From positions 7,564,001 through 7,628,000 of the forward strand of contig CM120641.1 of NCBI GenBank assembly GCA_051362555.1: a DNA stretch of 64,000 bases. The letters are read 5' to 3'. This document shows, in pieces, positions 1-64,000 of the stretch. Source of the DNA: Lingula anatina. Taxonomy: Eukaryota > Animalia > Brachiopoda. The position numbers and the translations under genes were made by a program. Positions within the stretch are counted from its first letter, which is position 1. Each line of letters begins with the position of its first letter. The notes beneath the pieces are model-generated. The model was not told where the DNA came from and ran no database searches. It worked only from the letters and a program-made list of their open reading frames with translations.

Positions 1-1118
1 AAGCCCCGATGAGACAAATTCTTTGTCGAGTGTTTCTGTAATGATTCCAACGCCATCTCCATCTAATCTCCAACAGAAACAAGGATCTGCAACATCTAAA
101 AATTCAAGGTATATGTTTCTCCCCTTTTTCTTTTTATACTTTTTTATTACTTAAAAAAAGGAAACTGAATAATGGTGTGATAAGTTAATATTTTTACATT
201 ATGGTACATGTATATCGATGAAAACAGCGTTTTTTTATTTTTGATAATAACATAAATACTGATATATTCTGATTTTTGATATTGCACATTATTATGAAAG
301 GTTATACCTATATATTTTAAAAGCAAGTTAAAGGGGTAACAACTGTTCATTTTGGGGAAAAAACGGATTTTCCTAGGTTAAAGGACGATCTTCCAATCCT
401 TATAAATGGTTAACATTCAAACATTCAGATATATTGCATTTTTTATTCTAAAATCTCTGGGTTTGGGTTTCTTAATAGATATTAGGGGGTAGATGGGCCA
501 TCTATGAAGGTCCACATGATCTGATGGCAACCACAGATTCCAGAATGATTGCAATAACTGCAGTTTTGGTGGTATATATTGGAATTTATAATATTTCTAT
601 GAGTTGTTTACAGTGCTTTTATTGTGAAATATTTATCTCATACTAACAGTTGTTATCCCTTCAAGAATTCATATTTTGTCTTATAAAGGTCGGGAGCTGC
701 AGCTCCAACTCCATCTGTCGTGGGCAACGGTCACGATAGTCAAGATTCAGGACTTGGGAGTAGACCTACCACGGCCTGCCGTACTCGGAAAACATCAAGT
801 GACTTCGTTATGCCTCAACCTTACAAAACTGGTACAAAGCCTTACAGACATCGTAGCCGTGAACAAGCAGTCTCTGTACATGTATATGAACACAATACAG
901 CCAGGTCAGACGAAGGAGAGAAGTCCCCCAAAGTTCCGTCTGCAGGCAAGAGGACCAGACCAACTGCGGCACACCATCGTCGCCGCAGGAAGACTACTGC
1001 AGAACACAAGCTAGTAGGGAAAACCCAAAATACATCTCAACTTGACCAAAACGTTTGGGATAAATATTCAGAATTTAATGAGAACAGTTACGAGTATGAG
1101 TCAGATTTTGAGGACTAA
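1..1118 (+). CDS. 3' end of an unidentified gene (last two coding exons: <1-108 and 689-1118), Ser/Thr/Pro-rich disordered C-terminus ending YEYESDFED*
   Basis: Frame open from 2 to a GT donor at 109 (phase 2). AG acceptor at 687-688 after a pyrimidine tract restores the frame of the 720-1118 ORF, which ends at TAA 1116-1118. No recognisable domain. Confidence 0.6.
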
Positions 1119-1367
1119 TTAAAAGTTTTGCAGTGGCAATTTTCAATACAATACGATATAACGCCCTAGGTAATGAACTGAAAAAAATGCCAATTAGCAA
1201 CAACAACGGGGTCAATCTGTTCAAGAGCATTGAGTGACATAATGTCTGTGCAAGGCACAAGATGTTACCCATAACAGCTTGTTGTTTTCTGCAAATTTAT
1301 CGACTAGTTCATCCTCTTTTTTAATACAAATTAACACAATGTATATCTATAGCAAATTCTTGTAATG

Positions 1368-1403
<36 letters not shown>

Positions 1404-1932
1404 TATGAAGAGAAGGTAGGCCTACAACTTGAACCGACTTTAACAAAGGAGACAATTGCAGTGGTTCAAGTTGTCATTATAGATTTTATCTAGAAATTAA
1501 ATATGTAAATATTGTAAATATTTAAATATATGTAAATAATTTTGTTATATGTAAATATTGTAAAAAGTACAAATATAATTCTTTCAAATGTCAATGTAAA
1601 TGCTACTGGAAAAAAATAACATCTTCTTCCAGTAGCATGTTATACTTGCACAGTCTTGTAGTATAGTGTAATATAGTATATCTGGGTCAGAAATCTTGAA
1701 CTTCTTTTTCAGTGAATTTGTTGATTTGTAGCTAAGCATGTTCAAAGGTTTATAAAGAATAATTAAAACGCATGTTTGTGAAAGTATTTATTGATAGTAT
1801 AGTGATAGTCGAAAGGGCTCGTATAACTGTCAAAGTTCTTCTCAATATACAGATGCTCTTGTTGTCGGGCAAAGCAGCCAGTTTTCTTCTCTGTCGCAAT
1901 CGTCACAATGTTGTCCATTTTAACCAGCACAA

Positions 1933-1947
1933 CCAATAGACTTCCGG
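1933..1947 (+). promoter_or_regulatory. CCAAT box plus ETS-type ACTTCCGG motif just upstream of the SEC11 start codon
   Basis: CCAAT at 1933-1937 and ACTTCCGG at 1940-1947, in a CpG-containing patch 20-35 bp before the ATG at 1968. Typical housekeeping-promoter motifs. Confidence 0.4.
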
Positions 1948-1967
1948 TTTTAGAGCCCGCAAGCAAG

Positions 1968-3352
1968 ATGGGGATGTTGGACAGCTTGGATTTTCTCGAC
2001 GATGTACGGCGCATGAATAAGCGCCAGGTGAGTTTCATTAAAAGAAATGCGACTTATTTTTGATAAACTTTCATTTTAGCCACCATGTTTAGTCATTCAA
2101 TATTGATTGTACCAAAATTTGATATCCATCTGCCTATGCCGGTTACTTGGCTCAGTGTTGTGTTAGTTCGTTGTTACACGTGTACTTATTTTGTGGATGT
2201 GGAGTGTTTTGTTTTTACCAAGTCCTACATGTCTCAATGTCCTAATGCATTATCGCTTTTGGACAGTTTTCCGTTTTCGTATACATTTTCCTTTTTGCAC
2301 CATGGTTACATTCTTCTAGGATTAGGATTCAGTGATCTGCACGTCTGCTCACCAGTACTAGTAGCAGTAACAGCTGCAGCTGGTGGGCAGACTTTTGAAT
2401 TTAGAATTAAATGGCAAAACAGCATGAACAGCAGTACCATGAAATTTCGTAGGCTACCATACATATTTACTTTTTCTGTCATGTACTAATGTTATATAAG
2501 CACGGATTTTCATGTTAGCGCTCCTATGTACTAGTACTGTGTTTGTGTTTTCTGACATGTACTATATGTGCTAATATATGAAAGATATGTGAACATATTT
2601 AAAATGACAGTGAGCTAGTGTGTCCACAGCAATACAAGGGCCCCAAATCTTTTGCTTACATGTTCCACACACCTCCTCAAGTTGCATGCTCATTAAAAGC
2701 TGAACAGTCTTGCCACTGTCAGTGCTATGAATAAGGTAAATCTCATGAACTGATAGCCAGTTATGCCACTGTAAATTATGCACCCATAAAATGCCATTTA
2801 TGGATTTCTGAATGTGCGAAGTAGGTCACATCTTGGTGAAGGATTTTGCTCATGCAGAAACAAACTCTGAAGGAGAGTGGGGGATCCCTCATCACTGTTT
2901 TCACTACCATCATTTATATGGCCTAGGTTTGTATTTTACTAATCACCCAGCATCCTACTGTAGTATACTGAATTTGCTTCATGATGGCGACTATAGCAAA
3001 TTTATTTATAATTGTTCTCACTTTTTTGTTTTTGATTTCCAGCTTTATTACCAAGTGCTAAACTTTGCCATGATAGTGTCTTCAGCTTTGATGATCTGGA
3101 AAGGTTTGATGGTTGTCACAGGGAGTGAGAGCCCTATAGTGGTAGTATTGAGGTAATAGACCAGGGATTAAGGGTGGGAATTTCTGTTTTACTATATACT
3201 TTAGATCTTTGTATTTTGTGGAATGAAAAATCAAGAGGATAAGGTTACCAGATTTTATAGTAAGTACAGTATTAACGTTAAAATGGAGATTTTAGTTTAG
3301 GTCTTAGAAGAGAAAATGTTTTTATTCTTCATTAGAATTCTCTCTTCCCATC

Positions 3353-3402
<50 letters not shown>

Positions 3403-6400
3403 ATAAAGGGGGCTTCCTGAAAGGGCTAAAAGTACTCACTCAAATCATTATCTATTTAGCATGATGTATTGTGAAAGAAAATATTTGAAGTTTCTTGAAT
3501 TCTATGAGTTTAATTTGAATAATTTATGTAGAAATATATGTTTATTGTTTATATGTACACAGTACTTGTAACTATGACTAAAATCACTGAGAAGTGATAC
3601 TCAGCAATTTTTTAAATTTTGAATGGAAGGTCTCTTAGATTGGGAAACACATCTATTTCTCTGTTGATTGTTTAAAGAATATCATAGAAACATTGTGAAA
3701 TTTATTTTTTTCAGTGGCAGCATGGAACCAGCATTCTACAGAGGAGATCTTCTCTTTCTCACCAACAATAGAGATGAGCCCATCCGTGTTGGAGAAATTG
3801 TTGTATTCAAAGTAGAAGGCCGAGAAATCCCCATAGTACATAGAGTATTAAAAGTGCATGAAAAGTGAGTATGTCACAAAAGTAAAATTAAATAAAAAGC
3901 AAAAATTAAACAAAAATTGCACTTCATATATCAAATTCCATGAATAAAGTGGGAATTTACTGCACAATTTTATTTGACTCTCTCACCATCCAGGAGTAAC
4001 ACTTTTCATCTTCATTTGACATATTGCTGTACAGTAGTTGTGCTTTCCCCAAAATATTTGTCAACCATTGTTCAGATTTTGGTAAAATAATTGGGGGAAA
4101 AGGTACATAGATAAAAGAAATTAATGTTAACAATTAATCTCTGGTGGAATTTGTTCAAGATAAAAATTTGTTTTGTAAAAATTATTTTTATTTGGATTTT
4201 ATGTAAAGATGATTTTTATGAAAAGAAGGAATAAATATGTGCACAATCAAGATAGGCATACACCTGAAAGTAGCCTTTCTGGATATAACTTACCATTGGA
4301 TTCTTACTCGTGTCATCCACGTCCCTTGTATCTGTCCTTTAAACCAATATAAAAGAAGGATTACATGTGGAATTGAACCTAACAGCTAAATGTTTGTTAC
4401 TATAAGAAAACCAAAGAAATGCATGTCCCTTAATTTCTTGCTAACAAGTGTATCAGGCTATCATCCATCAATATCTTGTTGTCTTTACAGAGAGGATGGA
4501 ACAGTTAAATTTTTAACAAAAGGTGACAATAATTCAGTAGATGACAGAGGACTGTATGCCCCTGGACAGTTATGGCTTCACAAGAAAGATGTTGTTGGAA
4601 GAGCTAGAGGGTAGGTATACTTGCAGCTGGTTGAGAGGTTTCAGATTGCTATAGATGTGCATGATTGTGACAAAGTTAAAGTATTTCAAAACGTGCCATA
4701 CGGTAATGTGCCAAGCATTTCGACCGGCCCAGTCAATCCGACCAAAAAAATTATATTATAAAATTAATTTTTCTGGGCTCAAACATTTAGTCCATACGTC
4801 AAAATCAGGCGACAGAATTTTTTTCTTGTTCCGATTGTTCGACCACATCGTCGGCAAGACTCGGTAAATTTTCAAGCCAGTCATATAGATGCTGCATGCC
4901 GGGCCCTTTGTCCTTTCAATAGCTCTCGTCAATGAGGAAGAAACTATTAATTGAAGATCTAATCTGGAAGCATGACTTACCTGTCATTTTCTTTGTCCCC
5001 AATGACAAAATAGTGTTATAGACATACAATTTGTGCTAATTAAGCAGACTTGCCCTCGCTGACTGATTCATCACGCCCGTAACTGGGGAAGGGGAGGGGT
5101 TAAAAAAGGTCCATTCTTGATGAAACCAAATATCGACAGTGGGTAGAATACGTCGTAAACACCTTCATATAGACCATATATAGCGTTTGCTAGCAATAAA
5201 AACTTTGGGAAGAATAAGCAATTTATTTTCAAGTTTGATTGAAATATATATGCAGATGGGGAAACGTTCTTGAAGTCAACACCGCAAGATCTTACATTTA
5301 CTACAATCGACGGGATCAGCGGGATTGACCACCCAGACTTCTTGGCGCCAAATACCACGCGCTGTCAAAATCTGACGAACACGTGTAGCTGTTCACCTAC
5401 ATGGATAACTGATTTGTCAACAATAAAAATGACGTCTTCCTTAACTCCATGAGAGCTTCATAGAGAGTTCCACTGGATATTTACGTTACCTGTGAGTCAC
5501 TTTTTATTTCCCCAGATGCATGAAATGTTGATGATATTTAGCGTAATCCACGAATAACTCCATTCCTGTGACCCCCCTCCCCCAAAATGGGACCGTCTTC
5601 ATTAACACGTGGTTTGCGCTATGCTAGACCAGACCAGATAAGACCAGTCTCATTTCTGCATGTGCTCAATGATTCTCGCGTCAAATTATAAATGCACTTG
5701 TTTTGTGAAAATTATGGCAATTAAATGCTTATTTTACGTTCGGGTTGTATCAGTGGGGTTTTCAATATGCACCGTGGTTTGTGCACAGCGAGAGTATATA
5801 ATTAAGAAAATCGGAAGAGTGCCAGCAAGATAGGCCTACTGTATGTCTATCGGCACAGGTAGGCTCCGTATTTTGCCTTTTCTCAATATGTTTTAATATG
5901 ACATGCTTTTTAAATAAAATACTTATAAGTAATTTGAAGTTACACTGAATTCCGTTTGAGTACCAGTTGGTATTCTTTGATACGGGTGATTGAATTTTCT
6001 TCGGAAGTACGTCTACGCCTCGACGCTGAGCAAGCCTTGCGGGTTGAAAACAACTTATCTCAGACTGGTAAAAAATTTCAATTCGGTTGATTTCAGTTGT
6101 CATATTAAAATTCAAATAAGGCATACGTAGAGCACATAACTAGTTTAAGTCTACTAAAGCTACCGGTTTCAAATATAAGTGACCGGCCTTTGTTTACAAC
6201 ACCTGTCTCTGGGGAAATACTCGTCCCACTCGTGAAGCGCATCATGAAAATGATCGTAGGTGAGGGAAATATATAATTAGAAATTATAATTGTCATTTTT
6301 TATAATGTTAAGTCATGTTAGCACATATTGTACACAGCAAAATAAAATTTTAAAAGGAGGATAAAACAAGCCTGAAACACCTGTTAGTTGAAAATTGCGG

Positions 6401-9400
6401 CTTATCTTGCGTAACACTTCCGGTAAAATGCAATACTTCCGGAAAGATGGACATTTTGGCAGATGCCCCTAACAATCCGACGATATCAAAGGTTTCCATT
6501 TGCTGTATTTTAATCAATTCGACCAAACTGACATTTCCATGAAATTAATTAATTAATCTTGGTCGAATTGTTTGGCATATTACCGTATTCTATTTATTTC
6601 TGTATGAACAAAATGTTAAACTAAATAAAATTTGAAGAATTAGTGAGGTCAGTTTAAGGAATGGCTGGATACATGAAAAACCATTTGCTTTTTACAAAAA
6701 ATAAATAAACGTAAAAACTCTTGTAATATCATTTAAAATAATTTAGTCAGCTTATATTTATATGTAAAAAAACATCAGAAATCATATCTGTCCTTTTGTT
6801 CAGTCAAAAACCTGTTTTTGCAGTGTAGCTGACAAAAATAGAAAACTTTGGGCCTTAAGCTGTTGTTATTTGCAGATGAATGTTGAAAAAGATAATATCC
6901 CCTTTCTTCCACAAACCCAAATCTACAAGTAAATGCCAATTTTAAAAGCTTGCTGCATCTCTTAATGATTTCTTGAATAACTCTGAAATTACTCATCAGA
7001 ATTGTGTAATAGGTGTTTATGCAAATTTACCTTAAAGTTACATGAGTGTTTAATATATATTAAACACTCATGTAACTTTAAGGTAAATTATGTGTTGTTG
7101 TCTCAGAGAAATCAAAATTGTCCTCAAAGGTATGCAAGTTGAATTCAAGTGTCAGTGAAATGCTTATGAGGACACGTTTCATTTGCGGTGAACCAAACCA
7201 GGTATTAAGTTGACTTGGGGTCAAACCCAGTAGTGAATAGGCACAGACTGCTCCAGACCTTCTTTTCTTACCATATTTCTGAAATGAAACACCTTAAGAA
7301 ATATATTTGTATGTGTGCGTCTGTAATTTTTCTCCCTGAGGGGTATATAAAAAAGCAGTGGGGACAGGTATTGAAAAACAGGTTCAAGTTGAAAGTTTCT
7401 TATTGCTCAGTTATTTTTACCTGGTGAACAAGGAAGGAACTTTCTTTCACAATGCAGGTACATGACAAATAGCTCTCACTTTTTTATGTCATTGTGCATG
7501 CAATTTGAAAAAAATTTGAACAGCTACAAGATTTTTTTTTGATAAATTAGATTTTTGCTATATTTTTTTTAGGAAAAGCAGAAAATTCAGATTTTTTTCA
7601 TACATGCATAAATGGGCACAGATAATAAAAGATTTGTAAATTGATACAAACTTTTCTTTTTGAATAGATCATGATGTTCTTATATTTGCCCATTGTTTAT
7701 ATTGTCAGGTCATGCTAGTTGTTTTTAATTGGTGGGAATTGAAGCACAATTTTCTAACAATTTTTTGCTTCACTAACTTGTTTTCTTTGTCAGGCCATGT
7801 AAGGTTCTAATAAAAGTCCTGTCATTGTCCTTTTATTTCATCTTCATAGGATGTTGAATATGTATTTTAACTTTCAGTTCTGTGTGATCTGAAAGGCTCA
7901 CAGTGGCTTAGTAGCAAATGCTGTTAAATATTTGGTAGTAATAATAATCACCTTAGTATCAAGAGGTTTTCAGTAGATGGATAGATGGGGTTTAACAGAA
8001 TTTTAACAACCTTTTTTGTTTAAGCTCTGGCCCCATTATAATTGTCATGATCAAATGTTTGATCAATAGCAGAGCATCAGTGCACAGTTGCACTCCACTC
8101 ACTCAGGTGGACCAATGCTGGGTTGGCAACCATCTTATTTCTGAATAGAGATTCTCAGAATCATTTTTTATTTTTCTTCTTGCAAATGTATTTTCATAAT
8201 GTTTAAAGACCATACCAGTCTGTTCTTTTCACTTCACCATGTGGAATTTCTACATGGTCAGTCCCATTTCTTTACAAGCATAATGAGATCAGCAATTTCC
8301 ATGTCAGTCAGCCAATAAATGTCAACTTCTATAAATATATGTTGGTAAACTGCTCACAATCATTTTATCAGTTTCTTTGAGCTTCATTAAATAATTGCAT
8401 GTTAATTTGTCATTTTTTTATACTAAATTGCAAGTTTGTGTGATTGAGAGAGTGTGTATGTTCATTTTTGCAGGTTTTCACAGGAAAATTATAAAGGTGC
8501 ATATATTGCTGTAATGCACATTTCGAGTTTTTATTTTTACGGAATCAGCCTTTTTCTGTATTTTTTTTATTACCGCACATTGATATCATTTTTAAGCATG
8601 ACATGGATTTTTTTCAACAAGTTAATACAAGGTACATCACATGGTGGAATACTATTACATACATTCACGTTGTATTAGATATATGCAGCCTGTCTTAAAC
8701 TGAACTTAATGGTATCTTAAATTTCGCTGGTATTTCCTTTCTTGTAGATATCTCCCTTTTATAGGCATAGTTACTATTCTAATGAATGACTACCCTAAGC
8801 TGAAGGTGGGTAACTGTTGATCATTTTTCAGCTGACATGTTCATTCATTTTCTGTTCTCGATGTTCTTAATATTATGTGTTTTCTGCTTTGTTGTTTTTA
8901 GATTTTTACCTTATGTTGGGTATGCAACAATTCTTATGAATGACCATCCACAAGTGAAGGTATGTTTATGTGCTTGAGACTTTGGAAAATAAAAATAATG
9001 CATGTGCACTAAAGATTATGTAAACCTGTTGATCACATTAATGAATTAACATTTATACTTGTTTTTGATTATTTACAAAAAGAAGTTGAATTAATTATTT
9101 GTAATACAGGATTTTTTGTTAGTTATTTGTGCCAATTGTATTATTGGCTGATTTATTTAGATTTTTACTTGTGTATTTATTTATAATAAAAAAGGTGTTT
9201 ACTACATATGTGGCATGTGAGATTGCACATGACAAAGTTTCATGGATTACTCTGTTTTTGTTTGTAAGATATGTAAAAGTTCAATGTGCTACCTTTTGGA
9301 CTTCCTTTATCTACTTTGAAGTTTTCCCTCTTTCTTTATCATAATTTAATTGCAACATTGGGTGTCTGATTCCCCATGACTTCTACTTTTCTTTTGTGAA

Positions 9401-9909
9401 ACAGGCTTTTGAAATGTTTTGCTACTTGGGATAGGGCATCCTCCCTTTTTCTTGATTCATTGAAAAATACATAGGGGTGTTGATTTAGGTCTTGATCCCC
9501 ACCCGTGTTAAGTTCTTATAGGCCAAATGACAGTGAACCATGTAATGTTGCAAGTGCACTTCTGCCTGAGTGATAATTTATTTTGGCAAAACTGATCTTG
9601 TTACAGCCAGTTAATACCATGTGCTATTTTAATCTGAAAGCTGTTGACGAAAAGAGATTTTTGCACATAGTGTACATTTCAGAGAAAAAAGGTGTAAAAG
9701 CACTATTTGTACCTTTTGAACTTCTGTGATTTGTAGCTTGTTTAGTTAATTAAGGTATTTACATACAGACACAAAGTGCATTGATTTTGTAGTGTTAAAT
9801 GAATTGATTACATCTGAAAACAAATAATGATTTCTTTATTTTTTACATTATTTTTCAGTATGCAATATTGGCATGTCTTGGACTGTTTGTGCTGATACAC
9901 AGAGAATGA
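1968..9909 (+). CDS. SEC11: Signal peptidase complex catalytic subunit SEC11 (182 aa); exons 1968-2027, 3043-3152, 3715-3864, 4491-4610, [8748-8805 or 8902-8959], 9859-9909
   Basis: Spliced translation [68 protein letters not shown]...IPIVHRV.../...[16 protein letters not shown]...VGRARG/.../[16 protein letters not shown] matches SEC11A/C, including the catalytic Ser (SGSMEP), His (IVHRV) and KGDNN motifs. All introns are GT-AG with matching phases. Confidence 0.97.
3356..3400. repeat. (TG)n microsatellite
   Basis: Pure TG run in SEC11 intron 2. Confidence 0.95.
4701..6585. mobile_element. Non-autonomous TA-flanked TIR DNA transposon (Tc1/mariner-pogo-like), copy 1, about 1.9 kb
   Basis: TA|CGGTAATGTGCCAAGCATTTCGACC ... 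GGTCGAATTGTTTGGCATATTACCG|TA, an imperfect 25-bp TIR. A highly similar second copy starts at 60588. No transposase ORF seen. Confidence 0.85.
7024..7089. repeat. Perfect 66-bp spacerless palindrome in SEC11 intron 4
   Basis: aatttaccttaaagttacatgagtgtttaatatatattaaacactcatgtaactttaaggtaaatt equals its own reverse complement. Confidence 0.95.
8748..8805 (+). CDS. SEC11: SEC11 alternative exon 5a (G)[19 protein letters not shown]
   Basis: 58 nt, AG/GT bounded, phase 2 in and phase 0 out; homologous to vertebrate [19 protein letters not shown]. Confidence 0.9.
8902..8959 (+). CDS. SEC11: SEC11 alternative exon 5b (G)[19 protein letters not shown]
   Basis: 58 nt, AG/GT bounded, same phases as 5a, stop-free and paralogous to 5a. 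Including both exons shifts the frame. Confidence 0.85.
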
Positions 9910-10479
9910 CATCCATCTTTAAACAACTTGGAATTGGAGGTCAGGAGCAGAGAGATTATTCATTTCATACAAATTTTTGTACAAAATTAAAAGGATAGAA
10001 ATTTTAAAGGGCACGCGGCAAGCAGTATCACTGGATACTATAAAGGAGTTGATAGATTGTTGTGAATGGAAACTGTCAGAGGATGAAGGAAAGAACGTAA
10101 AGTACTCTGAGGTTGAGGAAACAGATTAAGCTGTGGGGACCTTGCCTCGACCTTAGTTGATCCTTAATGTTTGTACACAAACAGAAAACTATCCAAAAGA
10201 CCAAAAGGTCCTACGTGCCACTTTAGTGCAGCACAGATTTCGCGCCACTTCATACAATATTACACTTTGATAAATTGCAATTAATCAAATGTATCAACTT
10301 TTCACATTGTACCCAAGCATTCCTTATCGGATTTAGAAAAGGTAATCGTTTTAAAAATTGAATAAGGGCAAGATAAATAGCCTCTTTATTTTGCTGTAGT
10401 ACAAAGGCTTGAAATTTAACTTCGAGCAGCTGAAAGATTGAGAAGTGAACTTCTAGATTATGTTTATTTATGTCAACTT

Positions 10480-10485
10480 AATAAA
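10480..10485 (+). terminator. Candidate polyadenylation signal of SEC11
   Basis: AATAAA about 570 nt after the stop, followed by GT/T-rich sequence (gcgttgtttttgtag). Confidence 0.45.
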
Positions 10486-12268
10486 ACTTTTTAGTAAGGT
10501 AAAGCGTTGTTTTTGTAGTATAATTCAATTATATCGAATTGCAAGGTCTTGCAAGGCTTTACAAGGTGACTTTGTTTGCTAACGTAGTAGATTTGTTACA
10601 CAGGTGGTGCTTGATTCCGTGTCGTGATGAAAACGGATTGGTAAGCAGCCAAGAGCAGCGCGTTTTTGCACGTGCGCCCACACGCAAGCACACAGACACG
10701 GCATTGATTAAAATTATAACTGAGCAAGGTCTGAAATGAAATAAACGAAAGAAAAAGGCTGTGTGCTCCGAATTTTAAATTATGGAGGTGGTGACCTTTA
10801 ATTTGCAAACTTAATTAGAAAGTGAAATTAAGCTTCAGTTTCAGACCCCAGATAGTGATTTTCCCTAACATTTACTAGAACCTCACCTGAGTTAACCCAT
10901 GGTTTTATTTTTCAAATCTTGGGAGCAAAAAATGGGAAGATGGAATCGCATGCTTGGTGTGATGATTGCATTGATACAGAACAGCATAATTTTGACCATG
11001 GTAGTATAACAATTGTGTGGTACTTGATATCGTATCATAACCTAAGGTATTACAGTAATCTTTCAATAGGCTATCGTAAAACGAGTAGTTATTGCAAGGA
11101 CATTCTTGGCTAAGGACTTCATGGCCGATTATATGATACGCAATGGTGATATTTTTCATCATCAAGATACTGAGGGCAATAAACCTATGTATTACAGCGC
11201 ATAAATAAAATGATTGAAATTATGGAGAAATGTCCCCGTTAATAAAATAGCACGATGTTACTAATACACTACATGTTCATTTAAGTATACAGATCGTGAT
11301 GATTTTATCACAAATGGACTCTATGAATGGTTTAATCAACAGAACTAATACCCATTGTAGATTATCGTTATAATGTTGAATTTAGGAAGTAAATTATCTT
11401 TGACTCAAACTTAAAAAATTAAGCGGTTTACCTATATCCTAGTTTGAATAAGGAAAGTCGAGCGGGTGACAGTTCTTTAAAATCCTTTCAACATACGTGC
11501 TATTTCTCACTTTTTCGTCTTCATCTGTCCGGACAATTGTCAAATAATTCGTAGAAAAGTGGCGATAAATTAACCATGCCTTAATGACAGAAAACCGATA
11601 TGACTAAACGATCGAAAATGATTTTGAAAGAAATATTATCAACCTCACAACTGGCACGGAGTTCTAATCTCGAAAAACCTGAATTGTGATTGCTTTCACA
11701 TCTTTGCTAACCATACCGTTCTCCTTCTTCACGAGGAGATAAAAGTACCATCCAACTTGAATGTCCTATTTTAAAAGGCGAACATAATTTGAGCCTGTTG
11801 CAAATATTGGCTATGTGTTATCTCTTCGTTATCTGGATTCTCCTTTTCTTGTTGGACGTCTTCAATTTGTTATTCAGCTTATGCGCCATGCCAATATTTA
11901 CCAAGCTGTCGAGATACTCTGTACCCTGGTGAAGAGCTGTTTATAACCCATGATTAAACATTTAAAAGTCTCGTAAAATTTTAATGGCTATACAAGTATA
12001 AATTTTTTTTGTTACATTTTGGGTGACTTGTTAAATGGAGGTTACGAAAGGAAAGGTTTAATTCCTGGATGATGATGAGGTCACATTGTTGTTCTTTATC
12101 ACCCTCTCGTCCCTCAAGTTGTGTATTCTTATCACGTCAGTCTATTGGATAGGTAACTGGTCCCGTATTATTGGAGGGCGTCAAAAGCGTACTGATACCA
12201 CCAACACCGGCACGCGGGACGGGCCACTGCCACGGAACACGTACAAAGAAAAGTTTCTTTGGGTGGCC

Positions 12269-12593
12269 ATGGCGAGGGATAAGTTCGAATTTCATGACCC
12301 CGGCACAATTGGTTCCTCTGAGAGTTTTCTGTTCAACGGATCGAGGAAATCGAAAGGATGCCACGTCAGTGTCGTTTCTGGGATTATTCTGGTGTTTCTG
12401 GCCATTGCCATCACGGTAGGGGTTGGGTTGATAGTGCATTTCGCTGGCGATAGAGTAGTGTGTAACTGTGGCACAGGAACTGACGGAAATGGAGGGGATA
12501 ATGACAGACAAATAGGAGTAACATCGAAAACGTCACCGCCCCCTATTACAGAAACAACGTTAGATCCAGATACGAAGCAATGTATCGCAAACT
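12269..12593 (+). CDS. ANPEP: APN-like gene exon 1: cytoplasmic tail, signal-anchor TM helix ([27 protein letters not shown]) and Cys/Thr-containing stalk
   Basis: GCCATGG Kozak ATG at 12269, basic residues before a hydrophobic helix, and a phase-1 GTAAG donor at 12594 that joins in frame to the acceptor at 20768 (…[14 protein letters not shown]…). Confidence 0.85.
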
Positions 12594-13194
12594 GTAAGCA
12601 AAATTTACTTTTTAAAAACCATTTATCTTTGATGAATAAAAGTAAGATATTGATAATGTAAGAAGTCGATGGGAGGTTTAGGTAGTAGAGGGAAAAATTA
12701 TGATTTTGTGTCTCGATTTCTCGCTTTCGCATATCTGCGCAGTTGTAGGAAAGTTCGATCTAGATAATATTATCCATGTTTGTTTAAGCATACCTTATTG
12801 GTACTCTCTGACCATAGGGGCCACTAGTTGTCTGTAAAAGAATTATTGTATCGGTCCGCACTTTAATTCTGTAGAATATTTTGGAGGCCCCTGATAGTAG
12901 CCGGTCCCCAATTGGGCCGTGTCGTAAGATTCCAGGATGTGCCCCGTGTAATTGAATTATTGCTGCTAAAAATTCGATTTGTAAAACTAAGATGTGGCTG
13001 TACTGGTGTAGTCTTCCGACTCCCGAAAACATTGAATCTACGTCTTTTATTTGAATTAGTGTTAGACGGTGTATCGGCTGCCTTGCGAATCCAGCCTGGT
13101 GTCCTGGATGATAGCCGGTTTATATACCGAGAATTTGTTCTTAGGCCAAGACAACGTCAGTATTTGCAGTTTAGCTATCTATGTATAGCAGCCA

Positions 13195-13236
<42 letters not shown>

Positions 13237-16200
13237 AGATAAAAAAGAGGTGCAGCTATTCAGGTGTGTTGATGTTTAGGTGACACGAAACGAGAACCTC
13301 GTGATCATTCGCTAGAAATTTTGTTTCCCGTTGCATTTATCTTTTGGCGTATGTTTTCCTGACCAAAAATTTGTCAGGTGAGGGGAGATATTTTTACACG
13401 CAAACTTGCAGATTGAGAAATGTGTCGTGGCAAATAGGCCAAAATACCCTTTTATCAATAAGATATTTTTTGTAAAGGTAGGTTTTAAAATAATCGTCAA
13501 AGGAATGATCCTAGTCTCATGTTCGCATGTAGAAAACGCAAGCACGCACACATACATGTGTACAATAAGCCCCTTTGTGCCTGACCCATATACACAGAAT
13601 ATTCAATGTTTCCAAAGTGTATGAATTGTATGCAGGTTGATAGTTTTGTTTTAAAAGTGCACACAAACGATTGCAGAAATTACTGATAATTATTAATAAT
13701 TATCATAAATGGATGATACGATGGCATCCGAATGCTACAAATGTTAGAGGACTTCTTTGTGCATTTAGAAATAGAAATAAATGAAAAAAAAATTTGGTGA
13801 TAAATGGAGAGAAAAAGACAGGAATGATTGATTGCATCAGTGCTTAGGACAGTTAATTGTATAACTTACTATAACAAGTATGACTTACCTGGGGATTCTA
13901 TTCAACCAGGAAGGAAAAAATTTAAAAAAAAACAAAAAAAAACGTCAATTAAAGTCCGTGTTATTAGCGAAGTCACAATTGTTGAAATTTGGGTCATTCA
14001 TTAAAAAATAACGACATCCCCTTCTGGGTAAAACGTTAAGGCATGAAGTGTGTTTTACTGTCCTCATTATTGTACGGTTGTGAGGCATATATATGCGGCA
14101 AAGAGAAGGCAGCACGTGTCTAACATATAGATGTTCTTAATTTTTATTGTAGGGGAGAATTCACATTGAGAAGAGCCGAGATCTTGTTAGGCTGCGACCT
14201 AAATATGGCGGACCTATATAAAAGGAAGGCCGCTTAATCCATTAATGGTCTCTCCGCCTCTCACACGCCTCCCCGCGCGTCGTCCCTGCAGGGGCACACT
14301 AATTAAATCTCGGCTCAATTCAACCGGTCGAGGGACGACGCGTGGGGAGCCGTGTGAGAGACGGAGAGACCATTACAGGATTAAGCGGTTTTCCTTTGAT
14401 GTAGGTCCGCCATATTTAGGTCGTGGTCTTATTAGACCTCGGCTCTTCTCGATGTGAATGCTCCCTAGGAGTGCGTTTTTTCACCCCTAACGATTTAGCA
14501 TTATAAGAATTCGCTGTAAAGTCGTTATAAGCAAGAGTCCATCGTGTTCATAATTGTTTTATTTCTAGATCTTAAATGACAGATATGATAGACGACCCCT
14601 TCAATGTCATATAATGGTTATGTCGTTGCACAAAAAAAGTTTGTCATTGGTGGATCCAGGGTTATTTGAAGGGGGTGTCAGCGGATGCGAAGTTGGCCCC
14701 CCTACCCCCCCCCCCCCCCCCCCCCCCCCCCTTGGCGTGGGGCTGGAGGTCCGCTGAAGAGCCCCGAAAATTTTTGGTATTTTAGAGGGCGAACCATTTA
14801 GTACGATTTAGAACTATGATTCAGCGAGTCAAAATTCTAATTTCAAGAGGGGACCATTGTTATGATTTTTTTCAGAAATCGAAGGGGGGGGGGGTCAGGA
14901 ACCCCTAAATCCGCCACTGGTTGTACTAGTAGATACTTTCATGTGTTAATGGCTGTAATACCGACACCCAAAGACGTAAATCAGTCAATCGATCAGCAGT
15001 GGGAAGAGAATAAGTTGTATAATTATATAATCCCAGAACTGATAGTGCATGAAATTTACAATGGTACAGTGCAAGAACACGATCTATTTGCCACAGCGAG
15101 GTTGAGACTGTCTGCGCATAATTTAGAAATCGAGAAAGGAAGGTGCTCTAAGATTCGCAGAGAGGGCCGTTTGTGTATATGCGGGGGCATGCGAATAGAA
15201 GAGCACATATATGTAGTTTGTTACTGTGCAAAAACATCTGAAATAAGAAAAACTTTCCACAGAAATTTTACAATTGTTTTAATAAATGCATATGTGCAAG
15301 AGCTTTCAAAGTGTATAAGATCATGTCTAGACGCAGTATCGTAAAAGAGGGGCTTACTATAGTTTATTATGTTTATTTTCTGGTTAAATTCATTAATATA
15401 CACAAGTCGAACTTTAGGTAGTTGATGCCTAATTTAATTTTTTCATTAATCAAAGAGAAAATCAAATCAAAATGCACAACCCAGTTCAGTATGTCAGTGT
15501 GGGATTTTTAGCATCGATTATAGTAAGTATTTATTTATTAACGCCACATATGATATGAGTACATCACCCGGCCTCATGGGCCTACAAGTCACCGTTCTTT
15601 GTACATATATCAGAAACAGTATAGTATCGGTTGAAATTTCAAGCCGTCTTTCACCATGATGAGTCTCTGCAAATTTTGACGTATTGATATTTTGGAAGTA
15701 CAAGTCGAGCAAATGAGAATTGATTGCAAAACCAGCAACGTTGTTCTAAGACAACGGTTTGTTAACGTAAGAAAAGTTCCTAATTTGATACGGCAAATAA
15801 ATGGGCGTTTCATTTGTGTCGCTAACTATACGTATTGTGAGTCTTATCATTTTGTGGATTGTGGAGAATAAACAGCGTCTGATCACTGACTGCTAATTCA
15901 CAATTCCGCCCCTCAGCATTTGATAAGAGCTCTATCTGATATTTACTACAAAATAAATGTGTAAAGTACAACTTAAATTTGTACGGAAAGATTACGTGAA
16001 GTGTTGACTTACAATGCTATGAAATCACTACCTAGTAGGCAGGTGTTTCTAATATACACTCCCATTGCAAAAAAAAAAGTATTAACGCATATTTGTACAT
16101 TGCAACAAGGGAACCCATAGATTTAATTTTACTATTACATAACAACTACATGTACGCAATTGATCATTGTGTAAATTGGGGCTATGAGTTGTAGAAGACT

Positions 16201-18098
16201 GGTCTGCCTGGCGTCTTAGTGAGAGGGAGACCAGGAACCGTCTACGTCGAGTCAGATGGTATACGGAACTCTGGGATGGACACCAACCAACAACTGGGTA
16301 TTGGTTTTGTTCTCTGAGGAAGGCAGGTTAAGCGTTCTGAGTAGTGATGTACGCGTAAGGGTTTGGAGAACAGCTGGTAAGAAGTAACTTACCAATTTTC
16401 TGCCTTCGGTCGACAGGACGCAGCCCATATAAGTCATGGTAGGGGTGTACTTGCTACTATGGTGTAAGCGAGCTGGCAGTGGTCAACGAGAAACTTAACG
16501 CAGAGCAATGCCTACCCTCTACCAGGGTTGCAGGCAAATTTGACAGAGAATCACATGACTATTTATCTAAAGACAATATCTGTGAGTATCTCGTGAAAAA
16601 TCAATCTGTCGCCCTGGTAGAGGGAAAGCAATCTCTAGGAGTCAGATTATCTCAGACTTGGATCCATCGACATTGGTATTTCAAAGAACAGATGGCGTCA
16701 TCCGGGTTTATGACAGTTACACGAGGTACATTGTGCTGAAATTCCTCATGGCAAAACATTCCCTTTTAGGTCAATGTGGCATTTCTCGCTAATGTATGCT
16801 TCCTTGAACATGATATTTGCTTTTCCTTATAAAGTCCCGATAATTCATCAATACCTTTTAGGTCACTGTGGCATTCATCGCTAATCCATGCTTTCTTGAA
16901 CATGATATTTGCTTTTCCTTATAAAGTCCAGATAATTCATCAATACCTTTTAGGTCACTGTGGCATTCATCGCTAATCCATGCTTTCTTGAACATGATAT
17001 TTGCTTTTACTTATAAAGTCCCGATAATTCATCTTTATAATTGATCACCAGATGGAACCCAAACGAAAAAAAAAGCAAATATACTTTAATTTGAAGTTAA
17101 TAAAACACTAACGGGCTGATTAAATAGTGCATGTTGACTTGTTGAGCTACGTTTGAACTTACTGTTGACTAAGTTTGAACTTATTGAAATTGCAGATGCA
17201 ATATTCTGTTGGAATATTTCATCATCTTTAGCAAAGCTGAAATGCCCCCATTGTTCTTGGACACTAAACACTTCAAAGAGGCGCTGTAAACACGCCCCTC
17301 TAATTTCACCTATAGGTTATCCAAAGCAATTAATATCACATTAAACAGTATCGTCATTCTCGTACAAAAAATTGTTAAAAGTTTAAACTATATTTATGGC
17401 CGTTAAGAGGAACGCCTGATGTGTTAATATTTTAACCATTGAATTGGTGCTGCAATCTCGAAACATTTATGACTATATTTAGTAGAATTCTGTCTCTTTT
17501 ACGTTTTATTCCTTTTATCAGATTTAAAACAAATATTAATGGTTTGAGACATTTGTGTATTGACACCAATAATTTTATCAAACTTAGCTTTTCTAAAATT
17601 TTGCTAAATTCCATTAAGCCAGAAGAACGAGAAAAAATGCTCTTGCATCTCAGTGTTGCCTGCATTTCAGGATTTACGACATTATATTTATTAGCCTACT
17701 CAATATCAAGTGGATGACTGTAAAAATATGGAAAGCTAAACATGGTATTTTTTAATGTAATTGAGATTAGATTCTTAGCCCTTAGCCATTTGTATCAATT
17801 AGAATAGTCATCAGATGAGTATAAAATTCGTTAAACATACATTTATGTAACGAATATGACCTACTTAAATGTTAAAAGCCATTAGACCAACAAGATAGAA
17901 CATGAAAGTAGCTTTTTTTATACTCTTTATTGTCACGTACCTAAAAACCTCCCAAAAAGGATACACATACAAATATACAAATTTTTACTCAATTTCCTCA
18001 ATTATTTTTCTTATCACTGCTTACACTATTTATCTTGCGTAATGCTTCAGGTCCTTGTATCGGGGATTTATTAGTTCATTTCTTTATTTTATTTTATT

Positions 18099-18161
<63 letters not shown>

Positions 18162-18853
18162 TTTTTTGACGAATAGTTCGGAAATATTTCTTGATTTGAT
18201 TTAACTGTCTGTGAGTTGTCATAAGCATTTCACGGTGCCATTGAGTTCCATAGAGGACGAATACAAAAATATATACGGTTTTTGTAATAGTTAAGAGTTT
18301 AACTTAATTCTAGTACTGCCTGCACCATCTACGATTTTTTTTATAAATCAGTAAACCCGTGCAACACCTAATAATGGGGATAATAGGGTGTATCAATATA
18401 ACTAACGTAAAATGATATTTGTGGTGACTTTCCTGTATACCGAGTATATAGAGACGAGCTACTGCTTTGGTGTTTTGGCTTTGGTAGGGTGATCTCGCCA
18501 TGCGCGAGGGGGTTCAGCCAAAAATGATGGAGACTTGACAGGCGCGTGACAAAGTAAAACACGGTTGACGGTCGTGCTCAGTTTGTTTTGTCAGATAACC
18601 ACTCCCCTATGTTATGGATAAGTCATTTGTTTGTGCCTTCTGTTAATATGTGACAGGTTCTGACGACAGACATGAAGAGGCTATTCTTGTTTGTTTATCG
18701 AATGACTATGTAACTATTCGAACAAGACAATTCCTTTTATGGGCTTGGCTGCTGCCAACAGATAATAATTATATTAATGGATCAGGATGACTTCGAAAAT
18801 GGAAGAAGGGGGAAATGATAACAATAAGAACAATGTTAGTAAATAGATAAGAC

Positions 18854-18889
<36 letters not shown>

Positions 18890-21800
18890 TATAATTTGCC
18901 AGTAATTTACGTGTAATTATTTGTGTCAAGATCCTTGAGCTAATGCTTCAAAAGGAAAGAATTAAATATTTTTTTCTGCACATCGTAGAAAGAAATCATG
19001 CACGTTTCCTCACTGAAGAAAATTGATTATCCTTTTTAGCATGTAGGACCTAACTACCGATCTCATTGAATAACCCTGAAAAGTCGGCTATAAAACTGTT
19101 TGACATGTCATGAATTTGAAACGTCCGTGTAAAAACTATTATCAGGTTATGTGAACCATATCGCGTCTTATTCTGAGATTTTTAAACTTGCTGCTTTGAA
19201 ATATCTTAAACCATTAAAAGATAAAAGAGAAAAAAATCTGCCTTGTGTCACTTCGAAATCTGAAATGTTCAGGTTTGGGTTCCTTTTACAATGCACATTT
19301 AAAAGCATGGATCTTGTTTACGTGTATATTAAAATAGTTAATCATTAAGATGAATGGACTAACTTTTTTATATAAAAATAAAGAGAACCAGTAGACCTTT
19401 ACAATATACTGTATGTAGACATATAAAGTAGTTTTCCTCTTCAAGGCCTACTATACTGTAGGCCTACCTTATAAGTTTTTCAGAGTAAACATGCCGCTTT
19501 TTATTGATTAATGCGTGTTGATATTAGATGTAGCCTATGTATCCTTATTAGACAAAAAATTTATATATATACATTTAAGTATAAGCTTCTGCTTAACTAT
19601 GCAGGGGCCCAAAAAAACGCTTTGTGTCATACATGTACGTGTATGTTTTATGGTACAGGGGCGGACCCAGAGATATTTTCTGACAGTCTTCCACATTATC
19701 TTTGTTGATCCATCTAAAATTTTTGACCGTCTTCCGACAGAAAAATTTAGGTACTCATCAATGTAAACTTAGAAATTTGACCGTCTTCCGGAAGACCCAG
19801 AAGACCGCCTCAATCCGCCCCTGTGGTATAAGGGTCTGTCTTGGAAAACCTATCTGAGTGGAGGCTTGAAACGTTTGCCTCAAAGACCACGTGCGTTTTA
19901 GGGTTCAACTGAAAGGGTAATAATGCTTGTCCTATATCCTAAATACATACTGGTACGTAGGCCTACATTCCCAGACCCTATCGTACTAACTTTGGATCGA
20001 AGTATCTCCGAGGGGATTCTCGCTTAATTGCAATTAACTTGGGCGGCTTAGATGTCTGTCACGCCTGCTGAGGCTGATAGGGGGTAATTAACTATCGTTT
20101 AGCAGCTTTAGTGGGCGTCCCAGGCGTCGAAGCCGCTTGGGCTGAAAGCAATTTAGCGAGGGACCCGGTGGAGATGGACCGCGATCCTGCTAGATCGATC
20201 TAGGGATGGGAACCCAGTCTTTAAGCTCCTCGGGCAATGAATGGTGCTTCACAATCGGAGGTTTAGGCGACTCTTTACCTGTATAAAATATAACTGGAAA
20301 ATATGCTCCCTTTTAAGCAGTAAAGATGAATTTTGGAAAAGATTTTGGCAAAGATTGTCTGTTTCTCCCTTGAAAAAGAAAATATGAAAAGAAAGCAGTT
20401 TAGAAAGGTGTACAAAAATTAATTTAAGCGGGTTTAGGTTACTAGTACATCCCATTATACCCCAAAGTGTTACTCCCTGCATCATTACTACCCCGCATCA
20501 CTATTCCTTTGTACTGTTACTTTCCTGCATTGTTGGGGTGTAATGGTCTGGGAATGAAAAGACCCCAATTTTAAGGGGAATTTAAAGCTGAAATCATTGT
20601 TTTGGCCTTCGACAAAACACATAGGAGTCAAAAAGCGAAATTAAGAATTGATGTTTTTTTTTAAGCCTAAGAATTATAGTAAGGGATTTTGAAATACATG
20701 TTTCAATCACAGTTTAATGTTCTTTTTTTCATTAAAATATCTATCACTTCATATGTTTTGATATTAAGGTGAAGCTGGTATCTTTCCAACATGCAGTCCT
20801 GGAACAACAATGGCCAACCCTGGTGTAACAACACCGAAGACTCCAGAAAAAGTAACAGATGTGCGGTTACCTACTGGTCTTATTCCTGTGCACTACAAGT
20901 TAAAACTGCAGCCAGATATGTATGGGGACAATCCAGAAAATTTCCTTTTCAGTGGAGCGGTAGAAATTTTCATCCATTGCCAAGTTAGCACAAACAATAT
21001 CACCCTTCATATTAATAAGCTGACCATCAAGAATTCATCCCTTGCTTTAGTGGAACAAAACGGTAACAGAGTTGTGGATTACAGTCACTACGAGGTGGAT
21101 GAAGCAAGGCAGTTCTTTATTTTACACCTTCGCTCAAGCCTTTCAGCAGGGATGAATTATACACTGAACATGGAGTTTGAGGGTCCTCTTAAACCAGATT
21201 TAAAAGGCCTATATCTCAGCCAATACAAACGTGGAAATAACTCTGTGTATGGCATATATATAAATTATAATAATTATTTTAAAGGAATGAATTTGAATGA
21301 CTGAATAGTGCTTTAACTAGTTATTAATGACTAGATTGCTGAATAAATTTATTTAAGATAACAAGATTTACAAGTAGCTTACTTAAAAACCAAAGATATT
21401 GACACATACAAGTCCCTTCACTATGACCCAAAGAACAAGGCTTAACAAAACAATTTGGCTCCCCTTTTGCATGATATATTTATTTGGGATAATTACAATC
21501 TCGAAAAAAAAAACAAATTATGACCATATGAATACTTTGTGGATGTTCATGTAGATAAAATGAAATATTTTATTGTTGCTATTATAATTTATTTTTCCTT
21601 CCTTTGTAGCTATATAGCTACAACCCAAATGCAGGCTACAGATGCAAGGAAAGCTTTCCCCTGCTTTGATGAACCTGCATTTAAAGCTGTCTTTGAAGTG
21701 ACTTTGGTCAGGAAAGGCCATATGAAATCTTTGTCTAATATGCCTCAAACAAAAACTGAGCTGAAGTAAGTTTTCCAACTATTTGCATTATATTTTTGTT

Positions 21801-24800
21801 TATTTCTTAACAAATGGACTTAATCAAATGCTCAATTAATATATCAGTTTTTTGCAATTTATTTATTACCCCTGTGATAATTTTTAATCGGAGATAAAAT
21901 ATACACCAAAGCAGCCACTGAAATTAATTTTGTGAAGCCCACACCCTTAGATTTTTTAAAAACATTTAACATGTGAAAAGTAGTATTCTTATAAAGAAGA
22001 ATTTTTGGAATCTGTTTGATCAATATTTTTAACAGTAATCGGTCTTTATCAGTGATTACCTGACTTTGGACATGGTTCATGTCTATCAGTATGTTAAACA
22101 TTACCCCATTAAATGTATAATTCATGAATTTTTATCTATTCCAGTGCTGATGGCTGGTATGAAGACCATTATGAGCCCACAGTTAAAATGTCCACATACC
22201 TACTTGCATTTGTCGTCTGTGATTTTGTATCTGTAGAAAAAAATACAACCAAAGGAACAGTGGTAAGGTTGTTGGATAGAAGTACAAATATACCTTCTCT
22301 GAAACAACACATTACAATGACAGTTGTGAATATTTTATTTCATTTAGAGAATTGGTACAATGTACATTCAGATGGCATTTATACATAGAGTACAGACTTT
22401 ATCTGCAATTTTTTAAATGTCCCCCTTCAAGTTAAATAATACACTTAAAGTGTCCAGAAATTTTATGTATTGTAAGGAGAATTTGGATGACATTTTGATA
22501 ATTACTTTATCATCTAACTCACATATTTTGTGAAAATAACTTGCACTGTCATCAAGTTTAATTTGGCAAAAATATCTTTAATTCAATAAAATTTACTTTA
22601 CATTTGCACCGGAGTATGCTGGATAAATTTACTTATTCATTTTAATTGGTCAAAGTTTGTTTTTCAACTAAGCACCTCCTTGGCATTTTACAGAAATACA
22701 GATTAACAAAATAAGAGTGACTGATAAACCTTATCTACAAATATCAAGTTCTAAGCATAAGGACACTAGATCCAGTTCAAGCACAGGAAACATTAATGCA
22801 GCAAACAAAACAAGAGAATGAATTTACTTATTCATTTTAATTGGTCAAAGTTTAATTGTTTTCCACTAAGCACCTCCTTGGCAATTTATAGAAATACAGA
22901 TTAACAAAATAAGAGTGACTGATAAACCTTATCTACAAATATCAAGTTCTAAGCATAAGGACTCTAGATCAAATTCCAGTTAAAGCACAGGTGAAACAAT
23001 GCAGCAAACAAAACAAGAGAATGAATTTATGGCCCTAATTCATGTACCATGATTATAACTTGCACACCTGTGTTTCACACATGGACAGCACTGCAGGATC
23101 TAGTTTAAGCAAGGAGTTACAACAGTTGTAACTCCTTGGTATAAGTGATCTGTATGATATTTTGTAATAACCCCTTTAAGCTTTTGCTTGGATTTATAAG
23201 ACTGATGAGATATTTTAATGATTATGTAAATTAATTTTGAGAGCTGACTTGGAAACAGAACTACCAGATTAGACAGGTAACAGGTATACACTGTGAGGCA
23301 TCACTGTCACTTTTATTTTATGCCTCACAAAGTAAATGAAGTAGTTTATTTGTCACACTGTTCCTACCTGTGCAAAGTAAATAGCACCTGTCAGTTGGTA
23401 AAATCAGCAAGTTACCCACACTTCCAATTTTGGGGGATGTTAATTGATGGAATACACCTGCAGCTTTCACAAGTAGCTAGTGTCAAGTGACCATGCAAAG
23501 TGATCAGAGTACATTTTACTGTAGTGCAATGGTTGAGGTGTAAGCATGACAGGTTAACATTGGCTGATGACTCAATAACTTTTTGACTTTCTTGTGATAC
23601 CAATAGTTAATATACACAATGTGCATGAGTGATAAAATTAAACAGTGTGTTAAATGCTCAACACTTAATGGAGTTGGTAATGATACTCAGTATACATTTT
23701 GACATTTGGTTTAAACCATAAATTATCAAAATATTGAAAAGAGGTGCACAGAAGATCCAAATACAATGACTAACTACCTTCTTTTGGATGCAAAAATGAA
23801 TGACTAATTTGATACATATACATTGTAGCTGTCTGAATTTTTTAAGTATGTTTATACACCATTAGTATACCATAAGTACCTTGTTTGTGCAATGCTGTTG
23901 GAAAAAAACTGAACAGCAAACTAGCTACAATATATTTTTAGGTATAGTAAAAGTATAAGTATACAGCTACTGTAATTGGCCAATTTACTAAGATTCTTTT
24001 ATTGTTTTTTACAGGTGAAAGTTTGGTCAAGACCAGAGGCAATTAATCAAACACAGTATGCCCTTGAGGCAGGAGTTGCCATTCTGGAGTATTTTGAAGC
24101 TTATTATGATGTACCTTATCCTTTGCCAAAGCAAGGTAAGTTAATTTAGGGGTATTTGTATTAACACTTTTTACAAAGATTGTTGATTACATAAATATTA
24201 AAAAATTCTATATTATTAGTTTGAAAAAAATTGTATCAATAGAGACCCAATACAAATAAGTCCTCATTAAAATGAATCCCTGATGGTGGATCGGCTCACA
24301 TTATAAAATTGTATATCAAAACATTACACACCGGTGATCTCTGACTATTCTCAGTTGAGTGATATGGTGTTTTAAAAGAGGTGTGCAGGAATTTTGTTAT
24401 TCAGGATGGATGGGTGTGTGAGGGGATATTTTTAATTTAGTATATAATTTTCATCAAAGTAATTATGCCATTTCTCACTACAGGTTCTAAAGTCAAAACA
24501 TAAACTGGTTATGATTTTGAAAACAGGCATTTAAAATTGTTTGCAATGGATGGATTCTGTTACTAAAAACTTGGGCATTACTGACATATGCAATAAACAA
24601 TTTAAAATCAGTTGTTGTTTTTTTTTCACACATATATATATAGATACGATAAAATAGACTTGGCAGACATAAAGTTTGATAAATCTGATAATGCAATATA
24701 CCATCATTTATTAAGTACCATTTATATGGCCAAACTTTTTTCGTCCTATCTAGACATGATAGCCATCCCAGACTTTGCTGCTGGAGCCATGGAAAATTGG

Positions 24801-27800
24801 GGTCTGATTACTTACAGGGAGACGGCTCTGCTTTATGACCCTGCTGTGTCCTCATTAGGCAACAAGCAGTCTGTGGCCATCATTGTGTCTCATGAGCTAG
24901 CACATCAGGTACTGTAATTTGATCCTTGTTGTTCAACATTTTTTATTCTCTGAAAAAGAATTTTGACAGCATAGAATTTGACTGAAAAGAAAATCTTGGA
25001 TAATGCTTGGCCGACATGCATTTTTGTGAAATGGTACTCTGAAAGTAAAAAAATAAATGCTTGAAATCTTTGGGGGGAAAAAATCACAGAAGTTACTATG
25101 TAAGAAAATGCAACTTAAACCCTGCCTTTTGTGCTTATTTGTGTTAATTGACACTCGAAGAATACGGAGGAAATGTCAAGAGATCTATTGTGTTACATAA
25201 AAAGTTTTTTAGTTCTGCATCTATTGAAACCGTTTGGTAAAAAGATATCAAATGTTTGTACATGAGATGTAGACTCTAAGTACACTCCATTAAACATGAA
25301 TGGAAAGTAAAAAAAATACCAAAAATACTTAGGAGAAAAACAGTGTCAGTATGAGGAAAAACTGTTCATTTTATGAATAAGTATTTGCTTATGTTTTCTA
25401 ACAATATTCTGATATACGAACAGAAAACTAAGCAAATTTTATTATTATTTTCCTTCTAGTGGTTTGGTAACCTTGTGTCTCCACTGTGGTGGGATGACCT
25501 GTGGCTTAATGAAGGATTTGCAAGCTATGTGGAATACCTGGGGGTGGATAACTTTGCAAAAGAATTTAAACTGGTATATAAAATATAATTTTGTAGTAAG
25601 AGGCCAGAATTATCCCATATCCATTTTTAATTAGATTTTTCACTGAATATTAATAAATTATGTATTATTTTCTTCTTTGATATTTAGTTAGTTACTTCAG
25701 GGAAACGGAAGTCACCTGCTTGTAAGCTGTCTAGTATCTTACAAAAATTACGTAAGGAAAGGATAAGATAGTATCAAGATACCAAGATTTCATTGATAGA
25801 TTGTAATTTATTATTGATGTAACATTTTTTCATTCCAGGGGTTGAGATTCCCATCAATAGACATTCAAGGAGTATTCAGACCTGATGGTTTGGCAAGTTC
25901 CCATCCCATCTATGTCCCAGTGGGCCATCCAGATGAGATCATTGAGATATTTGACTCTATCTCTTACAACAAGGTTGGTTATTACAAAACAGTCATTATA
26001 GATTCACAATTTTTACATTATTTACCTCCTCTTTAGATCTGTTAAATGCTGCACTCCACCTGCTTCATTTGCTAATATTATCTCTGTCCCTCGGTTGATG
26101 AACAACTGTCACACATACATCATAGAAAACCCCGCCTCTTTCTCCTTTTATGAATATCTGATGTAGAAAACAACAGTGTCCACCAGAAAGAAGCTAGTTA
26201 CATGTGGAAAAAAAATTTAAATAATTGTGACAATTGAAGGCAAAAGCTGTTTTCCTGTTTCCCCGTTGAAGGCAAATATTGTTCCCCTTTCAAAGTAAGT
26301 GATTTTAGAATCACAAACAATTCTAATAGATAGATTGAAAGTACTTGAAAAAATATAAAATTTTAAATTGTTATTATATCTTTTATTTACGTATGTATGT
26401 ATGTTGTTTGAATGCCATTTTAATGCTATTTTATAATTTAAAATTGGTTTCCAATTATTTGTAGCAGTCTAAAATTACTACCAGACATTGATTCAAAAAT
26501 TGACTTCTGGATCTTATGATGGCAGTAGTACAGACTGCATAAGACTATCAATCAACTTTATAGAATAGATATATGCAAGAAAGCCTCCAATGTTTTATAA
26601 ATCTATATGAATGCACTGTTTTAATCTGTATGAATGCATATTTTTTATCTAGGGAGCATCCATTATCCGCATGATGAGCTACTTTCTTACTGAGGATACA
26701 TTTAGGAAAGGACTTACGGTGAGCTCTACCAAAATTGTAACAATGTATGAAGTTGTATATATATATATATATAAAAGGAAATTCTAGAAACTTGAACCGA
26801 AAAAACTTAAATAAACATTTACATTTGTTTTTGCTTTTGAAAGGCCTCTATACTCTACATGTGGTATCTAGATTGAGATCTGTAATGTGAACTTTACACA
26901 AAAAGCTATACAAACTAGACTTTTTGCATGATTTTGCATGGTGACAGCTTTCATTTCAAAAGATGCTTTACAATTTTCATTTAGAGTTATCTTCGCAAGC
27001 ATGCGTATGATGTAGCCACCCATGATGATCTTTGGACTTCACTGTCTCAGGTAAAGAAGCAGTAGAGAAATATGGAGTAAAATGTTTGAAAATACCCCCA
27101 AAACATGAATAAGTTTTTGTCAGTTCAGAATGGAAGAAATTGTTTATGTGTGTGTACATATACTGAAGATTAACATTATTGTTTCCTCTCTATTTTTTTA
27201 TTAAGATTTTCAAGTGGGACAAACTATTTGAAATCTTCAATTAAAGTGCAACTCATTTCCTGTATAGGAGGCTAGAAGTCACCAAAAACTGAAGGCTTGT
27301 ATGAATAGCACATTCTTGCCACTTTTCCCGGAGTCGATCTTTTAATTTGCTGAATAACTTCTTTTTTTGACATTTTGAACACAGGAGGCTACAGGCATTG
27401 ATGTCAAACAGGTGATGGACACATGGACACTACAGATGGGCTACCCTGTGGTCAAGATAGACCTGGACAACACCACCCCGACTGGTGCTGTACGTGTGAC
27501 CCAGAAACATTTCCTGATTGACCCCTCTGTGGAGCCCAGTCCTAAGTACCCAAGTCCATATAAGTGAGCTATAATCCAACTATTATGTCCAAACAATTAA
27601 TGTTAATTTTACATGTATGAGGTATATTAATTATTACATATGATAGTTTTTAATTCTTTAAAATCTTATGCTTGACTTTGTGTTTAGTATGATAGTGTGG
27701 ATCTGCAGTCACATGACAGGAGAAGAGGTCCTTTTCTGTCAATGTAAATTATTTTCAGCTGTCTACAAAGGGGCAGTCAAATACCTTCATGGTCTATAAC

Positions 27801-30800
27801 ATTAAAGACAGACAGATGGGGTAAACACAGAGTGTTTTCTTTACAAAAATCTCCTGTTATCATGTGACATCTTCTTGGCTAAATAGTTTCATCAAATCAA
27901 TTCTATGTGGCAAAGAAGAGTGCTTACAGTGCACAGTTTATATTTCAAGTTATACTCAGATGACTGATTTTATGAAAATTTCAGTTATAAATGGGAGATT
28001 CCTCTGACATTGACTACCTCCAAGCAACCAAGGTGGGAGGGGAATAGAATCAAGTGGATGTCACAAACAGATAGTAGGAATCATGTTTTATTTTCTATTT
28101 TTAAAGATCTATATAATCACCAAAAAGTTCTCAAACATTGTTATTTTAAATAATTGTAAAATAACCATATAAGCTAAAGTTAATATTTTTACCAATTATT
28201 GATTTTAATGCACCCACCATTCTTTACTTTTTAATATACACTGAAGATTTTTCCACTATACACTTCATAGTTTTTTAATTACCGAAAAACAGTTTTATGT
28301 TTCCCAACTGTTTTGGTCTAGTGTGTGTGTTTATTAACTTTTATAATTTTTTCCTTATTTTTATATAATATATAAAGATATTATGAAATGTTTAGAAAGT
28401 TGATGAATGTTTATAAATACAATCATTTTTTAAAGATTGCTAACTATAACTATTATAGGGATATAAGTAAAATTGTTTCTTAGAATAGGACTTAAACATG
28501 ATAAAATGAATTCTTTCATTGTTTAGATTGAATATATCTAATTGCCTCATTTGGTTTAAGTGATGTTGATAGTTATTCTTTTGGTTTAAAATATTGTTTT
28601 CTAAATGGAATAATTTAGGTATTTAGGTTTTGCAAAGTGCATGGCCAGTTTCAAGACACATTTTGGCTCATATATATATATTTTAAATCTATTATTTTTT
28701 GTTATTTTTTGTATTGAATCCATGACAAAAATGGAAGCAATTTCCCATTTTCCTGATTCATTCTTATGGTGATATTCCATATTTTTTGTGTAGTAACTCT
28801 TGACAAAAGCACTGACCTTGACAACATTGGCAGCAGTGATTGGGTGGTGGCCAACATCCAACAGTATGGCTACTACAGGGTCAACTATAATAAGAAGAAC
28901 TGGGAGAATATTATAAGGCAATTAAGCACTGACCACAATGTAAGTGATTCTTTTTTAAATTAACCTGTAAGTACTTTAATCAAGATTAAACAGATATGAA
29001 TTCATAATCTGTAGAAAGAGAAATTCACATTCACCGCAGCATGTTTTTTTTTCTTTTTCAGATGATACATGTTATAAACAGGGCTCAACTTATTGATGAT
29101 GCTTTCAACATCGCCAGGTTTGTAAACAGAAAGGTTGTTAATAGAGCTGAACTCTTGCAGTGCTTTGTTCAACTATATTTTTGAAATATTTTGTCAGTTC
29201 TTGAATGATCTGGTTATTTATAAATACATGCAGTACCATATAATGAAGCTTTCAGCATTGTTGATTGCAGATTATCATATTTATCCAGGTTGTAACTTGA
29301 CTGATTGTTTTGAATCATTTTGCAACAGTTTAAACTGAATCATGTATGTTTTCATTCAGATCTGGTTCAGACCCAGATGTGGATGTCATACTGGCAATGA
29401 GGACCACCAAGCATTTAGACAAGGACTTTGAATACATGCCCTGGAGAGCTGCACTCAACAATATTGGTTATATACACTCCATGTTGAGCAGAACATCACA
29501 CTTTGGAAATTTCAAGGTGTTTATACTTTTGATTTAAGAAAATAAGGCTTCATCTTCCAACTTCAGCTGTTTAAAGGGAAGACACATTGGCAACATAGAA
29601 AAAAATTATAAATACTGTCCACTTTCTGTTTATGGCAAAAGTGCCATAAAATGTTACTGTAACAACAGTCTGGATTTAATTAAATGTAACAATGATGGAC
29701 TGAAGTGATAATTTAATATTTCACCAGATGTGATAATTTTTTTATATGAATGCTTTCAGGCTTATATGCTTGGTCTGATTCTTCCATTGTACAATAGACA
29801 TGGATGGGCAACTATTGATGACCCTGTGGAGAGGTACGTTTCCTTGGAATCTTAAAAATTGTTTTTTGTCATATACCAATAGCCATATTTTGTGTTTTCT
29901 TTGGATACTGTTGGTGTTTGTGTGTTTGAAGCTAAATATTGAACTGTGGAGAACTGGAGCATATGCAGATCACTCTGTGCATCATAGAAAAATGATGATA
30001 AGGCTCAGATATATGCATATTTTAACTTGTTTTAGTTTCAGTGAAGTATTTAATAACTTTATCAGAGCATGGCACCATTGATAACAATTTTCAAAATATT
30101 TCCAGCTTCAGCAGAACCAGTGCGATAGGCCACGCCTGTGCCTATGGACATCAGCATTGTCTGGATGAAGCCACTAAGCTTTTCAGGCAGTGGATGAACA
30201 CACCCAACCCAGATGCAAATAATCCGTAAGTAACTTAATATCTCACCCTCAGTTTCCATTTCCAGTAATTGCAAAAGGGAGATTTTTGCTTGAAGCTTGT
30301 TATTGAATTAAGGTATTATACATTTACCATAAAAATTTAACTATATGAAAAATAACTCTTTATTGTTTTATCACAAGGCATCATGTTTTTTGTTTGAAAC
30401 AATTTTGTTGTAAAATTTATTGAAGTTACAATAAAAAAATCTAATTTTATCGATTGATTTGATGTTATCCTAATATGTACGTATATATCTCATTATTATG
30501 GCAATAAAGAATGAATTTACATTTACCAAAAAAAAAAAGTTAGTGCAGTTAGTGTAGTCATGGATGTACATGGTTGTGCAAAGCTGTTTTGGTGCCCTCT
30601 TCTGGCAAAAACATGACTCTTTTTTGAAGAAAGTGTATATGTTTTCTTTGAATGGTAATAAATTCAAATTTTAGGATCAAGGTTGACCTGAAAAGTTTGG
30701 TGTACTGCTATGCCATCAAAAATGGAGGGCAGGCTGAATGGGACTGGGCCTATGAGAGATATAAGAAAGCCAATGTCGCTGCAGAGAAATCTAAGCTGAT

Positions 30801-33800
30801 AGTAGCCTTGACCTGCTCTAATGAACCTTGGATATTGAATAGGTGAGAGTTGAACATATAAAGATGGAAATTACATGGAATCTTATGCAACTAGGCATAG
30901 TCAAAATAGTATCTGTAAAACAAATAGGTAATGGACCTCTAAGGTGATACATATTTTTTGTCAAAGAATAGAATTAGGTGATAGAGACGAGTTTTACAAA
31001 CAAGATATATTACACAATTTTAAGTTGCATACTTTAATTTCTAAAAAATATAAACAATATAAAAAAACATGATTTTAAAACTTAACCATAAATTATTTGT
31101 AACATGTCAATGTAATGCAGTCCTATACTAATGGGAAATAGATATATAATGGTAAATCGTATCTGCTGTCCAATTTTAACCAAATCTACTTTTTCTTTGA
31201 TGAAGGATATGATTTAATTTCCCACTCATTGCCAGTCAAGAAATTCTTAAACAGTTCAGTTGAACTTTTATTTATTAATTTATTTGGTTGTTGTGCTAAA
31301 TTTTTATCTCCCATTTAAACAGATATCTGGAGTATTCAATGGACAGGAAAGAGGTGCGTCAGCAAGATGCAGTTTCAGTGATGGCCAACATTGCAGGGAA
31401 TTCTATTGGAAAATCAATGGCCTGGAATTTCTTCAGGGCAAACTGGGACAAGATATTTGCTGAGTAAGTAAAGATTGAACTCATCTGAAAAGCAAGTAGA
31501 TACCACATGATGATTTTCAACTTTTGAAAATTGCATTGAAATGTTAAAAAAACTGAGATTGCTACATGTAGTTTTGGTGTATGTGTTATGTTGCATACAT
31601 TTGCATTTATTTTGTAAGCTTATTATGACTAGACCATTTCGTAATGAAAAATTCATACACTGTATTTGTTTTAAATGTTTGTGTGCAGATTTTATGTTGG
31701 ATACATTTGCATTTATTTTTAAGACTATATATACTAGTAACTTAATGAAAATGGCATATTTCTTTTTGGCTTCACAGGTATTTTTTTAAATAAAATTTAA
31801 CACAAAATTAAGTTCCTTAACATCAGTGATGTTTACTACTAATTGGATCATATTCTCAATCCCTTTCATAACTTCACATTACAGCATAACATATCAACTT
31901 TTGAATCTTTTCTTTATTTGTCTAGTAACATTCATCATTCATTCAACAGTTAGCTAGCATCGCTTATTTCATTATTCAATTTTTGACAATTATCCCCCAG
32001 AAAACAGTGTTCATCATGTTATGGGCAGACAAGTCTTGGTCAATCAAACTATTATGAAAGAGCTCTTTCAGAACAGCAGACTAACAGATCCGTGGATTGA
32101 ATATGGGTGACCCACTTGAATGCTTGTTGGGTAATCCTCGTGGGGAATCTATTCGGCGTATAATCAGGAATTAAGCAGCAAGCTTTTTAGTGGGTTGAAG
32201 TATTTGATCTAGGGATCTGTTAGTCACTGTTCTGAATGTGCTTCAAGTGAAAATGATTCCCCTAAAGCTGCATTTCATCTTTATATTATACATATCAATG
32301 TGCTTGCAAATGGTTCTTAATTCTAACATGCTTGGGTGATGCTACCAATGTGCCAGGTTAATACTAACATCTACTAACATGGCAGTATTTGTTTTTAGGT
32401 TTGGAGGTTTGTTTTCCTTTGATACCCTAATTTCAAGCATGACTGGTGGCTTCAATACTGAATTTGAACTAGAACAGGTAAGACAATGCTTTGGGATCTG
32501 CTCTAATCCTGACTGACTGGGGATAGTTTGGAAATGATCTTCTTGAAAGATGTTTGTTTTATAGATATGGTAGTGGGCCATTTGACTTCAGTACATTAAT
32601 ATCAAGTGTGACTAGCTGGTTCAACACTGAATTTGAATTAGAGCAGGTAAGATTTGAAAAAAATGAAAATTCAAAGCAAGATTATTATATATTATATATT
32701 ATGTAGATCATGATTCACGAAACAATTAACAAGCATATACTGCTGTCAATATGTTTTTAACATTATGTCCTTGAAAAGTAATAATGGTAATGTTATGGTA
32801 TGGTCCTGATTGAATTTTGATTATGAAAGATTGCTCTGTTTTTATGCATGATGGCATGTGTAGACAGTGGCTGCATTCAGAACAGTGGACTAACTTGTCG
32901 CGGGTCAAATATGGCGACCCACTAAATATGAAAAGCTTGCCATCTAATCCACTAATAGACACTGGTAAAGACATGGTAAAGTATCAAGTAAGTCCACTGT
33001 TCTGAATGCGGCCAGTGACCCTATTGCTTAGGTATAGCATCTTTTCTTTAATCCAAGGGTCTTGGGTTGAAGTCTGAGCACATCGATCCCTATTTATTTA
33101 TTCTATAATTTCTTTGAAAAAAAAATTTGGGGGTTGTCTGGTACTTTATGAATACTCATCACTCAATGTACTAAATTAGAATTAAGCCAGTTTTATTCAA
33201 ATTTTAGCTTCAAGCTCTGATGTCTAGCAAAGGGAATCTGGGATCTGGTCAGCGTGCCTTTGAACAAGCTGTGGAGAAGACACGGGCAAATATCAAGTGG
33301 ATGCAGGCCAATGAACAGAAACTGGGAGATTGGCTGAAAAGTGGAGGGATGTAAGTGTTGTGAACAAGGTTGAGGAGATTATTGCGATTCCCTGAGTCCT
33401 AGAATCTTATGTGATTTATATGATTTATAGAAGAATTATACGATCCTTGTTTTGAGATATGTACTGTAATATGATAGGTGAATTGATTTATTTGAACCTA
33501 CTACACTAACACAGAACACTAAAGAGAGAGAGATTTAATGGGGCCCATTTTATAGTGGTGTCAACAAAAGGAATTAGTCGGCTGCCTTTTAGAAACCTGG
33601 GGATGATGATAAATATGTGTGTGCATATCATGCATGACAAAAATTAACTGACCACATTCTTAAGTAATTAAGAAAAGCAGTTTCATATGTTTTGTTTTTC
33701 TTTCCTGCAGAACTCCGGACCCTGGAACTTCAAATGATGTCCGTCTGCCTTCTACCTTACATCCAGTGTACTATAAACTAGATCTAAAACCTGATATTTA

Positions 33801-36800
33801 TGGAAATGACCCAGAACACTTCAACTTTTCTGGATCAGTAGAAATCACCATTTTCTGCAATGAAAGCACACTACAAATAAAACTTCACAGCAATAAGCTG
33901 ACCATCCCTGAAAATGATGTGAAATTAATGGATGAAAACGGAGTCCGATTAGATATATCAAACACCGAAATGGACACTGAAAATCAGTTTTTCATTCTAA
34001 ATCTGCCACATGTTCTTGAAAAAGGAAAAAATTACACATTAAAGATGAAGTTTGAAGGACCATTAAAGGATGACCTGACTGGACTTTACAGAAGTCAGTA
34101 TTTCAGTACTGCAAAGAATAAGACAGTGTAAGTTGTTTAATTCACACACTGATTTTCTGTTCATTTCTTGATATTGGTTAAAAATTTTTCCATAACTGTA
34201 ACAGATATTGATAGAGTGAAATTAAATGCAAGAATTTGTGTTGAGTAAGTTTCTTGATTACTTTATCATGGATGTTATCTTTGTCAGTTAAAAGTAGAAT
34301 TATTGTTTGAAGTTGCATAGATTCCAATAATTCAGAATAACTTATCTGATAGCAATAAAATTGCATAAACAGTCTGACTGTTATGGTTTGAGGAGACATT
34401 ATATTCTGTGTTCTCTTCAGCCACATTGCCACCACCCAGATGCAGCCCACAGATGCCAGAAAAGCTTTCCCCTGCTTTGATGAACCTGCATTTAGAGCTG
34501 TCTTTGAAGTGACTCTGTGGAGAAAAGACCCCATGAAATCCTTGTCCAACATGCCTATCAGAAATACTACGACTCAGTAAGAACTGACAGTGCTCTACAT
34601 TTTCATTTATGCTGATGAAAATATTAAGATTGACGAGAATAAAATTAAAAAAATAGTTTCATCCCAGAAAGGAATCAGAAAGACTAGAAGAATCTGAAAG
34701 GTTTCAATGATAAACACTTTTTGTTTTGATATGAAATTAATAGGTAAAATAGCTTAAAGTATGTAACTAATGCCTAATAAAAATGTAAATTTGTATATCG
34801 ATATAACTTGATTTCATTTGAGTTGTCACTTATTCACATAATTTTATTTTTACTTAATTCTGATTGATCTATTTTTGATCTATTTTTACTACTGATCTTT
34901 ATCTGGAAGCAATTCTTTTTTTAATTTCAGATCAGGTGGATGGATTGCAGATCATTACCTCCCCACCCTTAAAATGTCCACATACCTCCTGGCTTTCATT
35001 ATATGTGATTTTGACTATGTCGAAAATACCACATCCAGAAACACAATAGTGAGTAGTAAAATTAAAAAACCCAATCCTCATACATTCTGACTATTAGTTT
35101 TTGTATAAGATTGACTGCATTCAGTTTTTGTGATGTAACAGGTGAGCCTGTATTATAGATAAGTCTGTATTAAGATAAAAAAAAACATTACTTATAGAGA
35201 TAATAATTAAGTAGGTAAGTCTGAATTAAAATTATAGAGCTAGCAAAACATGTACATGTGGACAGGATGTGGATAGTTGTGGGAAGAAAAGGATAGTCAA
35301 GTAACCAAGCATGCAGTTGTCTAAGGGCAATAAACGCACCCTTAGTTTCAGGGAGCTGACAGGTATAAGCGATATTAAGAGATAAGTTTCCAGTAGACAG
35401 TGAAACTTGGGGTGTATTTTTAAGTCACTTTTTGAGTTTTTATTTATAAGAAATAGGAAATTTATTCATAGCAATATCTGTTTCATGCTTACAGGTCAGA
35501 GTCTGGGCCAGACCTGAAGCTAAGGACCAGGCATACTATGCACTGGATGCTGGAGTACGCATACTGGAGTACTTTGAAGGCTATTACAACATTACATTCC
35601 CTCTACCAAAGCAAGGTAAGGACAGAACCCTTTTATGAAGCAAATATGACTGCAATATTTGTATTTCAAAATCCTCTAAGATATTTAATATTTGAGACAT
35701 ATAAAAAAGGAAATATCTTTTCTGTGAAAAAGAATAATATACCTGACTTGTGAATAATATTTTTATTCTGATTCAATTGGGAAAAGAGAATAATAAATTT
35801 CTTTCTTCGTTAAACATTTCTCTGACTTTATTTCTGGAGTCTTGTCAAACTGGGGTCTGATTGATATCGTGAAGACAGCTGATATTAAATGTAAAAAAAC
35901 TACTCTTTTTAGACATGATAGCTATCCCAGACTTTGCTGCTGGAGCCATGGAAAACTGGGGTCTGATCACTTACAGGGAGACGGCTGTTTTGTATGATCC
36001 TAAAGTGTCGTCTGCTGGCAACAAGCAGTGGGTCGCAGTGGTAGTGTCACATGAACTGGCCCATCAGGTAGGTAGATGAAAATGTCACACTGTAGTTAGT
36101 CCTGCATTTGTTGTTGTTGTTGTTTTGTACTAGCACATCCACTGTCTAAAGAGTCACCTGCTGGGAATGAGCAATGGGTAGCTAAGGTAGTCTTCCATGA
36201 ATGAACAGATCAGTTGGGTATGGTATTCAAAGGATATGGTTGCAGAATATCTGTCCAAATGTCTGCCCTCATTGAAAATATGGTCATTGAATTAAGAATG
36301 CTTATACACATTTTTAATGAACAATCATTTGTTTAGACATTTCATATTTATTTTAGTTTAATCAAAAGTTATTACTGCTACTTGCATTTATTTTTAGGTG
36401 CAAAATTTACTTCTCTTTATGAGATGATGCAAGTAAACAATTTTGTTTTCCAGTGGTTTGGCAACCTGGTAACTCCACTGTGGTGGGATGACCTGTGGCT
36501 TAATGAAGGGTTTGCCAGCTATGTAGAGTACCTGGGAGTGGACTTCATAGAACCAACTTTCAAGATGGTAATTTGAAAGAATTTATTGTCAATAAATTTG
36601 GAAGAAATAATTATCTTAAATACATTCATTTGTGATACTAGATTGTCATAAGTTATTCCAATCCCCCTCAGTAATTATTAGATTTTGTGGCTGTTTGGCT
36701 TTAGATAAGGTTCATGATGGATAATAACTAAAAAAGGACAAATTAGTCCAAACCCGATTTCATTTGGTACTTGGGTAAATTAAGTCCTTGATTGATATGG

Positions 36801-39800
36801 TGGTAAAATTTTAGAAAAAGTAACCTATTAATTTTTTCATTGTATCAGATGGAGCAATTTCTTACCGAGGCCTTGCACGATGTGTTTGGTTATGATGGCC
36901 TGGCCAACTCTCACCCCATCTATGTTCCTGTGGGACATCCTGATGAGATCAATGAGATATTTGACACAATATCATACAGCAAGGTCAGTATTAACATGGA
37001 TCTGATAGGATGAGAGAGTGGGAGTGGATTGAAGAGAAATTAATATGCAACTACTGGTATATGTGGCATTATGCAAAGCAACAAAAATCATGTCGTTTTT
37101 CTTTCTTCTAGCTCAATCTATTGGTCATTTTGTTTGTCTCTTCAGCCTGCTTGTTTGTCCATGTATCTTTATTTCATTTTGGTAAATTCCAGGGTGCCTC
37201 TATTATAAGGATGATGAGTCACTTCTTGACAGAAGATCTATTCAGGAGAGGACTCACAGTAAGAGACATAAAGGATGTCATGGTGCTTTAAATATCATGG
37301 AAAAAACTAAACTATTTAGAATTATTTGATATCTTTTCCTGATATGTCTGTATGGGGTATATGTCATGTTTCTGGTCCTGGGTTTGTGTTTAATCACCTC
37401 TTCCTGGACATTGCATCTTAGTACATATATATATAATGGTGAATACTTAAAAGATATTGCAGCATTATGATTTTTGCAATTTTTTTAAATTTAACCGTAA
37501 ATATATTACAGTCACATGAGGTATTAAGATAAATTTGATTTACTTTTTTCTGTCAGCACTACCTTAATAGACATGCCTATGATGTTGCCACACATGATGA
37601 CCTGTGGAATGCCCTCACTGAGGTAATGTGAATCACTGGGGAATTTTTGTGATTCTTTCACAAAATTATCAAAAAGACAATTTACTTTTACAATTTTTTA
37701 GTAAAATAGTTCAAATATCCTGTGAAAAATTGTTTGATGATTGAAATTCATTGATGTTTACAAATAATTTTATTAAGACTTTTGTTTTTAACTATTACTA
37801 TGACACTCACTATACAGGGCCGTAGCCTGAGCAAAATGCCAGGGGGGGCAGTAAGCGGACACGAGCGGGCAAAGCCCCCGAGGGGGTGGGTGTGGAAAAT
37901 TTTTAAAAAACTGTATGTATAATACTGCATTCTAGTGCATTTTAACTGTTATTTATTGCTCAATCAGAAGTCAAAAATTGTGGGTTCATTTTGCCATTTT
38001 GCCATATTTGCGCCTCAAATCCCAGGGGGGGCAGCTGCCCCCCCTGCCCCCCCGGAGGCTACGGCCCTGCTATAAAAGAATTCTTATTGCCATTTCAGCA
38101 AACCCAAAAAGAAGGAGAACTCATGGATGTAAAGACAATAATGGACACTTGGACACTCCAGATGGGTTACCCAGTGGTCAAGATAAACAGGGACTACAGT
38201 GGACACTCAGCTACTGTGACACAGTCTCATTTTCTCATAGATCCAACTGTAGAACCAAACCCTAAATATCCTTCACCTTTCAAGTAAGTTGAATTCATCA
38301 TCCTTCATTTGACTGTATTACAGATTGTTAACTTATGTTTTCTTAAAACGTTTTTCTTTGTTTATGGATTATAGCCAAAACTGCCTGATGAACCTGACTG
38401 TATTATAGTATTTAAAAAGCCAAACCTTTTTAAACACAAACATATAACCAGCAAAGAACATTTCTTGCCTTACTGGTATTGTCTAGAAAATAAAGATGTC
38501 TTGTTATTTTCTAACTAGCTACAAGTGGGAGGTGCCCCTAACCTTTACAACTTCTGTAAACCCACAGTGGGGTGGAACTGATATCAGGTGGATGCATAAA
38601 AATGATGCAAACTGTGAGTTATAGTAAAACAATTTACATCTTGTTCATGGATATACTTGGTTTTAGATGTGTTATTTTCAAGAAAATTTGTATAAGGAAT
38701 AGAGAGGGTGTTATAATGTGTGTATACTAGAATTTTAATATCAGTATTACAAAAAAGATGAAAATAATGATAACAATTAGATAAATTAATAAATGTTGAA
38801 TAGATCCCATGTTAAAATAATTAGAACTAATTTTCTGCGTAAAAATGACCAAGTAAAGGTAATCATTCCATGTGGAAAGATTAGATTTTGAATATATAGA
38901 TAAAGAATATCAATACTAACTAACTTTTGTTTGCCATACAGATTGTTGAATAACTTCTTGTTTCATCTTGTTTCATTAGTTATGCTCAATACAACTGACT
39001 TGAATAATGTTGGAGATGATGGTTGGGTGATTGGCAATCTTCAGCAGTATGGCTACTACAGGGTCAACTATGACAGGAAGAATTGGGACAACATTCTCAG
39101 TCAACTCCAAGATGATCACACGGTAACTTAACAATATTGCATTTGATTAGATACATTAGATTGCATTTGCCAAGATGATGGTGAATTATTTTAGAAATCC
39201 CAATATTAAAGTCACAGGGATATTGGATATTAGATTATTGTGGGTATATAAAGTGGTTCATGTCAATGATTTTGTAAAAATGTGTGAAGGTGTGATGGTT
39301 TTCTCCTTCCAGAAAATAAATGTGAAGAACAGAGCTCAGATCATTGATGATGTCTTCAACATAGGAAGGTAGTTGCATTTAGTTTTTTTGTCATTTGGTG
39401 TGTGGTGAAATCAATAAATATTTTCACTCCCTGTGAGACTTTTAAAATCTTTTCTTTATTTGTCTAGTAACATTCATCATTCATTCAACAGTTAGCTAGC
39501 ATTTCATTTTGTTGGAATTCTTATGTTTCGATTAAAATTTTATTTTTGAATTTTTTTAGGAAGTAAATATTTCTGAATGGATAGTGAATAAAGTGATTAA
39601 CTGTTCCCCTATACTCACAAATTGTTTCAATTCTAGTTCTGGCATGGACAGTGATGTGGATATAGTGCTGGCCATGGAGACCACCAAGTACCTAGTCAAG
39701 GAGGTGGACTATATACCATGGGAGACTGCCCTGATAAGCATGGGACAGACTGACCGCATGCTGAGCAAAACAGGACTTTATGGCAATTACCAGGTAGAAT

Positions 39801-42800
39801 ACAGAGTGCAGAACTTGATTTTTTCTATTCTTTCCAAGTTCGACAGAATTACCAGATTTTGATTGTTGCTTCAATTTTTTCAAGGGACCACTCTAGTGGG
39901 TTTGTGGAAGTTATTTACCAGAGTAGAAATAAAGCAGCAGTGGGTAGAGTACAAGAGCGTTTTCAATGCCCTGGCCGGGGATCTTCAGATAGCTTTTGTG
40001 AATTAGTTTTTATCAATTATGTGTAAGTTTACATAAATATACAGGAATCACCAGGAGTGAGAGATGAAGCTAGCATTCGGTCATGTGCTTTTCAGATTTT
40101 TTGTTACAAGTAATGTTGTATTTGTACATTTACAGCTCAGTGTTGTAATATTTAGAATCCTGCATTCCATTTTATTTTGATGACTGATATGATCAAATTA
40201 CATGTAGTAGTAAAATGTGATTAAAGTTTTTACATTAATCAAAATTCTTGGCTTTATACTCATTTACAACTTTGTTTAAGTTATTCTTTTTAACCTTTCA
40301 CCTTCTTTTGCAGAAATACATGTTAGGCCAGATATTACCTCTGTACAACAAAGTTGGTTGGGAGGATACTGGAGATCATATTGAACAGTATGTAATATTG
40401 CATTTATCTGTCAAAATCATAACAACCAACAAATCCTCCAGCACACACACAAGTACCATATCCTCTCAGGCTTGTAGCCAACAATTTTCAAAAAAGAGGC
40501 TCTTTTTGTGAAAAAGTGCTTCTCCACCCTTAGTCACCCTGAGCTTCAGAGCTAACTTGACACTAACCTTTTCACTGTAGCCTATCTCCATCGTGTCAAG
40601 TAACCTCTGACCAGATTCGATTGCCTCCGCCGCCCGCCAATCAAATTTAAAAGCCCGCACTCAATGACTCATTAAACGATCTAGCCAATGAACGCGAACG
40701 AGTCAAAGCGCGCTTTGTTCAAATCCGGACCAATCAAAGATAAGGCTGAATATCAGGGTCTTGCCGTAACCTGTGGGCAGCACGCAAATAACATCGTCTC
40801 TCAGTAGATAATGATGCAGGGCATCATACTGCTCTGGTTTCAATTCCGATATACTCCATGCTTTCTTTGTGTACGGTTATGCACTCGGAACCACTCGGAA
40901 CTACTCGGATGTCTCCGCACTCGACAATAACTATGTTGTTAGTATGGAGCTTGCGGAATCAGCCGAGGATTGCCGATTGACGATCAACCAATCAGCGTTT
41001 TCACCAAACTTTGGTGAAAAATTTTGAAACATGGATTCGATTGGCTTATATAAAATAGGTCAAACTATTTTCGTCAGAGGTTACTTGACACGATGGAGAT
41101 AGGCTACAGTGAAAAGGTTAGTGTCAAGTTAGCTCTGAAGCTCAGGGTGCCCTTAGTTGACCCAAATCGACAAATAGAACCAAAGCCAAATTTTGATTCA
41201 GAAAGGACCTTTCCCTATCAGAAGGACAGCTCTTTGTAACTCCCTAAACTCCCTGCCTACAGGTCACTCCTCTCATTCCACCTCTTCAGCTAAAACATTT
41301 TTACTGAACATATTTCAGGTACAACCGTATAAATGCCCTGTCAAAAGCCTGTGACTATGGACACCAGCCATGTAGAGACAAGGCTAGTGAGATGTTCACT
41401 GCTTGGATGCGTTCTGCTAATCCAGATATGAACAACCCGTATGTATCTTATTTAAATACTTTGTAAAATATTTTTCAGTAAAATTACTCATTTTTTTTTT
41501 TAAATTTAGATTAAGATTATCTGGCTAAGATTATCTGTAAGCACAAAGTTATTATTTACTTTGCATTTTTGTTCATGGTGCTGATTTTGAATTATAGAAT
41601 CATGTATGTGTTCATTAAATTTAATGTTTTATTAAATATGGAAAAAGTAGTGTAATATAACTTTTTCAATGTTGAATTTTCTTAATTTTGCAGAATTGCC
41701 CCTAACCTCAAGTCTCTGGTGTACTGCAATGCTATAAAAAATGGAGGCAGTGCTGAATGGAATTTTGCCTATGAGAGATACAAGAAGGCCAATGTAGCCT
41801 CCGAACAATCAAAGCTGCTATATGGACTGTCTTGTAGCACTGAAACCTGGATTTTGAGCAGGTGAAAGGAAATCTGAACATTGTTTAGCTGAAAAGAAAT
41901 AATGAATTTATGGCAGATTGTGTTATCCAATAAGATGGGGCAAAACATATCAAGTGAAATTCATGCATACCTCATCCCTATTTTGCATCAGGTTTTTATA
42001 TTCTGATTTTGGTGGATAACTTTTTTTTTGGTTCGAAAACCATTTGTTTCATTTGTTTTAGGTCAGCAGTCAACAAAATAATCATTTAGTATTCTAGGCA
42101 TGTGAGGCTTTTAATCCAAGTAGATTCAAGTTTCCTTGATAGAATATCCCCCAAATTATACTTTGTTTAATATGAAATTATATATAATTGATCAAAAAAA
42201 AGTTTGATGAATTGAAAAAAAAGTTCTTTTTAATGCACAGATATCTAGATTATGCCTTGACTCCAACTGAGGTACGAAAACAAGATGCCACATCAGTAAT
42301 ACGCTATGTTGCAAGGAATCCAATAGGTAGATGTCTTGCCTGGGACTTCATAAGAGAGAAATGGACATATATTATTGGAGAGTAAGGAAATGTGTTGTTT
42401 TGTATGATGTTTAATATGTTTTAGCATACTTTTACTACTGTCTATCAAAGCTACACCATCTTGGGTTCTGCCACAAAGGAACACTTACTAGATTGTAACT
42501 GTTTTTTTAGGATGATCTGTTAAAATGTATTTTCATTTAAAACAGTTCCTGTTATAAACTTATAAAATAATGATTTGCTGTTATTACATTAGATTACTTG
42601 CTGTGACAAGTGTTTTTCTATTGGTTTCAGTTATGGCAGTGGCTGGTCCTTCTCTGGCCTGATAGACAGCATCACTGGTAGCTTTAATACACAATTTGAA
42701 CTGGATCAGGTATAGAGTCAATTCTAGGAATGGAACTTTCCTGAAAAGCAATTTCAGTTTGTAAAACAAATTTTAGTCATCGTTTTTTCCTAAATGTGGT

Positions 42801-43409
42801 GTACATAAATTGAAACTAAGCTGCTTGAGCATTTCTGTTTTGGTTTCCTACTTGCAAATGTAACTCACAGTATTGTTCCTCTAGTAATATTTAATTTTAC
42901 CAATAAGTTAAGTTTTAGGAATGAAAAGAATTTAATATATTTCAGATTTATACTAACACCATTTTCATTCCCTTTTCAGCTGAATGCATTTATCTCCAGC
43001 CATGACAATCTGGGATCAGGTCAGCGTGCCTTTGAACAAGCTGTGGAGAAGACGCAAGCAAATATCAAGTGGATGCAGGCCAATGAAAAGAAACTGGGAG
43101 AATGGCTGGCAGCAAATGTAGAGTAAGTGTCTTATCTGTCCAGAAAATGAAAGCAGCCTTAAAACAGATCAAATATCAGTCAACCAATCTTTTGTCTTTC
43201 ACTGATGATTTTCTTGTACTGCTTGAGATGGAGAATATATAATAAAACAAACAAACAGACAAACAAAAAAAGGGTACTTTTCACCAACTGGTTTCATTTG
43301 TATCATTAGGTATCTTTTAATTGGTTGTCATAGAGGAGAACAATGGTTATATACTCAACAATAGGATTGTTGACACACACATGTATGCACGCACCCAAGC
43401 ACGCACGCA

Positions 43410-43454
<45 letters not shown>

Positions 43455-46400
43455 CTTCACAATATTATATTAACATGTTTTGTTACTTTTCATTTTTCTC
43501 TAGCCCCACAGATACAATAACCAAGCCCTCTGATGTCCGCCTACCCACCACCATGTTACCTAACTACTACAAGTTGTGGCTACGACCTGACATCTATGGC
43601 AGTGACCCTGAGACCTTCACCTTTGATGGTGTGGTGGAGATAACCATGCTTTGTAATGAAACCACCAAAGTCATCAAACTTCACACTAATAAACTAACCA
43701 TCAATAGTGTGGAGTTGATGGAAACGGCTAACAATGCTAGTGTGGGTGGAATTACAAGAAGTGAAGACAAATCAAGACAGTTTTTGGTGATTAATGCACC
43801 AGAAAATTTTGTGGTTGGGAAAAACTACACTCTAAAGATAAACTTCACTGGGCCTTTGAAAGATGACTTAGCAGGACTGTACAGGAGTCAATATTTCAGC
43901 TCCACCAGAAATGAGACTATGTAAGTATGCAATATCCCAAATTATATTTCTTAAATGAGTAAATTTATTGTTTATCATTTATAAATTAAATGCCAAAATT
44001 ATAATGAAAAAGATAGATTGTACATAACTGAGTCCAAAATTGTAGAATTTGCAAAAATTTTGTTATGTGCACTTTCGTTTCTTAAATACCAGTAAATATA
44101 AATTTTGTCACTTCAAAGTTCACGACTTCACTTCAAAGTTTACGTGATTTAACCCAGTCACAGATGGTAATTTAAGCCTGCATTAATTCCCTTAATAAAA
44201 AATAATTTATCTTATAGCAATAAAAATTTATGTGGTTTTAAGGAGATTGTGTAACCATTTTTAGATATTATTTTCTGTGTTCTCTTCAGCCACATTGCCA
44301 CCACCCAGATGCAGCCCACAGATGCCAGAAAAGCTTTCCCCTGCTTTGATGAACCTGCATTTAAAGCTGTCTTTGAAGTGACATTGTGGAGAAAAGAACC
44401 CATGATTTCCCTGTCCAATATGCCTATCAGAAGTACTACAACACAGTAAGGATTTGGTTTGTAAAAGATTTACCAATTGTTTTAAATGTGGAGACATTCC
44501 TCTTTTGATTTCTTCTAACAGAAGGAAGTGCACAAATCAGAAGAGATGAAGTAACAAGTTCTTGTAAAAAATTTGTAAGTTTGAAAGGAGTTTTTTAAGA
44601 AGCAGTTTTTTTAACACATGATATTACATTCCATTAATGAAAAAGACAAACACCAATATGCCTGAAGTAAAGCAGTGACTTGGTATACGTAGTTAGTGTA
44701 TATAAACCGAGATGCTACAACATGTTGAGTATATTTTACAGAGATGACTGGAAGCTGGACCACTACTTCCCCACTGTGAAGATGCCTACCTACCTGCTGG
44801 CCTTCATTATCTGTGATTTTGTTTATGTTGAGAGAAACACAACAAGGAACACAGCTGTAATTCAATATATATTTTATGCAGTCATACTTTTACTTTGGTA
44901 CACTTAATTGTTTCATTAGAGTTTGAATAGTAATAAGCAGTTTGTCAACAGAGATCACACAGCTATTGCTTACTTGCTTAAAATTTTCTAAGAGGTTTTT
45001 GGACAGATTAGAGCAGTTTTTATGTACAGACACAGATGTGTTTGTACATATAGCCATCATCTGCGTCTGTCGTCGCCGTCGCCGTTGGCGTGCACTTTAA
45101 CCGTAAACACGATAAGTGAAAAACCGTTTTACCTTTTGGCTTGAAAGTTACAGAACTGATGAATATTCATAATACGCCGGTCAAGTTCGAAAATCAGCAT
45201 GATCGGGCTATTTTAAGGGAAGTTATGCTGTTTTTTCAATTTTTTCAGCATATATGCAACACCGTAAACACGATAAGTGGAAAACCGTTTTACCTTTTGG
45301 CTTGAAAGTTACAGAACTGATGAATGTTCATAATACGCTGGTCAAGTTCGAAAATCAGCATGATCGGGTCATTTTTAGGGAAGTTATGCTTTTTTTTTCA
45401 CTTTTTTCAGCATATATGCAATACCGTAAACACGATAAGTGGAAAACCGTTTTACCTTTTGGCTTGAAAGTTACAGAACTGATGAATATTCATAATACGC
45501 TGGTCAAGTTCGAAAATCAGCATGATCGGGTCATTTTTAGGGAAGTTATGCTTTTTTTTTCACTTTTTTCAGCATATATGCAACACCGTAAACACTATAA
45601 GTGGAAAACGGTTTTACCTTTTGGTTTGAAACTTACAGAACTGATGAGTATTAATAATACGCAGGTCAAGTTCGAAAATCAGCATGATAGAGCCACTTTT
45701 ATGGAAGTTATGCTGCTTTTTCATTCTTTTCAGCATATATGCATCACTGATAACACAATATAAGAAAAACAGATAGGCCAATTGTCACTGTACTCACAGG
45801 AGTGGTCAATCTTACTAAAACATAGGTTGAGTATGAAAATCAGCATAATCGGGCCATTATTTTAGAAGTTATGCTTTTTTTTCACATTTCCTCAGATTCA
45901 ATTCTTAGGCATGTTAATAGTCTCATTATTGAACTAATAAGATACATAAAAGTGTTTGTTTGACATTTCCTGCATCTTTACAACATTGTCAGTTGATTAT
46001 TGTCAGTTGATCGTGTATTGTGTAATGAAGTGTCAAAAATGGAAATAAACACATATCATTGCAGTTTGTCAGATTCAATCATCCACTATGTTCAGAATCT
46101 CAGAATGGAGGAAATTGGACATTTAACACTGTTCTATTGATAATTTTCCCATCTCATCAATTTTCTTAGTTGGTCATATAAAAATGGCAGTTAACAGTTA
46201 ATTTTGTTTTATGTTAAAAATTGTTAAAAATGGAAATAAACCCATTTCAGAAAAGTGCTGTCTTGTTTACATTTTGGCATTTTCAAGATGTGACTTTGAA
46301 GTTCCATGGTCCTGAAGACCTTTGCTAGTCACATTTTCTGAATATCTATGATACTAATATTTTATTATTAAAAATTGACGGTCATTATGCTGTTAAATAT

Positions 46401-47708
46401 TATGTAATATTGTATCAAAATTTGAGGAAACCCCTATTTTGGGCTCTGCTCCCATGATGACCATTTAAGGAAAATCATGTCACTCACTGTTCTCAAACTT
46501 ACAGGAAAGAAACATGGGACTAAAATATAGCTTCAGTAGGCAATGCAGTCTGTTTGGTAAATTTTTCTGGCAATTAAACAGTTTTTTGTGAAAATTTAAT
46601 TTTTCACTTATTGTCATTTTCAAGGTGTGACTTAGAACCTCCACGGGCTTGAAGACCTTTGCTGGTCACATTTTCTGAATATCCATGATACTAATATTTT
46701 ATTATTAAAAATTGATGGTCATTATGCTGTTAAACATTATGTAATGTTGCATCAAAATAGAAGAAAACACAATTTTTGGTGTTGCTGCCATGATGACCAT
46801 TATGGGAAAACCATGTTACTTATGACTGTCAAACTTTCAAAAAAGAAACACAGGACTAAAATGCAGCCTGAGTTGGAAAAGCAGTCTAATTGGCTTCTTT
46901 TTCTGGAAGTTATACATTTTAGTGAAATAATTATTATCTTTTTAGCATATTCATTGTGGGACTCAGAACTCCCATGGACATGAAGCCGAATGGTAATCAA
47001 ATTTTCTACATGTCCTTGCTATTTATAGTCAATAATCAAAAATTGGTGATAATTATTCTATAATTTATTATGTAATGTTACATCAAAATTGACAAAAATC
47101 TTTTTGCACTGCTACTGCAAATATTATGAAAAGAAAACTGTGCTACTTATTATTATTTTTAACATACAAGTATGATTTTTAAGATCGGCATGCAGTTCAA
47201 ATTAGAAAGCCAGGTCAATTGGGTTATCATTTATTATTGAATTTTATGCAATTTTGTGTGAAATTTCATTTTTCTCATTCTGGCACTTTCTAAGTATAAA
47301 CTTGAACTCTGATGGGCCTGAAGCCTTATGCTTTTACTTTCGTTGGTGTTATCTATTGTGCAAAATTAAAATTTGATGTTGACTGTGCAGTTAAACATAA
47401 TGTATTATTGCATCAGAATTGGTAGTCCCCTATTTTGTGCATTATTGTTTTGTGCTTTTCTTAAGTTGTGACTTATGGGCCTGAAATACCTTTGAGAGGG
47501 TCAGTCTGTAAATTTCCCTTGGGTATCACTTAGCTAATTTCAGTGTTATAAAGTAATTTGCCTAATTAATGGGCCATTAAATGAGATTACATAAAGCACA
47601 CTTGTTGATATTTCCCTGTAAACTCCCATAGGTTAAGCTCTCTGCTAGATTAATAATAAGGAAGCAGTGATAATTATGCAGGTGAATTTTGTTTAATATT
47701 GCAAATAA

Positions 47709-47789
<81 letters not shown>

Positions 47790-50700
47790 AACTCAAAGAT
47801 TAAAAGTTTGAATAGCAGCTTCATTGGAATTATATTTACCTCTGCCAAGGAGGTTATATTTTCACCCCTGTTTGTCATCAACATAACTCAAAAAGTTATG
47901 GACCGATTTTGCTGAAATTTTCAGGAACTGTCAGAAGTGGGCCAAAGAGGACAATAATCAATAATAATCAACAATTGCTACCTTGGCAGAGGTCTGCACT
48001 CTCGGAGCGCTTTGCTAGTTTTGTTATGTTTTCCTGTATAATTTTTTCTCAAACACTTGCATTTGTGACTTTTAACTCTCATCCACCTGAGGCTCTGACA
48101 TTTCTGTATTTCCACATAAGCAGTTGTATTGTTTTTTATGTCTTTGAACATTATGTTACTTATGTAATATTATTTTATGCACTGTCATCATTTTTCAAAT
48201 ATTGAGACTTTCATCATGTGAATTTGAACTCATGGTCCTGAAACTGTAATCTTATTGAAAGGGTTGATTGAGACCATCTTCTGGGTCTTCCGGAAGACAG
48301 TCAGGTTATTAAGTTTATATTGCCTGGTATCTATTTTTTCTTCTGTTGGAAGACCATCAAAATGGAGGATGGATCAAAATAGATACTTTGGAATACTGTC
48401 AGAAAATATCTCTGGGTCCACTCATGTTATTGACCATTTTACCTGTTGTGCATGATTAAAATTCAGTGTTGACTGACAGTGCTATTATAAGCATTATTTA
48501 TTATTGCATCAAAATTGACAAAATGACCCATTTTGCATCTTTATTTTCTGTTTTTTGTCTGTACATTTGACAGCTTTGCTGCCTTGTTTAACATTTTAAA
48601 ATAATTTGTTTCACTGGCAATTTATTAAGGATTTTCCAGTGAAAAACAGACCCACTGAGACATGCATTTGAATTTTTTGTATTTTGCCTTTAATGTTTGT
48701 ATTCAAAAAGGATACCTTGGTAATGATTTCAAAACAAAATGAAACAAATTTAAGAAGAACTTTTAACTTGTTTTTCCTGTCGCCTGTAGGTCAGAGTTTG
48801 GGCACGACGAGAAGCCGAGGACCAGACAGCTTATGCTCTGAATGCTGGAGTTAATATTCTGGAACACTTTGAAAACTACTATAACATAAGTTTCCCTCTT
48901 CCAAAACAAGGTGAGGTTTCATAAAATTACACCTGTCATAATTGTTTATCAGTAAATGACTACTTTATTCCATAAGGTGTAAAACTTGGTATCCTGGACA
49001 TTTATTTATAATTATAAAAAACATCCAAGTAAAACAATCCAAGACTTCGCAACTGCATGGAGTCTTGGAGAACTGAAATCTGATTACTAACACGGCAACT
49101 GCTCTGCTATATGATCCCAAGGTGTCATCTGCTGGTAGTAAACATTGAACATTTTGAATTGTTTATTTAGACATGATAGCCATCCCAGACTTTCCTGCTG
49201 GAGCCATGGAAAACTGGGGTCTGATTACTTACAGGGAGACAGCTCTTCTCTATGATCCTAAAGTGTCGTCTGCTAGTAATAAACAGAGAGTGGCAGTGGT
49301 TGTGTCACATGAACTGGCCCATCAGGTGGGTAGATTAAAGATGAAATTTTAAACTGAAAATGTGCAAAATACCTCAAATACCTATGCATTAATTGAAAGA
49401 AAAATGATGGTTGGTCACAATTTTCCATTACAATATTAATTCATTAAAAAAAATCCTTCAGTATTGAGGTTACGTGTAAATTCAACTCATCCTATGATGT
49501 GTGATATGCCTTCCAGTGGTTTGGTAACCTTGTGTCTCCACTGTGGTGGGATGACCTTTGGCTTAATGAAGGATTTGCCAGCTATGTGGAATACCTGGGG
49601 GTGGACTTCATTGAATCAACATGGAAAATGGTAATGATATATGGCTGGAATACATGTGATGTGAAACTATTGAATATTTAAATGTCTGAAAAAGAGGACC
49701 TTGAAGGTTACCATAAGGTAAAAATTGTGTATTTAGTGATTTAGAAACCAAGTTTTTTGAACATATTTTCATAACATGCCCAAATGGGGAAAATGTTCTG
49801 GTGATCCAGAGAGCATGTAAAAGGAAATATGCCTCTGTCTTTAAGAGACATTTTGAAATAAAAAAATGATAGTTGCATATAACATAATGACTTTTTTTAA
49901 TAGATGGAACAGTTTTTAGTCGAAGATCTTGAGGATGTGTTCAAATTGGATGGCCTGGCCAACTCTCACCCCATCTATGTTCCTGTGGGACATCCTGATG
50001 AGATCAATGAGATATTTGACAGGATCTCTTATGCTAAGGTATTGTTCCTTTGAATATTATATTGAAAATTAATTGTTAGTTAAGAGGTGTATAATGAAGG
50101 CTGACAAATGTTTCTTTCATCCTTGAAAACATTTCTCTAAGTATTTAGAAATATGATTGTCTCTTACAAAATAGCTTATTATCACTTCTTATATTTCAGG
50201 GAGCATCAATTATACGCATGATGAACAACTTTTTGACTGAGGATGTGTTTAGAAGAGGCCTTACAGTATGTGTTTTCTTAATAAAATGTTTTTTAAGTTA
50301 GGAATATACATATATAATTAAGTAGCCTTGTGAGCATAAATATTTAAATAACATATAACTGTAAGTTTGGGTGTTTCAATTTTTTTTTAATACTGGAATT
50401 TTGAAATTGTGAACTACCTCATAAATATAGCATTTATTGCACACATGTAGTTTGCAAAATTGAATTTTTCTTACCCAACAAGATATGATAGATAATGCAA
50501 TTACTTTTTCTCTTAAACAGCGTTACCTTAACAGGCATGCCTATGATGTTGCCACACATGATGATTTATGGGCTGCCCTCAGTGAGGTAAATTAATATCT
50601 AGCAGGCTGGCAGCAACTGAAGCTTCAGATATGTGCATTTATGTCCTGTTTCTGTAAATTATTTCCTTTATTTATTTTGTAAGCTGTAAGAAGCATATTT

Positions 50701-53700
50701 TTTTGTATTTATGGCTCAGTGCAAGACATGTTTTGATCTTCCCTCTAATGTTGACATCTTTTGACAAAAAAAAAGTAAAATGCAGTATTTGTGCTTCATA
50801 GAATTCAAAGAACCATAATTATAAGAGTGTTTTTATTGATAGAGCAAATTATATTTTAATTTGAAAAAATTTAATTTATGCTTGTATTTTCTCAGCAAAC
50901 CAGAGAAGATGGACACCCGGTGGATGTGAAGACAATAATGGACACTTGGACACTCCAGATGGGTTACCCAGTGGTCAAGATAAACAGAACCTACAGTGAA
51001 CAACCATCAACTGTATCACAGTCTCATTTTCTCATAGATCCAACTGTAGAACCAAACCCTAAATATCCTTCACCTTTCAAGTAAGTTGGGATTTATGCAA
51101 AAGATCTTTATTTCAAGTCAGTGATATGAAAGTTACTTTTAAACATTTTAAATTTCAGTTCTTTTCAAATAGTTTTGGTGACTCTGATGAAGGTAGGTTC
51201 AAGATCCATGTTAAAACTATTTTCTCAATACTATAATATTTTTTTCAGTTACAAATGGGAGATACCTTTAACTCTCACCACAAGTAATTCTCCAATGTGG
51301 AATGGCACCATAAGATGGATGAAAAAAAATGACAGTAAAACTACATTTCTAACAAAAACTATTTTTTACCTGTTACACAGTTTGAAGGATAAGTAAGATA
51401 TTAAGTCCAGTATTAATTAAAGCTTGAATATTAAACATCCTCTTGTCCTTTTTACTTAGAATTTGCCACCATTTTCACTATAGTACACTATCAATTGTCA
51501 TTCACACAGCAGGAGATTTTCTGGAACATTAGAAATTGTCAATCTTTTCACTGTGCTTCATTTTCATATTTATTGGCGTTAACAAAGGTGCTTAGAACCA
51601 TGTTCATTCTTGTGCTTTTATGTTTTAACAGTTAGTCTTAATACAACTGACTTGAATAATGTTGGAGATGATGGTTGGGTGATTGGCAATCTTCAGCAGT
51701 ATGGCTACTACAGGGTCAACTATGACAGGAAGAATTGGGACAACATCCTCAATCAACTGAACACTCATCACAGGGTAAGTGATATTCATGGCATGGAAGG
51801 AATAAGCACTCTGATTCATTACAAATGACAGGTCTAGAGCATTGCCTTCTACAACCATACATGGTGTCCTTTGTAAATCTCTTAAAAGAAATGGACATAT
51901 TTAATGTGCTCCTTTTTACAGCAAACTTAAAAGACCCCATGGATTTTTCATATCATTTTTAAAGTACATCTGGAACATTTTTTTTCAGATGATACATGTG
52001 AAAAACAGAGCTCAAATTATAGATGATGCCTTCAACATAGCAAAGTAAGAATGATGAATAGAGCTTTTAAATGATATGTTCAGTTTTAAGGGAGAAAAAT
52101 TAATCTGACCAAAATGTTGTTTTTAATTTTTTTTGCATCTTCTTTGAAAGTATGAGGTATTAGTTGGTGTTTTTTTTCAAAATATGAGGTCCTCCTTATA
52201 TTCAATTTTGCTATTCAGTTGTAATTAAGTTATTTGTTTTTTTTAAATACATAATACGTATGTAATACCTAAAATATGAAGATAAAATGCTAAAAATTTA
52301 AAATGTGTTCTTTTAGTTCTGGCATTGATCCAGCTGTAGACATAGAGCTAGCTATGCAGACGACCAAGTATTTGTCCAAAGAAACAGAGTACATCCCGTG
52401 GGAGGCAGCACTCTTGAATGTTGGTTACTTGGACATTATGATGAGCAAAACCCAACACTATGGAAACTACCAGGTATATCTTTCAAGTTCTCTTCTGCAA
52501 GGTGCAGGATTGCAGTGAATTGTTGCTTTTGAGATGCCAACAGGTGTTATCATTGTTGCCTTAAATAAGCAATTATTTGGAAAACCAGCCAATATAAAAT
52601 GGTAGGAACAGTCAATACAAAATGAGAAATTGGTGTGAGGTTTACCCTCAGAAATCATGAACTCACATGCAACCAAATGGAGATATTTATTTATTCACTT
52701 AATATTTGAACAGGTTTGGTTGTATTCCTCATTTTTAGTGCCATGAAATTATCCAGATATATCTAGTATTTCAAAATCATTGATGTACAAATGGATTTAG
52801 CTTAGCATGTATATATCTTATTTCCATAGTGAGTTTGAACAGTGAAAGTACCATTTTTGGTGAGACATTGCCTTAATTTATCTATTAATCTTAATATCAA
52901 TCTTGTGATTTCCAGAAGTACATGTTGCACCAGATATTACCACTGTACAACAGGGTGGGATGGGAGGATACTGGAGGGCCTGGAGAGCACCTTGAACAGT
53001 AAGGATTTATAATAAACTACATATGTCTGTCTTGTTTGTCATCTTTAAAATAAGCTGTTGCCACACTGTTAAAAATATCTTATGAATGTTGGGTTTCATA
53101 TTTTGTTTTTGTTCTTTCTTTTCAACTTTTCCTTTACTTGACATATCTCTTCAGTTACAATAGGATCAATGCTTTGGGTAGAGCCTGTGCCTATGGATAC
53201 CAACCTTGCCTGGATAAAGCCACAGAGATGTTCAACAGTTGGATGAATTCGGCAAACCCTGATGAGGATAACCCGTGAGTAGGGTCTGACTGTTTTAAGT
53301 AGTTTTTGTGAAACTATTGAATTCAGTCTATATCTTACCACAAAACAGTGTGTTGTGGTCAAATGATCAGTTTTAACTGATTGCAATCAACTTCTGTACA
53401 AAAGGGGTTAAAACTTCATATCTTATTATATGTGATTATTTATTTTCATTTATATATGTACTAGTTACAACACGAGTTGGCCATACACGAGCGTAATTAT
53501 ATTAAGGTGCAGCCGAGATATAGTTTGCTCTTGTATGTCGCAGACAGTGGACGTAGAGTAGTTGTAACTGTCTTATACCATAGCTGGCACTTCGAACAAT
53601 AGGACAAAGGCACCGAAGGATATGAAAATACAGGCAAGCCTGTATGCGAAATATACAAGTACAATTAACCTATTGTTTGAAGTGCCAGTTGTGGTGCAAT

Positions 53701-55520
53701 AATTAATAAAAGATTAGGGGATAGTTTGGTCAAGCAATGAATGTGCCTTTTCTTACAGTATTCCACCAAATTTGAAGTCTTTGGTCTATTGCAATGCCAT
53801 TAAGAAAGGTACTTCCCAGATGTGGGACTGGACATATGAAAGATACAAGAAGGCCAATGTGGCATCAGAACAAGTCAAGCTGCTGTATGGACTGTCATGT
53901 AGTTCTCAAACTTGGATTCTTAGCAGGTGAATGTCTCTGTTGGTATAAATTGCTAATTTGTGCTTAAGATGTACTACATGTTGTTTGTTATATTGGAAGT
54001 GTGTAAATAGCAGTGGACCAATTTGTTTTTAGGATTTCAAAACTTTAATTATTAATTATAGTTGTTTGGATGAGAATAGATAAGATGATATATGTTTGTC
54101 ACATTCATCAGATATCTGGAGTATGCCATAACTTCAAGTGAGATTCGTAAACAAGATGGCACCTCAGTGATTGTGTATGTTGCAAGGAACCATATTGGAA
54201 GAGGTCTTGCCTGGGACTTCATTAGGTCTAAATGGAACTTTTTAATGAATGAGTAAGTAAATCTCTGATATGGGTGTAATATTGGAATAAACTGCATGTT
54301 TGTTGCATTGGAAGCTTATAAGTCACCTTCAGATACATGTAGATATTTGTTTATTATCTGAAAAATGTAGTTTTTATTTTTTTTCATTTAATTTGAAGAT
54401 TGGTGCTCACCTGTTTTGTAATTTAATTTAGGTGATTACAATTATTTGTGCTATGTTTGATATGGTGATGTTTGGTGTAGTTTTTGTTTGTTTTATTTTA
54501 TTTGCAAAAGTTATCACTATATATATGTATGTTCAAAATATATACATATATGTAAATCATTATTATTTGATACAAACTGGATAATTTTTTCTCACCGTAC
54601 TACCTAGTAAATAAGCTAGTGTTCAACCTGAAGGCTTTCATTAGACTGATGTGAGTTGATGCCATGGAAGATAGGATTGAAAAGCATTCAATATCATTTT
54701 CGATCTACTCAAGTACATGACATTTACAACAGGGTCCTGGCTGTTGTACCACCTTACGGTCAGTGAGAAGCAACATCTACTTATGTCAACCTGATGAAGA
54801 CATTTGACCAGGTTGGCTGCAATTAAGTTTTGTACTGTGAGGAAAAATTGTGTCAGATAATTATGATTTATATTTAAATGGCAATCTAGTGAACTTTTTT
54901 GCTCACATACATATATAATCTAAGTGTTGTTATAAAAAGTTAATAACTTCTTCATTACAGTTATGGTGGTGGAAGTTTCTCTTTCTCCAGTATCATCAGA
55001 GGAGTTACCACTCACTTCAACACACAGTTTGAACTAGATAAAGTAAGCAGTTTGCCTTTGGGATTACTTCTTAAATATTTATATGCCAACATAAACAGAT
55101 GTAGTAAAGGAAATAAGAAGAAATTTGAATTGTTAAACAAATATTAAGCCACTGAAGTTTTAGAAAAATCATTGTAGTTTTATTCGTACCATATGTAGAT
55201 GGTTGATTATTGGGATCACAGTTGTGATATATAGTAGAGTGATTAAAATAAATAAATTTCATTATTGAAAAATTTGATTATACTTGATTTTTAGTTGAAT
55301 GAATTCATATCCAGCCGTGACAATCTAGGATCAGGTCAGCGTGCCTTTGAGCAAGCTGTGGAGAAGACACAGGCAAATATCAAGTGGATGCAAGCCAATG
55401 AAAAGAAACTGGGAGAATGGCTGGCAGCAAATGTAGAGTAAGTTGGCTCAGAAATCATCATTTTGGATGGTATATTTGGATGATATATTGGATGATATAT
55501 TTGGGGATATATTGGATGAC

Positions 55521-55568
<48 letters not shown>

Positions 55569-58500
55569 TATTATGTATTTGCTTCATGTTTTTTTTTATT
55601 GAGTGATGTTCAAGACATGCTCCACCTATTATCTTATTATTGTTTGACAAGAAGTAATTACTTTTGCTATGTAATTAATAGTAATGCTTTTATATTGAAT
55701 ATTCATGTCAAGTTATGTACAATAACAGCTGTTTGAAAAACTATAATGGTAATGTTCAGAGTGAACATTCATTTACAGTGAATAGTGCTTCAGAATTTCA
55801 AAAACACCTGACTGTGACATTTCATTTTTTTAGCCCCACAGATACAATAACCAAGCCCTCTGATGTCCGCCTACCCACCACCATGTTACCTAACTACTAC
55901 AAGTTGTGGCTACGACCTGACATCTATGGCAGTGACCCTGAGACCTTCACCTTTGATGGTGTGGTGGAGATAACCATGCTTTGTAATGAAACCACTAAAG
56001 TCATCAAAGTTCACACTAATAAACTAACCATCAATAGTGTGGAGTTGATGGAAACGGCTAACAATGCTAGTGTGGGTGGAATTACAAGAAGTGAAGACAA
56101 ATCAAGACAGTTTTTGGTGATTAATGCACCAGAAAATTTTGTGGTTGGGAAAAACTACACTCTAAAGATAAACTTCACTGGGCCTTTGAAAGATGACTTA
56201 GCAGGACTGTACAGGAGTCAATATTTCAGCTCCACCAGAAATGAGACTATGTAAGTATGCAATATCCCAAATTATATTTCTTAAATGAGTAAATTTATTG
56301 TTTATCATTTATAAATTAAATGCCAAAATTATAATGAAAAAGATAGATTGTACATAACTGAGTCCAAAATTGTAGAATTTGCAAAAATTTTGTTATGTGC
56401 ACTTTCGTTTCTTAAATACCAGTAAATATAAACTTTGTCACTTCAAAGTTTACGACTTCACTTCAAAGTTTACGTGATTTAACCCAGTCACAGATGGTAA
56501 TTTAAGCCTGCATTAATTCCCTTAATAAAAAATAATTTATCTTATAGCAATAAAAATTTATGTGGTTTTAAGGAGATTGTGTAACCATTTTTAGATATTA
56601 TTTTCTGTGTTCTCTTCAGCCACATTGCCACCACCCAGATGCAGCCCACAGATGCCAGAAAAGCTTTCCCCTGCTTTGATGAACCTGCATTTAAAGCTGT
56701 CTTTGAAGTGACATTGTGGAGAAAAGAACCCATGATTTCCCTGTCCAATATGCCTATCAGAAGTACTACAACACAGTAAGGATTTGGTTTGTAAAAGATT
56801 TACCAATTGTTTTAAATGTGGAGACATTCCTCTTTTGATTTCTTCTAACAGAAGGAAGTGCACAAATCAGAAGAGATGAAGTAACAAGTTCTTGTAAAAA
56901 ATTTGTAAGTTTGAAAGGAGTTTTTTAAGAAGCAGTTTTTTTAACACATGATATTACATTCCATTAATGAAAAAGACAAACACCAATATGCCTGAAGTAA
57001 AGCAGTGACTTGGTATACGTAGTTAGTGTATATAAACCGAGATGCTACAACATGTTGAGTATATTTTACAGAGATGACTGGAAGCTGGACCACTACTTCC
57101 CCACTGTGAAGATGCCTACCTACCTGCTGGCCTTCATTATCTGTGATTTTGTTTATGTTGAGAGAAACACAACAAGGAACACAGCTGTAATTCAATATAT
57201 ATTTTATGCAGTCATACTTTTACCTTGGTACACTTAATTGTTTCATTAGAGTTTGAATAGTAATAAGCAGTTTGTCACCAGAGATCACACAGCTATTGCT
57301 TACTTGCTTAAAATTTTCTAAGAGGTTTTTGGACAGATTAGAGCAGTTTTTTAACATTTTAAAATAATTTGTTTCACTGGCAATTTATTAAGGATTTTCC
57401 AGTGAAAAACAGACCCACTGAGACATGCATTTGAATTTTTTGTTTTTTGCCTTTAATGTTTGTATTCAAAAAGGATACCTTGGTAATGATTTCAAAACAA
57501 AATGAAACAAATTTAAGAAGAACTTTTAACTTGTTTTTCCTGTCGCCTGTAGGTCAGAGTTTGGGCACGACGAGAAGCCGAGGACCAGACAGCTTATGCT
57601 CTGAATGCTGGAGTTAATATTCTGGAACACTTTGAAAACTACTATAACATAAGTTTCCCTCTTCCAAAACAAGGTGAGGTTTCATAAAATTACACCTGTC
57701 ATAATTGTTTATCAGTAAATGACTACTTTATTCCATAAGGTGTAAAACTTGGTATCCTGGACATTTATTTATAATTATAAAAAACATCCAAGTAAAACAA
57801 TCCAAGACTTCGCAACTGCATGGAGTCCTGGAGAACTGAAATCTGATTACTAACACGGCAACTGCTCTGCTATATGATCCCAAGGTGTCATCTGCTGGTA
57901 GTAAACATTGAACATTTTGAATTGTTTATTTAGACATGATAGCCATCCCAGACTTTGCTGCTGGAGCCATGGAAAACTGGGGTCTGATTACTTACAGGGA
58001 GACAGCTCTTCTCTATGATCCTAAAGTGTCGTCTGCTAGTAATAAACAGAGAGTGGCAGTGGTTGTGTCACATGAACTGGCCCATCAGGTGGGTAGATTA
58101 CAGATGAAATTTTAAACTGAAAATGTGCAAAATACCTCAAATACCTATGCATTAATTGAAAGAAAAATGATGGTTGGTCACAATTTTCCATTACAATATT
58201 AATTCATTAAAAAAAATCCTTCAGTATTGAGGTTACGTGTAAATTCAACTCATCCTATGATGTGTGATATGCCTTCCAGTGGTTTGGTAACCTTGTGTCT
58301 CCACTGTGGTGGGATGACCTTTGGCTTAATGAAGGATTTGCCAGCTATGTGGAATACCTGGGGGTGGACTTCATTGAATCTTCATGGAAAATGGTAATGA
58401 TATTTGAAATATATGAGATGTGAAGCTATTGGATATTCAAATTTCTGAAAAAGAGTACCTTGAAGGTTACCATAAGGAAAAAATTGTGTATTTAGTGATT

Positions 58501-60526
58501 TAGAAACCAAGTTTTTTAACATTTTTTCATAACATGCCCAAATGGGGAAAATGTTCTGGTGATCCAGAGAGCATGTAAAAAGAAATATGCCTCTGTCTTT
58601 AAGAAACATTTTGAAATAAAAAATGATAGTTGCATATAACATAATGACTTTTTTAAATAGATGGAACAGTTTTTAGTCGAAGATCTTGAGGATGTGTTCA
58701 AATTGGATGGCCTGGCCAACTCTCACCCCATCTATGTTCCTGTGGGACATCCTGATGAGATCAATGAGATATTTGACAGGATCTCTTATGCTAAGGTATT
58801 GTTCCTTTGAATGTTATATTGAAAATCAATTGTTAGTTAAGAGGTGTATAATGAAGGCTGACAAATGTTTCTTTCATCCTTGAAAACATTTCTCTAAGTA
58901 TTTAGAAATATGATTGTCTCTTACAAAATAGCTTATTATCACTTCTTATATTTCAGGGAGCATCAATTATACGCATGATGAACAACTTTTTGACTGAGGA
59001 TGTGTTTAGAAGAGGCCTTACAGTATGTGTTTTCTTAATAAAATGTTTTTAAGTTAGGAATATACATATATAATTAAGTAGCCTTGTGAGCATAATTATT
59101 TAAATAACATTTAACTGTAAGTTTGGGTATTTAAATTCTTTTTTTAATACTGGAACTTTGAAATTGTGAACTACCTCATAAATATAGCATTTATTGCACA
59201 CATGTAGTTTGCAAAATTGAATTTTTCTTACCCAACAAGATTCGATAAATAATGCAATTATTTTTTCTCTTAAACAGCGTTACCTTAACAGGCATGCCTA
59301 TGATGTTGCCACACGTGATGATTTATGGGCTGCCCTCAGTGAGGTAAATTACTATCTAGCAGGCTGGCAGCAACTGAAGCTAGAGTTATGGGCATTTATG
59401 TCCTGTTTCTGTAAATTATTTCCTTTATTTATTTTGTAAGGTGTAAGAAGCATATTTATTTGTATTTATGGCTCAGTGCAAGACATGTTTTGATCTTCCC
59501 TATGATGTTGACATCTTTTGACAAAAAATAAGTAAAATGCAGTATCTGTGCTTCATAGAATTCAAAGAACCACAATTATAAGAGTGTAATTATTGATAGA
59601 GCAAATTATATTTTAATTTGAAAAAATTTAATTTATGCTTGTATTTTCTCAGCAAACCCGAGAAGATGGACACCCGGTGGATGTGAAGACAATAATGGAC
59701 ACTTGGACACTCCAGATGGGTTACCCAGTGGTCAAGATAAACAGAACCTACAGTGAACAACCATCAACTGTATCACAGTCTCATTTTCTCATAGATCCAA
59801 CTGTAGAACCAAATCCTAAATATCCTTCACCTTTTAAGTAAGTTAGAATTTATGCAGAAGATCTTTATTTCAAGTTGAAAAATACATTTAAACATAGTGA
59901 TTTAAATTTCAGGTCTTATTTCATAGTTTTGGGGGCTTTGTTAAAGGTCATTTCAAGATCCATGTTAAAACTTTATTCTCAATATTGATAATTTTTTTCA
60001 GTTACAAATGGGAGATACCTTTAACTCTCACCACAAGTAATTCTCCAATGTGGAATGGCACCATAAGATGGATGAATAAAACTAATAGTAAGGAGTGCAT
60101 TTATAACAAAAACTTATTTTTACCTGTTACACATTTTGCAGAATAATAAGGATTTAAAGTCTAATTTTATGTATAGCTTAGTGGTGGATATTAAAATCCT
60201 CCTTTTTTCTTAGAATTTACCACCATTTTCATTAGAGTACACTATCAATTGTCATTTATACAGCAGGGGGTTTCTTGTACATTTTTGATTGCAATCCTTC
60301 CACTTTGTTTCATTTTCATATTCATTGGCATTAACAAAGGTGCTTAGAACCATGTTCATGCTTGTGCTTTTATGTTTTAACAGTTAGTCTTAATACAACT
60401 GACTTGAATAATGTTGGAGATGATGGTTGGGTGATTGGCAATCTTCAGCAGTATGGCTACTACAGAGTCAACTATGACAGGAAGAATTGGGACAACGTCC
60501 TCAATCAACTGAACACTAATCACAGG
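12269..60526 (+). CDS. ANPEP: Multi-module aminopeptidase N-like (M1 zinc metallopeptidase) type II membrane protein with at least 4 tandem M1 modules; at least 3,421 aa in this window, 3' incomplete
   Basis: A single TM exon followed by four repeats of the same 20-exon M1 series (the fourth truncated after 12 exons). Each has [38 protein letters not shown]...WLNEGFA and the catalytic Tyr in ISY.KGAS. Inter-module introns are GT-AG, phase 2 at both ends. The QMQ and YGGGSFSF signatures point to APN rather than APA or ERAP. Confidence 0.85.
14152..14465. mobile_element. Foldback MITE with roughly 135-bp imperfect inverted arms, TA-flanked
   Basis: ggggagaattcacattgagaagagccgag...cgcgtcgtccct pairs with agggacgacgcg...ctcggctcttctcgatgtgaatgctccc; TA on both sides. 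Confidence 0.85.
14645..14919. mobile_element. hAT-like MITE (CAGTGGCGGA-type ends, poly-C and poly-G tracts)
   Basis: cattggtggatcc ... aaatccgccactg; flanks tttgt / gttgt. Confidence 0.65.
14960..15350 (+). mobile_element. 5'-truncated LINE remnant (ORF2 C-terminus)
   Basis: [15 protein letters not shown]...REGRLCICG...EEH...C is the typical C-terminal zinc-knuckle-like motif of non-LTR ORF2 proteins. Confidence 0.75.
16762..17033. repeat. Tandem repeat, about 3 x 92 bp
   Basis: The unit ccttttaggtca.tgtggcatt...gataattcatcaata starts at 16762, 16854 and 16946. Confidence 0.9.
18085..18166. repeat. (TTTA)n microsatellite
   Basis: Direct observation. Confidence 0.9.
19656..19823. mobile_element. 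hAT-like MITE with apparent 5-bp TSD (TGGTA)
   Basis: tggta|CAGGGGCGGA...TCCGCCCCTG|tggta. Confidence 0.75.
19966..20556. mobile_element. Possible degraded TIR element
   Basis: 12-bp inverted ends cattcccagacc / ggtctgggaatg around a GC-richer interior; no clear TSD. Confidence 0.35.
20769..33350 (+). CDS. ANPEP: M1 module 1; exons 20769-21246, 21610-21765, 22145-22262, 24015-24135, 24754-24908, 25460-25573, 25839-25973, 26653-26718, 26985-27050, 27385-27563, 27985-28073, 28794-28939, 29062-29117, 29360-29516, 29760-29833, 30106-30225, 30675-30842, 31323-31463, [32399-32477 or 32565-32646], 33208-33350
   Basis: All exons are GT-AG and phase-compatible. GAMEN/HELAH exon at 24754, third Zn ligand (NEGFA) exon at 25460, ERAP1_C-type exons downstream. 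Confidence 0.93.
22627..23028. repeat. Tandem duplication, 2 x about 195-200 bp, intronic
   Basis: aatttacttattcattttaattggtcaaag...gcagcaaacaaaacaagagaatg occurs from 22627 and again from 22821. Confidence 0.9.
32067..32238. mobile_element. Degraded MITE, same family as 32865-33017
   Basis: ttcagaacagcagactaacagatcc ... ggatctgttagtcactgttctgaa inverted ends; shares the internal aatatgg(g)tgacccact segment with the 32865 element. Confidence 0.6.
32399..32477 (+). CDS. ANPEP: Module 1 alternative exon A: (E)[26 protein letters not shown]
   Basis: 79 nt, phase 2 to phase 0, preceded by two perfect TACTAAC branch sites (32362, 32372), GTAAG donor. Confidence 0.85.
32565..32646 (+). CDS. ANPEP: Module 1 alternative exon B: (E)[27 protein letters not shown]
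   Basis: 82 nt, phase 2 to phase 0, TAG acceptor, GTAAG donor, paralogous to exon A. Confidence 0.85.
32865..33017. mobile_element. MITE with about 27-bp TIRs
   Basis: cagtggctgcattcagaacagtggact ... agtccactgttctgaatgcggccagtg. Confidence 0.75.
33711..43122 (+). CDS. ANPEP: M1 module 2 (903 codons); exons 33711-34127, 34421-34576, 34931-35048, 35495-35615, 35913-36067, 36454-36567, 36849-36983, 37193-37258, 37557-37622, 38099-38283, 38519-38613, 38980-39122, 39313-39368, 39637-39793, 40314-40387, 41319-41438, 41694-41861, 42241-42381, 42631-42709, 42980-43122
   Basis: Same exon series as module 1. It begins at a strong acceptor (long pyrimidine tract, CAG 33708-33710) with no start codon, signal peptide or TM helix of its own. 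Catalytic motifs intact. Confidence 0.93.
35820..35880 (+). pseudogene. Decayed duplicate of the GAMEN exon upstream of the functional exon (module 2)
   Basis: tctgactttatttctggagtcttgtcaaactggggtctgattgatatcgtgaagacagct aligns to ccagactttgctgctggagccatggaaaactggggtctgatcacttacagggagacggct. Confidence 0.6.
37815..38069. mobile_element. hAT-like MITE, 14-bp perfect TIR, apparent 5-bp TSD (CTATA)
   Basis: ctata|CAGGGCCGTAGCCT...AGGCTACGGCCCTG|ctata. Confidence 0.85.
40535..41149. mobile_element. Young non-autonomous DNA transposon (615 bp), 77-bp perfect TIRs, 8-bp TSD CCCTTAGT (hAT- or P-type)
   Basis: TIRs at 40535-40611 and 41073-41149; TSD at 40527-40534 and 41150-41157. Confidence 0.93.
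43410..43451. repeat. (CA)n microsatellite in the module 2-3 linker intron
   Basis: Direct observation. Confidence 0.95.
43504..55437 (+). CDS. ANPEP: M1 module 3 (903 codons); exons 43504-43920, 44290-44445, 44742-44856, 48790-48910, 49171-49325, 49517-49630, 49904-50038, 50200-50265, 50521-50586, 50896-51080, 51249-51334, 51632-51774, 51989-52044, 52317-52473, 52916-52998, 53155-53274, 53759-53926, 54112-54252, 54961-55042, 55295-55437
   Basis: Same exon series with intact motifs ([25 protein letters not shown]); loop exon reads [12 protein letters not shown]. Confidence 0.93.
45100..45890. repeat. Satellite-like array of 161-162-bp monomers (4 well conserved plus 1 diverged) inside the HINE
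   Basis: The unit accgtaaacac.ataagtg.aaaac starts at 45100, 45261, 45423 and 45585. Confidence 0.92.
47716..47787. repeat. (TA)n microsatellite
   Basis: Direct observation. Confidence 0.95.
47835..48020 (+). mobile_element. Short HINE of a second family nested in the large HINE
   Basis: 13-bp subterminal IR acctctgccaagg / ccttggcagaggt, 3' hairpin gcactc-tcg-gagcgc, ends ctagtt. Confidence 0.8.
49037..49144 (+). pseudogene. Decayed duplicate of the GAMEN exon (module 3)
   Basis: atccaagacttcgcaactgcatggagtcttggagaactgaaatctgattactaacacggcaactgctctgctatatgatcccaaggtgtcatctgctggtagtaaaca aligns with the adjacent exon 49171-49325, with indels and a TGA in place of TGG. Confidence 0.75.
53464..53700. 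mobile_element. Degraded non-autonomous element with two internal inverted-repeat pairs
   Basis: agttacaac / gttgtaact and accatagctggcacttcgaacaatagg / cctattgtttgaagtgccagttgtggt. Confidence 0.5.
55525..55564. repeat. (TA)n microsatellite preceded by short ttggatgatata repeats, module 3-4 linker intron
   Basis: Direct observation. Confidence 0.9.
55834..60526 (+). CDS. ANPEP: M1 module 4, first 12 exons: 55834-56250, 56620-56775, 57072-57186, 57553-57673, 57934-58088, 58280-58393, 58661-58795, 58957-59022, 59278-59343, 59653-59837, 60002-60087, 60384-60526; presumably continues beyond the window
   Basis: Near-identical to module 3 in exons and most introns, with intact motifs. The following intron contains a TIR element and a LINE that reach the window edge. 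Confidence 0.9.
57800..57907 (+). pseudogene. Decayed duplicate of the GAMEN exon (module 4)
   Basis: Copy of 49037-49144. Confidence 0.75.
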
Positions 60527-60587
60527 GTAAGAGATATTCATGACATGGAAAAAATTAGACTGTATTCAGATTTATTACTGTTATTTA

Positions 60588-61752
60588 CGGTAATGTGCCA
60601 AGCATTTCGACGTCCCCAGTCAATCCGACCAAAAAAATTATATTATAAAATTAATTTTTCTGGGCTCAAACATTTAGTCCATACGTCAAAATCATGCGAC
60701 AGAATTTTTTTCTTGTTCCGATTGTTCGACCACATCGTCGGCAAGACTCGGTAAATTTTCAAGCCAGTCATATAGATGCTGCATGCCGGGCACTTTGTCA
60801 ATTGTTGTCCTTTCAATAGCTCTCGTCAATGAGGAAGAAACTATTAATTGAAGATCTAATCTGGAAGCATGACGTACCTGTCATTTCCTTTGTCCCCGAT
60901 GACAAAATAGTGTTATAGACATATAATTTGTGCTAATTAAGCAGACTTGATTCATCACGCCCGTGACTGGGGAAGGGGGGGGGGTAAAAAAAAGGTCCAT
61001 TCTGGATGAAACCAAATATCAACAGTGGGTAGAATACGTCGTAAACACCTTCATATAGACCATATATATATAGCGTTTGCTAGCAATAAAAAGTTTGGGA
61101 AGAATAAGCAATTTATTTTCAAGTTTGATTGAAATATATATGCAGATGGGGAAACGTTCTTGAAGTCAACAACGCAAGATCTTACATTTACTACAATCGA
61201 CCGAAAGATCAGCGGGATCGACCGCCCAGACTTCTTGGCGCCAAATACCACGCGCTGTCAAAATCTGACGAACACGTGTAGCTGTTCACCTACATGGTTA
61301 ACTGATTTGTCAACAATAAAAATGACGTCTTCCTTAACTCCATGAGAGCTTCACTGGATATTTACGTTACCTGTGAGTCACTTTTTATTTCCCCAGTTGC
61401 ATGAAATGTTGATGATATTTAGCGTAATCCACGAAGAACTCCATTCCTGTGACCCCCCTCCCCCAAAATGGGACCGTCTTCATTAACATGTGGTTTGCGC
61501 TATGCTGGACCAGACCAGATAAGACCAGTCTTATTTCTGCATGTGCTCAGTTCTCGCGTCAAATTATAAATGCACTTGTTTTGTGAAAATTATGGCAATT
61601 AAATGCTTATTTTACGTTCGGGTTGTATCAGTGGGGTTTTCAATATGCACCGTGGTTTGTGCACAGCGAGAGTATATAAGTAAGAAAATCGGAAGAGTGC
61701 CAGCAAGATAGGTCTACTGTATGTCTATCGGCACAGGTAGGCTCCGTATTTT
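60588..61752. mobile_element. Copy 2 of the TA-flanked TIR element (same orientation as 4701-6585), interrupted by a LINE
   Basis: TA|CGGTAATGTGCCAAGCATTTCGA..., colinear with 4701-~5874 until aggctccgtatttt, where the LINE tail begins. Confidence 0.9.
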
Positions 61753-64000
61753 AATAATAATAATAATAATAATTTATTAAGATTGCAACCCAGTGGGTTG
61801 AAGTTGTACATAGAATGTTAAAAAAAATTTATAATGATAATAAAATGAAAATTTGCATGAATAAAACTGAGTTAAAAGACTGCTAACTGAACTTTAAAAT
61901 AATTGTACTTAGACTGCTAACTGAACTTTAAAATTATTGTACTTAAAATAAAAGACAGCATAATACTATTGGAAATTTAAAAGTGCATATGGAATAAAAG
62001 AGCATCGGAATCTGTCGGTCTTAAATTTTGGCACTTTGTATCTATTGTTAGATCTTAAAAGACGATTGGAATGCTCAATTAAGACGTGATTCAATTTGTC
62101 AGAGGATTCAGTTATTTTGTAAAAGAAAGTTTTGCACAGATCTTCCCTTCGTTTTTCTAAAGTGCACATATTTGCCAGGTTCAGGGCTTCATCATAGTGT
62201 AGGTCAGGGAAAATGATTTTTAAAGCACGACTTTGGACAGTCTCTAAAAGTTTGCATTGCTCTATAGTTAGTCCTGGATGCCATACAAGACAGGCATATT
62301 CTAGAATTGAGCGCACAATACTTTGGTAAACTTGGATTAAGTCAGCAGGGCTGAGCTTAGCTCGCTTCAGTTGACGGAGGAAATAGAGTCTTGCACATGC
62401 CTTTTTATATATATGATCCACATGAGTACCCCATTTTAGGTCATTGCTAATATGGATGCCCAGAAGTTTGAACTGTGTAACCTCACAGATTGGTGTGTCA
62501 TTTATAACTATTGGTGGGAGGTCTGGTTTAGAACGTGTAAAATTTAGGGTCATGGTCTTGGTTTTTTTGGCATTCAGTTTCATATTGTTATTTTGTGTCC
62601 ACAGCACTATTTCGTTACTTGCACTTTGTAAGTGGCATGGACCATCAATATTACAAATGTCATACACTGTAGTATCGTCAACATATTTGTAGTCTGGACA
62701 TCTGGATTTTAAGTCATCAATCATGACGGCAAAAAGCAGTGGCCCAAGAAGGGTACCCTGGGGTACTCCACCATGTGGGTGTAGCCATTCAGAGAGTGAG
62801 CTTTTATATTTTACTCTCTGGGAGCGGTTGGATAGGAAGGACTGCACCCACCTGACAAGTAGTTCAGGTACACCCTTGTCATAAAGTTTTCTTAGTAAAA
62901 TGTTATGATCAATGAGATCAAATGCCTTTGAAAAGTCCAGGAAAAGAATTCTGGCATATTTTTTGTGATTTTGAGAGGGTTCAAGACCCTGCATCCAATT
63001 GTGAATGAGTTCAGTTACTGCATGTGTAGTGGAACTGCCCTTGACTACTCCAAACTGTGTTCTGTCAATATTAATGTATTCGCAAATCCACTTAACAATA
63101 AATGATTCAAACACTTTACTAAGAACAGGAGTGAGTGATATTGGATGCAAGTCATTCTCAATAGACATTGGTGGAGAGGATTTAGGAAGAGGGATGACAT
63201 CTGCTGATTTCCATACGTCAGGGACAAATCCCTCGCGCAATGAGCTGTTGAAAATGGCGCAAATCGGCTTCGCAAGGAACCCTGCAAAATCCCTCAGCAC
63301 CCAAGTTGGGAGCTGGTCTGGGCTGATGGCCTTGCTAGTGTTGAGATTTAGTAGGCATTTCTCTACATCGTCTGGGTCTATTGAAAGATGTGCAATGGAT
63401 TCAGGTTTGTATTCTGAAGACGGTGGGACTAATGGAATGAGATTTTGGCTCACTGAGATAAAGAAATTGTTAATTCTACTTGTAAGGATGTTGATGTCAC
63501 CACCACAGGTTTTATCTGCTAGGGATTGTAGAGAACTCGGCCGATTGTATATACCAGAGAGTTCCTTTGTGTGATTCCACCATTTCTTTGAACAACAATC
63601 TTTCAAGGCCTCTACCTTTTTCTGATAGTATCTGGCTTTCAGAGAACGGTTCATCCGGTTAACCTTATTCCTTAGAGAGTGGGCTGTTTGCGTGTCACCA
63701 AGCTTAAAAGCCTTTTGCCTTGTTTTGATGAGTTCCTTGAACTCAACTGACACCCAAGGCTTATCTGAACTGTATTTTGTGATGGTTTTCATGGGAAGGT
63801 AGATGTCAAGTGCATCCTGGACAGTTTCCGTGAAGTGTTTGAATTGTTCGGCACAATTATTCATCCGGTAAAGAGGTGTCCAATCATGTTGCATCAGTTC
63901 ACTAGCAAAAAGGGCTTTTTCGTTTTTGCCAGCCTGTCGCTGTTTGATTGAAATAGGTTGCTCCATTTGAATTTTGTCATGGTTCACTGGAAAAGTTACT
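61753..64000 (-). mobile_element. Non-LTR retrotransposon (CR1/L2-group; Crack- or Rex1-like), 3' part, with AATAAA plus (TTA)n tail
   Basis: On the minus strand the 3' end reads aataaattattattattatt; the 3' UTR has a 34-bp duplication (61877-61944); RT ORF upstream. Confidence 0.92.
61966..64000 (-). CDS. LINE ORF2 reverse transcriptase (frame open to the window edge)
   Basis: At least 673 aa without a stop: PISLTPVLSKVFE, LFLDFSKAFD, GVPQGTLLGPLLF, KYVDD, KLLGIHI, LYFLRQLKRA. Confidence 0.95.
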   Translation of the reverse strand, partial: VTFPVNHDKIQMEQPISIKQRQAGKNEKALFASELMQHDWTPLYRMNNCAEQFKHFTETVQDALDIYLPMKTITKYSSDKPWVSVEFKELIKTRQKAFKLGDTQTAHSLRNKVNRMNRSLKARYYQKKVEALKDCCSKKWWNHTKELSGIYNRPSSLQSLADKTCGGDINILTSRINNFFISVSQNLIPLVPPSSEYKPESIAHLSIDPDDVEKCLLNLNTSKAISPDQLPTWVLRDFAGFLAKPICAIFNSSLREGFVPDVWKSADVIPLPKSSPPMSIENDLHPISLTPVLSKVFESFIVKWICEYINIDRTQFGVVKGSSTTHAVTELIHNWMQGLEPSQNHKKYARILFLDFSKAFDLIDHNILLRKLYDKGVPELLVRWVQSFLSNRSQRVKYKSSLSEWLHPHGGVPQGTLLGPLLFAVMIDDLKSRCPDYKYVDDTTVYDICNIDGPCHLQSASNEIVLWTQNNNMKLNAKKTKTMTLNFTRSKPDLPPIVINDTPICEVTQFKLLGIHISNDLKWGTHVDHIYKKACARLYFLRQLKRAKLSPADLIQVYQSIVRSILEYACLVWHPGLTIEQCKLLETVQSRALKIIFPDLHYDEALNLANMCTLEKRREDLCKTFFYKITESSDKLNHVLIEHSNRLLRSNNRYKVPKFKTDRFRCSFIPYALLNFQ

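Follow-up and report, generated by a model that had tools for sequence, protein, structure and literature searches.

In the brachiopod Lingula anatina, the tandem duplication of exon 5 in the signal peptidase gene SEC11 is real, and nearly every sampled mRNA contains one of the two copies, exon 5b. The reading that we favor, with a probability of roughly 0.6, is that 5b encodes the housekeeping form of the protein and the neighboring copy, exon 5a, a rare and likely cell-type-limited form, the whole being a lineage-limited case of tandem exon substitution. The asymmetry between the copies is unexpected, in that the derived 5b does the housekeeping while the canonical-like 5a is nearly silent.

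The SEC11 gene consists of six coding exons on the + strand at positions 1968-9910 of the window, i.e., the 64 kb stretch of DNA that was analyzed (Table 1). The protein spliced with 5b is identical to XP_013408555.1, annotated as SEC11A of Lingula anatina, and matches human SEC11A (7p2p_A) over its full length (phmmer E=4e-99, residues 6-182). This full-length similarity, together with the retention of the catalytic core and the gate residues (Lingula W39/T156, equivalent to the human Trp36/Thr153 gate), identifies the gene as a SEC11. XP_013408555.1 carries no isoform label whereas some other records of the same protein list do, from which we infer that the public Lingula annotation holds the 5b form only.

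Table 1. Exons of Lingula SEC11 and the intron separating the two copies of exon 5, in window coordinates.
Feature	Positions	Strand	Evidence or remark
SEC11 coding exon 1, from ATG	1968..2027	+	Spliced 5b protein = XP_013408555.1
SEC11 exon 2	3043..3152	+	RNA-read loose ends before 3713 fit its 3' end
SEC11 exon 3	3715..3864	+	3864>4491 junction in 4/4 runs (X1, X4, X7, X8)
SEC11 exon 4	4491..4610	+	4610>8902 junction: 64/31/48/52 reads (X1/X4/X7/X8)
Exon 5a, canonical-like bowsprit-helix exon, intact	8748..8805	+	Essentially unspliced in sampled RNA
Intron between 5a and 5b, 96 nt	8806..8901	+	68-nt AG-free zone with branch candidates
Exon 5b, derived copy, expressed exon	8902..8959	+	Junctions 4610>8902 and 8959>9859; peptide in XP_013408555.1
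SEC11 last coding exon, C-terminal CTS helix and stop	9859..9910	+	8959>9859 in 556 reads, 8 runs

The two copies are 58 nt apiece, enter in phase 2 and exit in phase 0, and both retain intact splice sites, with TAG acceptors and the donors AAG/gtgggt (5a) and AAG/gtatgt (5b). Either exon alone gives a 182-aa open reading frame ending at a common stop codon, and the inclusion of both or of neither shifts the frame. Identity between the copies amounts to 38/58 nt and 11/19 amino acids, so that 8/19 residues are changed, and five further codons differ at synonymous positions only. Scored with a family profile built in part on the 5b peptide, 5a reaches 83 and 5b 73 (family range 70-90), and both strands of the 64 kb window gave no third exon-5 match above 25; the second exon-5 copy is no chance match. 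A third exon-like acceptor at ~9161 was rejected, sharing just 8 nt and having no profile match. Tandem exon substitution involves neighboring homologous exons that agree in phase and fit the reading frame in length, as these two do. A preliminary description of this DNA, which had reported two 58-nt exons 96 nt apart with identical phases and good splice sites, was exact in both coordinates and peptides; its term "mutually exclusive" is an interpretation, as the RNA displays 5b alone.

The use of the two exons was assessed in eight of nine listed Lingula RNA runs from three studies, covering 6-30% of each run, with a junction listing threshold of three reads and a second read set (X2, X3, X5, X9) taken at likeness 90. 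Exon 4 is joined to 5b in 373 reads from the eight runs, including reads with exon-4 letters before 5b in X2 (60), X3 (49), X5 (19), and X9 (50), and to 5a in at most one putative read. The downstream junction of 5b, 8959>9859, is likewise present throughout (X1 141, X4 19, X7 51, X8 42, X2 121, X3 107, X5 19, X9 56 reads). No junction of 5a reached three reads in any of the eight runs, and neither did the joints 8805>8902 and 4610>9859, a result that says little while 5a is unused. Depth over 5a is 0 in X2 and X3, and the first 8 nt of the exon (bin ending 8755) have depth 0 in X1, X4, and X7; in X8, the same bin has a depth of 0.04, equivalent to 8-9 nt, as one putative exon 4-5a read would give. 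The share of 5a is therefore at most 1/374 exon-4 junction reads, with a 95% upper bound of about 1.5% that treats mates as independent, so that the true bound is looser. The preliminary description had announced two catalytic subunits made by a single gene, which as an established finding is not sustained by these counts (4610>8748 at most 1 versus 4610>8902 373 reads), and its suggestion that the signal peptidase complex (SPC) isoforms are possibly specific to secretory tissue gained no support.

In X5 and X9, about two reads over 5a continue from the upstream intron and are thus unspliced, and those of X9 run through 5a into the intervening intron according to the depth profile. Since the unspliced reads of these two other samples cross from the upstream intron into 5a, other animals have the exon at this location too, a finding that speaks against a faulty assembly in which two alleles or a paralogue were merged in tandem. 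The heterozygosity of the Lingula genome, given as 1.6% in the available text of PMC4595640, and a search for SEC11 copies that covered the 64 kb window leave some room for such a merger, but 66% nucleotide identity is far beyond allelic and we regard this explanation as barely plausible.

Between 5a and 5b, synonymous differences affect 9.5/12.5 sites (pS 0.76, saturated) and nonsynonymous differences 10.5/44.5 sites (pN 0.24; Fisher p=6e-4). Because synonymous sites are saturated and pN is only 0.24, the duplication is old and both copies were for a long time under purifying selection, and the earlier suggestion that both exons are under selection is thereby borne out for the past. A purely RNA-level reason for keeping 5a, as decoy splice sites or as a regulatory element for the splicing of 5b, would fit with its transcription in the pre-mRNA (the unspliced reads of X5 and X9) and its position 96 nt from the used exon; however, conservation at the amino-acid level with synonymous sites left free is not what an RNA role predicts, and local RNA folding is no better than that of shuffles (z 0.64), making this explanation very improbable.

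The time for which 5a could have been without constraint was estimated by simulating neutral drift. The probability that 5a stays intact and family-like is 0.42 at 0.02, 0.12 at 0.05, 0.015 at 0.10, and 1e-4 at 0.20 substitutions per site, so that selection on the protein acted on 5a over almost the whole period that followed the duplication. As drift soon breaks the exon in the simulation, any loss of constraint would be very recent relative to the duplication, and 5a is either selected still or was silenced very recently. The second of these alternatives amounts to exon replacement, in which both exons were once used, 5b took over, and 5a persists as a recently silenced, undecayed relic. The 0-1/374 junction reads for 5a and the single named isoform fit this course of events, and so does the extension of the silence to a diverged population. 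The reads of X7 and X8 show at least 16 fixed differences from the window in the 390 nt of 3' UTR at 9911-10300 (at least 4%), which suggests that X7-X9 represent a distinct population or a cryptic species under one label. X7-X9 also differ at four positions in 8725-8737, just 5' of the 5a acceptor, exceeding the other runs. Since the ~4% diverged X7 and X8 are also without 5a, any silencing would predate the population split, and silencing before that split is still compatible with an intact 5a, as decay over half of that divergence would leave the exon intact with P ~0.4. On the other hand, the two copies have existed for long enough to reach synonymous saturation, and of this history only the final ~0.05-0.07 substitutions per site would be available for the loss; the splice sites of 5a are, moreover, undamaged. 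We consider exon replacement a serious possibility, if a rather unlikely one, and readings other than a rare alternative or a recent relic improbable.

The divergence of the two peptides is distributed unevenly. Among 219 homologue peptides (from 277 proteins), 5b carries several rare residues (A8 and H15 in none, Y7 and Q17 in 3 each, V18 in 4), and the sole rare residue of 5a is F4 (3/219). With metagenome loci added (81 distinct peptides), all 5a residues occur in the family and, of the 5b residues, only A8 is absent. A Gly-Tyr-Ala variant is present in a SEC11 paralogue on the metagenome locus L054. Compared with eight named invertebrates, 5a differs at 3-5/19 positions and 5b at 4-7/19, the mean exon-5 difference among those eight being 1.4 positions and the rest of the protein differing from Lingula at 9-26/153 positions. 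Judged from these comparisons, 5a and 5b have both evolved faster than usual. Relative to the Lineus peptide, the changes of 5a fall in positions 1-5 and those of 5b in positions 7-18.

The splice sites themselves give no reason for the neglect of 5a. The donors of 5a and 5b both match 8/9 consensus positions, their acceptors both have 17/22 pyrimidines, and these values lie within or above the range of the SEC11 constitutive exons. As the sites of 5a match the consensus like those of 5b, visibly broken sites do not explain its skipping, and 5a is probably passed over by repression or competition. With both exons included, translation would stop 16 nt upstream of the last junction, and with both skipped, in the last exon. 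By the 50-nt rule of nonsense-mediated decay, stops so near or beyond the last junction escape. Because such decay would probably spare both frameshifted products, exclusion between 5a and 5b, if there is any, is likely set during splicing.

The short intron between the copies offers a candidate for such exclusion. Its 68-nt AG-free zone contains branch candidates (yUnAy) at 8832, 8840, 8844, and 8867; the CTGAC at 8832-8836, to which the preliminary description had drawn attention, is present and opens the zone, its A being intron nt 30, i.e., 30 nt from the 5a donor. As three further yUnAy candidates share the AG-free zone with CTGAC, the latter is one putative branch point among four. The arrangement resembles steric exclusion of the alpha-tropomyosin type, as presented in the available text of PMC4165533, in its short intron, in the distance of 30 nt between the CTGAC A and the upstream donor, and in the AG-free U-rich tract after CTGAC, but differs in that a conventional branch candidate, 32 nt from the 5b acceptor and 65 nt from the 5a donor, is also present. 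Docking/selector pairing was sought in the Lingula locus alone, and none of the duplexes beat controls; for the best two (-18.6 and -16.3 kcal/mol), 5% and 55% of 40 controls did as well. One 10-nt word occurs 3' of both donors (8814-8823 and 9026-9035), a coincidence seen in 1.9% of random pairs and noticed post hoc; it is a duplication remnant, a shared splicing element, or chance.

Exon 5 aligns to residues 145-163 of human SEC11A (7p2p_A), a segment described, in the available text of the structural work, as the amphiphilic bowsprit helix on the membrane surface, linked by a conserved proline to the C-terminal CTS helix (bioRxiv 10.1101/2020.11.11.378711). The preliminary description had likewise called it a membrane-proximal helix ahead of the C-terminal helix. 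The helix contains the gatekeeper Thr153, which sits where the h-region of the bound signal peptide passes into its c-region (PMC13385932, available text), and the corresponding gatekeeper Thr (Lingula T156) and the helix-breaking Pro are kept in both 5a and 5b. In the expressed 5b helix, the gatekeeper Thr has Ala as a neighbor, and the helix break reads His-Pro-Gln-Val. Averaged over positions 4-15, hydropathy comes to 1.40 for 5a and 0.19 for 5b (family -0.07 to 1.38), which puts the two helices near opposite ends of the family range. Any consequence of this difference for membrane thinning or the choice of substrates is a matter of prediction.

Exons of 58 nt with the same boundaries occur widely, since a metagenome scan by a degenerate exon-5-plus-donor pattern returned 99 loci with 44 exon types, of which 31 have an AG acceptor. 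A lone exon-5 duplicate was found in none of the 29 other AG-acceptor exon types flanked on each side by 250 nt or more, one type instead having the whole gene in tandem copies. Second exon-5 matches in the metagenome loci were rejected as whole-gene copies (L045/L046, L054) or as a weak non-exon match (L060, score 30). L054:229-2103 carries adjacent whole SEC11 genes, two divergent paralogues of which one lacks the intron before exon 5, and L045/L046 are near-identical tandem whole SEC11 copies in a eukaryote. Among 388 homologue proteins, a set of 90%-identity representatives that is able to hide an isoform and that includes only the listed members of the 22-member cluster with XP_013408555.1 (7 others lying outside), the 5b motifs occur in XP_013408555.1 only and the N-terminal hexapeptide of 5a in none. 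The sole protein with two exon-5 motifs, a contamination-flagged 346-aa record, was rejected, its two copies being identical. The duplication looks lineage-limited in this comparison set, which is without another brachiopod or a phoronid. The preliminary description had proposed that its claim would fall if one exon proved never to be spliced in and to be absent or degenerate in relatives; half of this is observed, in that 5a is essentially unspliced in these samples and the other eukaryotes searched gave no duplicate, yet the Lingula 5a shows no degeneration.

Lingula SEC11 is similar to tandem duplicated exon substitution as presented in the available text of PMC9741552 and PMC4165533, with adjacent homologous internal exons that agree in length and phase, differ by conservative substitutions, retain the core residues, and cause a frameshift on double inclusion or skipping. 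Unlike those systems, only the use of 5b is demonstrated here and the duplicate is seen in Lingula alone. In humans, three of every four tandem-exon isoforms show tissue specificity, often for nervous tissue (PMC9741552, available text), and as bulk samples would dilute isoforms of that type, the low 5a counts fit the reading of 5a as a rarely used alternative. Against that reading stand the ratio of at most 1/374 junction reads across eight runs that include a ~4% diverged population, the unlabelled single Lingula record and the 0/388 count of the 5a hexapeptide, and the failure to find docking/selector pairing above controls or a relative with both copies. The main text of PMC9741552, as far as available, holds no mention of SEC11, and the available text of PMC12931387 deals with a different event, the skipping of an exon that lies 5' of the coding sequence in human. 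No published description of the SEC11 exon-5 duplication was found, although supplements, subscription papers, and splicing databases (MetazExp) could list one; the duplication is apparently undescribed, and its splicing mechanism is of a familiar kind.

Among other features of the window, intron 4 of SEC11 harbors an element of ~1.9 kb (4698-6588) with 28-nt terminal inverted repeats (4698-4725/6561-6588, 89% complementary), without a long open reading frame and with RNA-read loose ends at both termini, which looks like a multi-copy non-autonomous DNA transposon. The same intron contains a perfect 66-nt palindrome (7024-7089), which may be either a genuine inserted hairpin or an error of assembly. 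On the + strand at 12231-12600, an exon that looks coding by eye encodes one hydrophobic segment close to its beginning and thereby resembles the N-terminal part of a type II membrane protein, here of the next gene.

In the favored reading, 5b would supply the housekeeping signal-peptidase subunit and 5a would replace it in some unsampled cell type or stage. Exon 5a would be selected still, since a neutral exon would soon gain a stop, an indel, a splice-site change, or a residue unseen in the family, and it would be bypassed through regulation or competition, with double inclusion likely blocked during splicing, possibly via a branch point 30 nt from the 5a donor. Both subunits would have a common catalytic core and gate residue and be unlike in the hydrophobicity of the bowsprit helix, a difference that could tune membrane thinning or the handling of the h-region rather than cleavage chemistry. 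A more far-reaching proposal, which we hold to be doubtful, is that two SPCs arise from one gene by a swap of the bowsprit/gatekeeper helix, with a lineage-specific, more polar helix for all bulk secretion and a hydrophobic, ancestral-type helix for rare cells; that these would be, for example, neurosecretory cells with a different signal-peptide preference is an equally tentative suggestion.

Human SEC11A and SEC11C offer a parallel in providing two possible catalytic subunits for one complex, and the catalytic core, the Trp36/Thr153 gate, and the helix-breaking proline are preserved in Lingula (bioRxiv 10.1101/2020.11.11.378711; PMC13385932; available text of both). Unlike the Lingula exon copies, they are whole-gene paralogues that differ mostly at their termini (bioRxiv 10.1101/2020.11.11.378711, available text), and the convergence with vertebrates that had been proposed is an analogy only. 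In the same structural papers, as far as their text is available, the reason for the retention of both SEC11 paralogues in vertebrates is left open, as is the contribution of the bowsprit helix to signal-peptide selection (bioRxiv 10.1101/2020.11.11.378711; PMC13385932). If 5a is used, Lingula would have two natural variants differing in the bowsprit helix alone, and if the helix swap is true, it would be a natural single-helix exchange testing the role of that helix. Even with 5a silent, the expressed Lingula enzyme shows that a near-invariant animal helix tolerates Ala beside the Thr gatekeeper and His-Pro-Gln-Val at the break.

Follow-up and report, generated by a model that had tools for sequence, protein, structure and literature searches.

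One anchor exon and a succession of complete aminopeptidase N (APN) modules are spliced into a single frame in the Lingula anatina gene described here, and its product is likely to be one type II ectoenzyme of more than 400 kDa with four or more zinc sites that are predicted to be active. The original prediction of a giant in-frame, multi-module APN in this DNA is confirmed. An exon model built by self-comparison of the window (the whole stretch of DNA that was analyzed, 64,000 nt) yields a frame of 73 exons that is free of stops over 10,266 nt (3,422 aa), has GT-AG borders at 72 of 72 introns, and specifies one N-terminal transmembrane (TM) segment, three APN modules in full and a fourth up to exon 12 of 20. 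(The length first proposed, 10,263 nt or 3,421 aa, was short by one codon; the open frame stands.)

The lead exon (12269..12593; this and all other parts of the gene lie on the + strand) supplies the ATG, a short cytoplasmic tail, the TM segment (residues 38-56, about 12380-12436) and a Thr/Pro/Cys stalk, and ends in a phase-1 donor. Residues 38-56 are the sole hydrophobic segment of the 3,422 aa, in keeping with the claim of a single ATG/TM exon; tail, stalk and single hydrophobic peak are the features of a type II anchor (on the exon model, with RefSeq for the lead joint). Modules 1, 2 and 3 (20769..33350, 33711..43122 and 43504..55437) have 20 exons each and contribute 921, 903 and 903 aa, respectively; module 4 is represented by exons 1-12 (55834..60526, 587 aa). 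Intron 3 of module 3 contains a repeat-rich 3.6-kb insertion (about 45021-48584) that module 4 lacks. Several joints internal to module 1 are found in reads, and the lead exon, module 2 and module 3 can be compared with a RefSeq model (see below). The linker introns between modules are short (33351..33710, 360 bp; 43123..43503, 381 bp; 55438..55833, 396 bp) and of phase 2 at both ends. The rebuilt exons place the starts of modules 2, 3 and 4 at the acceptors that had been proposed (33711, 43504 and 55834, 360-396 bp past the preceding module) and reproduce the proposed in-frame join peptides. Linker introns 1 and 2 are defined by junction reads (those for intron 2 possibly including M3>M4 reads), and intron 3 by the exon model and, indirectly, by loose read ends.

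All four modules in the window retain the zinc motif HELAH-x18-E and, aligned to pig APN, the GAMEN and catalytic Tyr (SYxKG; SYNKG in module 1) motifs, as had been claimed. A domain search places Peptidase_M1_N on the first exon of each of the four modules and Peptidase_M1 on exon 5 of module 4, which, with exons 1-12 present, is without most of ERAP1_C. Between the older modules dN is well under dS (0.27 vs 1.87 for M1/M2; 0.16 vs 0.97 for M2/M3). Judged by sequence, the zinc site of each module is predicted to be active. An AlphaFold model of module 1 domain IV, linker and module 2 (mean pLDDT 86.4) has pLDDT under 50 at linker residues 306-315; both sides of the junction are predicted to fold as normal APN domains around a disordered linker of ~10 residues. 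The model gives no sign that M1 and M2 hold one orientation to each other, a pTM of 0.70 and a 19-row alignment speaking only weakly to inter-module packing.

The gene is already known as a RefSeq model, and its parts are ordinary. It matches L. anatina LOC106172388 (XP_013408525.1 / XP_013408526.1, 3,733/3,732 aa; UniRef entries A0A1S3JDN6 / A0A1S3JEE1, labeled 'uncharacterized protein'), a predicted model that carries no functional description and contains four stretches each of M1_N, M1 and ERAP1_C behind one TM segment. Its first 108 aa (the lead exon) are identical to the window, module 1 has 5 aa differences (isoform X1), module 2 is 100% identical, and the lead>M1, M1>M2 and M2>M3 joins are the same. 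In the third RefSeq module, exons 1-3 are those of window module 3, while exons 4-20 differ at 33 aa and by a 3-aa indel. The RefSeq protein then ends in a terminal module of its own, about 60-65% identical to the other modules and missing from the window, where a second M3-type copy is found instead. Exon 19 of module 1 exists in two alternative copies: 32399..32477 (79 nt, +), used by RefSeq isoform X2, and 32565-32646 (82 nt), used by X1. The joint 31463>32565 is read in runs X7 and X8, and depth on the 32399..32477 copy is confined to run X2.

Splicing between modules was sought in six different raw short-read RNA runs (of nine under the species label; tissue is not labeled), in which any one molecule covers at most one junction. 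The M1>M2 joint 33350>33711 is represented by 21 reads in three of four runs (2, 15, 4 and 0 in X7, X8, X9 and X2), as had been anticipated. (In the reads the joint takes the form 33347>33711 plus three intervening letters, a synonymous allele.) These reads are no fewer than those at three neighboring ordinary joints, which total 10, 10 and 14. The joint 43122>43504 is represented by 39 reads, also in three of four runs (6, 0, 19 and 14 in X1, X4, X7 and X9). Because the last exons of M2 and M3 are identical over their final 44 nt, and the first exons of M3 and M4 over their initial 162 nt, these 39 reads are not divisible between M2>M3 and M3>M4: the predicted splice is found, its assignment to M2>M3 alone is not sustained, and what the reads show is a joint in mRNA from a module end to a module-3-type start. 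Linker joints are absent from two of the six runs (X4 and X2), and X4 is without depth on module exons. Loose read ends belong mostly to M3-type last exons (agreement 0.95-0.96); last exons continue into an M3/M4-type first exon in 46, 35 and 44 reads (agreement 0.92-0.95). A module of M3 type thus seems to have another behind it. With inter-module joints spliced in mRNA, this is not a vertebrate-type APN with one catalytic ectodomain per chain; junction reads and the matching four-module RefSeq model together bear out the covalent multi-module reading frame.

The same introns could be read as those of a gene cluster in which a common lead exon is joined to just one module in each transcript, every product ending at the donor's in-frame TAA. 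Every linker donor does run into TAA when unspliced, an AG compatible with phase 1, which could accept the lead exon directly, lies 8 nt into exon 1 of M3 (43512) and of M4 (55842), and linker intron 2 holds one AATAAA. However, reads show the linker joints spliced in mRNA, no phase-1 acceptor lies near the start of M2, AATAAA and ATTAAA are missing from linker introns 1 and 3, and linker intron 1 is without depth (zero in bin 33438-33628 in four of four runs). Moreover, the TAA at linker donors is ordinary, since 25 of the 30 phase-2 introns of the gene have an immediate in-frame stop; on the same count, the idea that it is a relic stop is set aside. One-module-at-a-time splicing is already contradicted as the main form, and a cluster of this kind is highly improbable. 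(Inspection of the linker introns for separate 5' exons yielded no convincing in-frame ATG-led signal exon.) More probable than the cluster, though still the less likely reading, is that modules 1-3 are genuine and that module 4 either duplicates M3 through an assembly error or is a dead, incomplete copy interrupted by a LINE, the real protein then being the four-module RefSeq form. M3 and M4 are 98.5% identical in amino acid sequence, and their coding divergence (16/1,773 nt) is close to the heterozygosity of 1.6% reported for Lingula (PMC4595640). RefSeq has a single M3-type module followed by a different terminal one, and module 4 breaks off just inside its intron 12 at a stretch (60586..63999) comprising a - strand repeat (60586-61752; 94% like 4699-5874 by self-comparison) and a - strand LINE-type reverse-transcriptase ORF (61966-63999; RVT_1, E 6.6e-27). 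Against assembly duplication, the introns upstream of M3 and of M4 (linker introns 2 and 3) are unrelated in sequence. Introns 10 and 11 of M3 and M4 are 14% divergent, more than ordinary alleles would be, and the loose read ends suggest that an M3-type module does have another behind it. The third RefSeq module looks like window M3 exons 1-3 joined to another M3-type copy. On sequence comparison, window module 4 appears to be an additional recent copy of module 3 that is missing from the RefSeq model, and module number may therefore vary.

Two further readings concern what becomes of a covalent chain once it is made. It could be a precursor clipped at its exposed linkers, modules 2-n being freed as soluble enzymes or kept by domain IV contacts; pro-sucrase-isomaltase is clipped in this way at the brush border. 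The linker, predicted to be disordered in the AlphaFold model, would make a plausible protease target. On the other hand, furin-type R-x-[KR]-R sites are absent from the 3,422 aa of the window frame, and the linkers in the window are rich in Pro and Thr and contain no dibasic pairs. Between lineages the linkers are not conserved in sequence, and those of ants are as short as about 7 residues. Cleavage is on the whole unlikely. Somewhat less unlikely, though still doubtful, is an assembly line whose modules each remove different N-terminal residues and then pass the peptide on, an arrangement that can coexist with the single uncleaved chain. Some channel-lining positions do differ between modules. 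At the position of the Arg that precedes the zinc motif in pig APN, M1 has Ser, M2 has Trp and M3/M4 have Arg; M1 also departs from the others in the helix that follows this motif, and the RefSeq terminal module has QLA in place of QMQ in its pocket motif. Module 1 is, moreover, a conserved orthologue across the chains of mussel, oyster and scallop, and has the alternative exon 19. The proposal that the modules are diversified is sustained to that extent; it fails for M3 and M4 with respect to each other. The S1-pocket motif is nearly constant across the four window modules (TTQMQ[A/P]TDARK), and no channeling geometry is predicted by AlphaFold. The high identity of M3 and M4, and of the two modules of Owenia (95.8%), points instead to dosage as the first benefit.

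The best solved relatives of the modules are mammalian APNs (PDB 5lds, 4fyq; E 5e-247). Mammalian APN (ANPEP/CD13, family M1) shares with the Lingula chain its type II topology, GAMEN, HExxH-x18-E, the catalytic Tyr motif and the QMQ pocket motif, but has one ~930-aa ectodomain per anchor where the Lingula chain has four or more. It dimerizes non-covalently through domain IV (PMC5385526), a contact that could also hold cleaved modules together. In APN, the textbook one-unit, dimerizing ectoenzyme, the open/close cycle depends on the dimer; a covalent chain of at least four units alters the ways in which this cycle could operate. Sucrase-isomaltase, maltase-glucoamylase, lactase-phlorizin hydrolase, somatic ACE, carboxypeptidase D and the polyserases likewise carry duplication-built catalytic units on one anchor. 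These belong to other enzyme families and have fixed numbers of units, mostly two to three or four; the analogy is one of design, not homology.

The uncleaved Lingula chain can be thought of as modules strung like beads on short, flexible linkers (their disorder is predicted) behind one anchor. It may have originated by tandem duplication of a 20-exon ectodomain block, with a phase-2 donor arising at the point at which an APN of one module would stop and an acceptor newly arising within the first exon of the ectodomain; modules would still be added and homogenized by unequal crossing-over or conversion, as in M3/M4. Its role would be to raise the number of exopeptidase sites that each anchor, and each unit of membrane area, brings to an absorptive surface; the substrate channel may be tuned modestly from module to module, short of a strict assembly line. 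The chain lends itself to a direct test of what selection favors when surface hydrolases duplicate internally, enzyme dosage or a division of specificity.

Rarity, which the original prediction implied, is not what is found: M1 proteins of four to six modules are annotated in many invertebrates. Four modules are annotated in Mytilus, Saccostrea, Littorina, Athalia, Cephus, Chironomus and Polypedilum, five in Mizuhopecten, five to six in Ptychodera, three in bees, wasps and ants, and two in Owenia and heterodont clams. Among 20 long matches, 11 are chains of four to five modules without internal hydrophobic segments (bivalves, snail, acorn worm, sawflies, midges, mite) and with zinc motifs spaced 846-999 aa apart; the nine that have such segments are probably merged gene models. 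(Searching 50%-identity representatives gave at most three matched stretches per protein among the best 150, and four-module proteins were missed there; a search with module-2 exon 1 as query produced no homologue among 207 candidates.) The annotated chains resemble that of Lingula in having complete modules in tandem about 870-910 aa apart, short linkers, and a zinc motif in each module named. Insect chains differ in having a signal peptide and a C-terminal hydrophobic tail in place of the type II anchor, and the Lingula modules form their own clade in trees (a quick tree in one case, FastTree only in the other).

AU tests, for which groups were named after earlier trees had been seen, reject a single clade of the modules of multi-module proteins (p 8e-66, 11 rows against 9) and a single clade of Lingula and mollusc modules (p 3e-7, 8 rows against 12). 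This sequence evidence rejects a single origin of the type II chains that were compared, with the qualification that gene conversion could mimic this result or mask an old fusion; one orthologous 'poly-APN' family across animals is set aside on the same tests and with the same caveat. No description of a multi-module APN was found in the literature searched, nor, in passages of PMC10368266, anything on repeated modules. The scales are evenly balanced on whether poly-aminopeptidases constitute a class of giant ectoenzymes that has evolved repeatedly and gone undescribed in brachiopods, molluscs, an annelid, acorn worms, mites and insects, with 2-6 intact APN units per anchor and linkers of about 7-20 residues, the Lingula array still growing and its module number haplotype-dependent (five or more here, four in RefSeq). 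Given the junction reads, at least one 3,500-5,000-aa 'uncharacterized' invertebrate M1 model is not a merged-gene error, and the number and size of the APN genes of molluscs and insects may therefore need another look. A three-module ant protein is encoded on an 8,413-nt Logan contig.

Motif scans in six frames, together with self-comparison of the window, place four copies of an M1-family aminopeptidase N (APN) exon series on the + strand. A model assembled by hand starts with a lead exon (12269-12593), followed by three 20-exon modules (M1, 20769-33350; M2, 33711-43122; M3, 43504-55437) and 12 exons of a fourth, partial one (M4, 55834-60526), for a total of 73 exons. All 72 introns are GT-AG, and the 10,266-nt frame of 3,422 aa contains no stop. 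This bears out, to within one codon, the original prediction of a single membrane anchor leading four or more spliced APN modules. The first exons of all four modules match Peptidase_M1_N; GAMEN, HELAH-x18-E and SYxKG are found in every module; and the sole hydrophobic peak of the frame is at residues 38-56. The linker introns between modules (360, 381 and 396 bp) are in phase 2. Each linker donor has an in-frame TAA, which is nothing special, because 25 of the gene's 30 phase-2 introns have an immediate stop.

Splicing from one module into the next is seen in RNA. Nine raw-read runs bear the same species label (and no tissue labels); 150-nt reads, sampled at 6-30% of each run, were mapped to 26500-46400 (runs X1, X4, X7, X9) and to 30000-35700 (X7, X8, X9, X2). 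The M1>M2 joint is crossed by 2, 15, 4 and 0 reads in X7, X8, X9 and X2, respectively. (The mapping places it at 33347>33711 with three intervening letters, equivalent to 33350>33711 carrying a synonymous allele.) Three ordinary joints nearby total 10, 10 and 14 reads, and the bin 33438-33628 within the first linker intron has zero depth in all four runs; this intron thus behaves like a constitutive one. The joint 43122>43504 has 6, 0, 19 and 14 reads in X1, X4, X7 and X9, and these 39 reads could come from M2>M3, M3>M4 or both, since the two joints have identical flanking exon ends. Module exons have no depth in X4 and very little in X2. The multi-module chain is real, and one-module transcripts sharing the lead exon are very improbable. 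In M2 exon 1 (33872-33999), many sites show a fixed mismatch between reads and assembly (six of them within 33939-33954). The RNA therefore came either from animals rather distant from the assembled one or from animals with an additional paralogous module.

RefSeq already contains the protein, with neither name nor description. A search restricted to protein lengths of 3,372-5,000 aa gives 20 matches among 1,081 candidates, the top one being Lingula anatina LOC106172388 (XP_013408525.1/526.1, 'uncharacterized protein', 3,733/3,732 aa), in which M1_N, M1 and ERAP1_C each occur as four stretches. Judged by sequence, LOC106172388 is the window gene: no residue differs in the lead exon or module 2, and 5 do in module 1. 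The two isoforms are distinguished by alternative exon 19 of module 1, which is duplicated in the window (32399-32477 and 32565-32646). Isoform X2 uses the first copy and isoform X1 the second; the reads of RNA runs X7 and X8 contain the second, and the first has depth only in run X2. The third RefSeq module equals M3 over exons 1-3, with 33 residue differences and a 3-residue indel thereafter. The turn from match to mismatch falls across M3 intron 3, which holds a 3.6-kb insertion (45021-48584; ~160-bp tandem repeats plus repeat sequence with high read coverage) that M4 lacks. The fourth RefSeq module, which ends the protein, is of a separate type: it shares 60-65% identity with the others and does not occur in the window.

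In its place the window has M4, a second M3-type copy with 98.5% identity to M3. Coding divergence taken alone is about the 1.6% heterozygosity reported for Lingula in the genome paper (PMC4595640). The introns upstream of M3 and M4 are unrelated in sequence, and divergence between their internal introns climbs from 0-0.5% (introns 1, 2, 4, 5) to 14% (introns 10, 11); a real duplication of recent date, homogenised in its 5' part, therefore appears to fit better than two alleles. Just inside intron 12, M4 enters a repeat and a LINE-type reverse transcriptase ORF; that M4 is an artefact or a dead copy is a lesser but real possibility, bearing on module count only. If M4 is completed and the RefSeq terminal module follows, the window haplotype would have five or more modules. 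The LINE-type frame (677 aa, open; 61966-63999, minus strand) enters from the window end, and a 1.2-kb repeat has copies, 94% identical, upstream of the gene (4699-5874) and in M4 intron 12 (60586-61752).

The closest solved relative is mammalian APN, described in PMC5385526 as a type II ectoenzyme with a single ectodomain, dimerizing through domain IV. AlphaFold modelling of a 1,200-residue stretch of the RefSeq protein (module-1 domain IV, linker and module 2; 19-row alignment) gives a mean pLDDT of 86.4, a 10-residue low-confidence linker and pTM 0.70, with little information on packing; we read it as suggesting two normally folded bodies joined by a flexible tether. Values of dN (0.16-0.29) well below dS (0.83-1.87) mark the old modules as being under purifying selection. 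A sequence scan of the 3,422-aa frame finds no furin-type site, and a polyprotein cleaved into pieces is improbable. The pocket motif is nearly constant across the window modules; one channel position (Ser/Trp/Arg) differs between them, as does, in M1, the helix after the zinc motif. The terminal module of the RefSeq protein has QLA for QMQ in the pocket motif, at a position to which other M1 enzymes bind the substrate amine, and so may differ in specificity. A line of modules with divided specificities, itself compatible with an uncleaved chain, is doubtful. The product is probably a single uncleaved ectoenzyme, its successive predicted-active modules strung like beads on one anchor, which would multiply active sites per anchor with modest tuning from module to module. 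By analogy with brush-border hydrolases, its role may be digestive.

Such a chain is less singular than the original prediction implied. Clams, snails, Owenia and an isopod have two-module proteins with one N-terminal TM segment; bees, wasps and ants have three-module ones. Eleven of the 20 long matches (Lingula, Ptychodera, Mizuhopecten, Saccostrea, Mytilus, Littorina, Athalia, Cephus, Medioppia, Chironomus, Polypedilum) carry four or five zinc motifs at intervals of 846-999 aa and no internal hydrophobic segment; the other nine have such segments and are probably merged neighbouring genes. Four Mytilus and two Saccostrea species share orthologous four-module models. A three-module ant protein is encoded on an 8,413-nt Logan contig and two modules on another; beyond these two contigs and the Lingula reads, the multi-module proteins are predicted gene models. 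Shorter proteins with the GAMEN-to-HExxH exon stretch twice (P0001, P0019; a 691-aa sea urchin protein and 121-aa metagenome fragments) are probably annotation or assembly repeats. The wider pattern is apparently unreported: no description of APN with repeated catalytic modules was found in the main text of largely open-access papers searched in full, although such genes may stand in supplementary genome or proteome tables, and the word 'peptidase' is absent from the main text of the Lingula genome paper (PMC4595640).

Trees give separate clades to the modules of Lingula, Ptychodera, Owenia, the Littorina four-module protein, Chironomus, Medioppia and Hymenoptera. AU tests on a 20-row subset, with groups named after earlier trees had been seen, reject a single grouping of all 11 multi-module rows (p 8e-66) and also a clade uniting Lingula with molluscs (p 3e-7). 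Gene conversion among modules, which the Lingula gene displays, could disguise an old fusion as a recent one. On this evidence, separate origins of the chains are likely rather than certain.

M2 intron 15 holds a 615-bp MITE-like element (40535-41149) whose terminal inverted repeats span 89 nt and are 94% complementary. It has strong coverage, mostly of one strand, in X4, a run without signal from the APN exons; these reads probably come from other copies.

What the first reader, a model, noticed from the sequence alone, without database searches (positions are those of the whole stretch)
32399..32646. Mutually exclusive exons swap the [18 protein letters not shown] substrate loop in module 1
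Seen: two paralogous intact exons, 79 and 82 nt long and 87 nt apart, both phase 2 to 0, so joint inclusion frameshifts. They encode FGG-LFSF... versus YGSGPFDF.... Candidate branch points in the intervening intron (CTAAT 32503, CTGAC 32509 and 32513) lie only about 30-40 nt from exon A's donor, consistent with steric exclusion. Exon A has two perfect TACTAAC sites upstream. Established (from memory of human APN structures): the domain-IV 891-YGGGSFSF-898 loop caps the S1 pocket and orders on substrate binding. Inference: splicing retunes module 1 specificity. Modules 2 and 3 hard-wire other loop variants (YGSG-WSF and YGGGSFSF), giving four loop variants in one gene.
Basis: partly seen in the sequence, partly recalled or inferred. 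Interest (0 to 1): 0.75.

Follow-up and report, generated by a model that had tools for sequence, protein, structure and literature searches.

The report
Either/or exons swap peptidase pocket lid
In a brachiopod gene for a multi-unit aminopeptidase, two old duplicate exons encode alternative versions of the loop predicted to lid the enzyme's substrate pocket; one is spliced in regularly, the other was seen spliced in only once, and the choice likely tunes which peptides the first unit trims.

Summary
Exons A (32399-32477) and B (32565-32646) are intact paralogues, 87 nt apart, in module 1 of a tandem aminopeptidase N gene, 98% identical to a Lingula anatina RefSeq protein that uses B only. Including both or neither frameshifts. 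Synonymous sites are saturated (pS 0.77) while pN is 0.18, so the pair is old and both were constrained. B is joined to both neighbours in two runs of one study. A appears spliced in one read pair and unspliced in two, all from another study with no B reads. No A-B joint was listed, at low depth. The exons encode the equivalent of the human APN 891-898 loop; the capping Phe is kept in both, its neighbours differ. Steric exclusion and changed specificity are untested, and conservation in relatives could not be checked. Side result: three clam APNs show either/or isoforms at the GAMEN exon instead, and decayed GAMEN copies flank live ones here. The scan noted an either/or pair earlier in another aminopeptidase gene, not this one. 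Verdict: likely real mutually exclusive exons, a new member of a known kind.

The parts
31323..31463 (+). Constitutive exon upstream of the pair (domain IV, ends in phase 2)
   Evidence: Pfam ERAP1_C; joined to B in reads
32362..32378 (+). Two TACTAAC branch-site consensus copies (10-nt tandem repeat), branch A 32 and 22 nt before exon A
   Evidence: function inferred
32399..32477 (+). Exon A, 79 nt, 7-residue loop FGG-LFSF plus following helix; not in the RefSeq protein
   Evidence: one read pair starts sharply at 32399 and runs on unlike (X1); two unspliced pairs (X2, X3)
32478..32564 (+). 87-nt intron between A and B, the shortest of 21 module-1 introns (next 122 nt)
32565..32646 (+). Exon B, 82 nt, 8-residue loop YGSGPFDF plus following helix; the form in RefSeq XP_013400083.2
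   Evidence: joints 31463>32565 (6 reads) and 32646>33208 (5 reads) in X7; loose ends in X8 (5 and 6 of 6 reads)
33208..33350 (+). Last exon of module 1; spliced on to module 2 at 33711
   Evidence: joint 33350>33711, 5 reads in X7
12269..33350 (+). N-terminal anchor exon and module 1 of the tandem aminopeptidase N gene (GAMEN exon 24754-24908, HEXXH..E intact)
   Evidence: the link between the first exon and 20797 was not resolved
42631..42709 (+). Single loop exon of module 2 (79 nt, YGSG-WSF)
54961..55042 (+). Single loop exon of module 3 (82 nt, YGGGSFSF)

Best explanation
Exons A and B are an old tandem duplicate of the domain-IV loop exon in module 1 of a multi-module aminopeptidase N, and they are likely spliced either/or, giving two module-1 enzymes predicted to differ in the loop that lids the S1 substrate pocket. 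Shown: both exons are intact, only single inclusion keeps the frame, B is spliced to both neighbours, and both exons have been under protein-level constraint. Thinly shown: spliced inclusion of A (one molecule). Inferred: exclusivity is enforced at least by the frameshift (double-inclusion mRNA would be degraded), perhaps helped by the short intron; the choice differs between samples (A in one study, B in the other); and the swap (7 versus 8 residues, Leu versus Pro before the capping Phe, Ser versus Asp after it, Gly-Gly versus Ser-Trp in the next helix) shifts N-terminal residue preference or catalytic rate of module 1 only.
For: Frame logic. A versus B: 12 differences at about 15.5 synonymous sites and 11 at about 62.5 non-synonymous sites, Fisher p = 2.5e-5; this divergence is as deep as module 1 versus module 2 over 13 other exons (pS 0.68, pN 0.18), so A is neither a recent copy nor long dead. 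B junction reads in X7 and X8. X1: 2 of 2 laid reads (one pair, 99+% alike) start at 32399 with zero depth in the bin before, run on unlike, one reaches 32477, none touch B. In one search the same run has depth equal to 3 reads ending at 31463 and 11 rather than 13 bases in the bin past 32464, the same 2-base shift the aligner gave the B>33208 joint (arithmetic), which fits an A>33208 joint. The region aligns without gaps to YGGGSFSF of solved mammalian APNs; Phe896 caps S1 (passage in PMC6222927). This loop is among the variable spots between modules and species (289 segments collected). Related clam APNs use equal-length isoforms that differ only in another pocket-lining exon.
Against: Only 1 of the 3 read pairs on exon A is spliced; the other 2 (X2, X3) still carry the upstream intron. 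No A joint reached the 3-read listing threshold. RefSeq has a single protein with B (cluster of 1 member). A versus B use differs between studies, which could be genotype and not tissue; a rough Fisher test on spliced molecules (1 versus about 9) gives p = 0.1. No duplicated loop exon or loop-exon isoform was seen in the same-gene or same-cluster sets I aligned (9 sets, 8, 1) nor a tandem loop peptide among 298 proteins (its one hit repeats a longer 112-residue block). The capping Phe is unchanged. Other duplicated exons in this gene (GAMEN copies) have decayed.
Confidence: 0.6

Rival explanations
1. Exon A was once a working alternative but is now a rarely used leftover; B is effectively constitutive and A is on the way to the decayed state of the extra GAMEN exon copies in modules 2 to 4.
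For: All 22 junction observations above threshold are for B (6+5 in X7, 5+6 in X8); 2 of 3 A pairs are unspliced; RefSeq lacks A; decayed GAMEN copies show that this gene loses duplicated exons.
Against: A has no stop, frameshift or splice-site damage despite saturated synonymous divergence; in the study where A is seen no read touches B (0 of 6 laid reads in X1-X3), which is not what leaky use of a minor exon predicts; consensus branch sites are kept.
Confidence: 0.2
2. The either/or splicing is real but changes something other than S1 preference, such as domain-IV closure, stability or contacts between modules, because the capping Phe is shared and half of the changes fall in the helix after the loop.
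For: Phe at the 896-equivalent position in both exons; D/S, M/V, G/S and G/W differences lie beyond the loop. The paper passage ties the loop to closure of domain IV as well.
Against: The loop part differs most, including its length; MXE-variable residues generally cluster at functional sites (PMC7954323 abstract and passages).
Confidence: 0.15
3. Exon A mainly serves regulation: slow splicing or retention of its upstream intron, or A+B inclusion leading to decay, lowers output of the gene in some tissues.
For: 2 of 3 pairs on A retain the upstream intron while these runs show little else on this stretch; A+B gives a stop three codons into B.
Against: A regulatory exon would not need low non-synonymous divergence; no A>B joint was listed; pre-mRNA reads are common at this depth.
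Confidence: 0.05

Closest known systems
[quoted passage not shown]
   Same: Duplicated exon swapped by splicing in an enzyme, with a change of substrate as the proposed outcome.
   Different: For coq-2 the functional switch was shown experimentally; here nothing is assayed, the enzyme is an M1 peptidase, and only one of several tandem catalytic modules is switched.
General class of tandem-duplicated MXEs (PMC7954323, passages; PMC5740500, passages; PMC9741552, search listing only)
   Same: Variable residues near a functional site; exon length not divisible by three, so double inclusion frameshifts (60% of human clusters); short intervening intron.
   Different: Neither of the two papers searched for the word mentions an aminopeptidase (0 occurrences). 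The steric rule (<50 nt from donor to branch point) is met only if the distant YTRAY sites are the ones used.
Two-module APN-like genes of Ruditapes philippinarum (XP_060551723-5), Mercenaria mercenaria (XP_053377176-8) and Mya arenaria (XP_052782181-2)
   Same: Tandem APN in a lophotrochozoan with equal-length isoforms that differ in one pocket-lining exon of module 1 only.
   Different: Their swapped segment is the GAMEN exon (e.g. [24 protein letters not shown]), not the domain-IV loop. Either/or use is inferred from protein isoforms; I did not see their DNA.
Human aminopeptidase N (CD13), loop Y891-F898 (PMC6222927, passages)
   Same: Same loop position and capping Phe; module 3 carries the identical eight residues.
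   Different: Single catalytic module; no alternative exon for this loop is known to me (recalled, not tested).

Membership tests
Homologous mutually exclusive exons | Adjacent paralogous exons coding the same protein segment | tested here: met
Homologous mutually exclusive exons | Intact splice sites, same phases, open frame with either exon | tested here: met
Homologous mutually exclusive exons | Exon B spliced to both flanking exons, skipping A | tested here: met
   X7 joints of 6 and 5 reads; X8 loose ends of 5 and 6 reads
Homologous mutually exclusive exons | Exon A spliced to both flanking exons, skipping B | tested here: inconclusive
   one read pair in X1 with a sharp start at 32399; partner exons inferred from bin depths; below the joint-listing threshold
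Homologous mutually exclusive exons | No productive joint inclusion | tested here: inconclusive
   A+B frameshifts; no A>B joint listed in 6 runs, but depth is low and the threshold is 3 reads
Homologous mutually exclusive exons | Both exons under purifying selection | tested here: met
   pS 0.77 versus pN 0.18, p = 2.5e-5
Homologous mutually exclusive exons | Pair conserved in related species | not testable with these tools
   no animal genomes can be searched; no second brachiopod protein appeared among the listed hits
Steric-hindrance MXE | Used branch point less than 50 nt from the upstream donor | tested here: inconclusive
   YTRAY at 29-39 nt, but two AGs lie downstream of them and 8 of 21 acceptors lack YTRAY; lariat data needed
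M1 aminopeptidase N | GAMEN and HEXXH..E motifs with Peptidase_M1_N and ERAP1_C domains | tested here: met
M1 aminopeptidase N | Zinc-dependent removal of N-terminal residues | not testable with these tools
   needs an assay

The most novel reading that the evidence does not exclude
Lophotrochozoan tandem aminopeptidases build a combinatorial specificity repertoire at two levels: whole catalytic modules with different fixed pocket lids, plus tissue-switched either/or exons on either wall of the S1 pocket (the domain-IV lid here, the GAMEN exon in clams, with decayed GAMEN copies here marking a lost second switch). These would be natural single-exon swap experiments on how M1 peptidases set specificity.
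Probability: 0.3. Interest if true: 0.7.

Novelty: new member of a known kind. Interest (0 to 1): 0.45.

Why it matters
If the two forms differ in preference, this is a natural, otherwise identical pair that tests directly whether the APN 891-898 loop sets S1 specificity, a loop of interest for M1 inhibitor design. It adds an exon missing from the RefSeq protein, and with the clam GAMEN isoforms it suggests that exon swapping at the pocket recurs in invertebrate tandem aminopeptidases. The mechanism class itself is well known, so a splicing specialist would not be very surprised.

Tried and rejected
No genome is held for this window, so paralogous genes elsewhere could not be checked. No indexed RNA holder was listed; 6 of 9 offered raw-read runs were laid (X5, X6, X9 not), at about 6% (X1-X4) or 25% (X7, X8) of each; X4 showed no depth on these exons. 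A homologue search with the upstream exon found nothing; the HMMER search gave only distant fragments, at best 60% identical. Idea that module 2 kept an A-type and module 3 a B-type exon from an ancestral pair: lengths fit (79/79 and 82/82) and A is nearer to module 2's exon at synonymous sites (pS 0.49), but exon-wise pS between modules 1 and 2 ranges 0.27-0.91, B is no nearer to module 3's exon, and no remnant of a second loop exon was found in the introns of modules 2 or 3 (best 21 of 200 shuffles reached the score; HMM scan): not supported. RNA structure over the pair is no better than shuffles (z = 0.70). A 14-nt pairing between A's branch region and B's acceptor tract is one of 27 such pairs in 1.7 kb: treated as chance. 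The stop codon overlapping each module's last donor is common to phase-2 GTAAG introns of this gene and is not special. A bacterial promoter scan is irrelevant for an animal. No structure was predicted, so loop-to-pocket geometry rests on sequence alignment. Paper searches found nothing on either/or exons in aminopeptidase N or on this Lingula gene; the library lacks most subscription journals, the primary human APN structure paper was not held, and no supplements were opened, where MXE catalogues could list such genes.

Full report
What is there. The window holds a plus-strand gene made of an N-terminal membrane-anchor exon (from 12269) and tandem M1 aminopeptidase modules: module 1 (20797-33350), module 2 (33711-43123), module 3 (43503-55438) and the first half of a fourth (55813-60568) that is 95-99% identical to module 3 in DNA. 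The C-terminal half of module 1 is 98% identical to RefSeq XP_013400083.2, 'putative aminopeptidase-2 [Lingula anatina]', so the host is this brachiopod or a very close relative. Multi-module APNs are common in invertebrates: most of the 120 proteins listed of 775 hits are 1,600-3,300 residues long.

The observation. Exons A (32399-32477, 79 nt) and B (32565-32646, 82 nt) are as described, with AG and GTAAGA ends and an 87-nt intron between. Either one keeps the frame open from 20798 to 33350; both or neither give early stops. They share 18 of 26 aligned residues; their flanking introns are unrelated. The intron is the shortest of 21 in module 1.

Age and constraint. Between A and B, synonymous sites are saturated (12 of about 15.5) and non-synonymous sites are not (11 of about 62.5) (Fisher p = 2.5e-5). 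That equals the depth between modules 1 and 2 over 13 other exons (pS 0.68, pN 0.18). A neutral copy would not show this pattern, so both exons coded protein for most of their history. It cannot exclude a recent loss of use.

Expression. Nine raw RNA runs of the same species label were offered, none an indexed holder; I laid six, each sampled at 6-26%. Study P3: X7 shows joints 31463>32565 (6 reads, 5 starts), 32646>33208 (5 reads) and 33350>33711 (5 reads, linking modules 1 and 2), with zero depth on A. In X8 all 6 laid reads cover B only, 5 continuing into the upstream exon and 6 into the 33208 exon. Study P1: in X1 both mates of one pair begin exactly at 32399, are 99+% alike, run on unlike, and one reaches 32477; X2 and X3 each have one pair that reads unspliced from the upstream intron into A; none of these 6 reads touches B. 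Bin depths for X1 fit three reads ending at 31463 and a cut at 32475, the same two-base shift the aligner gave the B>33208 joint, so that molecule is probably upstream-A-downstream; this is inferred, since joints under three reads are not listed. X4 (study P2) shows nothing on these exons. No A>B joint was listed. The split by study is suggestive, but rests on one spliced molecule (rough p = 0.1) and could reflect tissue, stage or genotype. The RefSeq protein uses B and is alone in its cluster.

What the exons encode. The B-containing stretch aligns without gaps to the YGGGSFSF loop and next helix of solved mammalian APNs. [quoted passage not shown] A reads FGG-LFSF and B YGSGPFDF: the capping Phe is shared, while loop length, the residue before it (Leu or Pro) and after it (Ser or Asp), and four positions beyond differ. 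Module 2 has Trp at the cap position and module 3 the human-like loop, so four variants exist in one gene as claimed. Across 289 homologous segments the loop is varied and 45 are one residue short like A; A scores 21 bits on a profile of these, against 24-35 for the other three. No structure was modelled.

How exclusivity is kept. The frameshift is shown; decay of A+B mRNA is inferred from general knowledge. Steric exclusion is open. The YTRAY sites lie 29-39 nt from A's donor, inside the 50-nt limit used by PMC5740500 (passages). Against it, AGs at 32525 and 32548 lie between those sites and the real acceptor, a looser TGAT site sits at a normal distance near 32537 (read from the sequence), and 8 of 21 acceptors in this module have no YTRAY within 60 nt. 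No special RNA fold was found.

Relatives. No animal genome could be searched, so conservation of the pair is untested. In 18 sets of isoforms or cluster members that I aligned none showed a swap confined to the loop exon, and no tandem loop peptide was found among 298 proteins. However, the two-module APNs of Ruditapes, Mercenaria and Mya have equal-length RefSeq isoforms differing only within the GAMEN exon of module 1 (8-15 residues). In this window, broken copies of the GAMEN exon flank the live one in module 2 (35819-35881 and 36146-36201) and modules 3 and 4 (49037-49147, 57800-57910), at 71-77% DNA identity; none was found in module 1. Their codon-position patterns are mixed, so whether they were once live alternatives is unsettled. 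This supports a recurring tendency to duplicate pocket-lining exons, and also shows that such copies can die.

Comparison with what is known. It works like coq-2a/coq-2e (PMC7434440, abstract seen) and fits the general finding that MXE residues cluster at functional sites (PMC7954323, passages). Five searches found no paper on either/or exons in aminopeptidase N or on this gene; the library lacks most subscription journals and I opened no supplements.

Verdict. Observation confirmed; either/or splicing likely (about 0.75-0.8), with a change of substrate preference the most likely purpose (0.6 overall). New member of a known kind; interest 0.45.

Noticed in passing
window 35819-35881, 36146-36201, 49037-49147, 57800-57910: Decayed partial copies of the GAMEN exon flank the live GAMEN exon in modules 2, 3 and 4 (71-77% identity, truncated or frameshifted); possibly a lost either/or cluster.
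   Followed up: partly
P0151/P0153/P0155, P0169/P0277/P0279, P0171/P0281: Ruditapes, Mercenaria and Mya two-module APN isoforms of equal length differ only in the GAMEN exon of module 1, changing residues just before and within the motif. No paper found.
   Followed up: partly
window 55813-60568 versus 43481-51818: A fourth module, 99% then 95% identical to module 3, stops near 60570 at a 1.2-kb repeat also found at 4699-5874. Loose ends in X7 match the end of module 3 joined to a next module (46 reads), far more than for module 1, so the gene likely continues, or 3' bias or collapsed copies are involved.
   Followed up: partly
window 32061-32242 and 32865-33017: Two related palindromic MITE-like elements, the only two found in the window, sit one in each intron flanking the A/B pair; reads from other copies pile on them. 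No role tested.
   Followed up: partly
window 49170-49325: Module 3 reads DFPAGAMEN where modules 1, 2, 4 and the RefSeq protein read DFAAGAMEN: allele, error or variant beside the substrate motif.
   Followed up: no
window 25452-25548 versus 49509-49605 and other exons: Synonymous divergence between modules is very patchy (pS 0.09 to 0.91 by exon), suggesting gene conversion between modules.
   Followed up: no
window 32254-32477: The unspliced X2 fragment ends exactly at exon A's donor; coincidence or a splicing intermediate.
   Followed up: no
window 12593-20797: The anchor exon ends in phase 1 and the next mapped exon starts in phase 2, so at least one small exon in this 8.2-kb gap is unmapped; the RefSeq model lacks this whole 5' part.
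   Followed up: no
window 3668-3865 and about 8880-8970: Exons of a signal peptidase-like (S24/S26) gene upstream of the aminopeptidase.
   Followed up: no
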